Below, piece after piece: positions 1-64,000 of a stretch of 64,000 bases of DNA. The stretch covers positions 2,656,001 to 2,720,000 of the forward strand of contig OZ001293.3 in assembly GCA_963921275.4 (NCBI GenBank). Direction: 5' to 3'. The translations under genes and the position numbers were made by a program. Below the pieces are notes generated by a model, which saw only the letters and a program-made list of their open reading frames with translations, did no database searches and was not told where the DNA came from. This DNA comes from an uncultured Hormoscilla sp. Its GTDB lineage: Bacteria; Cyanobacteriota; Cyanobacteriia; Cyanobacteriales; Desertifilaceae. Every line of letters starts with the position of its first letter. Position 1 is the stretch's first letter.

Positions 1-514
1 TATTGGCCGACAGGTGAAGTTCTCCGATATGTTCGTAGTCCTGGAGTCGGCGCCAGATCTGGGGTGACAGACTACCCTGGCACAGTTGCATATAGATGTG
101 AGAGACATCAACTGCCAGCACCACCCCCATTGCCATTGCCCGAGCAATTTCTTCATCATCACCGAGGCAGTAGCCAGGATACATAGTCTCTAATAATAGA
201 TGGGAGTAGGCTCCTGCTGCCAAATTTTTTCTCCAAACCTCAACCATGCTGTCTGTCAAGCGAGGCGGATGGACTGAGTGGCTGAGTGGCAGACATACTG
301 CGTTTTCGTTCCAAACTTTGCACTTCAGGGCTCGATAGTGAAAGCCGTGGTGAGTTCTACTCTCAACCTGGTAATCTTGCAGCCATTGCCAAAAATTAGG
401 TGTAGGCACGTTCCCAGGAGTTAACTGTAGACCAGCAGCCCCCAATTCTAGCAATTCTTCTGCCGCCCCTTGCATCGGTCGTCCCTGCAAACAACTTAAG
501 GCTAGGTAAAGCAC
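1..514 (-). CDS. Partial hypothetical protein, possibly TIM-barrel (xylose isomerase/DUF692-like); runs off the window
   Basis: Manual translation from GTG at 514 with GGAGG SD: MLYLALSCLQGRPM...LLLETMYPG...LAVDVSH...ELHLS, no stop before base 1. Confidence 0.65.
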   Translation of the reverse strand, partial: MLYLALSCLQGRPMQGAAEELLELGAAGLQLTPGNVPTPNFWQWLQDYQVESRTHHGFHYRALKCKVWNENAVCLPLSHSVHPPRLTDSMVEVWRKNLAAGAYSHLLLETMYPGYCLGDDEEIARAMAMGVVLAVDVSHIYMQLCQGSLSPQIWRRLQDYEHIGELHLSAN

Positions 515-614
515 CGGTTCCACCTCCTGCTAGTCAACGAAGTTGATTCCATCTGATAGAATTATTCTAACATAAACAGGACTGGGGCAACATCGCAGCC
601 CTAAGAAAAAAAAT

Positions 615-643
615 TTGTCAAAGAGACATGAGAAAATTATAAT
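615..643 (+). promoter_or_regulatory. sigma70-type promoter TTGTCA-N17-TATAAT (copy 1)
   Basis: Near-consensus boxes, 17-nt spacer; duplicated at 946-974. Confidence 0.6.
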
Positions 644-655
644 AGGTATTGTGGA

Positions 656-927
656 GTGCCTGTATCCTTGAGCGAGGGTCAAACCGTGCGACTGCGATTG
701 GTGCCGGAAGTTTCGCCTGGGGGACCAAAGACTGAGTTAGACAAGGCATTCCAATTGATGGTTGACCAAGGATGGATGACTCTCCCACCTCACGATCCTA
801 ATATCAAACCAGTTTCCCAAGAAGAGGTATGCGAACTGGCGAAGAGACTAGAGGCAAAACCGGGTAATCTCGGAAATTATCATTGAGGATCGTCGCTAAT
901 GGCAAACGCTTATTTTCTTGATAGTAG
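656..927 (+). pseudogene. Truncated duplicate of the downstream antitoxin plus the first codons of vapC
   Basis: Near-identical to 1075-1351, lacks the antitoxin N-terminus, small deletion causes a frameshift. Confidence 0.85.
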
Positions 928-945
928 CCCGAAGGGAAAAAACAT

Positions 946-974
946 TTGTCAAACGGACCTGAGAGAATTATAAT
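946..974 (+). promoter_or_regulatory. sigma70-type promoter TTGTCA-N17-TATAAT of the TA operon
   Basis: Consensus boxes 40 nt upstream of ATG 1015. Confidence 0.7.
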
Positions 975-1014
975 AAATATTGTGGAGTTGGAGTAAAAGC
1001 ACGGGAGTAATAAT

Positions 1015-1323
1015 ATGGAAAAGATACCAGAAATAATAGTTGCTGTATACGAGAATGGGATGTTGCGCCCGAAAGTGCCTGTATCCTTGAGCGAGGGTCA
1101 AACCGTGCGACTGCGATTGGTGCCCGAAGTTTCGCCTGGGGGACCAAAGACTGAGCTAGACAAGGCATTCCAGTTGATGGTTGACCAAGGATGGATGACT
1201 CTCCCACCTCACGATCCTAATATCAAACCAGTTTCCCAAGAAGAGGTATGCGAACTGGCTAACAGACTGGGGGCAAAACCAGGTAAGCCTCTCTCGGAAA
1301 TTATCATTGAGGATCGTCGCTAA
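1015..1323 (+). CDS. Antitoxin, DUF104/AF2212-like family
   Basis: I.AVYENG.LRP..P..L.EG..V motif; stop overlaps start of PIN gene. Confidence 0.8.
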   Translation: MEKIPEIIVAVYENGMLRPKVPVSLSEGQTVRLRLVPEVSPGGPKTELDKAFQLMVDQGWMTLPPHDPNIKPVSQEEVCELANRLGAKPGKPLSEIIIEDRR

Positions 1324-1790
1324 TGGCAAACGCTTATTTCCTTGATAGCAGCACCTTGGTCAAAAGGTATGTGACTGAAACTGGTAGCGCCTGGGTGCAA
1401 GCGCTTACAGATCCCCAGATGGGCAACTCTATAATTGTAGTCCGCATCACCTGGGTGGAAGTTCTAAGTGCTTTCGATCGCCGTCAACGGGAAGGGAGTC
1501 TAACTGCTACTGAAGTTGTCGAGACTATTGACAAGTTCCGCTCTGAACTAAATAGTCAGTATAGAGTGATAGAAGTTGACCAAGCACTATTTGAAAAAGC
1601 GGGTGAATTGGTTGTTCAATATCCCCTACGTGCTTATGATGCTATGCAACTGGCAGCGGCAATGCGCATTCGCTCGATCGTCACTCTGATGCCAGATACT
1701 CAACTGGTTTTTGTTTCGGCGGACGATCGCCTCCTGAATATTGCCCAGACTGAAGGCTTGGTGACTGATAACCCTAATAATTACCCATAA
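1323..1790 (+). CDS. vapC: PIN-domain (VapC) toxin
   Basis: YFLDSSTLVKRY..E, LRAYDA.QLA, FVSAD motifs. Confidence 0.9.
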   Translation: MANAYFLDSSTLVKRYVTETGSAWVQALTDPQMGNSIIVVRITWVEVLSAFDRRQREGSLTATEVVETIDKFRSELNSQYRVIEVDQALFEKAGELVVQYPLRAYDAMQLAAAMRIRSIVTLMPDTQLVFVSADDRLLNIAQTEGLVTDNPNNYP

Positions 1791-2167
1791 GGGGGCGAGG
1801 GCGATCGGGGGGTATAAGGGGGCGAGGGCGATCGGGGAGTGCATTCCCAAATTAAGAAACCCCAAAATTAAGAAACCCGGTTGGCAACCAGCCAGCACAA
1901 TCAAATTTGTCTGTACGCCGGTTACAGCCGATCGTCTTCTGACAATTCTGTCAACTTTCTACGGTACTCAAATATGCCGATCGAAAGCTGTTTTTTTCCA
2001 CCGTTCCGGAAAAATCGGTAGCCTCTCCGTACCGGCGACGGGCTCTATTGCGAATCCCAACCGGAACAGCACAACCGATCGCGCAACTGGCGATTGCCGC
2101 GACTTTTTCTATTGGGCCGTCATCTACTGAAAAATGGCTGATTCTGGTAAATTATTAGGTTATTGCT

Positions 2168-2770
2168 ATGTATGCTGTTGTTTCCCGTGAAAAAATTAAA
2201 TTACCCCCAGGAACCGTGATGCAAATGCCCAGAACCTGGCAAGACTACTGTACCCTCCGCGATAGTCGGGGGGATGGATCTATTCCCCGCATTAAGTTTC
2301 GTAATGGTAAAATTCTGCTGATGAGTCCTTTACCTATACACGGGCGCGAAGCCAACATTCTGGCGGACGTTGTCAAGGCACTGCTAGATAGTGAAGCCCG
2401 CAGCTACGAAGCCTTTACCCCCATCACAATGAACATTCCTAAAGCAGGGGGGATCTCCCCAGACTACTGTTTCTACATCGACAACTGGCCTGCTGCCGTC
2501 GGCAAAGATCGGATCGACTGGCAAGCAGATCCGCCGCCCGATCTGGTCATCGAAATTGATGTCACTACCTATACCGCAGCTGAAGACTATGGGCCTTATC
2601 AAGTGCCAGAAGTCTGGTTATTCAAAAAGAGTGGGCTCAAGATTTACAGCTTGCAAGGGGAATCTTATCAACAGCAAACCTGGAGCCGCTATTTCCCAGA
2701 AATTGACTTGCCAACCCTCATCGGGAATGTCCTTCAGGCGGCATCAACGCAAGCGATCAGGTACGAATGA
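2168..2770 (+). CDS. Uma2 (DUF820) family endonuclease-fold protein
   Basis: MSPLP.H, PD.CFY, PPPDLVIEID, VPEVW. Confidence 0.85.
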   Translation: MYAVVSREKIKLPPGTVMQMPRTWQDYCTLRDSRGDGSIPRIKFRNGKILLMSPLPIHGREANILADVVKALLDSEARSYEAFTPITMNIPKAGGISPDYCFYIDNWPAAVGKDRIDWQADPPPDLVIEIDVTTYTAAEDYGPYQVPEVWLFKKSGLKIYSLQGESYQQQTWSRYFPEIDLPTLIGNVLQAASTQAIRYE

Positions 2771-2982
2771 GTTACTGCTATGATATGCTATTGAGCGATC
2801 TCCCCCAGCTATTCCCCACCCAAGATTGCGCTGGTGCTACCACTGCACGAGCGATCTGCTGGTGGCCAGAGGCCAAGACCGGGTTTCTTTTACCAACCCG
2901 ATGGCTTATGCAACAGTTATGAAAGAAACCCGGTTTCTTGTCGCGCATAGGAATCTGCCCGAAATTGCGGGCTAACGTAGAA

Positions 2983-3273
2983 TTAGACCCGATCGATCCA
3001 GTAATTTGGCTCTCTATGGCCGTGAGCAACAGCGATGATGAACAACACATCTCCAACAACTGCATAAATGAGTTTGTATGGAAATCCCTTAATCGCAAAC
3101 CGCCGGATTGAGGGTCGCTCTTCCATTCCTAGATTTGGGTATTTTGAGAGAATACTTAAGGCAGCCTCGATCTCGCCACGAAACTTTTCACCGAGACCCG
3201 GAGCCCGATCCTCGTAGTAATCAATTGCTTCTTGATATTCTTTGGCCGCCAGTGGATCGAAGATTTGATTCAT
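2983..3273 (-). CDS. RelE/ParE family toxin
   Basis: A.DYYE...PGLG..F, FPY.LIY, IIAVAH..R.P.YW. Confidence 0.9.
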   Translation of the reverse strand: MNQIFDPLAAKEYQEAIDYYEDRAPGLGEKFRGEIEAALSILSKYPNLGMEERPSIRRFAIKGFPYKLIYAVVGDVLFIIAVAHGHREPNYWIDRV

Positions 3274-3476
3274 AAATTTCCACCCAGTACATCTCTTGCT
3301 GGAATTCCTTTAGTCCTACCAGCCTTAAATGCCTCAAGTCGCTTCTGGGCTTCATCAAGCCAGATATTGTCAATTTGACTGTCTGGTCGATCGAGACTCA
3401 TCACGATGACATCTAGCAGCTTAGCCCTCTCATTGGGCGGCAGTTCCAAAACACTGTCAACAAGCGCCTTATCCAT
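3270..3476 (-). CDS. Addiction-module antitoxin
   Basis: L.L...ERA.L...SLD, W..EA..R; 4-nt overlap with toxin. Confidence 0.85.
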   Translation of the reverse strand: MDKALVDSVLELPPNERAKLLDVIVMSLDRPDSQIDNIWLDEAQKRLEAFKAGRTKGIPARDVLGGNL

Positions 3477-3842
3477 CTCTAACTCCTAAAACTTAATCAA
3501 TTATACCGACATCAGCAGAACGATGCAACTTACTTCGAGCGACCGCTGGCATGTAGTTGCACATCAAAGTCGATCGCCTCATCGCCGCAGCCTTCGATCG
3601 CGCCAGCCAAGGATATTTTAGCACGGCGGGCGTGAAGATTCCCGCCGTCCCCATTATCAACAGCATTGACAACAGTAACCTCGCAAAGGAGAGTGCTGTT
3701 ACTGTAGAGGCGATCGGCTACACTGGGATGAGCTGCTGCTATGATATGCTAGTGAGCGATCGCCCCCTGCTATTCCCCACATTAGATTACACCGGCGCTA
3801 TCACCGCACAGGCGATCGAGGAAGAAGCAGGGGAGGCGACCT

Positions 3843-4202
3843 TCAACCAACTCCAAATTGCGAGGTAGGTTTGCTTGAGTTTCTGCATAAGAGCAAATCT
3901 TCAACATTTTGGAAGCGCTGTCGCAATTTGGTTAATATAGCTTCATCCCTGCTTTCTACATCGTAAGCGCTGCTATCTACGGCACGAACGATTATACTCG
4001 GATCCGATCCCTTGTCCGGGTAGCATGTGAAAGTGCCGTCCGTAATTTTGGTAATGTTAGTAGCTATCTGTAATAGGATTTCTCCAGAGACTCTGGTTTC
4101 GGTATTGGCTATTTGATAGAGGCATTCCCTCTTGCTTCCCAAAACATTCAAGGTCCGAGATTCCCCAATAAATTTCTGTATCGTACCACACAAAATTTCC
4201 AT
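3843..4202 (-). CDS. Hypothetical protein
   Basis: 119-aa ORF with ATG start, no recognised motif. Confidence 0.5.
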   Translation of the reverse strand: MEILCGTIQKFIGESRTLNVLGSKRECLYQIANTETRVSGEILLQIATNITKITDGTFTCYPDKGSDPSIIVRAVDSSAYDVESRDEAILTKLRQRFQNVEDLLLCRNSSKPTSQFGVG

Positions 4203-4379
4203 AAATAGACGAGGCTGTTAACAGACTTGTTGGCAGTGTTTCTGACGATGATTAACAGACGGGTGTGGTCAAAACCAACTGGTGCAAGACCACACCCGAA
4301 AAGCTGGATGGTACATAAACAGTCCGGGCTGATAAAAGCTGATAAAAGCCTTTCCCACGTAGAACAATCTTTTCGTTGC

Positions 4380-6323
4380 CTAGCTTTTCAGAAAACGCAT
4401 TTTAGGGACACCCTCAATCATTTCTAGAGCAAATTTAGCCGGTGACAGATCCTCCGAAGCATTTAATGCCTGTTTCAGGTAGTCGGCTAGGGTTTTGATA
4501 TTAATGGTGCGCGAGGTCTGGTCGCGGAAAGGCACGCGAACCCACTCCCTGGTGACATTTGTTCCCGTATCTGTTGCACAAGGAGTTTCCGGTTGCACCT
4601 GATGGGGATTGCCGTTTTCATCCCGAAGTGCTTTATAATAACAAGGAGCCTGGATATTCAGGTCTTTGTCAATGCCTTGGTAGGTTACTCCGAAGTCTCT
4701 TATCGGCTGGAGCATGCACCATAAACGGCAGCTTATCGGGGGAGCCAGAAGGCTTCCAATCGTATCCGGCAATCTCCATATGAGGCCAACCCGCAACCAC
4801 CGGCGATCGCAACAAGAATCCGCTCAAATCCTTTGGGGGTTTGGGATCTCTTGAAACAGTTCGGTTTCCAGCCGTCCGTTACCTCCAGTAACTCTGCCAA
4901 TACTAAAGGCCCCATGCATCAGATATTGTAACCAGGTTCGATCGACAGTGAAAAAGCGCAGGGAATCCTTGGGCAGCAAGCGCTCGTCAGGAACCAGATA
5001 GTTGAACGGGACATGCTCGAGTCGTTCCACTTCGGCAAACCAATTAGACACCACCTCTGGCACTGGGAGAGATTCAGTAGGTTTGCTGAGGTGCAGATGG
5101 GCGGGATTATTGGTTTTACTAGCCTGAGCATTAGCTCGTTTCCAGTTGAACAGGGCAAGGGAAACCCGCTTGTTGCGCAACATTAGCAGCCGCCCCAGTT
5201 CCCAGGCAGCAGCGTAGCTGACATCAAACATACCATAGGTCGAGAAAAATCGCACCAATTGGTCGGCGGATTGAATAATATCATTAGAAATAGTTACTGG
5301 CGAGCTGGGTCCCGGTAATAGCGGACTGCGATACCACGAGACCATGCGATTCCCCTGGCGCGTCTGATGATTCAAGGGCACATAGCCCTTGTCATAGAAT
5401 TTATCTACATTGCTTTTGTTAGTGTGAGGTAGCCGCAACACGCTCCCGGTTGTTTGGCTTTCGTTCGCGTCAGCATCCTCCAACAGCTCCACAAATGACT
5501 CCCGGGCGTCAACGGAGGCGAAGCGCCAACTCGTTAACGTGACAAAACGGTAAACAACTGGGTCAGGGTCGGGGTTATTATTGGGGTTGTACTGTCCTAT
5601 GCGATCGTAGACATCCCTGCGGTTTTCCAGAGAGATCAGGAAGACGGTATTTTCATCCCCTGGCTGGGGCAGGCGATTGCAGATCAGGATCGGGTATTTG
5701 GGATTGGGCGTGCCGTTTGAGTTGGAATCAGCTGACTGGCGAACGTGGGCTAGCAGGGGTAACTCCTCTTCCTGTGGTAAAATCTTATGCAGTAAAGGCT
5801 CTGGCACGTCAATGTAGCTAATGCGATCTTGGTTGGTTTCCCCCGGTTCGAGGTCAATTGAAGTGGGAAAGACCAGGTTTGAATTTGAAGCGGTATTGAG
5901 AATATTCTGAAGGGTATCGGTCTGGACGGCGAGCAATTTCTTATTTGTAGTCCGTTGCTGCCAGTCATTAATCTCCTGCCGGGTAACCAGAATTAGAGCC
6001 AACCAGGGGGTAGTATTATTGCCGTTCAGCAAGCGCTCCCAGGGCAGAATGGAGCGGGCAAACATAATGTGAGGCAGTACGCTGTAATAGCGACCTGTGG
6101 TTTTATCTGGCGGAAAAACACTGGCAATCTCTTTCGGTTCGAGGCTAAAACGCGGTCCCAGGACGGCAAAATGCTTGCTGAAAGGGTCGATCTGAGCCTG
6201 AGGGTCACTAGCGCCCGCCTGAAATTTATGCGTCACTTCTAACTTGTAGAGACCGTCCTTTAAGGCAGGTTGGTCGTAGGAAAGAAGCTTTATACTGCCC
6301 TTAGGCTTACCGCTGCTTGTCAT
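4380..6323 (-). pseudogene. Conserved hypothetical gene usually adjacent to DUF6603 genes, frameshifted near 4830
   Basis: GPRFSL, LPH....LPWER, DVSYAAAWELGRLL, VPFNYLVPD; SGFLLRSPVVAGWP continues in another frame. Confidence 0.65.
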
Positions 6324-6327
6324 GGTC

Positions 6328-9300
6328 TTAGTCCTCCAATGTGCCATACTGCGGTACAAAGAATGTATCGCGGTTGAGGGGTTGGTTGTAATTCAATTTA
6401 CTGGGGTCAAAGCCCATTGCTTGCAGTAGCACGCCGCGATCGCTTTTTTTGTCGAATATGCGATCTGTAATATCTGTCCATTTGTCTTTATCTTCGTCGC
6501 GGCTAAAAGTGCCAGTGCTACTGACCCAGGTATATGCTTTGGGTTCAGTGGACGGTTCGTAAGCGAGGGCCTCACGACTGGCTACGATCGCCTGGGAATC
6601 TTCATTCGACGACTTGTCAGGCACAATCTCAAAGCCAGAAAGGGTGCGAACCAGTTTCTGGTCTGGCGGCGGATTCAGCTCCCGCTCCATCTGGTTGCCC
6701 CACAGCGCACCTGGATAGTCTTTATCAATCTTCTTGAGGATCCAGGTTTTCTGTTTTTTCTGTTGGCGAACCGCTATTACCATCATGGTTGACACGGGAA
6801 ATCGCGATCGCATGGTCAGAATGATCCACGGTGCTGACATTCATAGGGGCAACACCAGCGACCTTAAAAGTCCCTGGGTCATAAGTCTGAGCTTGATCGT
6901 CCAGTGTAAAGGTAACAGATTTCACCGGGAAGTAGGAGTCGGTGGAAATGCGAAGTCGATCCCGCTTGACCATCCACACTTCGCCGTATTGGCCGTCTTG
7001 TACGGTGCGAATGAGACTGTCGTTAATCGAAGCACTCAGACGCTTATCCGCCGCAGGCAGGAAGGAACTCTGAAACTCCGACCAGGGTATTGCTTGTGGT
7101 GGGGAGCTAGATGCACCGAAATCAATGCTGAAATGGAAGTGAATGCCAATCACTTTAACGGTAACCCGGGCATGACCGCCAAACTCCGGCCCCCACACAT
7201 GGAGATCGGCACTGGCATCGATGGAAATATGATGGGTACCAAAGAAGTGGATGGTTAGCTCTGCACCTAGGTCTACATACAGTTCGGCGTCATAGTGGAA
7301 AGGCTTCCAGCCAATCAGGAAATTGGCACCCAGAATGAACCAGGCTTTCACATCACCGCTCTGCCAGATCGCACTGTACGAGCCACCAGCCATCAAAGCA
7401 TGGGGAACCAGGGCAAAATAGCCGCCCCCTTTAACGTGGAGGTAACTGCTAATCGCCCAACTGTAACCGACCCGTGGCACTTGGGGGTAATAAGCAGGGG
7501 ACTTGAAATCAGGATGGTAGCCGCCGATGGTCACCACAAAGTCCCCCGCATGAGGACCGCTCGCCCAAACGGCGAACGCAAAACCCCCGGTGAGATGACA
7601 GTCGCGAGATAAGATGAATGAGGCTGGGGTGAGTTGCCCTTGGACGAGGATAATGCCTTCATCCGGGATAATAACGGCTTTGAAAGCCAATTGGGCTTCG
7701 GCCAGGGGCGACGTCGGCGTATCTGGCGGCAATAGCACCGTCGAGAGACCCAGTAAATCCACCTCAAAGTGCTTGCCAAACTGCACCGTCGCCAGCAGGA
7801 AGCTATCCAGCAGTTCAAAGGAGGTGAAGCGAATGCCAACTGTTAGGAAATACTCGCCCACCGCTGGCGGGATGTATCGATCCATCAGCGTTAGTTTGTC
7901 GCTGATGTAGCTTTTGATCTGACCCATATCCGTCGGTGGGGGAGTCGGCGAGGGATTGACTGCCGCCGCAACCAGTGGGAATTGCTGCACCTGGTTGATG
8001 GGCGGCATCAGCAACCGCCGATTGTAGCCAAAGCCTGCCGCCAGACCCATGACGACGAAGAACGGGGGGCCGCCGAGGGGGTAGTCCAGCACGGCATAGA
8101 TAAACAGGGATTTTTCGCCGCTGCGCAGTTCCGCAAAGGAGCCGATGGCCCTGAGTTCCAGTTCCTCAGCCCGAATGGTGACAAAGCCGTCAAATTCGGT
8201 CATCTCGTCGGTGCTGAGCTTGAGCAATCCGCCCCCGATTTCTACTGGCCCTTCCTTAAAGTCTAGGCCCAGGCCATCCAGACCGAAGTGGGGTTCAAAT
8301 TTGTGGATTCCAGTTAAGGCAACCCCCACGTTCAGGCCCAGTACGCTACAGGTTAACCCCAGAACTGACAGGGAGCCGTCGAGATAGGCCGTGAGTTTCC
8401 CCTCTTTGTAAGCAAAACCAACCCGTTCTAGTTTCAGCGGCCCGAACGAGCGCTTGAGGGCGAACCATTTAGTGCCGTCATTCTGGGTTGTCTGGGGGTT
8501 ACCGCCTGGATTGAAGGTCCCGTTAGAATCCTGAGTCAGGGTGCCGTTATCGCTGACTTTGAGGGGCAAACCCATATCGATCGCTTTTTCATTCCCCACG
8601 CGCAGGGAGGTGGAGATGTCTGGACTCCCGGCAGTAATCTTCGTCTCCGGAAAACGGACATCGTTGAGGTTAAAGTCCTGGTTCAGCTGCTGTAATTCAG
8701 CTTGGGTAAAGTCGCCCCCCATCCCATAGACAATCTGCAAAGCCAGGGTCAGGGATTCAGCCGCCGCCAGTTCCTCACCGATCAAGGGCAGGTCTCCTAA
8801 ACCGGAAAGCTGAATTCCCGCATCCATGTCAATGGCAAAGAGGGACTTGGTTGTTGTATCGTCCTTGCTGCGAGCAAAGAGTGCCTTACGCACGTTAATA
8901 TTGAACTCTTGCCCAAAATCGGCATTATGGTCGATCGCCTGTAGCAGGGTAACCAGATTAAATCCCTTGCTGCTTTTGTCTTCATAGTAAGCGATAAATT
9001 CGTTAGCCCCTGCTTCCGCTTTCAGTTCGAGGTCGAATATCAGTTGATTTTGCTCGTCCCCGGGATGGAGAATGAGCTTACCCGAAACATCTTTTTCATA
9101 GCCACCCTTGACTTGGTGCAGCAGATCGATCTGAATGTGCAGCAGCGCTGCTGAACCGAAGTCGAGATAGACCGTAAAACCATAGTGTTGAGAAGAACTA
9201 TCATAATAGCCACTCAGCCCCTTCAGTTCCAAGTCAGCGATACTGGTGGGCAGAGTAATATCTAGACTCGTTATTGAGTTGATGTAGGCCATCAGATGAG

Positions 9301-9570
9301 TAGTCCAGCCAGATTGGGTATGATTGGCTGTCCCATCGAAGCGCTAGTGAACTCCGCCGCCTTCCGTGTGAAAACGGATGAAAATCGTGTCTAGGGGAAT
9401 ATTGCCGCCAGCAAACCCACCTTTTTCTTTCAGACCCATAAACAGGTCAAGGCTGGAAGACTGGGTCGCAGATGTGGTGTAGTTGAGGTAAAAGCCCGTA
9501 ACATCAATATGAGTGAAATCATTTAGGAAACTGTTGTGGGAATCAACTCCCAGATCCCGTGCTAGGTCAG
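6328..9570 (-). pseudogene. DUF6603-domain large protein, 5'-truncated and broken (main ORF 6725-9292, tail 6328-6840)
   Basis: GGPPFFVV.GLAAGFGYNR.L, GDFVVTIGGYHP.F, W.PFHYDA motifs; frameshift near 6740; coding-like DNA continues upstream of 9292. Confidence 0.7.
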
Positions 9571-9607
9571 TTGGTTAAGCTGGGACATCGGTTGTCTTTC
9601 TTATTTA

Positions 9608-10619
9608 ACCTAAGTTGCGACCTATTAAAAAAAATATGAATTACCCACTTAGACTTTACAGATATTTGGGATATTTCGTAGCTTTTGATACAAAATTATA
9701 TTTTTTTTGTGCTATACGGCGGGTTGGCTGTTTATAGGTTATAATGTACTAAAATAATAGTTAATTGCTGGGGGATGTAGATGATGGAAGATATGATTAC
9801 AACAATTTTTGTTCTTTGTGACGAGCTACTAAAAGCGTTAAATATAAAAGAAGATCCACAAGTAAAAATGAACAATGCCGAAGTGATGACAGTCGGATTA
9901 GTTGCTGCATATTTTTTCGGAGGACACCACGATCGCTCTTGTCAATTTATGGTCGAACACAAGTATATAAAAAATATGTTAAGTAAAAGTAGGTTCAATC
10001 GTCGATTACACAATATTGACGAACCAATTTGGATGTTTTTCTTCCAAGTTATAGCTCAAACATTTAAAGAGCTCAATCCGGGTCAAGAATATATTCTTGA
10101 TAGTTTCCCGGTGCCAGTATGTGATAATATTAGGATTGATAGATGCCAAATTTATAACAAGGAAGAATATCGAGGGTATATTGCCAGTAAAAAACGTTAT
10201 TTTTATGGATTAAGAGTTCATATGTTGGTAAACAAAAATGGAAAGCCAATAGAATTTTATCTAGATCCTGGTAGTTATAATGATGTTAAAGTTTTGCAAT
10301 CTTTTGGCTTTGACTTACCATCAAATTCAATAGTTTATGGAGATAAAGCTTATAATGATTATCAATTAGAGGATTTACTAAAAGAGTCGTCAAGTATAAT
10401 GTTAAAACCTTTGCGAAAAAAGAACTCAAAAAGAAAAGAATCTTCTTGTTTTGAATATATACAAAAAGTAACAAGAAAACAAGTTGAAACCTGTTTTAGT
10501 CGAATCACCAATTTGTTTCCCAAGTCAATTCATGCTGTTACATCTAAGGGATTAGAGTTGAAAATAATTCTCTTTATCATAGCTTTTTGTATCCAATTTT
10601 TATAGGTCGCAACTTGAGT
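9608..10619 (+). mobile_element. IS982-family insertion sequence
   Basis: TIR ACCTAAGTTGCGACCTA / TAGGTCGCAACTTGAGT; TATTTA direct repeat at 9602-9607 and 10620-10625; low GC. Confidence 0.85.
9781..10605 (+). CDS. IS982-family DDE transposase
   Basis: SRFNRR, ILDSFPVPVC, YFYGLRVH, GDKAY, RKQVET.FS. Confidence 0.9.
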   Translation: MMEDMITTIFVLCDELLKALNIKEDPQVKMNNAEVMTVGLVAAYFFGGHHDRSCQFMVEHKYIKNMLSKSRFNRRLHNIDEPIWMFFFQVIAQTFKELNPGQEYILDSFPVPVCDNIRIDRCQIYNKEEYRGYIASKKRYFYGLRVHMLVNKNGKPIEFYLDPGSYNDVKVLQSFGFDLPSNSIVYGDKAYNDYQLEDLLKESSSIMLKPLRKKNSKRKESSCFEYIQKVTRKQVETCFSRITNLFPKSIHAVTSKGLELKIILFIIAFCIQFL

Positions 10620-10724
10620 TATTTATTTAACAAATAATCCTTCAGTGCGGGGACAGTAGATAGCAATTTATTGCCGGTACCAAGTCCTCGGCGTTACTCA
10701 ATTGCGGTTCAAACCCCTGACAGG

Positions 10725-11070
10725 GGGAGGTGGCAATCACAACCTGACTACCGGCATTAGGGACAAGTCGTCCTCGCACGCGATGGACCGTCTTCGCCCA
10801 AGTTGGTAGCCTCTTTTCGTTACACTCCCCCAATATAGCAAAGCCCATTTTTAAATGTCAAGCCCCCTCGAGCCAGATTTTATCCACCTTGGCGAAAAAA
10901 TAAACCTTTTTAGGGAGGTGGCAATCACAACCTGACTACCGGCATTAGGGACAAGTCGTCCTAGCACGCGGCTGCAATCCCCGTAGGCTGGAAGCCTGGC
11001 ATCATGGACCCTCTTCGCCTCAGTTGCTAGCCTCTTTTCGTTACACTCCCCCAATATAGCAAAGCCCATT
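10725..11070 (-). repeat. Diverged duplicate non-coding unit (10725-10849 and 10913-11070) with sigma70-like promoter boxes
   Basis: Shared GGGAGGTGGCAATCACAACCTGACTACCGGCATTAGGGACAAGTCGTCCT and AGCCTCTTTTCGTTACACTCCCCCAATATAGC blocks. Confidence 0.8.
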
Positions 11071-11834
11071 CTTGAATCACAATCCACCTTTATCCACCTT
11101 TTTGCTTCCAAACATCCACCTATTTTTGCCCTATAGCACAAACTAGCACGTTTGTCAAGTTCCATTCATCCACCTATTTTCCAGATTTTTGGCGAAAAAA
11201 ATCAACCTTTTTTCTGAATGGGTTTCACCGGTAGTAAATAGCCTGAGTATTATTGCTCAACAAAGATCGGATATGAACCGGTTACCGAAGTAAAATTAAC
11301 CGGCACTCACTCGCATTTTGTAGAGATGTGAAGTATCCAGCCAGCCTATAAGTATGGGTAGAAGCTTATATTGCATCTACGGAAAACCTGGTTCATGAGG
11401 GTGTGGTCAATCATTTGTTGTTAGTCAGACAGCCTCTGAAACCGGGTTTCTGCGATCCATACAAGTACACAAAGCCAGATTTTACGCTTCTTTACCCGGT
11501 TTGGGACCCCCACGGGAGGGCCTAGGTGAACTTTTCTTTCGCCAACTGACCCATGACCACACCCGCCACCCCCCCATTGCGATCGCAGTCACTTTCGAGC
11601 CCATTGATTGAATAGCTTTGTTTTCCCATTCAACTGTTCTTCCAGGGTCAAGAGTTACCACGCCCGCCAACGGGCGCGAAGGTTGGAGAAACTGTTGCGC
11701 AAGAGTTACCACGGCCCGCCAACTCTGAAACCGGGTTTCTGCGACCAAATCAGGCGCACAAAGCCATCTGGTATTAAAAAACCCAGTTTCTGGCCCCCCA
11801 CGCGATTTTTCGGGCCGTCTGCGGACCGATCGCC

Positions 11835-12097
11835 CAGCAGACGCCACCTTTACCAGACACACCAGTACAGGTAGGGGGACGGCATCAATTAATTTAGGGA
11901 AATAACCTGCAACTTATCTACCGCCGTGCCCCGGCATCAATTAATTTAGGGAAATAACCTGCAACTTATCTACCGCCGTGCCCCGGCCCCCAACAGCAGA
12001 CGCCACCTTTACCAGACACACCAGTACAGGTAGGGGCACGGCATCAATTAATTTAGGGAAATAACCTGCAACTTATCTACCGCCGTGCCCCGGCCCC
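11835..12097. repeat. Tandemly amplified REP-like unit (GTAGGGGCACGGCA...GCCGTGCCCC)
   Basis: Three copies of GGCATCAATTAATTTAGGGAAATAACCTGCAACTTATCTACCGCCGTGCCCC, two of the preceding block. Confidence 0.85.
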
Positions 12098-12269
12098 ATG
12101 CCGTCAGAATGGGCCTCTCACACCAGATTAAAATATCTGGATCGAGAGTTCCCCTGGGAGGCGCATCTGGATCTCCGATCCTCCTGACTATCAGATATGG
12201 AGCTTTGCGCAAGAGTTGGGTGCGGTAAAGCGAGGCTATATGCTCATCGAGCAAATATTGGATCGTCAT
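12048..12269 (-). pseudogene. DUF5615 PIN-like toxin, 3'-truncated at the REP cluster
   Basis: YLLDEH, RIGD..AP..GT.DP.IL.W, then reads into the repeat. Confidence 0.75.
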
Positions 12270-12619
12270 ACAGCACCCGCCGACCCAGATAACTCTCGCC
12301 GCCGAATATCTGCTTCTGCTTTCAATTTGCGAAACCTCTGCCGTGCAGGAGAAGGATTATGTTTTTGCTCCTCTTGTTGTTGGCGACAAAACTCTAACCA
12401 GTCAGCCAAGTAAGCGCCGACCTCTTCTTTTTTCTGTAGATAGTAAAGGATGGTTGCGTAGACCTGTTCTAGGGTAATAGTCTCAAATTTTTGGGCAATT
12501 TCTTCCGGAGTTCTAGCGCGATATATATATTCATAGAGGACGCTTTCGATACCAATACGGCTGCCTTTTATCCGGATGTCGTCATCAGCTAGGAAGTTGA
12601 AGTAGTCTTGTATTTGCAT
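12266..12619 (-). CDS. DUF433 antitoxin
   Basis: DIRIKGSRIGIE.VL, PEEIA, LEQVYATILYY. Confidence 0.9.
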   Translation of the reverse strand: MQIQDYFNFLADDDIRIKGSRIGIESVLYEYIYRARTPEEIAQKFETITLEQVYATILYYLQKKEEVGAYLADWLEFCRQQQEEQKHNPSPARQRFRKLKAEADIRRRELSGSAGAV

Positions 12620-12689
12620 TGTACATATACATTATGTTTGTGGTAATAGTGGGAAATAAAATGAATGCTCATTACCTTTACGAACAACT

Positions 12690-13168
12690 CGCTCGAGATA
12701 TGATCGTCCGTTTCTGGGCCCGATCGTTCCCACCAAAACCAGCAAGATGTTGCATCTCACTTTAGTAAAAGCCCGCGCAGGCGGGCTTTGGAACTGTAGC
12801 CGGACCCTTCAGGGTTCGGGCGGCGGCGTCTATATAATCGTACCCAACTTTTCCAGCGGTGTCAAGGTTTCTATAAGATTAATCTCGATACCGGAGTAAT
12901 CTCACACCAGCACTCCCCCCGTTCGGAGTCCAACAGACAGATAATGCTGTAACACCGGTGACAGGACATCAAAGGCGATCGCCTTATTGTGCCTGCGCTA
13001 CCCTTGGTTTTGGGGACGTTTGACATGATACCAATCTCGTTAATCACCCTGTGGACTAAACACTTTCTCTACAAGTTTTTTAGTCGGTACCGACTTTAGC
13101 CTCGTTCCCTGGGGAACGCGGGGGTTTGCAACCCACGGCGGGCCATGAGACTAATTGAGAATGGTGCA
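12690..13168 (-). repeat. Reiterated intergenic module, copy 1, with TTGACA-N17-TACGAT promoter
   Basis: Ordered blocks shared with 14760-15160 and 17533-17815. Confidence 0.8.
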
Positions 13169-14003
<835 letters not shown>

Positions 14004-14019
14004 AAATCTCAGTTCAACT

Positions 14020-14535
14020 CTACTTACCCAATTTCCAATCTTCACCACCCGATAGTTTGCTGACTTCCTCCATAATCACACTACGTATTGTTTTCGCAGA
14101 ATGTTCATAAGTTAAATTTAGCAGTTGAGTCGCACCCCGAAATACTGCCGTCTTATCTACCAGATTTTCGAGTTTAAATGGCGTCAACTGCCCATCCAAA
14201 ACTTCCCCACTCCCTATTGCTATTGCATCAGCAAAAGCCATTTCCAAGTAGTCACCCCATTCATCCTGCTTAATATAGTAAGAAGTTTTATTCTCTTTCA
14301 GATTTAGACTTTGGATCTTCAGGAGAGAATCTCTGATCGAAGCATACCATGAATTATTCATCTTTTTTTCAACTACATTCTTAATTAAATGAACCAGCAT
14401 TTTGACCAGAAAACTCTCGATATTTTGCAAAATAGCTTTCTTACTCATCCCTTCCAGTTCGTCTACTAACATTAATGCCTCATCATATCGACCTGACAGG
14501 ATGCATGTTCTGATGTCTGTGAGTTCTTGAGTCAT
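14020..14535 (-). CDS. DUF29-like family protein
   Basis: LVDELEGMSK.A....IESFL...LVHLIK, SW.ASIR. Confidence 0.7.
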   Translation of the reverse strand: MTQELTDIRTCILSGRYDEALMLVDELEGMSKKAILQNIESFLVKMLVHLIKNVVEKKMNNSWYASIRDSLLKIQSLNLKENKTSYYIKQDEWGDYLEMAFADAIAIGSGEVLDGQLTPFKLENLVDKTAVFRGATQLLNLTYEHSAKTIRSVIMEEVSKLSGGEDWKLGK

Positions 14536-14759
14536 GGCAATCTATCCTTGGCAACCTCTGTCCTTATTCTACTATAGCATTTTCAGATAGATGCGCGCAT
14601 TCACTTTTCCCATCTTGCAACAATGGTCCCGCGCTAATTGAGAATTATTCTAGTTTGTCCGGAATGTAACATTCCGTTCAATTATTACTAATCTTTTTAC
14701 AAATATGAGATACACCCATAGGATCTAAAATCAGATTGATACAGTTCGCGCTCTGTCGA

Positions 14760-15160
14760 GCGACGAGCCGCCCGCTCGTTCCCACCAAAACTAAATCCAG
14801 CAGGGTGTTGAGGGTTTGGTCGGGTCTCTATAATATAATAACCATTTTTTGCAGCGGTGTCAAGGTTTCTATGAGGGTAGAGTCACAAGTAGTGATTTTA
14901 GTGCCTGAAACCCGGCCATGGCCAAATCATTACATCTGGACCACTACCTATATAAGATTAATCTCGATACCCGCACCCATCTCGCCTCCCCGTTCCTGTC
15001 CAACAGAGCCCTGCCCTGGCAGCGGGCTTCTACCGAGTTCCCTAGCTCCCCCGCCTGGTAACGCAGGGGGTTTTAACCCCCTGCGGGCTATGAGACTAAT
15101 TGACAATGGTGCAAGATATCAGATGCTATTATCCCACAAAAATAATCTTACCCACATCGG
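14760..15160 (-). repeat. Reiterated intergenic module, copy 2, with TTGACA-N17-TATTAT promoter
   Basis: CGTTCCCACCAAAAC, CAGCGGTGTCAAGGTTTCTAT, ATAAGATTAATCTCGATACC and CTAATTGACAATGGTGCA blocks. Confidence 0.8.
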
Positions 15161-15863
15161 AAATTCCATTTTCCAAACGGTAATATTTGTTAGCCACCTG
15201 CTGGTAAAACTTAAAGGATATACCAGCGATATTAAAAGCATTACCGTTAGTATCCGTAGCCGAAACGCCAGGATTGCTATAAAAGGTAAATTCAGTAGCA
15301 TCCAAAGGCACCTCAGCCGAAGCCCCAATTGCAAGATCTGTAGTAATGTAAATATCATCTGCTGTAGTAGTAATACCCGCGACAACAGTTAGAATTCGAG
15401 CATGAGTAGCTCCCATAGGGGCTTTAAGATCTTCCCCTCGAAAATTATTTTCCAGAAGATTCTTCAGACCGACCCCAGATTCATCGATCGCGATTTTTCC
15501 AGAAAAAATTGAGTCAAAAGGGCTCGCAGGATTGAAATCAAAACCAGCCAGCAGAAAGACAGCAGCATCCCTGGACAAAAATCGTTGTCCCCTTGCCGAA
15601 GTAGTATCCATTGGAAAAGCCTTTTGCCTAATCAACTTTGTGAGGCGATTATGCTGACCGCGAGGAGCTACCCCTAAAGGAGCAAGGGCTTGGCGTATTA
15701 TCTTTGAAGTCCTAGCGGCCCGACCAAATTCACTATTATTTTCACGAGTGCGCTTAGCAGTTATAGGCCGCGGACCAGGAAGCATCCTAGCTTGACCGTC
15801 ACGGGAAAAAGATATACCGCCAATGTTACCAACAAGTTTAATTGGATTTTTTTGTCGTGCCAT
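15129..15863 (-). CDS. Hypothetical protein resembling the Bacteroidota MARQKG...RTREN.SEFG family
   Basis: N-terminus MARQKNPIKLVGNIGGISF, RTRENNSEFGRA, RGQR, L.GFDFN, AP.GATH. Confidence 0.7.
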   Translation of the reverse strand: MARQKNPIKLVGNIGGISFSRDGQARMLPGPRPITAKRTRENNSEFGRAARTSKIIRQALAPLGVAPRGQHNRLTKLIRQKAFPMDTTSARGQRFLSRDAAVFLLAGFDFNPASPFDSIFSGKIAIDESGVGLKNLLENNFRGEDLKAPMGATHARILTVVAGITTTADDIYITTDLAIGASAEVPLDATEFTFYSNPGVSATDTNGNAFNIAGISFKFYQQVANKYYRLENGISDVGKIIFVG

Positions 15864-15916
15864 TTTACTTCACTTCAATTAAGTAAACAGATAGAATGAA
15901 AACCTCGAAACTCTTA

Positions 15917-16280
15917 CAGAGATACCTTTCTCTCGTTCCCAGGTAAAACCTGGAAACGGACCTCGCTCGGCTCCCCCCTCCTATCAGGAGTGCCTGTTCA
16001 AGTCTACTACCATACAGAGCCTGAAAGCATCGCCCCCTCGACAGAGATACCTTCTCTCGTTCCCAGGTAAAACCTGGAAACGGACCTCGCTCGGCTCCCC
16101 CCTCCTATCAGGAGTGCCTGTTCAAGTCTACTACCATACAGAGCCTGAAAGCATCGCCCCCTCGACAGAGATACCTTTCTCTCGTTCCCAGGTAAAACCT
16201 GGAAACGGACCTCGCTCGGCTCCCCCCTCCTATCAGGAGTGCCCGTTCAAGTCTACTACCATACAGAGCCTGAAAGCATC
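15917..16280. repeat. About 124-bp tandem repeat, three copies, each containing a REP-like palindrome
   Basis: Units start ACAGAGATACC near 15917, 16041 and 16164; nearly identical. Confidence 0.95.
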
Positions 16281-16373
16281 ATTACCGGCTCCCTCGGTCA
16301 AAACAAAGAGGTTCTTGAGAGCGATTGTTTTCAAACAGTTGCAAAACAAAAACGAATCCTCTTGATAACTGCC

Positions 16374-16431
16374 CCCACCCAAATCCCACCCAAATCCCAC
16401 CCAAATCCCACCCAAATTCCACCCAAATCCC
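16374..16431. repeat. 11-bp tandem repeat (CCCACCCAAAT) x5
   Basis: Read directly from the sequence. Confidence 0.95.
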
Positions 16432-16793
16432 CTACATTATCACATATAAGTACATATATAGTCATTACAAGACAAAAATTTCAATTTTGGAATTTTCTTA
16501 AGAACGCTCTCTCAGTGAGTCTATTTTGCAATGTATCTCATAGATGCTAGCGGGCGATCGCGACGATGGGATATTATGAGATCGCCCATACTCCCCTGAC
16601 CCAGAACGCCATAAACAAATTGGAGTATCGAGCGAAATATGTTTAGTAGCCCAAGAATATTTCCAAGCATTAGCAAGCTACACTGGCAGATATCAAATTG
16701 TTGCCGATCCGAAGGTGACGCGGATCTTTCACCCTGACGGAGCAGTCTCCATGCTACAAACAGAACTGTCAATATAAGAGAAGCGGAGGTGCC

Positions 16794-17525
16794 ATGTCGC
16801 TCCCAAAAATTTTACTCTCAAGGATCGCAGAAGCAAAAGCGGCGCTCGCGCAGCATCCTAACTCGGATTTGAATTTAGGTTACCGTCAGGGAATTTGGGC
16901 TGGGTTAAATTATAATATGGATGCTCAGTTGACCCGGGCGGAGATCGGACACAAAAGACGCGCTTTGCTGGCAATTATAGCAGCGGAGCGGGTTATACCT
17001 ATATGGGAAAGAATCTGGTCAATTGATGATACTCCACAATGTATTATAGCTACGGCCCGCCTCTTATTGAATGGATTGTTAGATACAAACATTGCTCGCT
17101 CTTACCGAGATGATAACTGGCAAAAGTTGGAAAGCTTGGCTTGCGCTCCATCATGCCAAGACTGGGAATATCAAAAAGCAGTTAGCGTCGGACTCAGCAG
17201 TATTAGCGCTCTTGGAGCTGTTTTAGATGACGAACAGTTTGATAGCGAGCATATTGACTATACTTTAACTGATGATGAGGTAGATTCTTACTCTAGCGAT
17301 GCATCTTTCTGGGCGGCGATCGCCTACTCGGGATCCCAGAGGAATCCCAGTCACGATGGGCGCAAACAACGCGAGTTTTGGGAATGGTGGCTGGATGAGG
17401 CGGTCAAAAACACTTGGTGGTCTTTTGATGATGATTCATTGCACTTAACGGCGTTTCCTCGCCAAATCCAACTAATTTCTATAGGAGCGGCTCCTCTTCA
17501 GGGAGTAGAGAGTAAAGAATCATAG
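16794..17525 (+). CDS. Putative Imm5-like orphan immunity protein
   Basis: LNLGYR..IW, RRALLAI.AAERV.PIW, REFWEWWL; GGAGG SD; family assignment from memory. Confidence 0.55.
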   Translation: MSLPKILLSRIAEAKAALAQHPNSDLNLGYRQGIWAGLNYNMDAQLTRAEIGHKRRALLAIIAAERVIPIWERIWSIDDTPQCIIATARLLLNGLLDTNIARSYRDDNWQKLESLACAPSCQDWEYQKAVSVGLSSISALGAVLDDEQFDSEHIDYTLTDDEVDSYSSDASFWAAIAYSGSQRNPSHDGRKQREFWEWWLDEAVKNTWWSFDDDSLHLTAFPRQIQLISIGAAPLQGVESKES

Positions 17526-17532
17526 CAGGGCG

Positions 17533-17815
17533 CCAGTGACAGCACATCAAAGGCGATCGCCAACTTGAGCCAGCGCTGCCCTTAGTTTTGGGGACGTTTG
17601 ACAGGATCCGAATTCCGGTAATCACCGAGCCGTACCCGATCGCCCCCTGAACCTAATCGCACTACCCTAGAGACATCTATCGCCCCCCGATAGCCCTGCC
17701 CTGGCAGCGGGCTCCTACCGAGTTCCCTAGCTCCCCCGCAGGGCTATGAAACTAATTGACAATGGTGCAAGATCTCAGATGCTATTATCCCACAAAAATA
17801 ATCTTACCCACATCG
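17533..17815 (-). repeat. Reiterated intergenic module, copy 3, including the last codons of the 15129-15863 gene
   Basis: 17533-17625 matches 12955-13050; 17692-17815 matches 15007-15159. Confidence 0.85.
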
Positions 17816-17846
17816 TAAGTTCCCCAAAACAGCTATTGAGCCAACT

Positions 17847-19353
17847 TCAATTAACCACAGTGAAATCATCGACATTAATCAGGTTCTCATCAATCCGCTG
17901 CAGGGTGGCCAAGGTTTCCCCGGCGAAAGAGTTAATCAAGGTATCTCTGCCCTGAGAGACGATCGCCAAATCGTCGAAACTCAAACCTCCTGCAGCCAGC
18001 CAGATCGAGTCCGTGCCATATTCAAAGTCTATGATGGTATCCCGGCCCCTGCCCGACTCCAGGACAAAAAGATCGGCCTGAGATCCCCCGTAGAGGCGAT
18101 CGCTTCCATCTCCGCCGATGAGAGTGTCGAAGCCACGGTCTTCGTAGAGGCGATCGCTTCCATCTCCGCCGATGAGATAGTCGTTCCCATCTTTTCCGTA
18201 GAGGCGATCGCTTCCCTCTCCGCCAAAGAGGGTGTCGTCCCCCTTTTTCCCAAAGAGCCAGTCTTTCCCTCCTAGACCTAAGAGCTGTTCCCCGTTGGGT
18301 GTCCCTTGGAGGCGATCGTTCCGATTATCCTGACCGACTATTGGTGCGGCGACCTCCAGAACATCCTTGACGTCAATAGTAAAGACCTCCTCGTAACGGT
18401 TCCCAGTAGAGTCGGTAGTTTGGACGCGGATGCTGTAGCTCGATTGGGTCTCAAAGTCCGAGGAACTGTTAATTAGCAGGTTTTCTACTATGATGAAGGC
18501 GGCGTTATCATCGGCACCAACGCCGGAGACTAACTGGTAGGTAAAGGTATCTCCCTCATCGGGGTCGGTAGTGGAAAAAGTCCCTACGACTGCACCCTCA
18601 GGGGAGTTTTCGTCAATGCTGCTGCCAGAGAGGTTGAGGTCGGTAGGAGATTCGGCAACATCGTTCACGTTAATCGTGAAGACCTCCTCGTAACGGTTCC
18701 TAGTAGAGTCAGTAGTTTGGACGCGAATGCTGTAACTCGATTGGGTCCACCTCTACCGCCGTTGCCACCTCTACCGCCGTTGCCGCCGTGGCCGCCGCGG
18801 CCGCCGTCGTCGCCGCGGCCACCTCTACCGCCGTTGCCGCCGCCGTAGCCACCTCTACCGCCGTTGCCGCCGAAGCCGCCGTTGCCGCCGAAGCCGCCGC
18901 TGTTGCCGCGGTAGCCATTATTAGCAGAAATAGGAGTGACGAAATTAGCATTACCACCCGTATCGTGCCCGCTGCTATTGCCACCAATGGCGTGATTATT
19001 CACGAAAGTGCTATCGGTCACCGTGACCGTCCCGTTATAGACAAACAGGCCACCGCCCATGCCTGCCCCGCCGCCGCTGCCATTGCCTCCCCGGGCCCGG
19101 CCGTTGCGAAAGGTCAGGTTATCGAAATTGACCACACTGCTTCTGACAAAGAACAGCCGGTATTGGTTGTTGCCACTAATGGTGTTGTTGTTCCCATATA
19201 TCGTGAGCTGGTCGTCTTCTTCAATAAGGGTAGCAACTTCGTCAGGGTAATATTTCCCGTGATGTTAATGGTATCTGCCTGACGGTTATTCTTGGAATTG
19301 GTAATCGCTTGAGAGAGTTCTGCTTCTGTGTTGACGTAGTTAAATTCAGCCAT
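17847..19353 (-). pseudogene. Fragmented Gly-rich/cadherin/RTX calcium-binding surface protein
   Basis: Three ORFs in shifting frames; GGGAGMGGGLF, cadherin DPD.GD.F.Y.L, GG.G.D.L nonapeptides. Confidence 0.8.
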
Positions 19354-19394
19354 AATATCTCCTAATGATTGGTTCGGGGGAGCCCTTCTAGGGG

Positions 19395-19650
19395 TTGGAT
19401 AGTTTGGACGACCTGATCGTCGGGGCCCCCGGTGCTAGTAACAGTCGCGGACAGTCCTACGTAGTCTTCGGCAAGAACGACAGCAACCGAGTGGACTTAA
19501 ACAGTGTGACTGCGGGTATTGGCGGCTTTGCGATCAACGGCATCCTCAACAATGACCGTTCCGGTACCAGCGTCAGTAATGCTGGAGACGTGAATGGAGA
19601 TGGCTTGCAAGACCTGATTGTCGGGGCCTCGGGTGCGTCCGGCGGGTACT
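19395..19650 (+). pseudogene. FG-GAP repeat fragment
   Basis: DDLIVGAPGA, G.SYVVFG, AGDVNGDG..DLIVGA; no proper start or end. Confidence 0.75.
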
Positions 19651-19674
19651 GTTCCGGAAAAATCGGACCCGGGG

Positions 19675-19879
19675 CGGCCCGACAACAGCTCCCGCAGCCG
19701 CCACCGGAGCCATGCCGTTCGCGCAGCGGCGCGTAGCGCTTCCCGACAGCCGTCCCAGCCACCGCCAATCCCATCCCGCCAACCGCTGCGGAAACTCCCG
19801 CACCAGCCGCAGTACCCACCCCGACGCCGGCAGCAGCTTCAATCATGTCTTTGGTCTTGTTGTTCTTAGAGTCCGTCAT
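19675..19879 (-). pseudogene. Small Gly/Ala-rich (glycine-zipper-like) protein broken by a micro-insertion
   Basis: VGGMGLAVAGTAVG, then GMAPVAAAGAVVG in another frame across a GC-rich insert at 19717-19741. Confidence 0.6.
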
Positions 19880-19893
19880 CGCTCATGTCCTCG

Positions 19894-21051
19894 TCACATC
19901 TTCTTGAGTATACCAATCAGCGCTTCACCCATAGCGCGACAACCCAGCATTTTCATGCCCACCGTTCCGGCGTCTTCCGCCTGCTCTTGTCCTGAAGGAC
20001 TCGGCATGCTCCAGACACCGCCGGAAAAATCAGACATAATATCACCCGTGCGATATCCCCGATCCAAAACTTGCATCACTGCTTGTTCAATTTTATCGGC
20101 GGCTGCCAGTTCGTTTAACCCATATTTTAACATCATCGCCGCACTCAAAGCTTGGGCTAAGGGATTGGCTTTATCTTGTCCCGCGATATCCGGTGCAGAA
20201 CCATGTACCGGTTCAAACACCCCTGGACCCGATGCCCCTAAACTAGCTGATGGTAACATGCCTATACTGCCCGTGAGCATGGCGGCGGCATCGGAGAGGA
20301 TATCGCCAAACAGATTACCCGTCACGATCGTATCAAACTGTTTGGGCGCGCGCACTAACTGCATGGCGGCATTATCTACGTAAAGATGAGACAGTTCTAC
20401 ATCCGGATATTCTGAAGATAAAAGGATAATGCGATCGCGCCAGAGTTGGGAGACTTCCAAGACATTGGCCTTATCCACAGAACATAGCTTACCGCGCCGC
20501 TTGCGAGCAGTTTCAAAGGCTACCCGCCCGATGCGATCGATCTCAGCTTCAGTATAAGCCATAGTATTCACGCCCCGCTGTGCGCCCGTTTCCGTAGCAA
20601 AGACTCCCTTGGGTTTGCCAAAATAAATCCCACCTGTCAATTCCCGCACCACCATAATATCTACCCCTGCCACCACCTCTGGCTTCAAGGTGGAAGCATC
20701 AACCAACTGAGGTAATATCGTCGCGGGGCGGAGATTGGCAAATAAACCCAAACCCGATCGCAGTGCCAGCAGTCCCGTTTCTGGGCGCTGATGGCGGGGA
20801 AGGTTATCCCACTTGTAACCCCCGATCGCCGCCAGTAACACGGCATCACTGTTACGGCACATTTCCAGGGTGTCAGGGGGCAGAGGTTCTCCGGTGGCAT
20901 CGATCGCAGCACCCCCCATCAGGGCTTCGGAGAATTCAAACTGGATATCGCATTGCTTGCCAATGACTTTCAGGACTTCTACTGTCACAGCCATGATTTC
21001 CGGACCAATGCCGTCGCCCGGAAGTAAGGTAATGCGGTATTTTGGGGTCAT
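19894..21051 (-). CDS. leuB: 3-isopropylmalate dehydrogenase with an in-frame palindromic insert near the C-terminus
   Basis: [47 protein letters not shown]. Confidence 0.97.
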
Positions 21052-21154
21052 CTTCACTCTTATTGCTTGTCAGCTATTATCATACTCTATAAAATGTACT
21101 GTATGAGCTTTTCGTCCGGAAGCGAAGGTACAGAACTAGCCAGCTGACAAACAA

Positions 21155-21693
21155 ATGGAATATTTAATCTATTTTGATGTCTGTTGTCTAAATCGTCCCT
21201 TCGACGACCAGACACAGGAACGAGTGCATCAGGAAGCTAAAGCCGTGCGACTAATCATAGATCGTTGTCACAGCGGTAACTGGCAGATGCTTGGCAGCGA
21301 AGCCATAGATGCAGAACTCGATCGGACCCCTACTGGGGCAAGAAAACAGCAGATGGAGACCTGGGTTGCTTTGGCCATAGCGACAGTCGCGATCGACGAA
21401 CAAATCTACTCGCGTGCTGCGGAACTTTTTGAACTGGGGTTAAAAAATTACAATGCGGTGTCTGGAGCATGCCGAGTCCTTCAGGACAAGAGCATGCGGA
21501 AGACGCCGCCTTGCACATCGCTTGTGCGGAAGTGGGAAATGCCGACATATTGTTAACGACAGACGATTGCGCTGCGCGCACGCTACGCGATCGGATGTTG
21601 CGTTTGGCGGCTAGGTTAAGCTCTGTGTTACAAGTAAAAGTGGAGAACCCATTGCGGTGGCTAAGAGAGGTAACAAATGATAGACGTGAGTAA
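21155..21693 (+). pseudogene. PIN-domain toxin frameshifted by a 51-nt hairpin insertion
   Basis: IYFDVCCLNRPFDDQ.Q.R..EA; ALHIACAE...LLTTD in another frame after the insert at 21457-21507. Confidence 0.85.
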
Positions 21694-23081
21694 ACTGACT
21701 TTAGAACAGATTATCACACTAGTAATAGACGCTCTTGCTGAAAGTCTCGGTCCTGCGGGGATGGGGCGTTTTATGGAGCAGTTCGAGAAAGGGAGTGGAG
21801 ATTACACTCGCGATCGGGATAAATTTTTAGGCAATAGCACCCTTGAGGAAATTTTTGCCCAGATCCAACAGCGGCGACAACAGCAAACTGAAAATGCCAA
21901 TCGGACACCGTTCCGGAAAAATCTGACCCAATTCAAAAACGCGATCGATGTTCGCCAGCTAACTCTATCCCAGATTAGGGAATTGGGAATAGAAGTGCTG
22001 ACCTTGGCCCTTGGCCGATCGGGCATGGAGCGATTTCTGCAAAAATTAGAAATGGACAATGGTGATTATTACGGATGGGGTCGAGCCGGGAATCGCTTCC
22101 CGACCCTCCCTTGAGGAACCGGAATTGCGATTTTCACCGCATCCGGCTACTGGGTACTAGGCCCTTTTCATAGGTAGACTTAATAGGAATTACTTCCGTT
22201 AGCCCTTGCCGCCTGTCTTTTCTTCCCTTTCCTGGTTTAGCGAGTGGTTGTTCTGATAACCGTTAGTATCACCATTTTCAAGTCAGTTTTACCAGTTATC
22301 CATACCTTATCCTCCACTTGCGTTTCGGATTAGTTCCGTGGCTTTTTAGGATTACTCATTCCAGCAGCTTCCTAGTATCACCGACCCACGTCAGCGCTGG
22401 CTACCCAGCATCATCTACATTACTGTAGATGTTATCCCAGGAATTACCCCGGGCATTCGCTTCTTGGGCCATCCCTCCCCCCGTGGCTTGCGCTTAACAT
22501 CTAACTTGTCCTGATGGACAGCACACGAGAGGTTACTTCGTTCCCTAACAACATTTCGCGATACCTTTAGGTCCACACTATACCCCGGGAGCTATTTGAG
22601 TACTATATTAGCCAGAGTCTAAAACTAATACTAGCTACCATTTCCTTTTTAGGCCAGCGCATATAGCCTTATTTCGCTGGTTCCTTATAACGAGGCTTGC
22701 ACATGTTTGCCTGCTCTAACCTTGGATATCTTTCCTAGCGGCGTCACCGGCTTAGGCTGCCAGTTATCCTACATTTGAGTCCTCGCTTAGCACCACGATG
22801 ATGTCGCTTCGTAGCACCGAGGACCGGTGTCACCCCCGTACCTGGGGGGAGGGGAATTTAACCCCCATGCGGTCAGAGTTCCCGGCTAATAAAACCGGGC
22901 TAGCGTTCCGTGTTTGACCACGTTAGGCTAGAACGAATCGCACAGGCTCAATAAGGATAAATGGCTATCCAATCTTACCTTTGACCATATTCACGATCGC
23001 ATCGCCGCCCTGACAGCTACTACTCCCGCAAATCATTGCAATGAGATCGCAAATGAAGCCCATCAACAATCGCCTTTGTAA
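21677..23081 (+). pseudogene. Two-domain antitoxin-like gene interrupted by an antisense group II intron
   Basis: LG..GM.RF....GDY occurs twice; removing 22073-22943 gives GDYY-RLNKDKWLSNLTF to TAA at 23081, paralleling GDYTRDRDKFLGN. Confidence 0.75.
22073..22943 (-). mobile_element. ORF-less group II intron (family B, copy 1)
   Basis: Minus strand starts GTGCGATTCG; domain V AGCCGGATGCGGTGAAAATCGCAATTCCGGTTC; 871 nt; near-identical to 60231-61101. Confidence 0.92.
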
Positions 23082-23341
23082 ACTTTTGTAAAATTAGGTT
23101 AAAAGATTGTTCGGGAGAGATAGAGAGCATTATAATAGGAAAGAGTTGCGGGAAAATTTTCTGGGTAAGTTCAGTTTCAATTTCCGAAACTTATAAGGCG
23201 GTAGAGAAAAGCTAGGCTAGAATGAAGCAGAACTTAGAACCCTTGATGCTTGGCACGAGAACTGGCAATTTGCACCCGGGGACTCACTAAACAGTTCGAG
23301 CGCTGACGGTAAGCGATATGGACTTGGAAGTGAAAATGGGT
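22969..23341 (+). repeat. Diverged direct repeat of 24757-25141 with a decayed copy of the ABC gene start
   Basis: Continuous alignment from CCAATCTTACCTTTGACC to GACTTGGAAGTG.AAATGGGT. Confidence 0.92.
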
Positions 23342-23431
23342 AATGACATTGCTTTGTTTATGTAGCCGGATCCCTCGTTCCCAGGCAGCGCATCCTCTCC
23401 GCGCTGCCTGGGAACAGGTTCGGGCGGCTTT

Positions 23432-24094
23432 CTATGGCATAATTGGGGCACTCACAAGATCGCTCCAGGGCCCTGGCTTTCCTTTCGGGTTGACCCAGCG
23501 CAACCGGTAGTAGGCAATTTTGCGCGCATCTTCGCTATCAAATTTCGATATATAGGGAGTGCGGGTATCGAGGCCGAAAAATCTCAACTCATCTGTATTC
23601 GTCGGCGGTGCGTCCCCGATCTTCACCCAAACTTCTGCCCCCATGACACCAGCAGGTTTAGCCCGACGGTTAGGAGTGGTTTCGTCGAAGAAACGCAGCG
23701 TGTGACTCAAGGGTTTGCTGAGGGCGATAATCACGATAGGGCGCGTTGTGGGGGCGCTAATGGCAGTGCGGTGGCTTTCGGGGACGGTGATACCCAGGGC
23801 GGCACGGTGAGCGTTAGTAATGGTATCGCTAGCTTGCAGTTTGCGGACTTGGCGGCGGATCTCCTTTTCCCAGGCTTGGCGGTCTTCGTCTTTTTGCTGA
23901 CGCGCGCTTTGGGCCGCTGCTTGGGCGTTAAGATGGACTTCGTAGGAGGTTTCCCAGCCAGATTGAGTAGCGATGAGGGTGGTAATATCCTCGTTGCTGA
24001 CCTTAAGTTCGTCTTTATTAGTTTGCAAGTAGCTTCCGAAATTTATTTGCCAGTTATTGAAATCATTGTCAGAAGAAGGAATGTAGTCGGCCAT
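23432..24094 (-). CDS. Hypothetical protein, helical N-terminus and FN3-like C-terminus
   Basis: MADYIP..D.DF..W, LGITVP, KPAGV.GAEVW, YYRLRWVN..G..GPWS. Confidence 0.75.
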   Translation of the reverse strand: MADYIPSSDNDFNNWQINFGSYLQTNKDELKVSNEDITTLIATQSGWETSYEVHLNAQAAAQSARQQKDEDRQAWEKEIRRQVRKLQASDTITNAHRAALGITVPESHRTAISAPTTRPIVIIALSKPLSHTLRFFDETTPNRRAKPAGVMGAEVWVKIGDAPPTNTDELRFFGLDTRTPYISKFDSEDARKIAYYRLRWVNPKGKPGPWSDLVSAPIMP

Positions 24095-24164
24095 TGAGAT
24101 ATCCTGTTCGCGATTAATTTTGTAAAAGTACTGACCCTGATGCCAAGCCGTTGCTCTGGCGGGA

Positions 24165-24455
24165 CAAAATGTCGTCTCCAAAGGGCTTTCTCGCTTTTAG
24201 GCTTCGATGTCTCCGGAGAGTTCGATGTCTTTTGGGGCGAGATGTATCCTGGGAGCGCTAACCACACTACCCAGTATACCGCTCGCGTGTCTAATCGCAC
24301 TACCTCTCTGATCGTGGCGCTAGGACGATGTCTCTACCGGTAGTGCAACTACGATGTCTCGGGGGTTTCTCCGTGCGTCCGGGAGACGTCGAGTTCCCCC
24401 GAGACATCGAACTCCCCCGAGACATCGAACTTTCCCGGGGACACTCAGCGCGCAG
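24165..24455. repeat. Nest of hairpin micro-elements (CGATGTC...GACATCG; GCGCTA...CACTAC)
   Basis: Multiple interleaved arms and loop motifs. Confidence 0.75.
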
Positions 24456-24509
24456 ATCACGTCGAAGCCAAAGCGATGGCCCCTTAAGGATAGATATATT
24501 CTATCATGG

Positions 24510-24656
24510 AATAACTCAGTCATGCCTCTCTGTGACTGAGTTATTTTCTGGAGTGACTGAGTTATTCCTTGGAGTAATTGTTCAGTTCCTGAGGTGACCG
24601 TTTATTTCCTGGAGTAACTGAGTTATGCCACCGAGTACGAGAGTCATGCCCTGACG
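24510..24656. repeat. Degenerate 21-bp tandem repeat, about 7 copies (GTGACTGAGTTATTYYCTGGA)
   Basis: 21-nt periodicity read directly. Confidence 0.7.
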
Positions 24657-25045
24657 GCACAGATCTTTACCAAGGGTGAGATTCCTCACTCTCAGGCCGG
24701 AACAGTGCGAGTGCCGTGGCCAAGCCAGCCCCCAGCCCCCCAAAGCTTAGATGCGCCCAATCTTACCTTTGACCATATCCACGATCACATCGCCGCCCTG
24801 ACAGCTACTACTCCCGCAAATCATGGTAATGATATCACAAATGAAGCCAATAAACAATCGCGTTTGTAAAGTTTTGTAAAATTAGGTTAAAAGATTGTTC
24901 GGGAGAGATAGAGGGCATTATAATGGGAAAGAGTTGCGGGAAAATTTCCAAGTGGGTAAGTTCAGTTTCAATTTCCTAAACTTATGCCCACGGCGGTAGC
25001 GAAAAGCTAGGCTAGAATGAAGCAGAACTTAGAAGCATTGCAGCT

Positions 25046-25996
25046 ATGGCACGAGAACTGGCAATTTGCACCCGCGGACTCACTAAACAGTTCGATCGCC
25101 ACATTGCGGTCAACGATATGGACTTGGAAGTGGAAATGGGTGAGGTCTACGGCTTGATTGGACCCAATGGGGCGGGTAAAACTACCCTGATCCGCATGTT
25201 GGCAACTGCTGAAGACCCCACGACGGGGGAAATCTATATAAATGGCGATCGCCTGCTACGGGACCAAAGCAATCCGACTCTTAAGCGTCGCCTGGGCTAT
25301 CTCCCGGATGACTTTCCTCTATACGACGATCTCACGGTTTGGGACTACCTGGAATATTTTGCCCGTCTCTACCAACTGCGAGACCCCCGTCGCACTCAAC
25401 GGCTATATGAAGTTCTGGAACTGGTGCAGCTGACTAACAAACACCATAGCCCGATCGCGAGCCTCTCCCGGGGAATGAAACAGCGGCTTTCTCTGGCGAG
25501 AACCATTATCCACGAACCAATTCTGCTACTGCTAGATGAACCGGTCTCAGGCTTGGACCCGATCGCCCGGATGCAGTTTCGGGAAATCATCAAAACATTG
25601 CAGTCAGCGGGAATGACTATTCTGATTTCCTCTCACGTGCTCAGCGACTTGGCAGAACTCTGTACCTCTGTGGGTATAATGGAATTAGGTTTTCTGGTGG
25701 AAAGTGCATCACTCAAAGACCTTTACCAGCGTCTCAGCCGCCAGCAAATCCTCATGTCTACCCTAGAAAATACGGACGGCCTACTTGCGGAACTAAAAAA
25801 TCATCCGCAGGTTCAAGGGTGGGAACTGCTGCCTTCATATGGTCAAGTGCGGGTTGATTTTGCTGGAGATCGGGAAGAATGTGCGACGTTATTACGCGCG
25901 ATAGTTGCTGCTGGCATTCCCCTGACGGAATTCCACTGCACTCAAGAAGATTTGGAAACGATATTCCTGAAATTAGACCACAAACAAGCATCCTAG
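25046..25996 (+). CDS. ABC transporter ATP-binding protein (ABC-2 type)
   Basis: GPNGAGKT, LSRGMKQR, LLLDEP, SSH. Confidence 0.95.
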   Translation: MARELAICTRGLTKQFDRHIAVNDMDLEVEMGEVYGLIGPNGAGKTTLIRMLATAEDPTTGEIYINGDRLLRDQSNPTLKRRLGYLPDDFPLYDDLTVWDYLEYFARLYQLRDPRRTQRLYEVLELVQLTNKHHSPIASLSRGMKQRLSLARTIIHEPILLLLDEPVSGLDPIARMQFREIIKTLQSAGMTILISSHVLSDLAELCTSVGIMELGFLVESASLKDLYQRLSRQQILMSTLENTDGLLAELKNHPQVQGWELLPSYGQVRVDFAGDREECATLLRAIVAAGIPLTEFHCTQEDLETIFLKLDHKQAS

Positions 25997-26041
25997 TGTC
26001 AGGGAGCACTGGTACCACCAGTTATAAAGGATACAGGAAAA

Positions 26042-27739
26042 ATGACAATGAATTTGATTAACCAGTTGGGGGAATGGAATCCCCAGTTGTTCCGAGAAGT
26101 AAAAGGCAGGCTGAAAAGTCGTAATGGCGCGATCGCCCTGGGAGTTTCGGTTTTTAGCCAGTTGCTATTAGTCTTGGTTTTTGTGGAAAAACTGCCGGGT
26201 CGGGAAATCCAGCGTTCCGGAAAAATCGGACATAGATACTGCACGGGCGGTGTGGAGGCATTATCTGATTATGTGAAGTACCACCAATGCCTCATGGATG
26301 CCTTCGGCAATCCGGATATAAACTGGCAGTTGTGGTGGACAGATATCTTTATCTGGATGAGCGCGATCGGCATCTTCACTATGTTAATAGTGGGGACATA
26401 TATGCTGATCGGCGACCTGGACCAGGAAGAACGTCGCGGCACCTTGAACTTCATTCGCCTCAGTCCCCAGTCTACTCAAAGTATTTTGACTGGTAAACTG
26501 CTAGGGGTGCCGATTTGGCTCTATGTTGCCAGTATCCTGGCCATGCCATTGCATCTGTGGTCGGGAGTCGCGGCGCAGGTTCCTTTGAGTCTGATTTTTA
26601 CCTTCTACGGGGTAACTTTTGCCAGTTGCGTTTTCTTCTACAGTGCCGCGCTGCTGTTTGGTTTAGTCAATTCCTGGATGGGAGGGCTTCAAGCTTGGTT
26701 GGCCAGTGGGATGCTGCTCTTTTTTTTGACGGGCACAACTGCTATGCGGATTCCGGAAAACCCAATGGATCTGCTGAATTTACTTTCTCCCTCTACTCTG
26801 CTGGTCTATCTGGTTCCCGACCAGTTTGCAGAATATGTGGAGATTTTTGGTTACAGTGCTGAGACTCTACTGTCTGATTTACATGATTGGCTGTGGTTTC
26901 ACTTGCATATCGGTGCCAGTTCGGTTACGATCGCAGGGTTTATGGTGTTAAATTACGGCCTGTGGACAATCTGGATTTGGCAAGCCCTGAACCGTCGTTT
27001 CCACAATCCTAATAGTACCACCCTGAGTAAGGCCCATAGCTATTGGTTAGTGGGGGGCTTGGAAGTTTTGATGGTGGGATTTGCCCCCCTGTACGGTTCA
27101 CATAATGACTTTTCCGCAAGCTTGAGTTTATTACTGTTAGGGAATCTGTGGCTGTTTGCTGGTTTAATCGCAGCATTGTCACCCGGACGGCAAGCTTGTA
27201 TTGATTGGGCCCGTTACCGACATCAGTCAGGCGATCGCCGCAAGCATCTTTGGCAAGATTTGATGTGGGGTGAGAAAAGTCCGGCGGTAGTGGCGATCGC
27301 CCTTAACTTGCTCGAAGCTCATCTCATCCTATTACCCTGGGTTCTCCTGCACCAAAACTTAGACTACAAAATAGAGGCGATCGGTTATCTGCTTTTGAGC
27401 ATGTCTATCCTGATGCTATACGCTTCGATCGCCCAGCTGATGTTATTAATGAAAACGCAGAAACCGGGGCTGTGGGCAGCTAGCACCGTAGGGGCAGCAA
27501 TTTGCTTGCCACCATTTATGTTAGCGGTGCTGTCCATTTCCCCAGGAGAAAATAATCTGCTGTGGATGCTTACAGCCTTTCCCTGGGCGGCCTTTAAGTA
27601 CGCATCAGCCATGACAGTCGTTGTCTCCTTCGTCGGACAGTTAGGCGTCGCAGGCATGTTAAACTGGCAATTGACGCGGCAGCTTCGACTTGCTGGAGCA
27701 TCAGCATCCAAATCCCTCTCCCTAAAGCCCCAACCCTAA
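26042..27739 (+). CDS. ABC-2 type permease-like membrane protein
   Basis: WNPQLFRE.K, EERRGTLNFIRLSPQ, many TM segments. Confidence 0.85.
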   Translation: MTMNLINQLGEWNPQLFREVKGRLKSRNGAIALGVSVFSQLLLVLVFVEKLPGREIQRSGKIGHRYCTGGVEALSDYVKYHQCLMDAFGNPDINWQLWWTDIFIWMSAIGIFTMLIVGTYMLIGDLDQEERRGTLNFIRLSPQSTQSILTGKLLGVPIWLYVASILAMPLHLWSGVAAQVPLSLIFTFYGVTFASCVFFYSAALLFGLVNSWMGGLQAWLASGMLLFFLTGTTAMRIPENPMDLLNLLSPSTLLVYLVPDQFAEYVEIFGYSAETLLSDLHDWLWFHLHIGASSVTIAGFMVLNYGLWTIWIWQALNRRFHNPNSTTLSKAHSYWLVGGLEVLMVGFAPLYGSHNDFSASLSLLLLGNLWLFAGLIAALSPGRQACIDWARYRHQSGDRRKHLWQDLMWGEKSPAVVAIALNLLEAHLILLPWVLLHQNLDYKIEAIGYLLLSMSILMLYASIAQLMLLMKTQKPGLWAASTVGAAICLPPFMLAVLSISPGENNLLWMLTAFPWAAFKYASAMTVVVSFVGQLGVAGMLNWQLTRQLRLAGASASKSLSLKPQP

Positions 27740-27810
27740 AGGGTAGGGCTACAAGAACAAAGCCCGCCTGCGCGGGCTAGCTTCTCTGTAGGGTGGGCGG
27801 TGCCCACCGC
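27732..27810. repeat. REP-like element CCCTAAAGGG..GGCTAC...AAAGCCCGCCTGCGCGGGCT
   Basis: Also at 41471-41516, reversed at 12770-12815, degenerate at 52814-52850. Confidence 0.75.
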
Positions 27811-27871
27811 CTCTCTTTTCCTTCACAGAGTCAGAAAACGAGAGTACAAATATCAATTGAGGAAAGCGGTT

Positions 27872-29413
27872 ATGAACATACTTGTGCTAAATCAAATGAG
27901 CGAGTGGAATGCCCAGTTTTTTCGAGAAATCAAAGGGCGGCTCAAAACTCGATCGGTGATGATTGCAGTTTTGACATCTCTGCTGGGTCAAGCTATGTTA
28001 ATGATGGTTTGTTCCCAAAGCAAATGTCTCAGATATGCTGCTGACAGATCTTGTGCCCTGTATGACTGGCAGTTCCAGTGGTCGATCGCCTTCAGGTTTC
28101 TGGACTGGTGCCTACCCTTCATCCTGCTAGTTTGCGGTGTCTATCTGCTGATCGGAGATTTGGCGAAAGAGAGACGTCGCGGCACCCTGAATTTTATTCG
28201 TTTAAGTCCCCAGTCCAGCCAGAGCATTTTCCTAGGCAAACTGCTAGGAGTGCCTGTATTGGTGTATTTAGGAGTTGCTCTCGCAATTCCCTTGCACTTG
28301 GTGTCTGGCTTAGGATCTGGAAGGTCATTGATTGGGATTTTAGCTATCTATAGCCTTTGGACGGCTGGTTGTTGTCTGTTTTATACAACCGCTCTCCTGC
28401 TGACTTTCCTGGGTAATGCTGAATGGGGAGAACAATCTCCTGCTGGGGGTGGTGGCTTCTTGGCGAGTGTCCTGGCAATGCCTTACATCAGTCTAATTTA
28501 TGGTAGCTGGGATTTGTACAGTTCCAAATATCCCCCCGATTGGAAATGGTTCTTTTTGCCAATTGGCTCGGTGCCAATATTTGCCTATGGCTTGGCAATG
28601 GTGACCTTGGGAACGGCAAGTTACTGGATTTGGCAAGCCTTGAATCGTCGTTACCAGAATCCTAACAGTACCCTCTTGAGCAAACAGCAGAGTTATTGGC
28701 TAACGGCTAGCTTTCAAATTTTGCTTTTGGGGTTCTTTTGGCGAGAAATATCGGCCCATGCTGGCGTTCTCTACGGCCAGCTATTATTTGTCAGCATTGT
28801 GAATTTATTCGGGTTTTTGGCTCTAATAATGGCGCTTTCGCCTCACCGCCAAGCTTGCCTTGATTGGGCCCGTTATCGGCATCAGCAAGAGTATCGTCGT
28901 CCGCGTAGCGTGCGCGCAGCGCATTCTTTGCTACAGGATCTGATCTGGGGTGAAAAAAGTCCAGCCGTTCTGGCGATCGCGGTCAATATCGCCCTTACTG
29001 CTGCGATCTGGATGCCTTGGGTGCTGTTGTGGCCTGAAGGTGAGGAAAAGATGGCAGCAGTTGCGGGGATGTTGATCTGTGCTAATTTGATCTTGATTTA
29101 TGGGGCGATCGCGCAGTTAGTGCTATTGAGCAAATTACCGAAGCGGGCATCTCTCGCAACTAGCACGGTTTTCGCTAGTGTAGTATTACCACTTATTATT
29201 GCGGGCTCCTTGATGGAGAAAATAACTCCTATGTTCTTGATGTTTGCAGTTTTTTGCAGCGCATTTTGGGCTATAGGAGAAGCATCCGCGATCGGGATTT
29301 TGATGGCAATCTTGGGTCAATGGAGTATCCTGGGATTGTTGAACTTCCAACTGACGCGCCAGTTAAGAAAATTTGGAGAATCTCATTCCCAAGCGCTTCT
29401 CGCTGGAGGTTAA
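27872..29413 (+). CDS. ABC-2 type permease-like protein, paralog of the upstream gene
   Basis: Same motifs (GTLNFIRLSPQ, WGEKSPA); 21-nt in-frame insert at 28903-28923. Confidence 0.85.
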   Translation: MNILVLNQMSEWNAQFFREIKGRLKTRSVMIAVLTSLLGQAMLMMVCSQSKCLRYAADRSCALYDWQFQWSIAFRFLDWCLPFILLVCGVYLLIGDLAKERRRGTLNFIRLSPQSSQSIFLGKLLGVPVLVYLGVALAIPLHLVSGLGSGRSLIGILAIYSLWTAGCCLFYTTALLLTFLGNAEWGEQSPAGGGGFLASVLAMPYISLIYGSWDLYSSKYPPDWKWFFLPIGSVPIFAYGLAMVTLGTASYWIWQALNRRYQNPNSTLLSKQQSYWLTASFQILLLGFFWREISAHAGVLYGQLLFVSIVNLFGFLALIMALSPHRQACLDWARYRHQQEYRRPRSVRAAHSLLQDLIWGEKSPAVLAIAVNIALTAAIWMPWVLLWPEGEEKMAAVAGMLICANLILIYGAIAQLVLLSKLPKRASLATSTVFASVVLPLIIAGSLMEKITPMFLMFAVFCSAFWAIGEASAIGILMAILGQWSILGLLNFQLTRQLRKFGESHSQALLAGG

Positions 29414-29703
29414 GTTTGGTCTGGTTGTGAAAGTAGGGTGAGCACCTTTGTTAATGCACTAGCGACAAGATGCTGCAAATGAATGCATCTCAATCTCTCT
29501 CGCCCTTTACAAAAGTTTACATGGGGCCCCAGATATCTCTTTCGTTGGCTATAATCAGCAGAAAGTCTCGCTATTGAAGAGTAAGTGGAAGGCCAAATGC
29601 TAGATATCTCTTTCGTTGGCTATAATCAGGATAAGGTCTCGCTATTGAACGGCAATCTGGGCAGGCGATCGCCTGCTGCTTGTAGTATAAGGAGAAAATC
29701 ACC

Positions 29704-29967
29704 ATGCAGATCGCGATCAAACTTCCCTCGGACATAGTAAATCAACTACAATATGTCAACATTTCCCGCCGAATTTTAGAACTAATCGCAGCCGATCGCT
29801 ATCGGCAAGGTCATATTGGAGCTGCCGAAGTCCGGCGAATGCTCAATTTTTTCTCTCGTTGGGAAACTTATGAATTTCTTAAGCGTGAAAAAGTATACTT
29901 GCCATATACTGAAGAGGATTTAGAGCAGGATTCAGAAGCGATTCGCAACCTTTTAGGCACCGAATGA
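29704..29967 (+). CDS. UPF0175 family antitoxin
   Basis: LELIA...Y....I, SRWE...FL, Y.EEDLEQD. Confidence 0.8.
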   Translation: MQIAIKLPSDIVNQLQYVNISRRILELIAADRYRQGHIGAAEVRRMLNFFSRWETYEFLKREKVYLPYTEEDLEQDSEAIRNLLGTE

Positions 29968-30035
29968 TTATTGTATCCAACACTTCCCCTATTAACCACT
30001 TGATTTTGATTGGGAACATCCACTTGTTACCTGAA
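29964..30035 (+). pseudogene. 5' stub of DUF3368 PIN toxin
   Basis: MIIVSNTSPINHLILIGNIHLLPE overlapping the antitoxin stop, then lost. Confidence 0.75.
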
Positions 30036-30060
30036 CCCACTCTACTTGAGGAGATGTATT

Positions 30061-32382
30061 ATGACTAATGCTTTACCGGGAAAAAGAGAATTTTGGGGTA
30101 ATTTAGTCCAAGGTGTTAAGGCGATGGCGATATTGGCGCCGCGAACTTACATGACGGATGAAAATACGAAAACTGAATACCTCCGAGTCAAGGATTGCGA
30201 AAAGATCGAAAAGTTCTGCACGCAGATGAAGCAAGTAGAAATGCAGTTGCAGGTGTTGCAGCAGGAGAAAAACCTAGCGTTTCCAGCGGAACAAGGGGAG
30301 TTGAACCGCCAACTGCAAGGGGAACTCGCCCGACTCAACGACTTTCAAGCGGAACAAGAAGAGTTGAAGCGCCAATTGCAAGAAAAATACACCCCGCAAA
30401 AATACACCTACGGCGGCTATAAGCGAGATGAGGATGAGGATGAGTATTCATGGGAAGTAGGAATATTAAACCGCCAACTGCAAGAGGAACTCGCCCGACT
30501 TACCCGCGACTTTCAAGCTAACGAAGGTAAACTCAACCGCCAACACGCCCTTCAGATAGAACTTTTTCAGGAAAACTTGCAACAATCTCTGATCGCGCAA
30601 CAGAAGCAATTCTAATTAGAATGGAAACAAATGGATGCGGAACTGTACCTGGAACTGAGGAAAGGATACAGAAGAAGATATGAACCGAATAGTTCACCCC
30701 TTTGGTTATCTGCGGTAAATTTAATTGATGCCGATGCCGATACAAGAGACAGTTTTATGCTGGTATTACCCTCGCCTCCCGCCTTGCCTCACGACAGATC
30801 AAAAGCGGCGGGGGGGACGCGAGGGTTCCCAGAAATGGAGCGATTTTTGGGAAAAAGTTTGCGCAGTTTCTTTGAAAAGTATACTCAGAATGGGAGACAG
30901 ATCTGGTTTCTCGCGGGCGCTTGGAGGAGTAAAGGATTCCATAGCGAAGCTGCAACCAACGCGATTTTCTAAGACTTGTGTTCAGAACCGGTTCTGATTT
31001 TAGAGTCAGCAGTAGAAGGGGGAGATTTTAATTTAAATTTTGGTTACTGGGTAAATTGGCTGGACTATCGCTACGAAACAGCCATTTCTTTTCCTTGGCA
31101 AGAGGTGCTTTACGAGTTTGCGAAGATGCGGACTTGGCGTTGGAAGCAAAAGCGAGACGACTATATTGCCGCTGGCAAAGATCAAAGAAAATTTGACAAG
31201 CGCTATGGCCAGGAAGGCGTTGCCGGGTTTATGAAAAACCTAGAAATTATTGAATTAGAACGGGAATGTCTGGAGGAAGGAGAGGATCTGACGGAAATAG
31301 AACGACCTTACAGCGTTCATCAAAAGGATTACCAGAAATTGCAAGAGTTCATTGCCAACTGTCACTGCTTGTTTGCGGGGTTGCTGGCGGATGAATATTT
31401 CCTGCTGCACGTTCCCATTAATGACAGAAAACCGCCTTTGTTGCCGCAGTTACTCGCCGACTTGATCGAGGGAATGCCAGAACAGGAGTTGCAAAATCTG
31501 GTAGAATTGGTGGTAGCCTTCTACGAAACTCTCTATCAGGGGATCGGGGAGTTGGAGTCGGGTTGGGTTCCGGAACTGAAGTTGGATCTGGCGGCAAGTT
31601 TGCAGCACTTACCCCAGCAGTTTGGGGCGAAGCAACAGGTAGACGCATCGATGCAAGCGTGGTTGCAAAGGCGAGGAATGACTCCGGATGGGGATCTGTT
31701 GGCGCAGGTGGAGTCGGCGTTGACTGTTGCGGACCGGGAATATGTGGAGAAACTGAATCAATGTTTGCTATTCTTGGGTGAGGAACGTCAACTGAATGTG
31801 GCGAAGGCTTGCTACGATCGGGGGATACAGCGCTGCACCCGGGAAGAGTACGTGACAGCAATTGCCGATTTCGACCAGGTAATCGCACTCGAACACGAGT
31901 TGGTAGAAGCATATTACAATCGCGGGCTGGCTCGTGCTAAGGTAGAACGGCACGAAGAGGCAATTCAAGATTATACGGAAGTGTTGCAACTTCAGCCCAG
32001 TCGCGCCCAGGCTTATAATAATCGCGGCAATGCCTTTTATGAGTTGGGAAATTATGAGGAGGCGATCGCGGATTACGATAAAGCTGTAGAACTAGGTTTC
32101 TCCTCTGCTGAGAAAAACCGCGCGATCGCCCGAGCCGTGTTAGCAGAAGTCGAACGTAAAAAGCGGGAAGAGGAGGAACGCCGTCAACGGGAAGTAGAAG
32201 CGCGTCGCCAGCAGGAAGAAGAGGAACGTAAAAAGCGGGAAGTAGAAGCGCGTCGCCAGCAGGAAGAAGAGGAACGTAAAAAGCGGGAAGCAGAAGCGCG
32301 TCGCCAGCAGGAAGAAGAGGAACGTAAAAAGCGGGAACGTCGATCATATGGTGCATACTATGACCCGTTTAACTTGCTGTAA
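30061..32382 (+). pseudogene. Coiled-coil/TPR protein gene split by stops near 30615 and 30972
   Basis: Consecutive in-frame ORFs separated by stops; AYYNRG/AYNNRG TPRs; 60-bp repeat tail. Confidence 0.7.
32151..32340 (+). repeat. 60-bp coding tandem repeat (EARRQQEEEERKKRE)
   Basis: Read directly from the sequence. Confidence 0.7.
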
Positions 32383-32616
32383 CCCATCGCCGCCGAACCC
32401 CGGATCCGAGGCGGGCCCCGATCGGCAATATTATAGATATGCTGACGCTGTGGTCCGACAGGATGGGATTGAGCTGGGGGCACGGGCTTCGCTACCCGAT
32501 GTTACAGGTGTTGACAGTACCGAGAAAATAGGTTAAAGTTAGGGAATCCGCCGTGAGAGTAACCGATGGACAGACCGATTTATTGACCGGACAAGATTGA
32601 ATAGAGAACAAGAATT

Positions 32617-32889
32617 ATGGACTATGCCTTTGACTGGAAGCCCGAACAAGCTTTACTGGAGAAATTGCTCGCCTTAGCACGTCAACGAGGTCAATCTCCC
32701 GAAGCCATTGTCACTGAAATAGTAAAGATATATCTAGAAAGGCAACCGCTAGCAATAGGTGATATGGGCTCAGACCCGTTGGTAGGAATGTTTGCTGGTT
32801 CACCGGATTTAGCAACTAAATCAGAAAGGATATTACAAGAAGAAATTAGGGAGAAGTCTGGCTGGACATGGAAGGAAACCCAGTTATAG
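32617..32889 (+). CDS. Antitoxin (CopG/RHH-like)
   Basis: LA..RG.SPE, DPLVG.F.GSPDLA; overlaps PIN gene. Confidence 0.75.
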   Translation: MDYAFDWKPEQALLEKLLALARQRGQSPEAIVTEIVKIYLERQPLAIGDMGSDPLVGMFAGSPDLATKSERILQEEIREKSGWTWKETQL

Positions 32890-33287
32890 GTGACAGTGGT
32901 TTTGTTGTGGCATTGCTAAATCAAACAGACTCGTGGCATAGCGAGGTGGCACGGGTTTATGCCCAGCAACAGCAGATATTGTTACCACAAACAGTACTGA
33001 CTGAAGTTGCCTATTTAATAGGTCGTGATGCCGGAGTTGCTACTGTAGTAGCTTTTTTGCGAGGATTGCCAGAGAGTCGCTTTCACCTGGTGGAGTTAAC
33101 AGACTCCGATGTGAGGCGTGTGGCTGAAATTCTCGATGTTTATGCAGATAGTCGAATTGACTTTGTCGATGCAACGGTTATGGCTGTGGCTGAACGCTAT
33201 GGTAGTACCAAGATATTGACTTTGAATCGACGGGATTTTAGATTATTTAGACCCCGGCATTGCGATAGTTTTGAGCTCTTGCCATGA
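32868..33287 (+). CDS. vapC: PIN-domain (VapC) toxin
   Basis: DSGF.VAL...D..H, VLTEV, DFVDA, ILTLNRRDF (N where D is usual). Confidence 0.85.
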   Translation: MEGNPVIGDSGFVVALLNQTDSWHSEVARVYAQQQQILLPQTVLTEVAYLIGRDAGVATVVAFLRGLPESRFHLVELTDSDVRRVAEILDVYADSRIDFVDATVMAVAERYGSTKILTLNRRDFRLFRPRHCDSFELLP

Positions 33288-33495
33288 GGGCGATCGGCAT
33301 GTTACCTTGTGCCCCGACACCAATGGGATCTCCAATATTATTTCAGGGCACGGCATTATAGCATTGTCAAAACCAACTTTTATGTAGCTCTAGGTTGGGT
33401 TTCGTGCCTCAACCCAACCTACAATGATAGTGCCGATGTGTGGCCGATCGCACTTTTGACTATGAACAACCCAACCATTATGTCGCTCAATTCTG

Positions 33496-33963
33496 TTATA
33501 AATCCGATGGAATAATCGCATCGATCGCTTCAGTCCGATTTTTCCGGTAAATGCGAAAATCCCGATCTAATGTTAACACTGTACTGCCTGCGATAGACTG
33601 TATCCCTCGGGAGCGCTATTCGCACTACTCGGGGGATACAGCTCACTCATTCGCACCAAACAAGCATCTGCAAAACCACATGGGCACAGATTTGTATTTT
33701 TGCATCAACTCTCTCACGGCGGTCACTTCATCGCTGAAACTAAAAAGAATCTCAATATAACCGTTACTCACTAAACCCATGACTGCATCCTCTCCCCCAT
33801 AAACATTTTTCAGGAGAAAACACGCTTCACTAATAACAGCTTCGCACGTTAACACCGGTTTGGCAATATTTCCCCATTGATTTACTGCCCAATCATGGTA
33901 GCGATCTCTTTTATCTAAAACCGCTACCAACACTCCTGTATCTAGGATAACTTTTCCGATCAT
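33496..33963 (-). pseudogene. PIN toxin, frameshifted, carrying a hairpin insert at 33598-33641
   Basis: VILDTGVLVA; ADACLVRMSE and VLTLDRDFRIYRK lie in other frames. Confidence 0.85.
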
Positions 33964-34222
33964 ATCGCCTTATATCCTTTCTTTAGCTCCTGTTTTTCCA
34001 TAGACAGATCGCCTACGCCGCTATCTAAACAACCGATAAACTCCTTTGCTACTTCCAGCATCGATCGGGACTTCTCCTTCATCTTCTACAGTTTCCCTAA
34101 TTTCCTGCTTTTGCGTCTTAAACTGCAAAAATTAAATTATTACCAGAACCGACTGCTGCTGTTGAGTGGTCAAGGTTTGCTTGTTCTAAAATCCTTTGTT
34201 CCTTGCTAACTGCTTGTATCAT
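33960..34222 (-). pseudogene. Degraded antitoxin
   Basis: S.LEVAKEFIGCLDSGVGDLS...LKGY remnant directly upstream of the PIN gene. Confidence 0.6.
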
Positions 34223-34290
34223 CTTTTTCCTTCAGTTACACTCTTACTCCCACTCCAATAGCTTAGCATACTTTGGCGCAACACGATCGC

Positions 34291-34395
34291 CCTTTTATTC
34301 AAACTCTGATGCCCACACATCAACAGCAGAGAATTCCCACCCCGGCAGTAACTCGGGCACCTCTAAAACATCTGCATCTCCTAGCACTATCGTCA
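34291..34395 (-). pseudogene. Uma2 C-terminal remnant
   Basis: LGDADVLEVPELLPGWEF....W tail. Confidence 0.6.
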
Positions 34396-34555
34396 ATGTT
34401 ACATATCATTACAAGTAATACCGAGATGGCGATTTGAAAATTTCGCCCCATCGCACAAGGGAGTATCGAAACGCGATTTATGCTGTATAATGGTATGCAG
34501 TTGAAAGGTTAATGAGTTAAAGTCAGTCAAAGGCAAATGGCGCAGGTGTGAAGTA

Positions 34556-35005
34556 GTGATACCAGAATTCGATGAAAACGGCAATCTACCGCCACCGAAT
34601 AATTTTTGCGAATGGGAAGAGTTGAAAGAGAGATTTGGTACAACTTTTCCCAGACAGCGCCTGATAGATGGTTTGTCTCGGGCAATGGCGAAATTAAAAG
34701 CCGCAGGCTGTAGAATTATTTATATTAATGGCAGTTTTGTCACCAGTAAAGTAAAACCTAAAGACTACGATGCTTGTTGGGAAGACGATGGGGTTACTCT
34801 AGGATATTTGAAGTCCGTCGATCCTGTTTTATATAATTTCACCAGGGGTCGTACCGAGCAAAAAAATATCTACAGGGGATATTTTCTCAGCATCTTACCC
34901 TGCTGATTAAGCTGGTAATTATTACCTAGATTTTTTCCAATTCAATAGTAGAAAAGATATACGCAAAGGAATCATTGCTATCCATTTACAGAGGTGGGAA
35001 TATGA
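34556..35005 (+). pseudogene. DUF6932-like nucleotidyltransferase-fold toxin, frameshifted
   Basis: IPEFDENGNLP, YINGSFVT.K..P.DYD; FFQ...KGI continues out of frame. Confidence 0.65.
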
Positions 35006-35526
35006 TGATTAAAAATGAGCAAGAATATCAGATCACATTAGATTGGTTGCGGCGGTTTGAACAGACAGTAGCTAAATTGGATAGCGATGAAGTCTTGAAA
35101 ACTGACGACCCAACGCGCTGGCAACTTTATCGAGACGCTTATCAGAGTCAAGTTGACGAGTTCAAATATGAAATTGCTGAATATGAAAGGCTGATCAATT
35201 GTGACCAAAAGCAGGTTTTGCAAATCAAAGTTGAGAATTTCAATAAACTGCCATGGGTTTTAATTAAAGCCATTCTGACTGCCAAGATTAGCCAGGAAGA
35301 ATTAGCGGAGACACTGGGAATTTCCTCACAGCGGGTGAAGGAGTATGAAGATACAGATTATCAATTTGCCAGTTTTGGAGAGATGATTGATGTCAGCATC
35401 GCTTTGGGTGTGGAAGTTGAAAAGGCTGTAATGCAGGTTGATTTTGAGGAAATCGAGGAAGTAGCACGTATCGCAAAAAAATGGCAAGAGAAGAAAAGAA
35501 AGAAGGCTATGGCCGCGCCGCGCTGA
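35002..35526 (+). CDS. XRE-type HTH protein (antitoxin-like)
   Basis: MIKNE.EY..T, LIKA....ISQEELA..LG, YE.TDY..AS. Confidence 0.8.
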   Translation: MMIKNEQEYQITLDWLRRFEQTVAKLDSDEVLKTDDPTRWQLYRDAYQSQVDEFKYEIAEYERLINCDQKQVLQIKVENFNKLPWVLIKAILTAKISQEELAETLGISSQRVKEYEDTDYQFASFGEMIDVSIALGVEVEKAVMQVDFEEIEEVARIAKKWQEKKRKKAMAAPR

Positions 35527-35720
35527 GCGATCGCAAACGAGATATTTAAGTTCTGCAGTTCATCTTAACAGGAGGCAGAGCCTCACCGAGACCGTTCCCT
35601 GCCAGAGACAGGGAACGAGATAATAGTTTTAAACTATATTGTTAGTCGGTTTTAACCGACTTTAGCTATTAGCCGGGGGTTTGAACCCCCGGCGGGCTAA
35701 CAGCGAAGTGAAGGAATTTA

Positions 35721-36716
35721 TTACCCGTGCCGCCTTTGATGCCACTGCCAAGCGTGGGCGATAATTCGCTCTAGGTCTGGGTATTGGGGAGTCCAGTTGA
35801 GGATGGTTCTGGCCCGGGAACTGCTGCCCACCAGAACGGAGGCATCGCCTGCACGCCGATCGCACTCGAAGGCGGGAATTTCTCTACCCGTAACTGTTCT
35901 AGCAGTTTCAATCACTTGCTTGACAGAAAAACCATTACCATTGCCCAGGTTAAAGACTTCACTATCACCCCCATCCAGCAGATATTCCAGACCCAAAACA
36001 TGGGCGCTTGCCAGGTCGGTGACGTGAATGTAGTCCCGCACGCAAGTGCCATCGGGGGTGGAGTAATCTCGGCCAAAAATAGACAGAGATTCCCTTTTGC
36101 CTAAAGCCGTTAGCAAGGCCAGGGGAATGAGGTGGGTTTCGGGCTTGTGGTCTTCCCCCAGCAAACCACTGGGGTCGGCCCCGGCAGCGTTAAAATAACG
36201 GAAACAGACTGACTTGAGACCGTAAGCCCGATCGCAATCTGCGAGAATCCGTTCTACCATAGCTTTACTAGCGGCGTAGGGACTGAGAGGATTGTGGGGA
36301 TGATCTTCGGGAATGGGCAGGATCTGGGGTTCGCCATAAATAGCGCAGGTGGAAGAAAAGACAATCCGTTTCACCCCCGCTGCTACCATAGCTTGCAGCA
36401 GGGTTAAGGTGCCACTAACATTGTTCTGGTAGTACATCCCGGGCTCTTTGACCGACTCGCCCACGGCGATAAAGGCCGCAAAATGCATGACTGCCTGAAT
36501 GTTGTGGGTGGCAAATAACTGGTCTAGCAAGGCCCGATCGCTCGTATCCCCAACAACTAGCTTGACCTGGATCACCTGTTCGACTAAATCTTGATGCCCG
36601 TAGACCAAATTGTCTAAAATGATCGCATCATAGCCAGCGCTCTTCAGCGCTAGCACGGTATGGGAGCCAATATATCCAGCCCCGCCAGTAACGAGAATAG
36701 TGGGTAATTGCGACAA
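35721..36716 (-). CDS. galE: UDP-glucose 4-epimerase
   Basis: TGGAGYIGSH, HFAA, Y..SK, RYFNAAGA, RDYIHV. Confidence 0.97.
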   Translation of the reverse strand: MSQLPTILVTGGAGYIGSHTVLALKSAGYDAIILDNLVYGHQDLVEQVIQVKLVVGDTSDRALLDQLFATHNIQAVMHFAAFIAVGESVKEPGMYYQNNVSGTLTLLQAMVAAGVKRIVFSSTCAIYGEPQILPIPEDHPHNPLSPYAASKAMVERILADCDRAYGLKSVCFRYFNAAGADPSGLLGEDHKPETHLIPLALLTALGKRESLSIFGRDYSTPDGTCVRDYIHVTDLASAHVLGLEYLLDGGDSEVFNLGNGNGFSVKQVIETARTVTGREIPAFECDRRAGDASVLVGSSSRARTILNWTPQYPDLERIIAHAWQWHQRRHG

Positions 36717-37041
36717 GTTAAATCCTCTCTGGTGAAATATTTCAGCTTTTAGATTAACGCCAATTGTGGTAATTCGTCTCTGGACGCGACTGGAAAAATA
36801 GTTACACTTAAAAAGGGATCGACTTGCGCGAAAGAGGCATTGTTGGTGTCATTGGGAGGGGGGATATGGCAGCAGTAAGTCGGTGAGCACAACTGTTAGA
36901 CCCCCGGAAGCAATCTCCTACCCAGCACGTGGAGATTGCTTCGGAGGGTGTTCCTTCAATTATCCCCCCCCCTCGCTCCGGACATATTGGCTGCTGGAGA
37001 TCGCGCAGTTCCTGACAGTTCGCAGTATACTAGCTCAATAG

Positions 37042-38529
37042 ATGCTCGATAGCCTAGATCTAAATCTTTCCCTGGATAAGGAGACCTACTCCGAAGAGAT
37101 AGAAGCGTTGATGCGCCAGCTGCGATCGCTACAACAGCATTGTTGGGAAAAAAAGCTGTCCGCGATCGTAGTGCTAGAAGGTTGGGCCGCTGCTGGTAAA
37201 GGTGCCCTGGTGAAAAAAGTAGTGGGATACATGGATCCTCGTGGGTTTGCAGTCCACCCGATCTGGCCGCCAACTCCCCAAGAACAAAAGTATCCGTTTT
37301 TATGGCGGTTTTGGCAGAAGTTACCTAGGTATGGCAGTATCAGTTTGTTCTATCATAGCTGGTACACCCACGTCCTAGAAGACAGGCTGTTCGATTGGGT
37401 CAAGAGATCGGAAATTCCGACGATAATGCGGCATATTAACTCCTTTGAGCGCCAAATGGCAGATGATGGAGTGGCGATCGCCAAATTCTGGATCCACCTG
37501 AGCAAGAAAGAACTGAAGCAGCGGCTGAAAAAATACGCGGAAGACCCCCTAGATGCTTGGCAAGTGCGATCGGAGGACTGGCAGCAGGTGAAGAATTATG
37601 AAAAGTATACTGCCTTTGCCGAAGAAATGCTGATCCAAACCAGCACTGGCCCGGCCCCCTGGACATTGGTGGAGGGAGACTCTCAGCGTTGGGCGAGGGT
37701 GAAGGTTTTAACTACAATTGCCTCTACCATTAGAGAAGCTTTGGATAAACGCCAGGGGTTTGTCCCCGGGCCAACATTGCCTCCGCAGGAAAAGCTAGAA
37801 CCGACCGAACCGGACTTCTTGGCGAGGGTAGATCTGAACGAGTCTCTGTCATCAGAGGAATACAAAAAGCAGTTAAAGGAAGAACAGGTAGGTCTGCGCC
37901 AGTTGCAGAGGAGTATTTTCCAACATCAGGTGCCAGTGCTGTGCCTATTTGAAGGTTGGGATGCGGCGGGTAAAGGGGGAGCAATCAAACGCTTGACAGA
38001 TAACCTGGACCCCCGCAGTTATCAAGTTACCGCCTTTGCTGCCCCGACAGATGAAGAAAAGGGCCATCACTACCTGTGGCGGTTCTGGCGTAATTTGCCC
38101 ACGGCGGGCAAGATCGGGATTTTTGACCGCACTTGGTATGGACGAGTATTTGTCGAGCGAGTCGAAGGTTTTGCTACGGAAGCTCAGTGGCGTCGGGCCT
38201 ACCGGGAAATTAATGAGTTTGAAGCCCAGCTGACTGATGCGGGTTATGTTTTAGTTAAGTTTTGGCTGCACATTAGCCCCGCCGAGCAACTGAAACGATT
38301 TACCGCACGCCAGCAAGACCCGTTTAAGCAATATAAGTTAACAGAGGAAGATTGGCGGAATCGGGAAAAATGGTCGTTGTATGATGTGGCAGTCAATCAG
38401 GCGATCGGGCGCACGAACACGCCGACGGCACCTTGGACGATAATTCCTGCTAATGACAAGTATTACGCTCGCGTGAAAGTGATTCAGACAGTGAGTGAGG
38501 CAGTTGCAGCCAAACTGAAACGTCACTAA
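37042..38529 (+). CDS. pap: Polyphosphate:AMP phosphotransferase (two-domain PPK2)
   Basis: Two PPK2 domains: EGWAAAGKG and EGWDAAGKGGAI, FDRTWYGRV. Confidence 0.92.
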   Translation: MLDSLDLNLSLDKETYSEEIEALMRQLRSLQQHCWEKKLSAIVVLEGWAAAGKGALVKKVVGYMDPRGFAVHPIWPPTPQEQKYPFLWRFWQKLPRYGSISLFYHSWYTHVLEDRLFDWVKRSEIPTIMRHINSFERQMADDGVAIAKFWIHLSKKELKQRLKKYAEDPLDAWQVRSEDWQQVKNYEKYTAFAEEMLIQTSTGPAPWTLVEGDSQRWARVKVLTTIASTIREALDKRQGFVPGPTLPPQEKLEPTEPDFLARVDLNESLSSEEYKKQLKEEQVGLRQLQRSIFQHQVPVLCLFEGWDAAGKGGAIKRLTDNLDPRSYQVTAFAAPTDEEKGHHYLWRFWRNLPTAGKIGIFDRTWYGRVFVERVEGFATEAQWRRAYREINEFEAQLTDAGYVLVKFWLHISPAEQLKRFTARQQDPFKQYKLTEEDWRNREKWSLYDVAVNQAIGRTNTPTAPWTIIPANDKYYARVKVIQTVSEAVAAKLKRH

Positions 38530-38681
38530 GTCTCTAATGTTCTTTTCTCTGCGCGGTTGGCTGTCTCCCAATGTCCTGTAGCTTCTTGATATAATTGCCA
38601 AAGGAACATCGGGAGCATCTCAATGATTGAAATGCTCCCTGGCGATCTGGATCCAAAATACTGAGTTTAAGAGATAAGAAG

Positions 38682-39464
38682 ATGACACAAACACGAGGTA
38701 ATTCTAGCAGATTAGACCGGATAGAGGCAATATTGGAACGCACTGTGTCTGACCAGGCAGAACTGCGAGGGTCTCTGATCCAGTTAACGAAGCGGGTAGA
38801 TACTCTCACAGATCGGGTAGATACTTTAACCCAACAGGTAACTGTCCTGACCCAGCGGGTAGATACTTTAACAGAACAGGTAACTGTCCTGACCCAGCGG
38901 GTAAATGACCTGACCCAGCGGGTAGATGACCTGACCCAGCGGGTAGATACTTTAACAGAACAAGTAACTGTCCTGACCCAGCGGGTAGATGACCTGACCC
39001 AGCGGGTAGATGACCTGACCCAGCGGGTAGATGACCTGACCCAGCGGGTAGATACTTTAACAGAACAAGTAACTGCCCTGACCCAGCGGGTAGATGACCT
39101 GACCCAGCGGGTAGATGACCTGACCCAGCGGGTAGATACTTTAACAGAACAAGTAACTGCCCTGACCCAGCGGGTAGATACTTTAACAGAACAAGTAACT
39201 GCCCTGACCCAGCGAGTAGATAATATTGTCGGGAAGATGATTCGATTTGAGGAGAAAACAGATAATAGCTTATCTGATTTAAACCAAGGGCAAAAAGAGA
39301 CAGTTGCTCTCATAAGGCAACTTGTTCAGGGACTAGAGCGAATTGAGCAGGGGCAGGCGGAAATGAGGGAAACTCAGGCATCTTTGATAGCAGGGCGAGA
39401 AAGACAGGAGCGGATTTTGGATTACCTGCTGCGGCGCGTCGATGGTGAAAATGCTGACAACTGA
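38682..39464 (+). CDS. Heptad-repeat coiled-coil protein
   Basis: About 21 tandem 21-bp units (LTQRVDD/LTQRVDT/LTEQVTV); RLDRIEA start and QERILDYL end. Confidence 0.8.
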   Translation: MTQTRGNSSRLDRIEAILERTVSDQAELRGSLIQLTKRVDTLTDRVDTLTQQVTVLTQRVDTLTEQVTVLTQRVNDLTQRVDDLTQRVDTLTEQVTVLTQRVDDLTQRVDDLTQRVDDLTQRVDTLTEQVTALTQRVDDLTQRVDDLTQRVDTLTEQVTALTQRVDTLTEQVTALTQRVDNIVGKMIRFEEKTDNSLSDLNQGQKETVALIRQLVQGLERIEQGQAEMRETQASLIAGRERQERILDYLLRRVDGENADN

Positions 39465-39548
39465 ATGCTTGCGTTATCAGTTGCTCCAGACGGTGGTCAC
39501 TGGAGGTTGAGTTGGCGCATTACTCAACCTACTGCGATCGCCCTCGCT

Positions 39549-39962
39549 TCATTTGATTTTAAATACTGGTTGATCAGGGTGTGCCGGATTCGGTATCAAT
39601 CGTTGATTGACACAATCGACTAGCACATCTAACTTCTCCAACAATGTCTGACCAATAAGTACCTCATCACCGACAACCAGTGCATCTTCAAAAGCCTTAC
39701 GATCTTGCCACTCAACTAGCATGGGCTCAGTCACGTTGAGCGATTCTTGCCGCCGATCAGCGTACTCAGCCACCTGTTGCTCTAAAATTTCCAAACCGAG
39801 GTTCTGCATCACATGAACTGGAATGACGAAACGCACCGATCCCGTGTCTACCAGGGCGTCAGCTTCATACACGCGCACCTGTTCAGATGTTAGCTGTCCG
39901 CGACGCGCTAGCATCATATCTAGCGCATTCGTTAACTTGACTTTCGCTCGTACTTCACCCAT
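39549..39962 (-). CDS. Clan AA aspartic protease
   Basis: ALVDTG, EVLIGQ..LE.LD..VD. Confidence 0.88.
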   Translation of the reverse strand: MGEVRAKVKLTNALDMMLARRGQLTSEQVRVYEADALVDTGSVRFVIPVHVMQNLGLEILEQQVAEYADRRQESLNVTEPMLVEWQDRKAFEDALVVGDEVLIGQTLLEKLDVLVDCVNQRLIPNPAHPDQPVFKIK

Positions 39963-40034
39963 AATTTTACCCTCACGCTACTTACTATTATCATAACATT
40001 GAGAGAGCAAATTGTGTTCAAAGAGCACGAAAAA

Positions 40035-40712
40035 ATGTCAGATTGGTTATCGAGATTGCAAGCAAAACGGGCGATCGGGGTGATCCGCACTCCCCAACGA
40101 TCTTTGGGAAAACAGTTGGCCCTCTCGATCGCAGATGGGGGAATGCAACTGATTGAAATTACCTGGAATAGCGATCGCCCGGCTGAGTTAATTGCACAAT
40201 TGCGAACAGAATTACCTGCTTGTTTGATTGGTGCGGGCACTCTGTTAACCCCAGAACACCTGCATGGTGCTATTGCGGCGGGGGCGCAATTCCTGTTTAC
40301 TCCTCACACCAATCCTGCTATAATTGAAATAGCTCTTGCTGCTGGAGTACCGATTATTCCCGGGGCCCTTTCTCCTACGGAAATTGTTACTGCTTGGAAT
40401 GCAGGCGCTACCTGTGTGAAGGTTTTTCCAGTTAAATCTGTGGGCAGTGTTAGCTACATTAAAAGTTTACAAGGCCCATTGGGTCAGATTCCTTTGATCC
40501 CTACCGGAGGTGTTACCCTGGATAATGCTAGGGATTTTATTGCCGCCGGGGCGATCGGGGTCGGACTCGGAGGCAGTCTATTTCCTAAAAATCTCGTAGC
40601 AGCACGAGATTGGCAGGCGATCGCCCAAATAACTCGCACCTTCATGCAAAACTTAACCACTTCGATGTCCGACGGGCGCGCTAAAAGCACTACCCGTCGG
40701 ACATCGATCTAA
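40035..40712 (+). CDS. eda: KDPG/KHG aldolase; C-terminus carries a 46-nt hairpin insert
   Basis: IEITW, GAGT, PGALSPTE, VKVFP, PTGGV. Confidence 0.92.
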   Translation: MSDWLSRLQAKRAIGVIRTPQRSLGKQLALSIADGGMQLIEITWNSDRPAELIAQLRTELPACLIGAGTLLTPEHLHGAIAAGAQFLFTPHTNPAIIEIALAAGVPIIPGALSPTEIVTAWNAGATCVKVFPVKSVGSVSYIKSLQGPLGQIPLIPTGGVTLDNARDFIAAGAIGVGLGGSLFPKNLVAARDWQAIAQITRTFMQNLTTSMSDGRAKSTTRRTSI

Positions 40713-40717
40713 AATCT

Positions 40718-41476
40718 ATGCCCATTCTGGCTATTGGCGACATTCACGGTTGTGCCACTGCTTTGGATACCCTGCTGGCAACTGTTAAACCCCAACCTGT
40801 AGATACGATCGTTACCCTGGGAGACTATGTTGATAGGGGACCGAACTCAAAAGGCGTGCTCGATCGCCTGATATCCTTGCACGAAACTGGCAGGTTGGTA
40901 GCTTTACGCGGCAATCACGAACTGGTGATGCTCGACGCAGTATTCAGCAGCCAAAATGAATCCTATTGGCGGATATACGGTGGCGCCGAAACACTCGATT
41001 CTTACTCTGACTATAGAACTGGTCAACTCACAGACATCCCCGCCGCACATTGGCACTTTATCAAAAATATTTGCCGGGACTACTGGGAAAGCGATCGGCA
41101 TTTTTTCGTTCACGCCAACGCCGATCCTCAGAAACCCTTGCATCAGCAATCAGAACAGATGCTATACTGGGAAAAATTCCGCAACCCAGCACCCCACTTC
41201 TCTGGCAAAACTATGGTCTGCGGACATACTAGCCAAAAAAGTGGTAAACCTGTAAATCTCGGTCATGCCATCTGCATCGATACCAGAATTTATGATAACG
41301 GTTGGTTGACTTGTCTGGACGTGACCAGTGGCAAAGTTTGGCAGGCCAATGAACTAGGTCAGCAGCGAACAGCTAGTATTGATGAATTTAAGTCAGCCCA
41401 AGCGCCGTCAGCCCAAGCGCCGTCAGCCCAAGCGCCGTCAGCCCAAGCGCCGTCAGCCCAAGCGCCGTCACCCTAA
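40718..41476 (+). CDS. Metallophosphoesterase (PPP-type Ser/Thr phosphatase-like) with SAQAP x5 tail
   Basis: GDIHG, GDYVDRG, RGNHE, GHT, IDT. Confidence 0.92.
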   Translation: MPILAIGDIHGCATALDTLLATVKPQPVDTIVTLGDYVDRGPNSKGVLDRLISLHETGRLVALRGNHELVMLDAVFSSQNESYWRIYGGAETLDSYSDYRTGQLTDIPAAHWHFIKNICRDYWESDRHFFVHANADPQKPLHQQSEQMLYWEKFRNPAPHFSGKTMVCGHTSQKSGKPVNLGHAICIDTRIYDNGWLTCLDVTSGKVWQANELGQQRTASIDEFKSAQAPSAQAPSAQAPSAQAPSAQAPSP

Positions 41477-41574
41477 AGGGTGCGGCTACACAAACAAAGC
41501 CCGCCTGCGCGGGCTATAATAACCTCGTTCCCACTGGCGACCCCTGGGAACGGGATGCTAGAGGTTCTGCCTCA

Positions 41575-41707
41575 GGGCGCATCTCACTTTTGCATAAAAG
41601 CACAAATTCTCGGGTTCGTAGTTCGTAGTTCGTAGTTCGTAGTTATTTTACGATAGCGTACTACATAGGCTAAAATTATCATACATCTGCAAATCTGGGA
41701 TGCTCCC
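41575..41707. mobile_element. 133-bp MITE
   Basis: Imperfect TIR GGGCGCATCTCACTTTTGCA / TGCAAATCTGGGATGCTCCC; 8-bp TSD CTGCCTCA; internal GTTCGTA heptamers. Confidence 0.85.
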
Positions 41708-41833
41708 CTGCCTCATGTAATTTGTTGAAGTTTGATAAAGTTATAAAAAAAATCTTAAATCTGCGATATCGCCTTGACAAGGATGCGGGAAAAAAGCTAT
41801 AAATAAGCAAATAGAGTTAACCATCCTGGAAAA

Positions 41834-42828
41834 ATGTCAAAAATTAAATTTCTGTATGCTTTACCGATCGTCCTGGCAGTGACGCCGCTAGTCACCCTCG
41901 ATTTGACCAGTAGTGACAATGGCGGTAGCTTGGTAAGCACGAACCTGGAAGCTTATGCCAAAAGCAGAGGCGGACGCAGCAGAGGCGGTTCCTTCCGCAG
42001 AAGTTCTCCTCCTTCTCGTTCCGGTCCTCGCAGTTCTGGTTCGGGCAGTTCCGGTTCTGATTACTACAGAAATGATGATTCCGATTACTATCCTACAAGT
42101 CCCATCTATAGGCGGAGGAGATATTACAGTTATTCAACTAGATGGGAATTGTTCTGGTTGTATCTGTTTATATTCGTGGCTGGGATCTTGGGATTGATAT
42201 TATTTATATACCTGTTCCAATGGTTCGTAAATCGCCCCAAATCATCTGTACCTAAAGAACTGGCCAATGATATCGTGACAGTGAGTAAGTTGCAAGTGGC
42301 TGGGGAATGCAAAAGAGGTGCAGTCAGAAATCTCGGAACTGATCCGCAATGCAGATTTATCTAGTTCAGAAGGTCTAGCAGAACAGTTACAAGAGGCGAC
42401 CCTGGTATTGCTGCGAAATTCGGCAAGCTGGACTCACGTTTGCGCTAGTTCCCAGAAGGTCAAGGGTAGGGAAAAAGCGGAAATCATCTTCCAGGAATTC
42501 TCGGTTTCCGAACGCAGCAAGTTTAGTTCGGAAACTCTCTCTAATGTTAATGGTCAAATCAGGGAACGGTCCCTCTGTGAGTCCAGAGTCCGATAAAACA
42601 GCTGATTACATTGTTGTCACCTTGTTAGTAGGGACAGAAGATGATAAACCTCTGTTTGCAGAGGTGAATACATTGGCAGAGTTAGAGTCAGCGTTAAAGC
42701 GGATAGCAGCAACTCCCCCAGACTATCTGCTGACCTTTGAACTGCTGCTCAGTCCTCAAGAAGAGTCTGACTACCTTAGCTACGATGAACTCTTGACTGA
42801 GTACCAAGAGATGAGGCTATTGGTTTAG
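41834..42828 (+). pseudogene. DUF1517 family gene with two frameshifts
   Basis: SRGGRSRGGSF, VSKLQV, LLR....W, ERSKF..ETL.N, YIVVTLLV spread over three ORFs. Confidence 0.8.
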
Positions 42829-43221
42829 TTAAAATTGAGATGCATCGGTTGGGTTGAGGCACGAAACCCAACCTACGAACTGCTACCTTACCTACGATGA
42901 ACTCTTGACTGAGTACCAAGAGATGAGGCTATCGGGTAGTGGCTCGGAGGCAAACTGTGGCTGAAATTCTTGCTGCGCCGGTGTAGAGGCAGTTGCAGCG
43001 AGTTGCAGCGGACTGGGATTGTTCGCGATCGCTCCTAGTGGGCGTGATAATTTATCTGCGGACGTGGAGATTAGCCGGTTACAATAAGATATCCAGCCAG
43101 CGATCGCGCGCGCATAGAGGGCTAAATCTCACCGCGATCGCGACTGGACTGTTTTTCACCGGTGCAATATGGATATAAGGGCCACTGTCCATTTCACCCG
43201 CCTCGGTTTCGGTTGAAGGCT

Positions 43222-43343
43222 ATAAGTAGTCGTGCAAAATATTTGATGTTTTCGTCAATAAAGCTATAACCCTTGCTCTGTAATAATTTGAAGCTCTCTG
43301 GAGCAAACTCCGAACTCCGAACTCCGAACTCCGAACTACTTAT
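43222..43343. repeat. Possible MITE with 9-bp inverted ends and ACTCCGA heptamer repeats
   Basis: ATAAGTAGT...ACTACTTAT. Confidence 0.5.
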
Positions 43344-43354
43344 CTCCGTGCCCC

Positions 43355-44629
43355 CTACGATCGTCTACTGAAGTCCTTGATCAGCGCTGGAACAATCCGG
43401 TTACTAGCCAGCCGGGCCCCAAATAAGTTGCGGGCCACCGGCCCCAGTTGCAATGCCGCCGCTCCCCCCATAATGAAAAGATTGCGTCCTGCCCAGCGAA
43501 GCCTCCCATCCAACACGGGTAAGCCATTGACCAGTGGTAAGGGGTTGGTCGCCCGTATATTGGCTAACAGGGGCCAGTGATTCACATCTAGCGTGCTACC
43601 GGTTGCTAGCCAGATGCGGTCGATCCGTTGTTGGGTAATGCAATGATGAACCTCCGGTTGGTTACAAGTCACGTTCCAGACATCCTCCTGCCATGCTGCG
43701 GACTGAACTGAGCACTGTTCGTAAAAAGATAGCTTGCCGTCTCGTCCCCTGCGTCGCAATTGGGTGAAAACGGCGGGGGTTAGGGAACCCCCATTGCGGG
43801 CAGCTTGAATCATCTGCCAGCGGGTTTCCCAATCGGGTTCGGCGTGGAACCCCTTGAGGTATTTGGGGCCGAGCCATCCAGGTTCGGCATCGAATAGTTT
43901 CTCGTAAAAGGTGCGCCGCGCCATCATGATGACCCTTGCGCCCCGAGCGATCGCCCCCAATGCCAGATGTCCGCTGGTCAGCCCACTGCCGACAATCAAA
44001 ATCGTTTCTCCGGTTAACTGTCGAAGACTGCGCAGATCGACCTGATGGGAGTGAAGGAGGCGATCGCTTGGGTAGTTCGAGGGCAAGGTTTGCATCCATG
44101 CGGGAATGTTGGGTTTACCGCCCGCGATCGCTAACACAACACGCTTGGCCGTCAGCACCCGATCATCGGTGAGTCCTAACCGAAATCGCTGCCATCCTTG
44201 CTGATGAAACAGTTCGATTTGCTGTATTTGTGCTGGAATTACCCGCTCCTGCAATCCCCAGCGCCGAATCACCTCTTGGTAAAAGTCATAGAAGAGTTGA
44301 GTTCCGGGTAGGTCGTAGGGAGGAAAGAGTTCCGATGGGCGTGATTCGGCAAAGGTGCGGAGGGCATGGGGATCGGGGTCGGGATGATGCACTACAGGCG
44401 ATCGCAGGTGGGGAATATTGTAGGCGGCAAACTGGTGTTGCCATTGCTGTAGCCAATCCCCAGCGGGATCGAGCACCACAAAGCGGTTGCGCATGGACTC
44501 CTTCTTTTGCAGCAAATGCGTCACCAACGTTAACGCCTGGGGGCCTGCACCAATGATGGCAATATCTACCTTGTCTACCGTTCCATTTGAGGGGGCCGTC
44601 TTCCAATTACACATCACTTTCCAATTCAT
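43355..44629 (-). CDS. FAD/NAD(P)-binding oxidoreductase
   Basis: IIGAGP, HLRSP.VHHPDP, IVGSGLT, LATG, LQLGP.A.N. Confidence 0.88.
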   Translation of the reverse strand: MNWKVMCNWKTAPSNGTVDKVDIAIIGAGPQALTLVTHLLQKKESMRNRFVVLDPAGDWLQQWQHQFAAYNIPHLRSPVVHHPDPDPHALRTFAESRPSELFPPYDLPGTQLFYDFYQEVIRRWGLQERVIPAQIQQIELFHQQGWQRFRLGLTDDRVLTAKRVVLAIAGGKPNIPAWMQTLPSNYPSDRLLHSHQVDLRSLRQLTGETILIVGSGLTSGHLALGAIARGARVIMMARRTFYEKLFDAEPGWLGPKYLKGFHAEPDWETRWQMIQAARNGGSLTPAVFTQLRRRGRDGKLSFYEQCSVQSAAWQEDVWNVTCNQPEVHHCITQQRIDRIWLATGSTLDVNHWPLLANIRATNPLPLVNGLPVLDGRLRWAGRNLFIMGGAAALQLGPVARNLFGARLASNRIVPALIKDFSRRS

Positions 44630-44637
44630 CTATAATA

Positions 44638-44658
44638 TGAGAATGATAATCATTCTCT
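44638..44658. promoter_or_regulatory. Fur-family (likely Zur) box in the divergent promoter
   Basis: Palindrome GAGAATGAT-A-ATCATTCTC, matches TGATAATnATTATCA-type consensus. Confidence 0.75.
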
Positions 44659-44683
44659 TTTTTGTATCTTAAGGCAAGACTGA

Positions 44684-45529
44684 ATGGACTCCATGACGTT
44701 GATTGCGATCGCAGGGCCGCCCGGTAGTGGCAAAACCACCTGGATGAGTCAGTTTCTCTCGAACCAGCATCGTCCTCTGTTTTACTGCTGTCCGGGGATG
44801 GGAGCGGGTTCGGTGGATCGAGCACGGATTGCGTATCGCTTTCCCCGGGTGCATTTGCTTCCCTTTCATCAAACACCGCAGGTCTTCGCCAACCTGCCAG
44901 ACCAGGCTTTGGTCTATCTGGAGCTAGGCTTTCACCTGGATTTGACCGCACCATTACTCGCGTCGCTGCCCTGCCATCGGATCGCCGTCCTGCCATCGGG
45001 TTTGCAAACATCGGAATGGCACGACTGGGCCGACGAGGTGATTTTCGGCAATGACATCACGATGTCTGCTTCCGATAACTTACCAGAGTTATGCTGTACG
45101 CCTTTGACAGGAAGAGTCTTTGACCCACCAAGCCTAGACGAGATTTTGATTGAACTGACGGGCGACGCTTACGGACAGGTGCAGCGAGTCAAGGGTATTT
45201 TTGAACTGCCGGATGGTCGAGCCTTCTACGTTGATTTTGTCGAAGGCTTGCCCGGAATTGAATACACCGAATTGGGTATTCCTCGCTGGCTAGAGGGCCG
45301 TCCCGATCGCTTCAGTGGCATTGAGGTTGTGGGCTGGAACTTGGAAAAGAAAATTATTGCCCAAACCTTACTGGCTGGGTGCTTATCGGATGGCGCGATC
45401 GCCCACTATCAGGAACAGTACAAAGCCCTAATTTCTAGGGTGTGTCATCAATCAAATTGCTTGACAGAAATAGATGGATACGGTATGGAGTCCTTATCCA
45501 GCAATAACAATCAAGAGGGCATGATATGA
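44684..45529 (+). CDS. G3E/COG0523-like P-loop protein with CobW-C-like tail; native C-terminus displaced by IS5
   Basis: [20 protein letters not shown]; native tail SSETNQEESVLI lies at 46310-46347. Confidence 0.75.
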
Positions 45530-46309
45530 GACGCTATGGCTTGCGAGACGACCAGTGGGAACGGATCGAACACCTTTTACCTGGTAAAGAGGGTGACCCA
45601 GGCGCTACAGCCAAGAACAATAGATTATTCGTGTTCTGCCGTGTTATATCGATATCGTGCTGGCATTCCCTGGCGGGATTTACCGGAGTGTTTTGGGGAT
45701 TTTCGGGTTGTTCATACCCGCCATACCCGTTGGTCTGAAAAGGGAGTTTGGAAGCAGGTATTCGATGTCTTGGCCTCAGACGCCGATAACGAATACGCCG
45801 CGATTGATGCCACCATCCTGCGTGCCCATCAACGAGCGTGCGGGTGCAAAAAAAAACACCCTCAGATACGTGCGAAACCCAAGCCATAGGCCGTAGTAAA
45901 GGGGGACTATCGACAAAGATTCATGCCACTTGCGATTGCCCAAGGCAATCCCACAGGATTTCATCTTACCCCTGGCCAAGCCCACGACGGGAAAGGCGCT
46001 GACGTGCTATTGGATAAAATCGGTGAGATTGGCGCGCTGCTTGCAGATAAAGCCTATGATGCGGAACAACGTGTGCTCGAGCGCCTGAAAGAGGCGGATT
46101 GGATGGCTGTCATTCCTCCAAAAAGTAACCGCACAGAACACAGAGAATACGATGAAGAAATGTACAAGTGGCGGCATCTAATTGAAAATCTATTCCAAAA
46201 ACTCAAGCAATACAGGGCTCTGGCGACACGCTACGATAAAACGGCTCGCAATTTCTTGGGTGCCATCTACCTCGCGGCAGCTGTAATATGGCTTAATTGA
46301 TGACACGCA
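45439..46309 (+). mobile_element. IS5-family element (IS427-like), transposase fragmented
   Basis: TIR GTGTCATCAAT/ATTGATGACAC; CTAG duplication; [32 protein letters not shown]. Confidence 0.9.
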
Positions 46310-46343
46310 CTAGTGAAACTAACCAAGAAGAGAGTGTCCTGAT

Positions 46344-47156
46344 ATGAAACTCGCCGTCATTTCCTGCATTCATGGCAACTATGAAGCGTTGAATGCAGTG
46401 ATATCTGATATCGACGCTCAAAAGGCAGACCAGATTTATTGCCTGGGCGATCTAGTCGGTTATGGTCCCCATCCCAATGCCGTCGTCGATCTGATTCGCG
46501 CCCTCGATATTCCCACCTGTCAGGGCTGCTGGGATGAAGATATTGTCGAAGGTTTGAATGCGTGCGAATGCAGTTACCCTTCTCAGCTCGCGGAGGAGCG
46601 AGGACGACTGGCTCATAAATGGACAAACAATGTCATTCATCCAGAGGTGCGCGAGTATCTGGCAACACTCCCGATGACCCTGCGACTGGATAATCTTTGC
46701 TTTGTGCATGGCAGTCCCAATAGCCAACACGAATACCTGCTGCCCAGCATGGATGGCTTTGCGGCATTGGAGCGAGTCTTATCCGCTAATGCCGAGGTGC
46801 TTTTCTGCGGTCACACCCATGTGCCCTATGTACGGACTCTCGAAGAGGGTAACTTGAGCGTTCGGGTTCAACAACCAGGTCAAGATGAATCTACCGCTGA
46901 GATTCAGGTGCCGTTGAAGCTAATGATTAACGCAGGATCGGTGGGAGAACCTCGGCATGGTCGCCCTAATGCAACCTATGTCCTCTATGACACTGATACA
47001 GTACAGGTAGAACTCAGAGAAGTGCCCTACGACTACGAAAAAACCTGCGCCGACATCATTGCCAAGGGTCTGCCGCCGATCTTTGCCTGGCGGTTGGCAC
47101 GGGGGATGGAGTTTGCGGAACGGGCAGACGATCCGAGTCATGTGTGTCAGCGATGA
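46344..47156 (+). CDS. Metallophosphoesterase family protein
   Basis: SCIHGN, LGDLVGYGP, VHGSP, CGHTH, NAGSVG.PR. Confidence 0.9.
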   Translation: MKLAVISCIHGNYEALNAVISDIDAQKADQIYCLGDLVGYGPHPNAVVDLIRALDIPTCQGCWDEDIVEGLNACECSYPSQLAEERGRLAHKWTNNVIHPEVREYLATLPMTLRLDNLCFVHGSPNSQHEYLLPSMDGFAALERVLSANAEVLFCGHTHVPYVRTLEEGNLSVRVQQPGQDESTAEIQVPLKLMINAGSVGEPRHGRPNATYVLYDTDTVQVELREVPYDYEKTCADIIAKGLPPIFAWRLARGMEFAERADDPSHVCQR

Positions 47157-47191
47157 GTGGGTAAGCAGGTTTTCCTCGAGGAGGTGAGCGG

Positions 47192-47896
47192 ATGCAATGG
47201 GCAATTTTGAGTGGTATTGAGGGCAATTTAGCGGCCTATGAAGCGGTGTTGCAGGATATTCGACGGCAGCGCAGCCCGGTCACTGACCTATACATAGTCG
47301 GAGATGTGGTGGGACTAAAGGGGAATAATGAGGCGGTGATTGAGCGACTGCGATCGCCCCGTTCGGGAGAACTCGAACCTCAGGTTTGTATCGGTTGGTG
47401 GGAAGAGCAATGCTTTAGTCTCCATGGGCTGAGTGGATTGCCAGACGCCCCCGAATTGATGGCCCAATGGGGTGGCGATGGGGTCAAGCACCTGTGGGAA
47501 TCGGTATCGCGGGAGTCGGTGGGGTGGTTGCGATCGCGCCACTTTGGCTTTCATGAGTTGGACTGCCTACTGATCCATGGCAGTACGGTGAGCTATGCCG
47601 ATGAAATCACGCCAGAGATACCTGCGATTCAATTGTGCGATCGTCTCATCCGCGCCGATGCTAATACCCTATTTTGTGGGCGATCGGGGCTGACCTTTGA
47701 ATGCTGGGTGACTCCCCGTAAACTCCGCTCAACAGTCACGACCTTAGACGGCAAACAGGAGCCACAGGAACAGGGAAAAACACCCCGCCGCGTTGTCGGC
47801 GTTGGATCTGTAGGGCGCACCCTTGGTCAGGCAACCTACGCCCGATATAACCCTGGCAATGATGACGTAACCTTTAGTACTGTAACCTACGGATAA
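47192..47896 (+). CDS. Degenerate metallophosphoesterase paralog
   Basis: SGIEGN, GDVVG, IHGS, GSVG; several metal ligands replaced. Confidence 0.8.
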   Translation: MQWAILSGIEGNLAAYEAVLQDIRRQRSPVTDLYIVGDVVGLKGNNEAVIERLRSPRSGELEPQVCIGWWEEQCFSLHGLSGLPDAPELMAQWGGDGVKHLWESVSRESVGWLRSRHFGFHELDCLLIHGSTVSYADEITPEIPAIQLCDRLIRADANTLFCGRSGLTFECWVTPRKLRSTVTTLDGKQEPQEQGKTPRRVVGVGSVGRTLGQATYARYNPGNDDVTFSTVTYG

Positions 47897-48079
47897 ACCC
47901 AAAGCTTTGGACCAACTCAACGTTGAAGCAACTTCCTTGGCACATATCGTTTGACTTTGACTGGGTCACACGTCTTAAGGCTCAGACTCTACATCTCAAT
48001 ACTACCGGCATGGTGTCAGGTTATTGCTAACCGCTTCAACCCGCTGTACTCACTTTGAATGGCGATCGCCCTTGCCTGA

Positions 48080-49210
<1,131 letters not shown>

Positions 49211-49329
49211 GCGAGAGCAGAACTGGGCGATTAGAAGAGCGATCGCTCTTCTGATTCCCCAGATTCATATTGTTACACGACTTGGAAGGTTAAGGCTAGC
49301 TCAATCTCCGCTTCGCTAATTTTAATTTC

Positions 49330-50063
49330 GATCTTGCTGGAATTTATATCAGTCATTGGTATCTTGGAAGCGCTGGGTGCTGGCGGGACTGAGCTTTTTC
49401 TGCCAACAACTTGCGATCCGCCTGAATAGCACTACTGCTATTATAGAACTAGCGACTCCCAAGGCAGCAGATCCGTAGAGTGCTATCCATGTCATTTCTT
49501 GCTGACTTTTCAAAGTCAGCAAGCGACTCATCAACAGACGCTCTTCCTCTGCTATAAATAATTCGACGCGCGCGTAGCGCGCGCGTGCTATTCGTTGCTC
49601 TTTTACCTGCCAGCATAATCTCAGATAATGCTGCTGGCGACTCTGGGGGTTGCTGATTCCGGGTCAGATAAGATTCCAACTCCTCCTGTCTCTGTTCTAC
49701 GGAGCTTTTTATTTCCAGGATTCGCTGACTCTGTTTGGGGTTATCTTTCACTAGATCCCGCAGTTTCTCTAGGGACTCGGAAATAGCTGCGATCGCCTCT
49801 TGATAATGTTCGAGTAACTCTTGATTTTGAGTCAGTTTATATCCGCGCATTCCTGTTTCCGCATCTATCAAGTTCGCGATAATATGTTCCGCAGGGCACT
49901 ATGGGTATGTTGCACCCATTTTTCCGCCTCATATGTCTTCACCTGCAACAACCAAAATATTCCCAAGTATGTCACTCAACTTGAAATCCTAATGGCCGCA
50001 ATTAACATTTTTGCCTACTGTTAACTTCGACCAGTAATTCCCCAAACTCTTTATTATGCTCAT
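49330..50063 (-). pseudogene. CHASE3 sensor-domain remnant
   Basis: WVQHT, IDAETGMRGY, LVKDNP.Q; frameshifts and a GC-rich insert near 49567-49590. Confidence 0.75.
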
Positions 50064-50162
50064 CTTTCACCTTCCCTCCGTCTCTTTGATTAATATTAAT
50101 TAACCGGGTTAATAATTATCTCTATCCATGGTATGACATTAACCCGGCTTTCTGGAACATGG

Positions 50163-50561
50163 TTATATTTGATTGAATAAAGTCCGCATTGACTCTATCC
50201 TTTGGCGGTTTACCCCTATATCTGACTGTCCCAAACGAGATGCCGATCGGACGTGAATCACCTTAGCATTATCATCCAATAAAAATTCTACATCATCCAC
50301 GTATCCCATTATTTTACTGGTAAACTCAGCATACAAGTAGTTATCTGAGTCAGTAACTATCTGAGTGCGGGGCTGATTTTGGATCGTTGCCTTCAGTTTG
50401 GCCAAGGCTTCAGTTGGGGTTGAATTATAAGTCAACGGCTGGATATAATGTTGTTGGTCTGTTTCTGGACCTTGGCTACAGACACAGTTAGGCGATTTTG
50501 GACAAGGGGTCAACTTGCCATTTTTGACGCCAATGTTAGTGGGTCGTTTTCCTGCAAACAT
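50163..50561 (-). CDS. DUF1499 family protein
   Basis: L.PCP.SPNCV.SQ, VDDVEF, VRSASRLG.SD.GVN..R. Confidence 0.92.
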   Translation of the reverse strand: MFAGKRPTNIGVKNGKLTPCPKSPNCVCSQGPETDQQHYIQPLTYNSTPTEALAKLKATIQNQPRTQIVTDSDNYLYAEFTSKIMGYVDDVEFLLDDNAKVIHVRSASRLGQSDIGVNRQRIESMRTLFNQI

Positions 50562-50919
50562 AATTCATCCTGAATCTTTTTTCTGACTGACCTGGGAGTT
50601 GCGTTCCCAGAACACTCCTTGATTATAACCTGGCCTGGTTCGATCTGAGTGACGAAGATGCTAATTTTTTTTCCGCCCAGCAGCAGGAAGTTGGATCCAT
50701 TTCCATGCCGACATCGAGTCTCCCCAGCTTTTTGGCGACGGTTGTCCCGTCGATGTCCGACGGGTAGTGCGAGTAGACACGCGAGCGGTCTCTTGGGTAG
50801 TGCGAGTAGCGCGGCCTTCGCGAGACACCTCACCGGGAGGCATCGAGCGCCCGTCGGACATCGAAACCCAGTCAGGGGTCGAAAAAGGGTAAGGTGGGCA
50901 GTACACACCCTACAGGTTG

Positions 50920-52665
50920 TCAATGCAGCAATTCTTCTAATTGTTGCTGTTGCCAAAGGTTTTGGTATAAACCGAGTTGTTGCATGAGTTCGGCGTGAGT
51001 GCCGATCTGAACGATCGCACCTTTATCCATGACAAAGATGCGATCGGCGGTAGCAGCAGCGGACATTTGGTGAGAGATAAAAATCACGGTTTGGCGCTTG
51101 GTTCCTTCCGAGAGGTTCCTGAGAATGTTGGTCGCGGTTTGGTTATCCACGCTGGAAAGGGCATCATCTAATATTAACACGGGGGCATCCACAAGTAATG
51201 CTCTGGCTAAGGCGGTGCGCTGTCGCTGTCCGCCGGAAAGGGTTACCCCCCGTTCCCCGACGATGGTTTCATATTGTTGGGGAAAGTTGCCGATTTCTGA
51301 GTGCATTTGTGCTTGTTTAGCGGCGATTTCGATTTCTATACCTTCCAGAACGGGGTCGCCGTAGCGGATGTTATTCTTGATGGTGGTGCTGAACAGAAAG
51401 CTGTCTTGGGGGACGTAGGCGATCGCCCCTCGCAAGTCATCCAGTTTCAGCAGGGTAATATCGTAACCATCCATAAAGATAGTCCGGGGGGGAATATCTA
51501 GCAAGCGGGGCAAAGCATTGGCTAAAGTAGACTTACCAGCACCAATAGGTCCGACAATGGCCACGGTTTCCCCAGGTTTGATGGCAAAATTTACATCCTT
51601 GAGGGCAGGAGTTTTGGCTCCCGGATAGGTATAATTGAGATGTTGGGCTATTAGTTGACCTCGGATAGGAGTTGCTAACTGGGCAGCGTAGTTCAGGTCT
51701 TTAATCTTGGGTTCGACTTGGAAAATGGTCTCGATGCGATCGACACTCACTTCACCCAGTTGATAGGCGCTAATAGTGAAACCGAGTAAAGCTGTGGGGA
51801 AACCCAAGCGTTCCGCGTACAGGAGGAGAGCCAGAAAATCCCCAATGGTGATCGTACCACGGGCGATCGCGCTTGTCCCCAGCCACATTAACACGAGCAA
51901 ACTGAGATTAGCTAATGCTTCTACTAGAGGAAATAGCAGATAGCGAGTTCTGGCCAGGCGCAGATTTGCACCCAACAGTTGACGATTAAACTGACGAAAA
52001 GCGCGACGTTCGTTCTCTTCCTGGGCATATATTTTAATCAAACTAATGCCACTCATATCCTCTTGAATGAGATCGCTGACGCGGGAGAGTTCTTCTTGCA
52101 CTTCCTGCTGCTGACTACGCAGGCGATGGCTAAATAACTGAACAATAACCAACATGAAAGGATAGACTGCGATCGCCCATAAAGTCAGCCGTCCATTAAT
52201 AGACAGCATCAAGGGGAGAGTCAAGCTGTAAGCAAAGATCATATTTGCCAGACTCAGCACCGCAAACCCCACCAGTCGGCGGATATTATCCACATCGCTA
52301 GTAGCGCGGTTAATCAAATCTCCCACCTTATTAGCAGCAAAATAGGCAGGTTCTAAAGTTAACAGCTGCCCAAATATCCTCTGTTTCAGGTCAAATTCTA
52401 CCCAACGTCCGACGCCAAAGATTAACAGGCGCGATGCCATGCGAATTACCCACATTATACAGGCCAGTAGTAGGACGATCGCCACGTAGCCCATGACCTG
52501 ACTAAAGTCGAAATTAATTTGCAGTCGATCGATAGTATTACGAATCTGCAGGGGGATGTAGACGCCTAGTGCGTTGACAATAAATAAAGCTGCGATGCCT
52601 AAAGACACCGGTTTCCAGTGGGGACCCATATAAGCGCCCAGTTTTTGTAACCTTGATTTCGCCAT
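50920..52665 (-). CDS. ABC exporter, fused permease/ATPase
   Basis: TM domain, GPIGAGKST, LSGGQRQR, ILDDALS. Confidence 0.95.
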   Translation of the reverse strand: MAKSRLQKLGAYMGPHWKPVSLGIAALFIVNALGVYIPLQIRNTIDRLQINFDFSQVMGYVAIVLLLACIMWVIRMASRLLIFGVGRWVEFDLKQRIFGQLLTLEPAYFAANKVGDLINRATSDVDNIRRLVGFAVLSLANMIFAYSLTLPLMLSINGRLTLWAIAVYPFMLVIVQLFSHRLRSQQQEVQEELSRVSDLIQEDMSGISLIKIYAQEENERRAFRQFNRQLLGANLRLARTRYLLFPLVEALANLSLLVLMWLGTSAIARGTITIGDFLALLLYAERLGFPTALLGFTISAYQLGEVSVDRIETIFQVEPKIKDLNYAAQLATPIRGQLIAQHLNYTYPGAKTPALKDVNFAIKPGETVAIVGPIGAGKSTLANALPRLLDIPPRTIFMDGYDITLLKLDDLRGAIAYVPQDSFLFSTTIKNNIRYGDPVLEGIEIEIAAKQAQMHSEIGNFPQQYETIVGERGVTLSGGQRQRTALARALLVDAPVLILDDALSSVDNQTATNILRNLSEGTKRQTVIFISHQMSAAATADRIFVMDKGAIVQIGTHAELMQQLGLYQNLWQQQQLEELLH

Positions 52666-52762
52666 GTTTGTTGTTGCGCTTTAGCGTTTATTGGTGAATG
52701 GCTGGACATCTACCATCTTACCACTAAGATAAAGGTCATTTAATATCAAGTCGCCACCACCT

Positions 52763-52984
52763 TCTGTGTCCCCCGGGAGCGCTAAAAGCACTACCCGGGA
52801 GAGACAGACCTCACCCTAAAGGGCAAGACTTACCTTCGCCTGGCGGGCTAGATGACAAAATGGAGATGTCCCTGGCATTTAATATAAAGTAGGGTGGACA
52901 TTGCCTAGGCTGTTGATTTTGGTCATTTTTCGGCTCTGTCGGTGTCCCCTGGGAGCGCTAAAAGCACTACCCAGGGGACACCGA
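52763..52984 (+). repeat. Two intergenic 46-nt hairpin elements (52763-52808, 52939-52984)
   Basis: Loop AGCGCTAAAAGCACTA flanked by inverted arms. Confidence 0.85.
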
Positions 52985-53885
52985 TCCCTCACTCCGGGAG
53001 CGTGGGATGGCGCGATCGCCTACAATTCATATAGAGCAATCGATCCACGGTCTCATAACCTTACACAAAAACTGCATGAAGTTTTTTCTGGGGCCATCGA
53101 AGTTCAAGTGTGAACAGCCTACGTGTCACCCGATCCCGGGGCTTCGCCCGACCTTCGAGCGCTAATCAAGTAACTATCGATCCAGAGAACATCTCGACAA
53201 GAGATTGATTTTTTAGCATCTACAAATTTTCTACCTCAGATCCCTAGCAGCTATCAAACAAAAAATTTAAAAGCGTTCCACCGGAGAATAATTAAGGATT
53301 GCAGAATAGGCATTCGATATCCCCCAGAGGGGACGCTCGATGTCTCCGGAGAGCTCGCGCGCTATTCGCACTGCGCATCGCACATCGCGGAGACATCGTA
53401 TTCGCACTACCCCAGAGATATCGAGGCCAGAACTAGAGATAGAATTAAAATTTTCAAGTACCTATTCCGTAATTACCGGAACAACATAGATTAGAAGCTG
53501 AGAAGAAAGCGCGGTTAACCTATGTGATGACATTGCTGCGACGCGGTGTCTCCCGGGGACAGCTCCCAGGAGACACCGCGAAGATATAGCAAGCCGTGCA
53601 GGAGTTGTGCAACCCGTAATTGATAAAAATATTATCCCGTAATGGTTTCAGGGGCGATCCCCCTGACCTGTTGACACAAATGATTTAGGCTAGCTATACT
53701 ATCACTATAGTTCCTCTCTTCAAATCGCCCCGGGCTTGACAAGTAAGGAGTAAAAAGCTACCAACTCTCTTGAGCAACCATTTGAGGATAAGGCTGAATA
53801 GGTAACGTTAAGAGATAAATAACCGGGTCGCTCGATGTCTCGGGGACATCGTACTCGCACTACCCACGAGACGGCTAGTTTTTAA

Positions 53886-54545
53886 TTACTTTCTTTGATT
53901 TTTTCGGGATCTTTTCTTGGATTTTCTTTGTCTCTTTGACATCAAAAACATAAAAACGGCAAAATTGTTCCGTTAGTAACTCATCATTGGCATTATAAAA
54001 TCTATACCACTTATTAACATAATATCCCTCTTATTCGATTTTCCGATCGTAAAAAATCTCATCTTTTATTTCCTTCTTATAATTAGTATGGACTCCCTGA
54101 ATCTACAATACCAATAGTCCATTTTAATCTAACATACCCTGTAGCTTGGCCAGCAACTGTTCGTTTTTTTCTCTAGCGGTAATGTGACTAGCAATCCTAT
54201 ACTCACCTTCTTCCTATACCACACATATTACACCTCCCGTTGAAACGTTCGCCTCAAACTTATCCTCTGTTTCAAATTCAGTAATATCTTCACAAATAAA
54301 TTTTACATCTGAAGAAGCTTTTCTTCGCAATTTCCAGCATTTCAGGAGAAAAATAGACACCAACAATCATTTGCCAGTGAGAGCATTTTTTCCGTAAGTA
54401 GTCCAGTTCCTACACCAATATCTAAAACTTTCCTTCTACCACCGAGCAAGTTATACAAAGTCTTGCTAAGTGCCTCAAAGTCAAAGTATCCGCTTATCAA
54501 TAGGTTGTCATAATATTTTACTATCTCAACGTACTCGTTAATCAT
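53886..54545 (-). pseudogene. Class I SAM methyltransferase, frameshifted
   Basis: VLDIGVGTG motif I; low-GC coding-like DNA continues in other frames. Confidence 0.7.
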
Positions 54546-54753
54546 AAGCTTGTCCTTATCACTTACAATGGTTCAAAACCAACGGCTTTTGAACCGGTAA
54601 ATTTCTGACTTAGACCAAGTCCAGCAGACCTTCTCAAGCTCAACTTCAACTAAAGTTCGGAAGTTATATTCGAGCAAGCCTGGCCAATAATAGCCGCCCT
54701 CCCAATCCTTGTAAGTGATTTAAATCACATTAATAGTGTGACTCTATATACCT

Positions 54754-54880
54754 GAGCCGAGGTCGAGCCGAGGTCGAGCCGAGGTCGAGCCGAGATCGAG
54801 CCGAGATCGAGCTGAGGTCGAGCCAGACCCTCGCCCGAGTCGAGCCATTAGCGAGCCCTAGGCGAGCCGTAGTCGAGCGA
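54754..54880. repeat. 11-bp tandem array (GAGCCGAGGTC), about 11 units degrading rightwards
   Basis: Read directly from the sequence. Confidence 0.9.
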
Positions 54881-55179
54881 TACCCTCCCCTAATGTATCC
54901 AAACGGAGCCGAGTAGAGGGGCATTAGAGCGCGTGCTAAAGCCACATCCTCACCGTACCCTCCCTACCATATATATAACCTCGCCCATGCCGCTGGGGCG
55001 ACAACCGGCACCCCATCCCCCCAAAGGAGTTCCGAGTTCTCTGTTATCAAAATTGCCAAAAATATCAGATAACATCAACCTGTCATAGCGAGACATTCAT
55101 GTAATGATATCAAGATATAGTTCGCCATAGATAAGCGATCGCAATATACAATCAACCTATCAGCATTTACCATAATTCC

Positions 55180-57516
55180 ATGACAACCACCGTACCCTTC
55201 TCCCCCGAAGAAATAGCCGCCGAAGGACTCACATTATCAGAATACGAAGAAATAGTCAAGCGCTTGGGGCGTCATCCCAACAAAGCCGAACTAGGAATGT
55301 TCGGCGTTATGTGGTCGGAACATTGCTGCTACAAGAACTCCAGACCTCTACTCAAGCAGTTTCCCACCACAGGCGATCGGGTACTGGTCGGTCCCGGAGA
55401 AAACGCTGGCGTTGTAGACCTAGGGGACGGACTGCGACTGGCATTTAAGATAGAATCCCACAATCACCCCTCAGCCATAGAACCCTTTCAAGGAGCCGCC
55501 ACAGGCGTAGGCGGCATCCTCAGAGATATCTTTACAATGGGAGCACGCCCGATCGCCCTATTAAACTCCCTGCGCTTCGGTTCCCTAGCAGAGGCCAAAA
55601 CCCGCAGGCTATTCACAGGCGTGGTAGCGGGAATAGCCAGTTACGGTAATTCCGTAGGAGTACCCACAGTAGGGGGCGAAGTCTACTTCGATCCAGCTTA
55701 CTCCGACAATCTCCTGGTTAACGTCATGGCCTTGGGATTAATGGAAACCCCAGAAATAGTGAAATCTGGCGCATCTGGTATCGGCAACCCCGTACTCTAC
55801 GTCGGTTCCACCACCGGACGAGATGGCATGGGCGGTGCTAGCTTTGCCAGTGCCGAACTGACAGATAAATCAGCAGACGATCGCCCCGCCGTACAAGTAG
55901 GGGATCCATTTCTGGAAAAATCCCTCATCGAAGCCTGTCTGGAAGCCTATCATACCGGGGCCGTAGTTGCCGCCCAGGACATGGGAGCAGCTGGCATCAC
56001 CTGTTCCACCTCAGAAATGGCAGCCAAAGGCAATGTCGGCATCGAACTAGACTTAGATAAAATCCCCGTGCGCGAAACAGGCATGGTCCCCTATGAATAT
56101 CTGCTCTCAGAATCACAAGAACGGATGCTATTTGTCGCCCGCCAAGGCCGGGAACGAGAATTAATTGACATTTTCCATCGCTGGGGACTCCATGCCGTCG
56201 TTGCCGGCACAGTCATTTCCGAGCCCATAGTGAGAATTTTATTCCAAGGTGAGATCGCAGCAGAAGTCCCTACATCGGCCTTAGCAGACAATACCCCCAT
56301 TTACGAGCGATCGCTAATCAAAGAACCCCCAGAGTACGCGCAAGCAGCTTGGAAATGGTCGGCGAACAGTCTGCCAACACCAACAGATACCAGCATAGAA
56401 GTTAAGGGAAAGTTTCAGACCTGGAATGAAATTCTGCTCACCCTGCTCTCTACCAGCACCATAGCCTCAAAACGCTGGGTCTATCGCCAATACGACCATC
56501 AAGTGCAGAACAATACAGTCATTTTACCCGGTGGAGCCGATGCTGCTGTCATGCGATTGCGTCCTCAGAACTCCTCCGGAAGCGATTGGCAACGGGGAAT
56601 AGCCGCTACCGTAGATTGTAATAGTCGTTACGTCTATCTCGACCCCTATGAAGGAGCCAAAGCCGTAGTCGCCGAAGCCGCCAGAAACCTCAGCTGTGTC
56701 GGGGCCGAACCTCTAGCAGTCACGGATAATCTGAATTTCGGCAGTCCCGAAAAACCCGTCGGATACTGGCAGCTAGCAGAAGCCTGTCGCGGCATAGCCG
56801 CAGCCTGTCGCGAACTCTCTACCCCCGTGACTGGTGGGAACGTGTCTCTTTACAACGAAACTCTCGACGCCGACGGCAAACCCCAAGCAATTTATCCGAC
56901 TCCAGTTATCGGCATGGTGGGATTAATCCCCGATCTGACCCAGATTTGCGGTCAAGCTTGGCAAGCTGAGGGGGATTTAATTTATCTCCTGGGAGTGGCC
57001 GTACCCAACCAGATCATCAATTTGGGGGCTTCTGAGTACCTAGCAACCATTCATAATGTGGTTGCTGGCAAACCCCCTGCCATAAATTTTGACTTGGAAC
57101 TGCGAGTGCAAGCCGCTTGTCGCGAAGGCATTCATCAAGGTTGGGTAAAATCGGCCCACGATGCTGCTGAAGGCGGGATCGCGATCGCCCTAGCCGAGTC
57201 CTGCATCAGCGGACAGTTCGGGGCTAAAATTAACCTGGGCTTAAACAATTTACTGCCCGGATGGCGTTGGGACGAACTGCTCTTTGGCGAAGGCGGATCC
57301 CGCATCATCCTTTCAGTGCGGTCAGATGATGCTTCAATTTGGGAATCCTATTTAAGGGAGCAGCTAGGTTCTGATTGGCAAAAGCTAGGAGTAGTTACCG
57401 GTGCCGACCAGCCTTTACAGATTTTAACAGCAGATGGGGTTTGTGTAATCGACCTTAAGGTCAAAGACATGGGCGATCGCTACCACAACGCCATCTCACG
57501 CCAACTCCATCCCTAG
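55180..57516 (+). CDS. purL: Phosphoribosylformylglycinamidine synthase subunit PurL
   Basis: [37 protein letters not shown]. Confidence 0.98.
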
Positions 57517-57703
57517 CCTTCCCCTTCTTCATCGGAATTTTACGCTACCCTGAAGAAGGGGATAGTTAAGAAAAGCTTAAAATTAGGATCTCAATTATCT
57601 TTCCCCGTTCGCGCAGCGACTGCCCTGCGATGCCTGGAGGGTAGTGCGAATAGCGCACCCTCCAGGCATCGAGTATCGCCCAATACCGGAGCAAAGTTGT
57701 AGA

Positions 57704-59209
57704 ATGATTGCCAACCATTCCCCCCACGCAGAAGCATCCGACCCTGAGAACAGTAGCGCGACTATAGTCGCGCACTTCGTATCAAACAAGGATAAACCAC
57801 AAGAAGCCTGTGGTGTTTTTGGCATCTACGCCCCAGAGGAAAAAGTTGCCAAACTCGCCTACTTCGGTCTGTATGCCCTACAGCACCGGGGCCAGGAGTC
57901 AGCAGGGATTGCCACCTTCTCGGGAGAAACAGTGCATATCCACAAACATATGGGGCTAGTGTCTCAGGTGTTTAACGAAACTATTCTTAGCCAACTGACT
58001 GGTAGTATAGCTGTAGGTCACGTCCGTTACTCCACCACAGGTTCTTCCCATCTTGCCAATGCCCAGCCAGTTGTAGTAGAAACTCGCTTGGGCTCCCTGA
58101 CGTTAGCACATAACGGGAATATTGTCAATACCAGAGAACTGCGCCAAAAGTTAGAACAGCGCAACTGTAACTTGCTCGCCACCACCGACTCAGAAATGAT
58201 TGCCCACGCGATCGCCTCAGAGGTCAACAGCGGCAAAGAATGGTTAGAAGGAGCTATCAGTGCCTTTGGCAGCTGCCAGGGAGCTTTTAGCTTAGTCATC
58301 GGCACCCCAGCGGGGTTAATGGGAGTGCGCGATCCCAACGGCATTCGTCCCCTGGTAATTGGCATCTTGGAAAATCATCCCCACCGCTACGTACTCGCCT
58401 CGGAAACCTGTGGTCTAGAGATCATTGGAGCCGAATATCTGCGGGATGTCGAACCCGGAGAATTAGTCTGGATTACAGAAGCTGGACTGGCCTCCTTCCA
58501 CTGGACTGGCAAGCCAGATCGAAAGCTCTGTATCTTTGAGATGATTTACTTTGGCCGTCCCGATAGCGTCATGGAAGGTGAAAGCCTCTATAGCTACCGG
58601 ATGCGACTGGGGTGTTATCTAGCCCAAGAAGCCCCTGCTGATGTAGATCTGGTCATCGGCGTTCCCGACTCGGGTATCCCAGCAGCCATTGGCTTTTCCC
58701 AAGAATCTGGCATTCCCTACGCCGAAGGTTTAATCAAAAATCGTTACGTAGGTCGTACCTTCATCCAGCCAACTCAGAAAATGCGGGAAACTGGCATCCG
58801 CATGAAGCTCAACCCCCTCAAAGATGTTCTGGCTGGAAAACGGATCGCGATCGTCGATGACTCGATCGTTCGGGGCAATACCAGTCGCCTCCTGGTCAAA
58901 GCCCTCCGAGAAGCTAGGGCCAAAGAAGTCCACATGCGAGTTTCATCGCCGCCAGTGACTCATCCCTGCTTTTATGGCATCGACACCGACTCTCAAGACC
59001 AGCTGATTGCTGCGACCAAGTCTACAGAACAGATCGAAAGGCAACTTGGCGTTGACTCCCTAGCTTATCTCAACTGGAAAGGAATGCTCAAAGCCACAGG
59101 AGAAGACCCGAATAGCTTCTGTTCTGCCTGCTTCACCGGAGATTACCCGATTACCATACCAGAACCCCTCAAACAGTCCAAGTTAATGCTGGAGACCGTT
59201 AGCCGTTAA
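57704..59209 (+). CDS. purF: Amidophosphoribosyltransferase
   Basis: E.CGVFG, LQHRGQE, GHVRYST, VDDSIVRG, PCFYGID. Confidence 0.97.
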   Translation: MIANHSPHAEASDPENSSATIVAHFVSNKDKPQEACGVFGIYAPEEKVAKLAYFGLYALQHRGQESAGIATFSGETVHIHKHMGLVSQVFNETILSQLTGSIAVGHVRYSTTGSSHLANAQPVVVETRLGSLTLAHNGNIVNTRELRQKLEQRNCNLLATTDSEMIAHAIASEVNSGKEWLEGAISAFGSCQGAFSLVIGTPAGLMGVRDPNGIRPLVIGILENHPHRYVLASETCGLEIIGAEYLRDVEPGELVWITEAGLASFHWTGKPDRKLCIFEMIYFGRPDSVMEGESLYSYRMRLGCYLAQEAPADVDLVIGVPDSGIPAAIGFSQESGIPYAEGLIKNRYVGRTFIQPTQKMRETGIRMKLNPLKDVLAGKRIAIVDDSIVRGNTSRLLVKALREARAKEVHMRVSSPPVTHPCFYGIDTDSQDQLIAATKSTEQIERQLGVDSLAYLNWKGMLKATGEDPNSFCSACFTGDYPITIPEPLKQSKLMLETVSR

Positions 59210-59864
59210 TATCTAGCTGCATCGGACCGAGGTACTTGCTCAAGTAAGGGGAAAAAACCTCATAAATTAGAGTGAGGGGGCGTCCATGATGCCAAAACAG
59301 GTAGTGACGCCCCCAAAACGGTCCTCGCTGTCCAAAAGCACAGTCTAAGGCCGGTTCCTGACCATAGTAAATTCCTTGAACATCTCGATATAACTCGGTC
59401 CGCAGGCGAGCCAGACTTGCCCAAATAGGCAAAGATCGATTCTGCAAATACTCATCTACATGGCTGGCTTCCCACCAAGAAGTAGCATAGGCCAACCGCT
59501 GTCCAGAAGCGGTTCGCAGCCACACTTGACGCCGAAGTCGTGGCCCGGGAACTCTGTGAATTTGCACGGGAGCACCATCTGCATCCATACCAATATGAGA
59601 CATATCGATCACGTCCACCTCAGTTGGTTCGCCCGTGAGCAGTTGCAGGTGGCGTGTCGGGGAACCATCTCCCAGCAGCAGCATTTGCCATGCCGGTGCT
59701 AGCTGGCTATGAGGCAATCCTTGCTGAACGATTTCCTCTCCCCCCTGCCAAAGGGGTGTCAGAGCATGCCATGGGGTGGTTCGATGTCCCTCGGGAGCGC
59801 TAAAAGCACTACCCGAGGGACATCGAAGCGTGACTTGATTGCTGGGTCTAATAATGAAGTACAA
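59199..59864 (-). CDS. Chorismate pyruvate-lyase (DUF98/Ycf21-like); start uncertain
   Basis: LLGDGSPTRHL, RRQVWL, LAYA.SWW, WGRHY, IYEVFSP. Confidence 0.85.
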   Translation of the reverse strand: MYFIIRPSNQVTLRCPSGSAFSAPEGHRTTPWHALTPLWQGGEEIVQQGLPHSQLAPAWQMLLLGDGSPTRHLQLLTGEPTEVDVIDMSHIGMDADGAPVQIHRVPGPRLRRQVWLRTASGQRLAYATSWWEASHVDEYLQNRSLPIWASLARLRTELYRDVQGIYYGQEPALDCAFGQRGPFWGRHYLFWHHGRPLTLIYEVFSPYLSKYLGPMQLDING

Positions 59865-60017
59865 GAGTTCTTTACATAACTTTACCTTCTATTTCATGAT
59901 AACAATCTTGGCTAATTCACTTTGCTGATCAGAATATATTTGGGCTGCACTCGATCTGCACCAGAGCCACCTCTGACCAAAAAGACAGAGGTCACTACTC
60001 CTGGGCCAATTAAAAAA

Positions 60018-60099
60018 TGCGGATGGCGAGACTCGAACTCGCAAGGCTTGCGCCACACGCCCCTCAAACGTGCGCGTATACCAATTCCGCCACATCCGC
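60018..60099 (-). tRNA. tRNA-Leu(GAG)
   Basis: GCGGATGTGGCGGAATTGG...TTGAGGG anticodon loop, long variable arm, GTTCGAGTC T loop; TTGACA-N17-TCTAAT upstream. Confidence 0.95.
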
Positions 60100-60230
60100 T
60101 TGATGTCCCTTGATAGGCATTAGAAACTAGAATATCATGCCTGTCAAGGGATTAAGGGGGAGATAACTAATCTGACTCCCATCTGCGAGATCGAGGGTAA
60201 TCAGTCTATTATACTCTCTACAAGCATAAT

Positions 60231-61101
60231 GGATGGGGTCGAGCCGGGAATCGCTTCCCGACCCTCCCTTTCGGAACCGGACTTGCGATTTTCACCGCAT
60301 CCGGCTACTGGGTACTAGGCCCTTTTCATAGGTAGACTTAATAGGAATTACTTCCGTTAGCCCTTGCCGCCTGTCTTTTCTTCCCTTTCCTGGTTTAGCG
60401 AGTGGTTGTTCTGATAACCGTTAGTATCACCATTTTCAAGTCAGTTTTACCAGTTATCCATACCTTATCCTCCACTTGCGTTTCGGATTAGTTCCGTGGC
60501 TTTTTAGGATTACTCATTCCAGCAGCTTCCTAGTATCACCGACCCACGTCAGCGCTGGCTACCCAGCATCATCTACATTACTGTAGATGTTATCCCAGGA
60601 ATTACCCCGGGCATTCGCTTCTTGGGCCATCCCTCCCCCCGTGGCTTGCGCTTAACATCTAACTTGTCCTGATGGACAGCACACGAGAGGTTACTTCGTT
60701 CCCTAACAACATTTCGCGATACCTTTAGGTCCACACTATACCCCGGGAGCTATTTGAGTACTATATTAGCCAGAGTCTAAAACTAATACTAGCTACCATT
60801 TCCTTTTTAGGCCAGCGCATATAGCCTTATTTCGCTGGTTCCTTATAACGAGGCTTGCACATGTTTGCCTGCTCTAACCTTGGATATCTTTCCTAGCGGC
60901 GTCACCGGCTTAGGCTGCCAGTTATCCTACATTTGAGTCCTCGCTTAGCACCACGATGATGTCGCTTCGTAGCACCGAGGACCGGTGTCACCCCCGTACC
61001 TGGGGGGAGGGGAATTTAACCCCCATGCGGTCAGAGTTCCCGGCTAATGAAACCGGGCTAGCGTTCCGTGTTTGACCACGTTAGGCTAGAACGAATCGCA
61101 C
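60231..61101 (-). mobile_element. ORF-less group II intron (family B, copy 2)
   Basis: 871 nt; about four substitutions versus 22073-22943 seen by eye. Confidence 0.92.
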
Positions 61102-61255
61102 AGACTGATTAAGAGTAAGTCAAGTTATCTTTTACTTGACCGCTTACCAGGAGAGATACCCTGCCAGAGCGTTCGTCTCCTGATTATAGATCGCGATCTT
61201 CCTTCTTGTCCTCTCAAGCTTCTATGCTAACAGATACAGCGCCAAAAGCCCAAAG

Positions 61256-62599
61256 ATGTGTTTTGACAAAGTTCTGATTGCCAACCGAGGAGAAATAGCC
61301 CTCCGCATTCTCCGCAGCTGCGCAGAAATGGGGATTTCCACTGTTGCGGTGTATTCTACGATCGACCAGCACGCCCTTCACGTGCAGCTGGCAGACGAAG
61401 CGGTTTGTATCGGTGAACCTCCGAGCAGCAAAAGTTATCTGAATATTCCCAATATCATTGCCGCCGCCCTGACAACAAATGCTACGGCCATTCATCCGGG
61501 CTACGGCTTTTTAGCAGAAAATGCCAAATTTGCAGAAATTTGTGCCGCTCACCAAATTGCTTTCATTGGTCCAACTGCTACAGCTATCCGGGCGATGGGA
61601 GATAAATCCACCGCTAAGGAAACCATGCAACGAGCCTCTGTACCAACCGTTCCTGGCAGTGAGGGACTGGTGGCAGATGAAACAGCCGCCCTTGCTATCG
61701 CCCAGGAGATTGGCTATCCGGTCATGATTAAAGCTACAGCCGGTGGCGGTGGACGAGGGATGCGCCTGGTGCGGTCTGAAAGTGAACTGGTTAAACTCTG
61801 GCAAGCGGCCCAGGGAGAAGCGGAAGCGGCCTTCGGTAATGCTGGGGTCTATATAGAAAAATTTATCGAGAGCCCCCGCCACATCGAATTTCAAATTCTG
61901 GCCGACAACAATGGGAATGTCATCCACCTGGGAGAACGAGATTGTTCCATCCAGCGGCGTCATCAGAAGCTGTTGGAAGAAGCCCCCAGTCCCGCCCTCA
62001 CCCCAGAACTGCGCTCGAAAATGGGTCAGGCGGCGGCGATCTCGGCCCAGTCCATCAACTACACTGGGGCAGGCACCGTAGAATTTCTCCTGGACAAAAA
62101 TGGCCATTTTTACTTCATGGAGATGAACACCCGCATTCAAGTCGAGCATCCGGTTACGGAAATGATTTGCTCTCTTGATTTGATTGCCGAACAAATCCGG
62201 ATTGCCTCGGGAGAGAACCTACCCCTAACCCAAGAGGAAGTGGTTTTGCGGGGTCATGCGATCGAATGTCGGATCAATGCCGAAGACCCCGATCTCAACT
62301 TCCGTCCCCATCCCGGGCGAATTAGTGGTTATCTGCCTCCCGGTGGCCCCGGCGTCCGCATGGATTCTCACGTCTACACAGATTATGAAATCCCACCGTA
62401 CTATGATTCCTTAATCGGCAAATTAATTGTCTGGGGACATGACCGGTCGGCTGCGATTAAACGGATGAAACGGGCCTTGCGAGAATGTGCCATTACTGGT
62501 ATACCAACCACGATTGCTTTCCATCAAAAGATTCTGGAGACATCAGCATTCAAAGAAGGTGAGGTCTACACCAATTTTGTCGAACAGCACTTCGGCTAG
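61256..62599 (+). CDS. accC: Acetyl-CoA carboxylase biotin carboxylase
   Basis: [36 protein letters not shown]. Confidence 0.98.
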
Positions 62600-62877
62600 T
62601 GCATCATGGTTATTAATCCCTGCTGACCGAGGAGAATTTCTCCCATGAGGGTGAGGATCGCCACCCAAATAATCGGGGTAATGTCTACGCCACCCAAAGG
62701 AGGCACGATTTGGCGCAACGGCACTAACAAGGGTTCCGTAGGCCAAGCAATCAGATTAAAGGGCAAACGATTCAGATTCACCTGAGGATACCAGGTCAGG
62801 ACGATCCGGAAGATGAAGGCAAAGATCATCAGTCCCAGGACTGGACCGAGGACAAGGCTAGCAATGCTCGCAAACAT
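62596..62877 (-). CDS. YggT family membrane protein
   Basis: [24 protein letters not shown]. Confidence 0.92.
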
Positions 62878-62987
62878 GGGTCAATATATGATTGTCAGAT
62901 ATAATCGGGAGTCAAGAAACTGTTCAATATTGTGACAGATGGTTTAAATTAAGATTTAAGCAATTCTAGTGACAGAGGGTGAGGATT

Positions 62988-63107
62988 ATGACTCCTTCGT
63001 TGACAAATTTTTTTTTGAGCCTATTATTGGGGGGCGTGATTGTGGTCATTCCCGTAACGGTGTCGCTGATATTTATCAGCCAAAAGGATAAGATTATTCG
63101 GTCCTAG
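62988..63107 (+). CDS. psbX: Photosystem II protein X
   Basis: Manual translation [39 protein letters not shown]; too short for the ORF track. Confidence 0.93.
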
Positions 63108-63293
63108 ACCAATAGGCACTGAATAACCTTCCTCGTGGGGTCTCGACAGCTGTAGAGATCTGATAGACTGAGGTGGACAAGCGGTAGCTCGGGGTAGTAA
63201 ACTAACGGCAGAACCCGGGAGTTTACTACCCCCGCTGTCAAGTGAGAAGAGACCCAACTGCCACAAAGATAAAACAGGCTGAGGAGAAATGGA

Positions 63294-64000
63294 ATGGTAA
63301 ACATTGGACTGAATCCAGGTGCTATGCTGGGCATTGTCCTGTTTGGGGCAGGGGCTGGGTTATATTTTATGCGATCGGTCCGTCCCGAGTTAGCCCGCGA
63401 TCACGATATATTCTTTATGGCAGTGGCTATACTCAGTGGCGGCATTCTGTTTTTTCAAGGATGGCGGCTGGATCCGATCCTGACTTTCGGTCAGTTCCTG
63501 CTGACGGGATCGGCGATTTTTTTTGCGGTCGAAAGCATTCGTCTGAGAGGGTTAGCTACTTCACAAGCTAAGCGGAATACGCCAATTGTGGATTACGATC
63601 GACCTGTAAGCCGTGTTTATGAGGCGGAACTAGATGACTTTGAACTAGAAGACGATCCGCAGATGACCCGTAGGATGATCGGAACTAGGGAAGGCAGGAA
63701 TACCGGTGTGGACGAATACGATGACGATCTGCCTAGATCGAGCACAACTAGACGTTCGACTTCGAGGTCTCTCGGGAGCGCTACTCGCACTACCCGAGAG
63801 ACCTCGACTCGTACTAGACCAGGTGGTGGTTCAACGGCCAGACGGAGTACTTCGATGTCCGACGGGCGCGCTACTCGCACTACCGGTCGGACATCGACGC
63901 GGCGTCCGCGTCCGACCACAGACCGGAGAATTAGGGATGCTGATGATTGGGAAACACCGAAAGATACTTACGGACGAAGCAGTGAAAATGACTCGCCTAG
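63294..64000 (+). CDS. ycf66: Ycf66 family protein, partial, with two in-frame 46-nt hairpin inserts
   Basis: LYF.R..RPELARDHDIFF, FQGWRLDPIL.FGQ, ESIRLR; open to window end. Confidence 0.9.
   Translation, partial: MVNIGLNPGAMLGIVLFGAGAGLYFMRSVRPELARDHDIFFMAVAILSGGILFFQGWRLDPILTFGQFLLTGSAIFFAVESIRLRGLATSQAKRNTPIVDYDRPVSRVYEAELDDFELEDDPQMTRRMIGTREGRNTGVDEYDDDLPRSSTTRRSTSRSLGSATRTTRETSTRTRPGGGSTARRSTSMSDGRATRTTGRTSTRRPRPTTDRRIRDADDWETPKDTYGRSSENDSP

Follow-up and report, generated by a model that had tools for sequence, protein, structure and literature searches.

ORF-less group II introns in an uncultured Hormoscilla whose mobile unit extends one to two nucleotides past the usual 3' end

The window analysed here, a stretch of 64,000 nt from the genome of an uncultured Hormoscilla sp. 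(GCA_963921275.4 OZ001293.3:2656001-2720000), contains two copies of a group II intron of family F0 and one copy of a related intron, family A (table 1). The two F0 copies, originally described as near-identical and ORF-less, indeed differ at only four positions (intron positions 53, 820, 830 and 831), and no RT ORF was found in either, the longest ORF within copy 1 being 53 aa. Copy 1 is antisense to the + strand ORF at its insertion point; it has two private substitutions, C53U and a domain V change, G820U. This G-to-U change disrupts a domain V pair and the Rfam score of the copy falls under the threshold; copy 1 may have lost the ability to splice. Copy 2, which belongs to a 20-copy subfamily with GA at positions 830-831, lies within one arm of a 15-bp hairpin, with a tRNA-Leu(GAG) 131 nt downstream.

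Table 1. Coordinates of the introns, their predicted functional positions and the interrupted host features within the window.
Feature	Position	Strand	Remarks
ORF-less group II intron copy 1, family F0 ('family B')	22073..22943	-	871 nt; 5' GUGCG at 22943; 3' ...CUCGACCCCAUCC at 22073
ORF-less group II intron copy 2, family F0	60231..61101	-	871 nt; intergenic
3' tail AUCC of copy 1	22073..22076	-	last C is the putative gamma', with the predicted 3' splice site after it; Rfam-predicted AU at 22075-22076
Predicted branch adenosine, copy 1	22081	-	intron position 863; 8 nt after it; MFE fold
Candidate EBS3, copy 1	22580	-	intron U364; would pair with first exon base past the proposed 3' end; covariation 26/27
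Candidate gamma, copy 1	22474	-	intron G470, in GGGAG[G]GAUGG between domains II and III; would pair with last intron base, 24/27
EBS1, copy 1	22615..22620	-	AGACUC, intron 324-329; complementary to 5'-exon consensus GAGUCU at -6..-1
EBS2, copy 1	22717..22723	-	AAGGUUA, intron 221-227; complementary to 5'-exon consensus at about -15..-10
Family A (F1) ORF-less intron copy	13169..14003	+	835 nt; 3' end CUCGACCCCGACU
Host ORF, 5' part, split by copy 1	21677..22072	+	no Pfam family; ends ...DNGDYY
Host ORF, 3' part, split by copy 1	22944..23081	+	RLNKDKWL... to stop codon; in frame only with 871 nt removed
Hairpin split by copy 2	60198..60230	.	left arm 60198-60212, loop 60213-60225, first 5 nt of right arm 60226-60230
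Hairpin right arm, remainder	61102-61111	.	with 60226-60230 pairs 60198-60212 (15 bp); whole hairpin intact in congeners

The position of the 3' end depends on whether the terminal CC belongs to the intron. The Rfam model RF00029 (domains V-VI) matches copy 2 with 46.4 bits (gathering score 40) and the family A copy with 47.0 bits, copy 1 remaining under the gathering score, and it ends copy 2 at the AU at 60233, 2 nt short of the unit given in table 1. In family A, the same model over-extends domain VI to 14032, 29 nt too far, seeking an AY end. Following Rfam, F0 would have a canonical AU end whose distance from the branch A matches the consensus, and CC would be the start of a 3' exon conserved via target recognition; CC does follow AU in 138 of 139 copies. 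Against this reading, three congeneric genomes (G002, G003 and G004) contain no intron and no extra GG at either window site. Their empty sites read ...GATTATTAC/AGGGTCAATAAGG or ...GATTATTAC/AGACTCAATAAGG for copy 1 and ...ATAAT/AGACTGATTA or ...ATAAT/AGATTGATTA for copy 2 (slash, junction), and at both sites these junctions correspond to the exact removal of an 871-nt unit ending in CC. The junctions in the congeners are those reconstructed by the original prediction, which restores the GDYY-RLNKDKWL reading frame at copy 1 and the perfect 15-bp inverted repeat at copy 2. An internal repeat of the copy 1 host ORF (GSGDYTRDRDKFL, compared with DNGDYY/RLNKDKWL) is also consistent with the proposed junction.

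Paralogous sites lead to the same boundary. Uninterrupted paralogues were available for 29 of the 120 distinct F0 sites, and 28 of these 29 align without a gap when CC is placed in the intron (one exception is gapped at the junction), as opposed to 0 of 24 when CC is placed in the exon. Broken down by family, clean sites at shift 0, the proposed boundary, number 31/34 for F0, 9/11 for F1, 3/3 for F2, 2/3 for F3, 2/2 for F4 and 4/4 for F5-F21, and boundaries shifted by -2, -1, +1 or +2 are clean at none in any family. A canonical AC end for family A (GAC/U) was accordingly rejected, since shift -1 is clean at 0/11 sites. An insertion of F0 into F0 also delimits the unit unambiguously. In a reading-frame test that required an ORF of 100 aa or more on each side, the frame was restored at 21 of the 120 sites by the removal of 871, 868 or 874 nt, and at only 0-1 of 120 by the removal of 869, 870, 872 or 873 nt; for 869 nt, the length expected from an AU end, the figure is 1/120. 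Moreover, where F0 has AU, its sister families carry GA or UA. The AU-end reading is thereby refuted at the DNA level, and we give it practically no chance of being correct.

One sense-oriented insertion, into an MscS-family gene (G000:C1:10308-11178), splits a protein with known domains: PF21088 stops 9 aa short of the junction, and the match to PF00924 starts again in residue 2, at profile position 12. The count of 9+1+1 = 11 leaves no gap. Among reads from four DNA runs, no intron-skipping contig was found at this locus; the contigs obtained break at the last C of the intron, and one further contig has a different flank beyond it.

The genome contains 139 full-length F0 copies at 97% identity or more, of which 138 end in ATCC and one in ATTC; the 5' end likewise conforms to GUGYG (GTGCGATT in 138 copies, GTGTGATT in one). 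Flanks diverge after ATCC and not right after AT. Exactly 871 nt were counted in 123 copies, and 61 of these 123 are identical to the consensus. The recent mobilization proposed for these ORF-less copies is supported, because of this identity and because both window insertions are missing from the three congeners.

In a logo built from 100 independent target sites, IBS1 appears as GAGUCU (89, 63, 74, 78, 73 and 89 per position), IBS2 is visible too, and CC is directly followed by A at 79 sites and by G at 11, further positions being random. The logo is complementary to both EBS1 and EBS2 (table 1). Two tertiary pairs also follow the proposed boundary among 27 family representatives; as these are related to one another, there were fewer independent events than the following counts suggest. 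Position 364 and exon position +1 form a Watson-Crick match in 26/27 (three pair types; 14/14 among representatives with at least two copies), versus 5-15/27 for neighbouring positions, as expected from an EBS3-IBS3 pair. Position 470, in J2/3, complements the final base of the intron in 24/27 (13/14 among representatives with at least two copies), versus 0-11/27 for its neighbours, and is G in C-ending families and A in U-ending ones, which is consistent with gamma-gamma'. The EBS3 pair is broken in one representative and the gamma pair in three, one of which is a mis-delimited single copy, the two others adjoining an alignment insertion. For the penultimate base, no alignment column reaches 85% complementarity. 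With an EBS3-IBS3 pair of this kind, the introns appear to be of group IIB type, position 364 being the candidate given by covariation. That the terminal CC is part of the mobile unit, as originally proposed, is shown by empty sites, both orthologous and paralogous, by the restored reading frames and by this covariation.

The displaced end is found well beyond the window. All 331 related ORF-less 3' ends in the genome consist of CUCGA-CCCC (CUCGACCCC, CTCGACCCC) followed by four conserved nucleotides and then divergence, and the same pattern (CUCGACCCC, four nucleotides with a pyrimidine end, divergence) holds for 62 of 62 matches in congeneric MAG records. The lineage ends in CC, CU or AU depending on the family, and the last base is always a pyrimidine: F0 ends in CC, family A in CU, and AU occurs only in UAAU families, so that most of the lineage departs from the AY end. 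The only conserved A is followed by 8 nt in all ORF-less families, outside the usual 6-7 nt; family A has this same spacing, as had been noted. A pattern scan of contigs gave at least 61 loci, those listed all coming from three records of Hormoscilla sp. MAGs; within a search of 401 genomes of the order, the ORF-less lineage is genus-restricted. By these 3' ends, the shift (+2 if measured against the Rfam consensus or Thermosynechococcus, but only +1 against the co-resident RT-bearing introns) is a lineage trait, and not peculiar to two copies.

Domain V displays an AGC triad and a GAAA loop, and domain VI, which has a GNRA loop, leaves an A unpaired on its 3' strand. The MFE fold of domain VI, whose helix is invariant (no covariation) and whose four Cs permit a slipped register, pairs GGG with CCC in a 3-bp basal helix and leaves a single-stranded tail of 5 nt, which would accommodate the extra 1-2 nt. 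Position A863 is the predicted branch point. Alternatively, the boundary could be right and A863 not the branch point, with hydrolytic splicing or a branch elsewhere, in which case the 8-nt spacer would be mechanistically meaningless. Efficient retrohoming requires a lariat, however, and this lineage, distributed over 22 clusters, has produced at least 259 complete ORF-less elements, many of them identical. Besides, CUCGACCCC is invariant across the 22 clusters and the congeners, and within 13 nt of the end the only other A is found at -3 or -4 (at -4 in copy 1). What speaks for a different branch is that A863 is drawn from the MFE fold, which places it in an A-opposite-GA internal loop and not in a clean single bulge, and that introns without a functional branchpoint are described as excised in linear form and as encoding no RT (PMC4748821). 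On these grounds, we regard another branch point, or none, as unlikely, and retain A863 as the presumed one.

From the insertion data, we infer that forward splicing takes place at the same site as the DNA boundary. Reverse splicing is splicing reversed, and the inserted unit is accordingly the excised RNA. This argues against a second scheme, in which the mobile unit is 871 nt long but most transcripts splice elsewhere (F0 after AU, family A after GAC), the CC end being used only by rare retrohoming molecules, or splicing having been lost. Such a scheme could make use of the AU at -4/-3 in F0 and of the AY-like AC at -3/-2 in family A. It would also fit the orientation of insertions that disrupt ORFs, as sense insertions are no commoner than antisense ones (22 versus 26), which gives no sign that accurate splicing is under selection; moreover, exon ligation was almost lost in an engineered IIC intron when one nucleotide was added between branch and 3' site (PMC4748821). 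Nevertheless, EBS3-IBS3 and gamma-gamma' follow the shifted site and not the alternatives, none of the 139 copies is missing the last 1-2 nt, and every sense-oriented host gene would be frameshifted. Splicing mainly at another site thus seems very improbable to us, although a minor or cryptic F0 splice after AU may occur.

An RT-bearing parent sharing this type of domain VI, anticipated at the outset, was not found among 75 maturase hits. A canonical ...TTAGTTTAAY end follows 60 of the 75, a shifted end of their own follows none, and 11 show no recognisable end within 3.5 kb. Four apparent RT-bearing cases with a shifted end were rejected, being nested ORF-less introns behind their own 5' GTGCGA. 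The co-resident RT-bearing introns, with their canonical ...UUAGUUUAAU end, have a domain V similar to that of the ORF-less lineage, but their domain VI is of a different type (...GGCUUAGUUUAAU; 4-bp basal helix, 3-nt tail, 7 nt after the A, AU end). The 592-aa ORF of one of them (L009) is nearest to the T.el4h maturase/RT (PDB 6ME0 chain C; E = 1.4e-113, residues 6-557), scores 356 bits with TIGR04416 and has an HNH-type (En) match at 498-560; with a T.el4h-type IEP including an En (HNH) domain, this helper intron can be assigned to the T. elongatus-type IIB1 (CL1). The RT is probably supplied by the co-resident RT-bearing introns.

We consider it very likely that F0 is a young non-autonomous IIB-type family of a genus-restricted lineage, with a 3' site 4 nt past CUCGA-CCCC and a helper RT acting in trans. 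The excised intron RNA would reverse-splice into DNA at sites chosen by EBS1, EBS2 and EBS3 pairing, a choice of sites that the target logos show, with RT presumably provided in trans by the T.el4h-like introns. Cutting 4 nt past the invariant CUCGA-CCCC motif of domain VI would leave an RNA that ends in CC, CU or AU according to family, and the only available branch adenosine, at -9, would be followed by 8 nt where 6 or 7 are usual. The two pairs that track the shifted position, gamma-gamma' (J2/3) and EBS3-IBS3 (U364), would then set the exact cut. A stronger version is tentative and, in our opinion, rather doubtful: both splicing steps and reverse splicing would proceed with an 8-nt spacer and without a penultimate A, the 3' site would be fixed only by gamma-gamma' and EBS3-IBS3 and not by the distance to domain VI, and the altered domain VI and tail, confined to the ORF-less lineage, could be an adaptation to non-autonomy. 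They may, for example, change the use of the helper RT, or the balance between lariat release and exon ligation.

Canonical group II introns run from 5' GUGYG to AY 3', with 6 or 7 nt from the branchpoint to the 3' splice site (PMC4424553, PMC4748821), a rule whose primary source is Michel et al. 1989, as cited in PMC4748821. A fixed short distance from the branch helix and a few tertiary pairs are believed to govern where group II introns, and by analogy the spliceosome, make the 3' cut. The present lineage, with insertions that are recent, sharply delimited and number in the hundreds, falls outside the 6-7 nt rule and lacks the AY end; the last base is still a pyrimidine, but a penultimate C in the two large families breaks the AY rule. 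It shares with the Rfam consensus the ACCCC motif after the branch A, and has two extra nucleotides past ACCCC+NN. RF00029 misplaces its 3' boundary by 2 to 29 nt, and automated annotation of the genus will therefore mis-join host genes. Literature searches on altered 3' ends returned only engineered constructs and the 'domain VII' extension, and no paper joining Hormoscilla and intron was found among those searched. Class B introns with this extension, such as B.c.I4 of Bacillus cereus, are likewise a natural lineage that splices further downstream than domain VI and the AY rule would predict, but by 50-70 nt and through an added structured domain (Stabell et al. 2007, PMC1865049; PMC4424553), whereas the shift seen here is 1-2 nt, in a single-stranded tail, with no added structure.

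The closest parallel is the ORF-less TeI3 and RT-bearing TeI4 introns of T. elongatus, described as cyanobacterial IIB-type introns that proliferated within one genome, mostly as ORF-less copies mobilized in trans, with families that differ by retargeted EBS and with A preferred at -15/-14 (Mohr, Ghanem and Lambowitz 2010, PMC2882425). According to the supplementary alignment of that paper, TeI3c and TeI4c both end in ...GCTACCCGAC (...GCUACCCGAC), in which the A is followed by 6 nt and the end is AC, compared with 8 nt and mostly a CC or CU end in the ORF-less lineage here. Unlike in the TeI system, ORF-less and RT-bearing introns of the Hormoscilla genome differ in domain VI type, and the co-existence of a shifted lineage and canonical relatives in one genome offers a comparative system for asking which constraint sets the cut. 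The RT-bearing introns are themselves frequent targets of F0 insertion, and the copy number is about ten times that of T. elongatus (at least 259 complete ORF-less elements versus 27 copies; PMC2853384).

The two window copies of F0 (family B, an ORF-less group II intron; see table) differ at four positions and enclose no RT ORF, the longest internal ORF of the 871-nt unit being 53 aa, in line with the original prediction of two near-identical copies without RT. The element starts with GUGCGAUUCG and terminates in GGCUCGACCCCAUCC. Copy 2 scores 46.4 bits against the Rfam group II DV-DVI model (gathering score 40), in an alignment that halts at AU, two bases before the shared sequence runs out. 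Copy 1 has no above-threshold match to this model; it carries a private G820U at the top of the domain V lower stem, and with this change may be dead or catalytically impaired. For family A (F1), a second ORF-less family, the Rfam alignment runs on past the end defined by empty sites. Standard models mis-delimit the introns of F0 and family A in both directions.

Coordinates of introns and neighbouring features (G000, genome carrying the window)
Feature	Position	Strand	Length	Remark
F0 copy 1	window 22073-22943	minus	871 nt	
F0 copy 2	window 60231-61101	minus	871 nt	
G820U of copy 1	window 22124			score below Rfam gathering
Family A intron, third intron in window	window 13169-14003	plus	835 nt	true end from empty sites, 14003
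Rfam DV-DVI alignment of family A copy	window 13925-14032			29 nt inserted; reaches ACCCAAU end at 14032
CRISPR-DR28 match	window 27756-27779		24 nt	
CRISPR-DR28 match	window 41493-41516		24 nt	
tRNA-Leu(GAG)	window 60018-60099	same as copy 2		131 nt downstream of copy 2
Interval with promoter-like TTGACA-17-TCTAAT	window 60100-60230			
Two-copy F0 array	G000:C1:824934-826675			
Three-copy F0 array	G000:C1:5447656-5450268			
F0 in F0	G000:C1:1325884-1327625			five similar places
RT-bearing intron with antisense F0	G000:C1:1059481-1060992			
RT-bearing intron with antisense F0	G000:C1:1148036-1149623			
RT-bearing intron with antisense F0	G000:C1:3651011-3652598			
Locus L113, empty copy-2 site	G004:C1:17120-20503			

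Both window sites are intron-free in three congener genomes (G002, G003 and G004). There, the copy-1 host gene is intact (...GATTATTAC|AGGGTCAATAAGG or ...GATTATTAC|AGACTCAATAAGG) and the copy-2 site is empty (...ATAAT|AGACTGATTA or ...ATAAT|AGATTGATTA), both without the GG that corresponds to CC on the intron strand; these orthologous sites match the two junctions, with CC intronic, that had been reconstructed beforehand. An internal repeat of the copy-1 host ORF (GSGDYTRDRDKFL versus DNGDYY|RLNKDKWL) is consistent with the proposed junction. At the empty copy-2 site of G004, unrelated DNA breaks homology 19 nt further on, and this region seems to be repeatedly hit by insertions.

The same boundary is found throughout the 7.03 Mb genome carrying the window. 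Of 139 full-length copies (identity of at least 97%), 138 end in ATCC and one in ATTC. Uninterrupted paralogues (identity of at least 88%) exist for 29 of 120 distinct F0 sites, and the junction is gapless with ATCC intronic at 28 of these 29 paralogous sites, versus 0/24 with CC exonic. When the boundary was moved from -2 to +2 in each family, clean junctions were obtained at shift 0 (F0, 31/34; family A, 9/11; F2, 3/3; F3, 2/3; F4, 2/2; remaining clusters, 4/4) and never, in any family, at shifts -2, -1, +1 or +2. In family A, cutting at GAC|U would give a canonical end, but this boundary was rejected, the shift test being clean at the inferred end only. Reading frames behave likewise: ORFs that extend for 100 aa or more to either side are restored at 21 of the 120 sites when 871, 868 or 874 nt are deleted, and at 0-1 sites when the deletion is 869, 870, 872 or 873 nt. 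In a sense-oriented MscS-family gene at G000:C1:10308-11178, two Pfam domain matches abut gaplessly only with 871 nt removed; a response-regulator gene at C1:3509430-3510300 is another sense-oriented host. Finally, F0 nested in F0 (...UAUUAAGUCU|ACCUAUG...) defines the unit unambiguously as GUGCG...CCCCAUCC.

In IIB introns, the 3' splice site is fixed by the EBS3-IBS3 and gamma-gamma' pairs. The target-site logo of 100 independent F0 sites displays IBS2, complementary to AAGGUUA (intron 221-227), and IBS1 (GAGUCU), complementary to AGACUC (intron 324-329); on the 3' side its sole informative position is the first base after CC (A 79/100, G 11/100), positions farther downstream being random. 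The 22 clusters were compared through 27 representatives. In 26 of these, intron position 364 and this first exon base form a Watson-Crick match, with U-A, A-U and G-C all found; in 24, position 470, which lies between domains II and III in GGGAG[G/A]GAUGG, complements the inferred last intron base. Both counts overstate the number of independent events because the representatives are related. Neighbouring positions reach just 5-15/27 and 0-11/27, respectively. For the 14 representatives with at least two copies, the pairs hold in 14/14 (position 364) and 13/14 (position 470), and one pair switch occurs inside a single cluster, F2. On these sequence comparisons, the pairings at 364 and 470 are the signatures of EBS3-IBS3 and gamma-gamma' located at the shifted position, and the CC end appears functional, beyond a mere DNA boundary.

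Minimum free energy folds of five families gave the same domain VI in each: an upper helix of 10 bp capped by a GNRA loop, an internal loop with A (5' strand) opposite GA (3' strand), and a basal helix of 3 bp (GGG/CCC) followed by a 5-nt unpaired tail. This invariant basal helix allows slippage by a single C. Apart from -3 or -4, the final 13 nt contain one adenosine, the A of GACCCC, and 8 nt follow it; the GACCCC spacing noted for F0 and family A recurs across families. F0 carries AU at -4/-3, so that a minor canonical splice after AU may also occur.

All related families share an invariant CUCGACCCC plus four conserved bases, beyond which flanks are unrelated. Tails in the genome are AUCC (144 ends), GACU (family A and others), GACC, UAAU and AGCU. 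Among the 62 matches listed from three Hormoscilla sp. MAG records, tails are GACC (26), TAAC (16), ATCC (6) and nine less frequent types; every tail ends in a pyrimidine, and flanks diverge past the fourth base. When 401 sampled genomes of the order were scanned for a strict DV-DVI pattern, matches came from the window's genus alone, in four of its five genomes (257 matches in the genome carrying the window, then 75, 53, 39 and 0); the remaining 396 genomes, which represent 141 further genera, gave none. The 3' tail appears to be a lineage trait, and the suggested lineage with a shifted 3' splice site extends to all related families and to the congeneric MAG records.

Group II consensus ends are 5' GUGYG ... 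AY 3' (2015 review, Zimmerly and Semper, PMC4424553), and this review describes a 3' alteration in some class B introns, a domain VII of 50-70 nt, which differs from the one seen here. In the ORF-less lineage, 8 nt follow the predicted branch A, whereas 7 follow it in the co-resident RT-bearing introns (...GGCUUAGUUUAAU) and 6 in TeI3c and TeI4c of Thermosynechococcus (...GCUACCCGAC; supplementary alignment of PMC2882425). In a IIC construct, one added base pair is reported to bring exon ligation down to almost nothing detectable (PMC4748821). Mechanistically, the introns described here correspond to known IIB retroelements; what seems new is that a very prolific ORF-less lineage occurs naturally with its putative 3' splice site outside the usual 6 or 7 nt from the branchpoint and mostly lacks the AY end, beside canonical, presumed helpers in the same genome. 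No publication combining Hormoscilla with introns was found in the searchable library.

F0 and related ORF-less elements are non-autonomous. A search for their RT-bearing parent was unsuccessful, none of 75 maturase hits being associated with the domain VI type of the ORF-less lineage. An RT-bearing 3' end lies downstream of 60 of these 75 hits; some lie 871 or 1742 nt farther off than usual, a surplus consistent with nesting of one or two F0 copies. RTs of the co-resident introns closely resemble the T.el4h maturase/RT (6ME0_C, E = 1.4e-113; TIGR04416; HNH-type domain), and trans-mobilization of ORF-less introns by T.el4h-like RTs is documented in T. elongatus (PMC2882425). At least nine RT-bearing introns on C1 carry an antisense F0 between maturase domain and domain V (maturase-to-DV distance of 1354 versus 483 nt), and two more, at approximately 2225 nt, fit two nested copies. 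Flanks recur among these cases: either a composite element was copied or the same site was repeatedly hit.

Insertion by reverse splicing would account for the EBS-guided target logo, the unit of exactly 871 nt, the tandem arrays arranged head to tail and the F0-in-F0 twintrons. Arrays would arise by re-homing into an occupied site, with G1 of the resident intron as G-U partner of EBS3; at +1 of F0 sites, only A is more frequent than G. The spacer-free arrays observed (...CAUCC|GUGCG...) fit such re-homing with G1 as a G-U IBS3. Nesting after intron position 768 (target ...UAUUAAGUCU|A) indicates that F0 carries a near-cognate target for itself. Because the unit that inserts is the excised RNA itself, a lariat with a CC end is expected; we infer this end, as well as which base serves as branch point. 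At one locus, DNA read contigs break at the intron's last C. ORF-disrupting insertions are nearly balanced (26 antisense, 22 sense), giving no sign of selection for splicing.

Of the 139 copies, 123 are exactly 871 nt long, 61 of them consensus-identical and 28 one change off. With the 871-nt unit as query, 331 related 3' ends were retrieved, and at least 259 complete ORF-less elements form the 22 clusters. Together with 75 maturase-domain hits, this exceeds the largest published per-genome counts that we found, both reported for Arthrospira platensis: 101 introns in one genome (PMC8919778) and 'at least 150' per genome (PMC2853384).

Two isolated matches to Rfam CRISPR-DR28 lie in the window; a CRISPR array was rejected, as they are 13.7 kb apart. 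Their palindromic motif (...AACAAAGCCCGCCTGC...) has tens of paralogues and also occurs beside several F0 insertions in other parts of the genome; it resembles a dispersed REP-like repeat that is a favoured intron target. Between copy 2 and tRNA-Leu(GAG), a promoter-like sequence spotted by eye suggests that the tRNA gene may have its own promoter rather than being co-transcribed with copy 2.

Follow-up and report, generated by a model that had tools for sequence, protein, structure and literature searches.

Transposition of the IS200/IS605 type relies on hairpin recognition and produces no target duplication; its elements bear a different hairpin at each end as well as a guide sequence for pairing at the cleavage site, and its miniature derivatives insert 3' of a short, fixed target. 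Other systems include the SDRs described by Elhai and colleagues in 2008, which reportedly occur in heterocyst-forming cyanobacteria with units of up to 27 nt and are said to nest copy within copy, and the RPEs, which are about 100-150 bp long. We know of no mobiliser for SDRs and of no transposase identified for RPEs, and the same holds for the element described here. GTAG/CGTC-tagged REPs have a palindromic unit of 20-40 bp (Di Nocera et al. 2013, PMC3733652, in the sections drawn on here), and SDRs are put at "some 20 bp" in a short passage that cites them.

We analyzed a stretch of 64,000 nucleotides (hereafter, the window) from an uncultured Hormoscilla that contains a dispersed set of hairpins with a common loop. 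The best explanation, and one we consider likely, is that these hairpins are mobile DNA elements of Hormoscilla that form one family, non-autonomous and very small, and whose hairpin is probably the feature recognised. On our best reading the element resembles REPs, RPEs and SDRs, and the definition of none of them describes it; since the general phenomenon is already known from these three, the finding extends a known kind and overturns nothing. With SDRs it shares very small size, mobility and a cyanobacterial host, and its copies nest as those of SDRs reportedly do. It differs from them in sequence and host lineage and, as the sequence-only reading had supposed, is longer (45 nt versus about 20-27 nt, the upper figure being the reported one); to our knowledge, neither a fixed-loop, variable-stem design nor a 15-codon size has been described for SDRs. 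Like REPs, in the parts of PMC3733652 and PMC3116915 that bear on this, it is a short dispersed hairpin-forming repeat that is probably non-autonomous and depends on mobilisation in trans; there are also REPs that sit in ORFs and add residues, and several families can share one genome. Unlike REPs as characterized in those parts, which lie mainly outside genes and downstream of ORFs, it measures 45-46 nt rather than 20-40 bp, and five of its eight window copies are genic. Its 16-nt loop is large and fixed, and neither end bears the unpaired GTAG or CGTC tag of REPs (GTAG is seen only on the reverse strand, within the hairpin at the stem-loop junction, GG-GTAG-TGC). No inverted doublets were observed, the flanks of 72 loci holding one extra copy in the same orientation, and no RAYT gene lies in the window. 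RPEs, in the portions of PMC3733652 and PMC3184786 concerned, are likewise palindromic repeats lying in frame within probably functional genes of a host-restricted bacterium, but they belong to another phylum and are unrelated in sequence and size to the element, which is fixed at exactly 15 codons; in-frame insertion is a behaviour that the two share, not a sign of family membership.

The unit is about 45 nt long (45-46 nt) and consists of a 15-nt arm, a 16-nt loop of the form (A/C/T)GCGCTA-NNN-GCACTA and a second 15-nt arm. The arms pair into a stem of 14-15 bp with a conserved TGTC/GACA box (entropy 0.2-0.6 bits) and paired flanks that differ from copy to copy. The loop is asymmetric and fixed across the family, with AGCGCT as a palindrome inside it and possibly a mini-stem of 3 bp; the ends of the element read TCGR.../...YCGA. 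The loop core GCGCTANNNGCACTA has 13 matches in the window at up to two mismatches, nine of them exact, compared to 3.83 +/- 1.91 in shuffled sequence, where none of 100 shuffles reaches 13. All eight copies listed in the sequence-only reading were recovered, the first being better placed at 33598-33642, and with a covariance model built from 80 copies they score 56.6-69.6 bits (E 3e-13 to 7e-17). As single-stranded DNA, the same eight fold at -12.8 to -22.0 kcal/mol (z -4.2 to -9.1), with none of 200 shuffles as stable. Of the five Rfam matches in the window at the gathering score, none coincides with an element.

Three full copies are intergenic. One (52763-52808, + strand, 59.9 bits) lies in an ORF-poor 2.5-kb stretch, with no ORF of at least 80 aa between 52665 and 55180; another (52939-52984, + strand, 69.6 bits) has a perfect 15-bp stem and a DNA fold of -21.3 kcal/mol (z -8.5); the third (57627-57672, 59.4 bits on the - strand), between purL (55180-57516) and purF as named by Pfam, is the only full window copy in - orientation. 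Weaker relatives include a degenerate copy at 24239-24284 (+ strand, 37.1 bits) and a degenerate or compound one at 50783-50831 (- strand, 26 bits), whose 3' extension CCGCTCGCGTGTCTA is common to the 24239 copy and to a further locus, L053. A cluster of rearranged or partial copies occupies 53332-53872 (+ strand), together with a short-loop hairpin (53543-53579, 38 bits).

The initial description, of a family of scattered copies in which the loop is fixed and the stems co-vary, their arms differing between copies yet staying complementary, was borne out by an analysis of 72 distinct copies among the matches listed, comprising 1080 stem cells. Paired cells make up 84.0% of the total; shuffling gives 69.1%, and sliding the partner columns gives 36-50%. 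Cells changed on both sides number 185 versus 65.6 in shuffles. Co-variation is seen at 12 of the 15 pairs, and 35 near-perfect copies carry 33 distinct 5' arms. Conservation peaks in mid-arm, while the outermost and innermost 4 nt of the arms vary and co-vary. The 58 non-Watson-Crick cells include only 8 G.T and 13 A.C or C.A; together with the presence of genic copies in both orientations, the few G.T cells speak for the DNA rather than the RNA level of pairing. About a quarter of the copies are decayed (19/72 with at most 8 of 12 free pairs). A variant with three stem mismatches recurs in identical form at three sites (L041, L056, L059), and perfect pairing is therefore not strictly required for spread. 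Part of the co-variation could come from subfamily amplification or from template-switch correction between arms, instead of selection.

The five genic window copies lie in eda, the chorismate lyase gene, ycf66 (two copies) and a vapC-like PIN gene. In eda (KDPG/KHG aldolase, ORF 39999-40712) the copy at 40662-40707 (+ strand, 63.3 bits) encodes SMSDGRAKSTTRRTS in the C-terminal tail, where the Pfam Aldolase match has ended at residue 211 of 237; the 15 residues are missing from the closest homologs P0001 (95%) and P0002 (93%). The chorismate lyase gene (59199-59864, - strand) carries a copy at 59781-59826 (+ strand, 67.6 bits) that is read in reverse orientation as RCPSGSAFSAPEGHR in the N-terminal region, and this block is missing in nine of nine aligned homologs, including P0241 and P0242 (94% local identity). 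The two ycf66 copies (63762-63807, 68.7 bits, and 63852-63897, 61.6 bits, both + strand) are 90 nt apart, share orientation and frame, and fall in the disordered C-terminal half of the product (gene from 63294 to beyond 63998). Both 15-column blocks are present in the Hormoscilla proteins P0121 and P0122 and absent in the next-closest P0123-P0125, and a maximum-likelihood tree places the insert-bearers on one branch (support 88/89). The proposal that the element adds peptides in frame thus holds for eda, chorismate lyase and ycf66 and fails at 33598-33642 (+ strand, 56.6 bits), where the copy, read in the stop-containing frame, interrupts the PIN gene on the - strand. Its translation runs ...GANE* AVSPE*CE*RSRGIQ SIAGSTVLTLDRDFRIYR..., the original frame resuming after 15 codons, and the upstream ORF covers only positions 1-88 of the 120 in the PIN profile. 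In other Hormoscilla genomes, domain-supported genic copies lie in genes for PEP carboxylase, an HI0933-like flavoprotein, an AMIN-domain protein, a PP-binding protein and an SMC protein.

Each of the four gene cases that could be measured has a net insert of 15 residues, and the PIN gene is interrupted by 15 codons. A gain of 42 nt had been proposed, on the condition that one terminal TCGA comes from the target; because the closest insert-free orthologs differ by exactly 15 residues each time, the gain is instead 45 nt. TCGA does stand at both ends of the copies at 40662, 59781, 63762 and 63852, but this tetranucleotide pairs with itself as the final 4 bp of the stem, and is therefore no evidence of target duplication. 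The palindromic unit measures 46 nt and the net gain 45 nt, and the base at position 46 is close to random (entropy 1.8 bits). The exact ends and the apparent absence of target duplication are based on protein alignments and on paralogous repeat copies.

A rival reading takes the element for an ordinary MITE: a DDE transposase would bind the arms, as terminal inverted repeats, in double-stranded form, and the loop would be mere filler. The arms are indeed inverted repeats with a conserved TGTC/GACA box, a second hairpin family combines the arm box with a different core, as terminal repeats with different cargo would, and the window holds transposase genes of both IS5 and IS982. True terminal repeats, however, are usually most conserved at their tips, and here the tips vary and co-vary around a conserved mid-arm. 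Target duplication is not visible, position 46 being close to random, and the terminal repeats of the window IS982 and IS5 copies have at most a 5-nt GTGTC core in common with the arms. At 45 nt, the element also falls below the 70-300 bp given for bacterial MITEs (PMC3733652, in the section concerned). We regard this explanation as unlikely.

Stops are frequent in two of the six reading frames of the insert, and one of these is closed in every copy (frame R0, in 72/72 Hormoscilla loci among the matches listed). An open frame of at least 199 codons spans the element in 12 of the 72 loci, in frame F0 at six, R1 at four and R2 at two, and in F1 or F2 at none. With a length of 15 codons and frequent stops in just two frames, copies in tolerant gene parts (termini, linkers, disordered regions) therefore persist and add 15 residues, and copies read in the stop-containing frame disrupt the gene. 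That F0 is the commonest genic frame would also suit a host use of the hairpin, as RNA stabiliser or terminator, protein or methylase site, or peptide module, with mobility secondary; the hairpins are stable, the loop has its palindrome and possible mini-stem, and REPs are thought to act as RNA elements (PMC3733652, in the part cited). On the other side, G.U tolerance is not seen, copies occur in both orientations, within coding regions, in a destroyed PIN gene and nested in one another, about a quarter have decayed, and the encoded peptide changes with orientation and frame. Maintenance by host use is, in our judgement, highly unlikely.

The genome scan returned at least 75 loci; among the matches listed, 72 of 75 come from four MAGs of Hormoscilla, cyanobacteria that live in symbiosis with sponges. 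The other three listed matches (Nocardia, Dehalococcoidia, Pseudomonas) lack the arms and were rejected as family members, and all non-chance matches listed fall in Hormoscilla (order Gomontiellales). Presence or absence of the insert differs between close relatives in eda, chorismate lyase and ycf66, and the element is therefore mobile, as had been supposed. A stem variant, GCCGTGTCT..., occurs at five sites with unrelated flanks, and a longer repeat is found with the hairpin at eight loci and without it in the window. Insertion takes place in either orientation. Copies also lie within the loops of other copies and within another repeat family; where copies are nested, every right junction reads ...CATCG|TANNCGCACTACCC and the left one is ragged. 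Regeneration of complementary arms by polymerase or RT copying (fold-back, template-switch or target-primed), which would make selection unnecessary for co-variation, could draw on these junctions, on the separate stem of nearly every near-perfect copy, on one-armed copies (5' arm lost in six, 3' arm in three) and on group II intron remnants in the window, but we consider it highly unlikely, as identical mismatched copies at three sites mean that both arms were copied as they stand, the window contains no RT ORF, gene insertions are clean 15 codons, and the six-versus-three asymmetry is not significant and within chance.

Under the preferred reading of a hairpin-recognised mobile family, a trans-acting enzyme would recognise the folded single-stranded or cruciform hairpin together with its fixed loop; spread would be limited to copies that keep pairing, giving rise to co-variation. 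The absence of a mobiliser from the window, already noted in the sequence-only reading, stands: HUH/RAYT, IS110 and RT genes were looked for and none was found, the transposase genes present are IS982 and a split IS5, and the group II intron remnants have no RT ORF. The most likely enzyme would be an HUH/Y1 transposase (IS200/IS605 or RAYT-like) encoded elsewhere in the genome, which we infer only, because no mobiliser gene lies in the window. Points of likeness to IS200/IS605 elements are the probable hairpin recognition, the lack of apparent target duplication and a weak 5'-flank preference (T at -1 in 31/53 copies, C at -2 in 26/53). In contrast to them, the element is a single hairpin, shows no guide-type covariation of flanks with internal variable positions (maximum MI 0.42 versus a null 95% of 0.46) and no strand clustering (adjacent copies per contig, by hand count among the matches listed, share orientation in 11 cases and oppose in 12), and no TnpA gene was seen in the window. 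A long shot is that the machinery reads only hairpin geometry, the 4-bp stem box and the fixed 16-nt loop, the greater part of the stem being free to vary, with the length tuned to exactly 15 codons in mostly stop-free frames, as in a parasite adapted to coding sequence; in its boldest form, the second arm would be re-templated from the first at each move. If true, re-templating would amount to an as yet undescribed way of transposing, and would explain both why almost all copies have a perfectly paired stem of their own and why nested copies have precise right and ragged left junctions.

By clean ortholog comparison, then, mobile DNA of exactly 15 codons decorates core proteins of metabolism and of the photosynthetic membrane in an uncultured symbiont of sponges, and a toxin gene that is dispensable can be inactivated by it. 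The element offers a ready marker for typing Hormoscilla strains and dating insertions, and it is a likely source of assembly and annotation errors in Hormoscilla MAGs. Its fixed loop and free but paired stem form a defined substrate with which to find the mobilising enzyme.

The second hairpin family of the window, with the arm box GTCT/AGAC in common and a different core, is represented at 19967-20021 (+ strand). This hairpin keeps the frame and lies close to the C-terminal end of a dehydrogenase gene of the Iso_dh family (19894-21057, - strand), read as leuB, and the translation there reads DIMSDF...; a sister copy is found at 21455-21509.

We show that the hairpin element of this stretch is a mobile, non-autonomous unit of 45 nt that inserts in both orientations. 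As an observation, the family is real and was well seen by the sequence-only reading: all eight full copies lie in the window where that reading had placed them, and each consists of a 15-nt arm, a 16-nt loop of the form (A/C/T)GCGCTA-NNN-GCACTA, and a second 15-nt arm complementary to the first. The loop core is matched 13 times in the window at up to two mismatches, nine times exactly, versus 3.83 +/- 1.91 matches in shuffled windows; none of 100 shuffles attained 13. A covariance model, which had been proposed as a check, was trained on 80 copies and applied unfiltered to the entire window. The eight copies reach 56.6-69.6 bits, and beyond them the model finds only degenerate relatives at 24239, 50783, and 53543 and a rearranged cluster at 53.3-53.9 kb. 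Folded as single-stranded DNA, the eight copies reach -12.8 to -22.0 kcal/mol (z-scores of -4.2 to -9.1), and no Rfam family matched at their sites. Seven of the eight are on the plus strand, which is probably chance, given that strands do not cluster along contigs (11 same-strand versus 12 opposite-strand adjacent pairs, counted by hand over the loci among the matches listed). All eight full copies fall in the second half of the window (about 33600-64000), a region of housekeeping genes, compared with one degenerate copy only in the first 33 kb (1-33000), where toxin-antitoxin pairs, IS982, and DUF6603, RTX, and Imm5 genes are found.

Five of the eight copies lie inside genes. In eda (39999-40712), the Pfam aldolase match stops at residue 211 of 237, and the tail, ...NLTT SMSDGRAKSTTRRTS I*, is encoded by the element; the nearest homologs terminate in ...NLTTI (P0001, 95% identity) and ...NLTTSSK (P0002, 93%). 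In the chorismate lyase gene (59199-59864, minus strand), the element is read in reverse and supplies RCPSGSAFSAPEGHR between ...NQVTL and TTPWHAL, at a site that is a 15-column gap in all nine aligned homologs, two of which are 94% identical locally. The ycf66 gene (63294 onwards) carries two element blocks of 15 columns apiece. Two named Hormoscilla orthologs, P0121 and P0122, have both blocks, and the next-closest homologs P0123-P0125, which show 87-93% identity outside the inserts, have neither. In a maximum-likelihood tree built with the insert columns removed, the three insert-bearing sequences lie on one side of a branch with support of 88/89, and a topology that joins the window sequence and P0121 to P0123, which has no insert, is rejected (p-AU 0.015). 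A single ancestral gain is therefore enough to explain the ycf66 inserts, and precise excision, which we had considered, is unnecessary. The copy next to the vapC-like PIN ORF (33643-33963, minus strand) had been taken as intergenic, and proves to be a fifth genic copy that interrupts this ORF. The ORF covers PIN profile positions 1-88 of 120 and meets its stop directly at the element, which contributes 15 codons including two further stops, after which the same frame resumes as SIAGSTVLTLDRDFRIYR... We take this fragment to be the missing C-terminal PIN motif, recognized from the motif in the translation; the 33-residue C-terminal fragment on its own had no match in Pfam.

These comparisons uphold the outline of the earlier interpretation and correct it on two points. 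A net gain of 42 nt had been proposed, with one of the TCGA ends derived from the target. In every measurable case, including four ortholog comparisons with 15 additional residues, the insert adds 15 codons (45 nt), and TCGA is its own reverse complement and forms the outermost 4 bp of the stem rather than a duplicated target. Position 46 of the element is near random (entropy of 1.8 bits). The element survives in genes owing to its length and its open reading frames, and a copy read in the closed frame knocks the gene out.

Among the matches listed, a stop closes the reverse frame that starts its codons from the element's end (R0) in each of the 72 Hormoscilla loci, and an open frame of at least 199 codons crosses the element in 12 of the 72. 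Six of these 12 use F0, the forward frame of the eda and ycf66 inserts, four use R1, the frame of the chorismate lyase insert, and two use R2; F1 and F2 are not used. Pfam searches of 56 frames at E <= 0.001 left 37 without a match. The element-bearing genes with a match encode a PEP carboxylase (L053), an HI0933-like flavoprotein (L063; 182 residues over 161 profile positions), and an SMC protein (L005); in others the element lies in the linker between two AMIN domains (the orthologous loci L009, L025, and L030), in a linker preceding a PP-binding domain (L060), or in the C-terminal tail of a HAD hydrolase (L019) or a pyridine-nucleotide oxidoreductase (L038). The remaining loci look intergenic or situated at ORF ends. 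The inserts are thus concentrated in termini, linkers, and disordered stretches, the pattern expected where selection purges disruptive insertions. For L053, a PDB search with the PEP carboxylase fragment gave no match, and in the alignment of the HI0933-like protein to 4cnj the query is 12 residues longer, without a clean isolated gap.

The genome collection was scanned with a 22-position pattern consisting of the loop plus GGG/CCC, which returned at least 75 loci. Among the matches listed, 72 of 75 are in four Hormoscilla metagenome-assembled genomes (29 in GUM202, 15 in SP12CHS1, 18 in GM7CHS1pb, and 10 in a sediment bin); the other three, from Nocardia, Dehalococcoidia, and Pseudomonas, have no element arms and look like chance matches to the pattern. 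No match to the element was found in the plasmid collection. Ycf66 of the window shares 98% identity with its counterpart in Hormoscilla sp. GM7CHS1pb, so the window derives from a close relative. Hormoscilla is a filamentous cyanobacterial genus of the Gomontiellales, and the H. spongeliae strains with described genomes are, according to the genome paper, persistent symbionts of Dysideidae sponges (PMC6520454).

Across 72 distinct copies among the matches listed, standard pairs fill 84.0% of 1080 stem cells, versus 69.1% in column shuffles and 36-50% when partner columns are slid. Cells altered on both sides number 185 in these 72 copies, versus 65.6 +/- 9.9 in shuffles, a count that kinship between copies raises. 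Co-variation is seen at 12 of 15 stem pairs. Three of the 15 were preset by the search pattern, so that the test effectively concerns 12 pairs. In 35 copies at least 11 of the 12 free pairs are intact, and these copies have 33 different 5' arms. Conservation within the arms is central (TGTC at positions 5-8 and GACA at 39-42, entropy of 0.2-0.6 bits), and positions 1-4 and 9-12 are variable. The 58 non-Watson-Crick cells in 53 well-formed copies include 8 G.T versus 13 A.C/C.A, and hence there is no sign of the wobble tolerance expected of a selected RNA helix; RNA-level selection was rejected, as there is no G.U excess. Arm complementarity looks like a property of the DNA.

Several arrangements bear on how the element spreads. 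One stem variant, GCCGTGTCT...ACACGGC, occurs at five sites with unrelated flanks, and three of the five (L041, L056, and L059) have the identical three stem mismatches; whole units are therefore copied, and perfect pairing is not absolutely required. A longer repeat (...CATGGCCCGCC-[hairpin]-GGGTTCAAACCC...GCTAAAGTCGGTT...) bears the hairpin, with differing stems, in eight loci (L008, L010, L017, L048, L049, L061, L065, and L074), and occurs without it on the minus strand at 35642-35700, 13112-13168, 15057-15113, and 17713-17769. Versions of this repeat (...TCAATTAGTCTCATGGCCCGCC...GGGTTCAAACCC...GCTAAAGTCGGTTGAAAACCGACT...) with and without the 46-nt hairpin differ at one fixed point, and the junction length differs by 45 nt. 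As to the nature of the longer repeat, ARAGORN found no tRNA in the eight loci, and Rfam gave only a weak HEARO match on the opposite strand of L061 (28.5 bits versus a gathering score of 83). Copies also sit within the loops of other copies, with as many as three levels of nesting (L023; further cases are L028/L042, L047/L058, and L020, at positions of about 200-420). The right junction of nested copies is invariably ...CATCG|TANNCGCACTACCC, the latter from the outer loop, and the left junction is ragged, with the outer loop trimmed to a varying extent and 0-4 filler bases. Flanking bias is modest on the 5' side, where 31 of 53 copies have T at -1 and 26 of 53 have C at -2; on the 3' side, C and A at +6 and +7 past position 46 are found in 34 and 40 of 53 copies, which arises partly from nesting. 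Loss of the 5' arm in six cases versus the 3' arm in three is not a significant excess, and the flanks of the 72 loci among the matches listed contain one additional copy only, giving no indication of REPIN-like doublets.

An enzyme probably recognizes the element in its folded hairpin form, taking the fixed loop and the TGTC box as its sequence cues; pairing would then be preserved because unpaired copies cease spreading. An HUH/Y1 enzyme of the IS200/IS605 or RAYT-like type fits as a candidate mobilizer, as it suits the hairpin, the apparently duplication-free insertion, and the 5'-flank bias. The candidate is weakened by the lack of strand clustering, by flank-to-interior (guide-to-target) covariation that does not exceed the null, and by the absence of such a gene from the window. 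The sequence-only reading had noted no mobilizer there, and we likewise found only IS982, a split IS5, and remnants of introns that lack an RT ORF. The arms were also compared with the terminal repeats of IS982 and IS5, and the likeness is limited to GTGTC. Rival explanations of the element are an ordinary MITE, a route in which a polymerase or RT re-templates the sequence, and a function selected by the host.

The element behaves like cyanobacterial SDRs. It falls outside the SDRs, the REPs, and the Rickettsia palindromic elements on size, tag, or host lineage. Its behavior likewise resembles that of REPs within ORFs and of Rickettsia palindromic elements, as portrayed in two papers (PMC3733652, PMC3184786). 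Its unusual features are the fixed loop joined to a free stem, a length of exactly 15 codons, and the asymmetry of the nested junctions. We found no account of this family in the main texts of the literature, and neither "palindrom" nor "insertion" nor "mobile" appears in the main text of the paper on the Hormoscilla genomes (PMC6520454).

The arm box of the element recurs as GCGTCT/AGACACC in a second hairpin family, whose core, about 30 nt long (GC.TGCTCTTGTCCTGAAGGACTCGGCATGC), is different. This family occurs at 19967-20021 (plus strand) and 21455-21509 (minus strand), in the upstream flank of L036, and at 235-292 of L056; this suggests a superfamily with common arms and differing cores. 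One second-family copy is inserted, with the frame preserved, close to the C-terminus of a dehydrogenase gene of the Iso_dh family. We take this gene to be leuB; the copy lengthens its product by about 20 residues.

Signs of gene decay are seen at 42318-42828, 45536-46300, and 52665-55180. A DUF1517 gene lies in two overlapping ORFs and the IS5 transposase in two pieces, and the 2.5-kb stretch at 52665-55180 has no ORF of at least 80 aa and contains rearranged hairpin copies; within it, we think that about 54342-54545 is a putative broken methyltransferase-like ORF.

Other repeats are also present. Matches to group II intron domain V/VI (46-47 bits) occur at 13925-14032 (plus strand) and 60233-60309 (minus strand), and no RT ORF lies close to them. 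One of them falls within a 300-nt repeat whose copies at 22068-22367 and 60226-60525 share 98% identity, the latter copy adjoining tRNA-Leu(GAG) at 60018-60099. Single, dispersed 24-nt matches to the Rfam family CRISPR-DR28 (27756-27779, 41493-41516, and 12769-12792; 36.6 bits, gathering score of 35) do not form a CRISPR array in the window; they belong to a further dispersed repeat, about 50 nt long, which is also found next to hairpins in L031 and L040. A metallophosphatase gene has six tandem 15-nt units at its 3' end (41377-41476) and an (SAQAP)n C-terminus, and a coiled-coil ORF at 38749-39294 is mostly a 21-nt periodic repeat.
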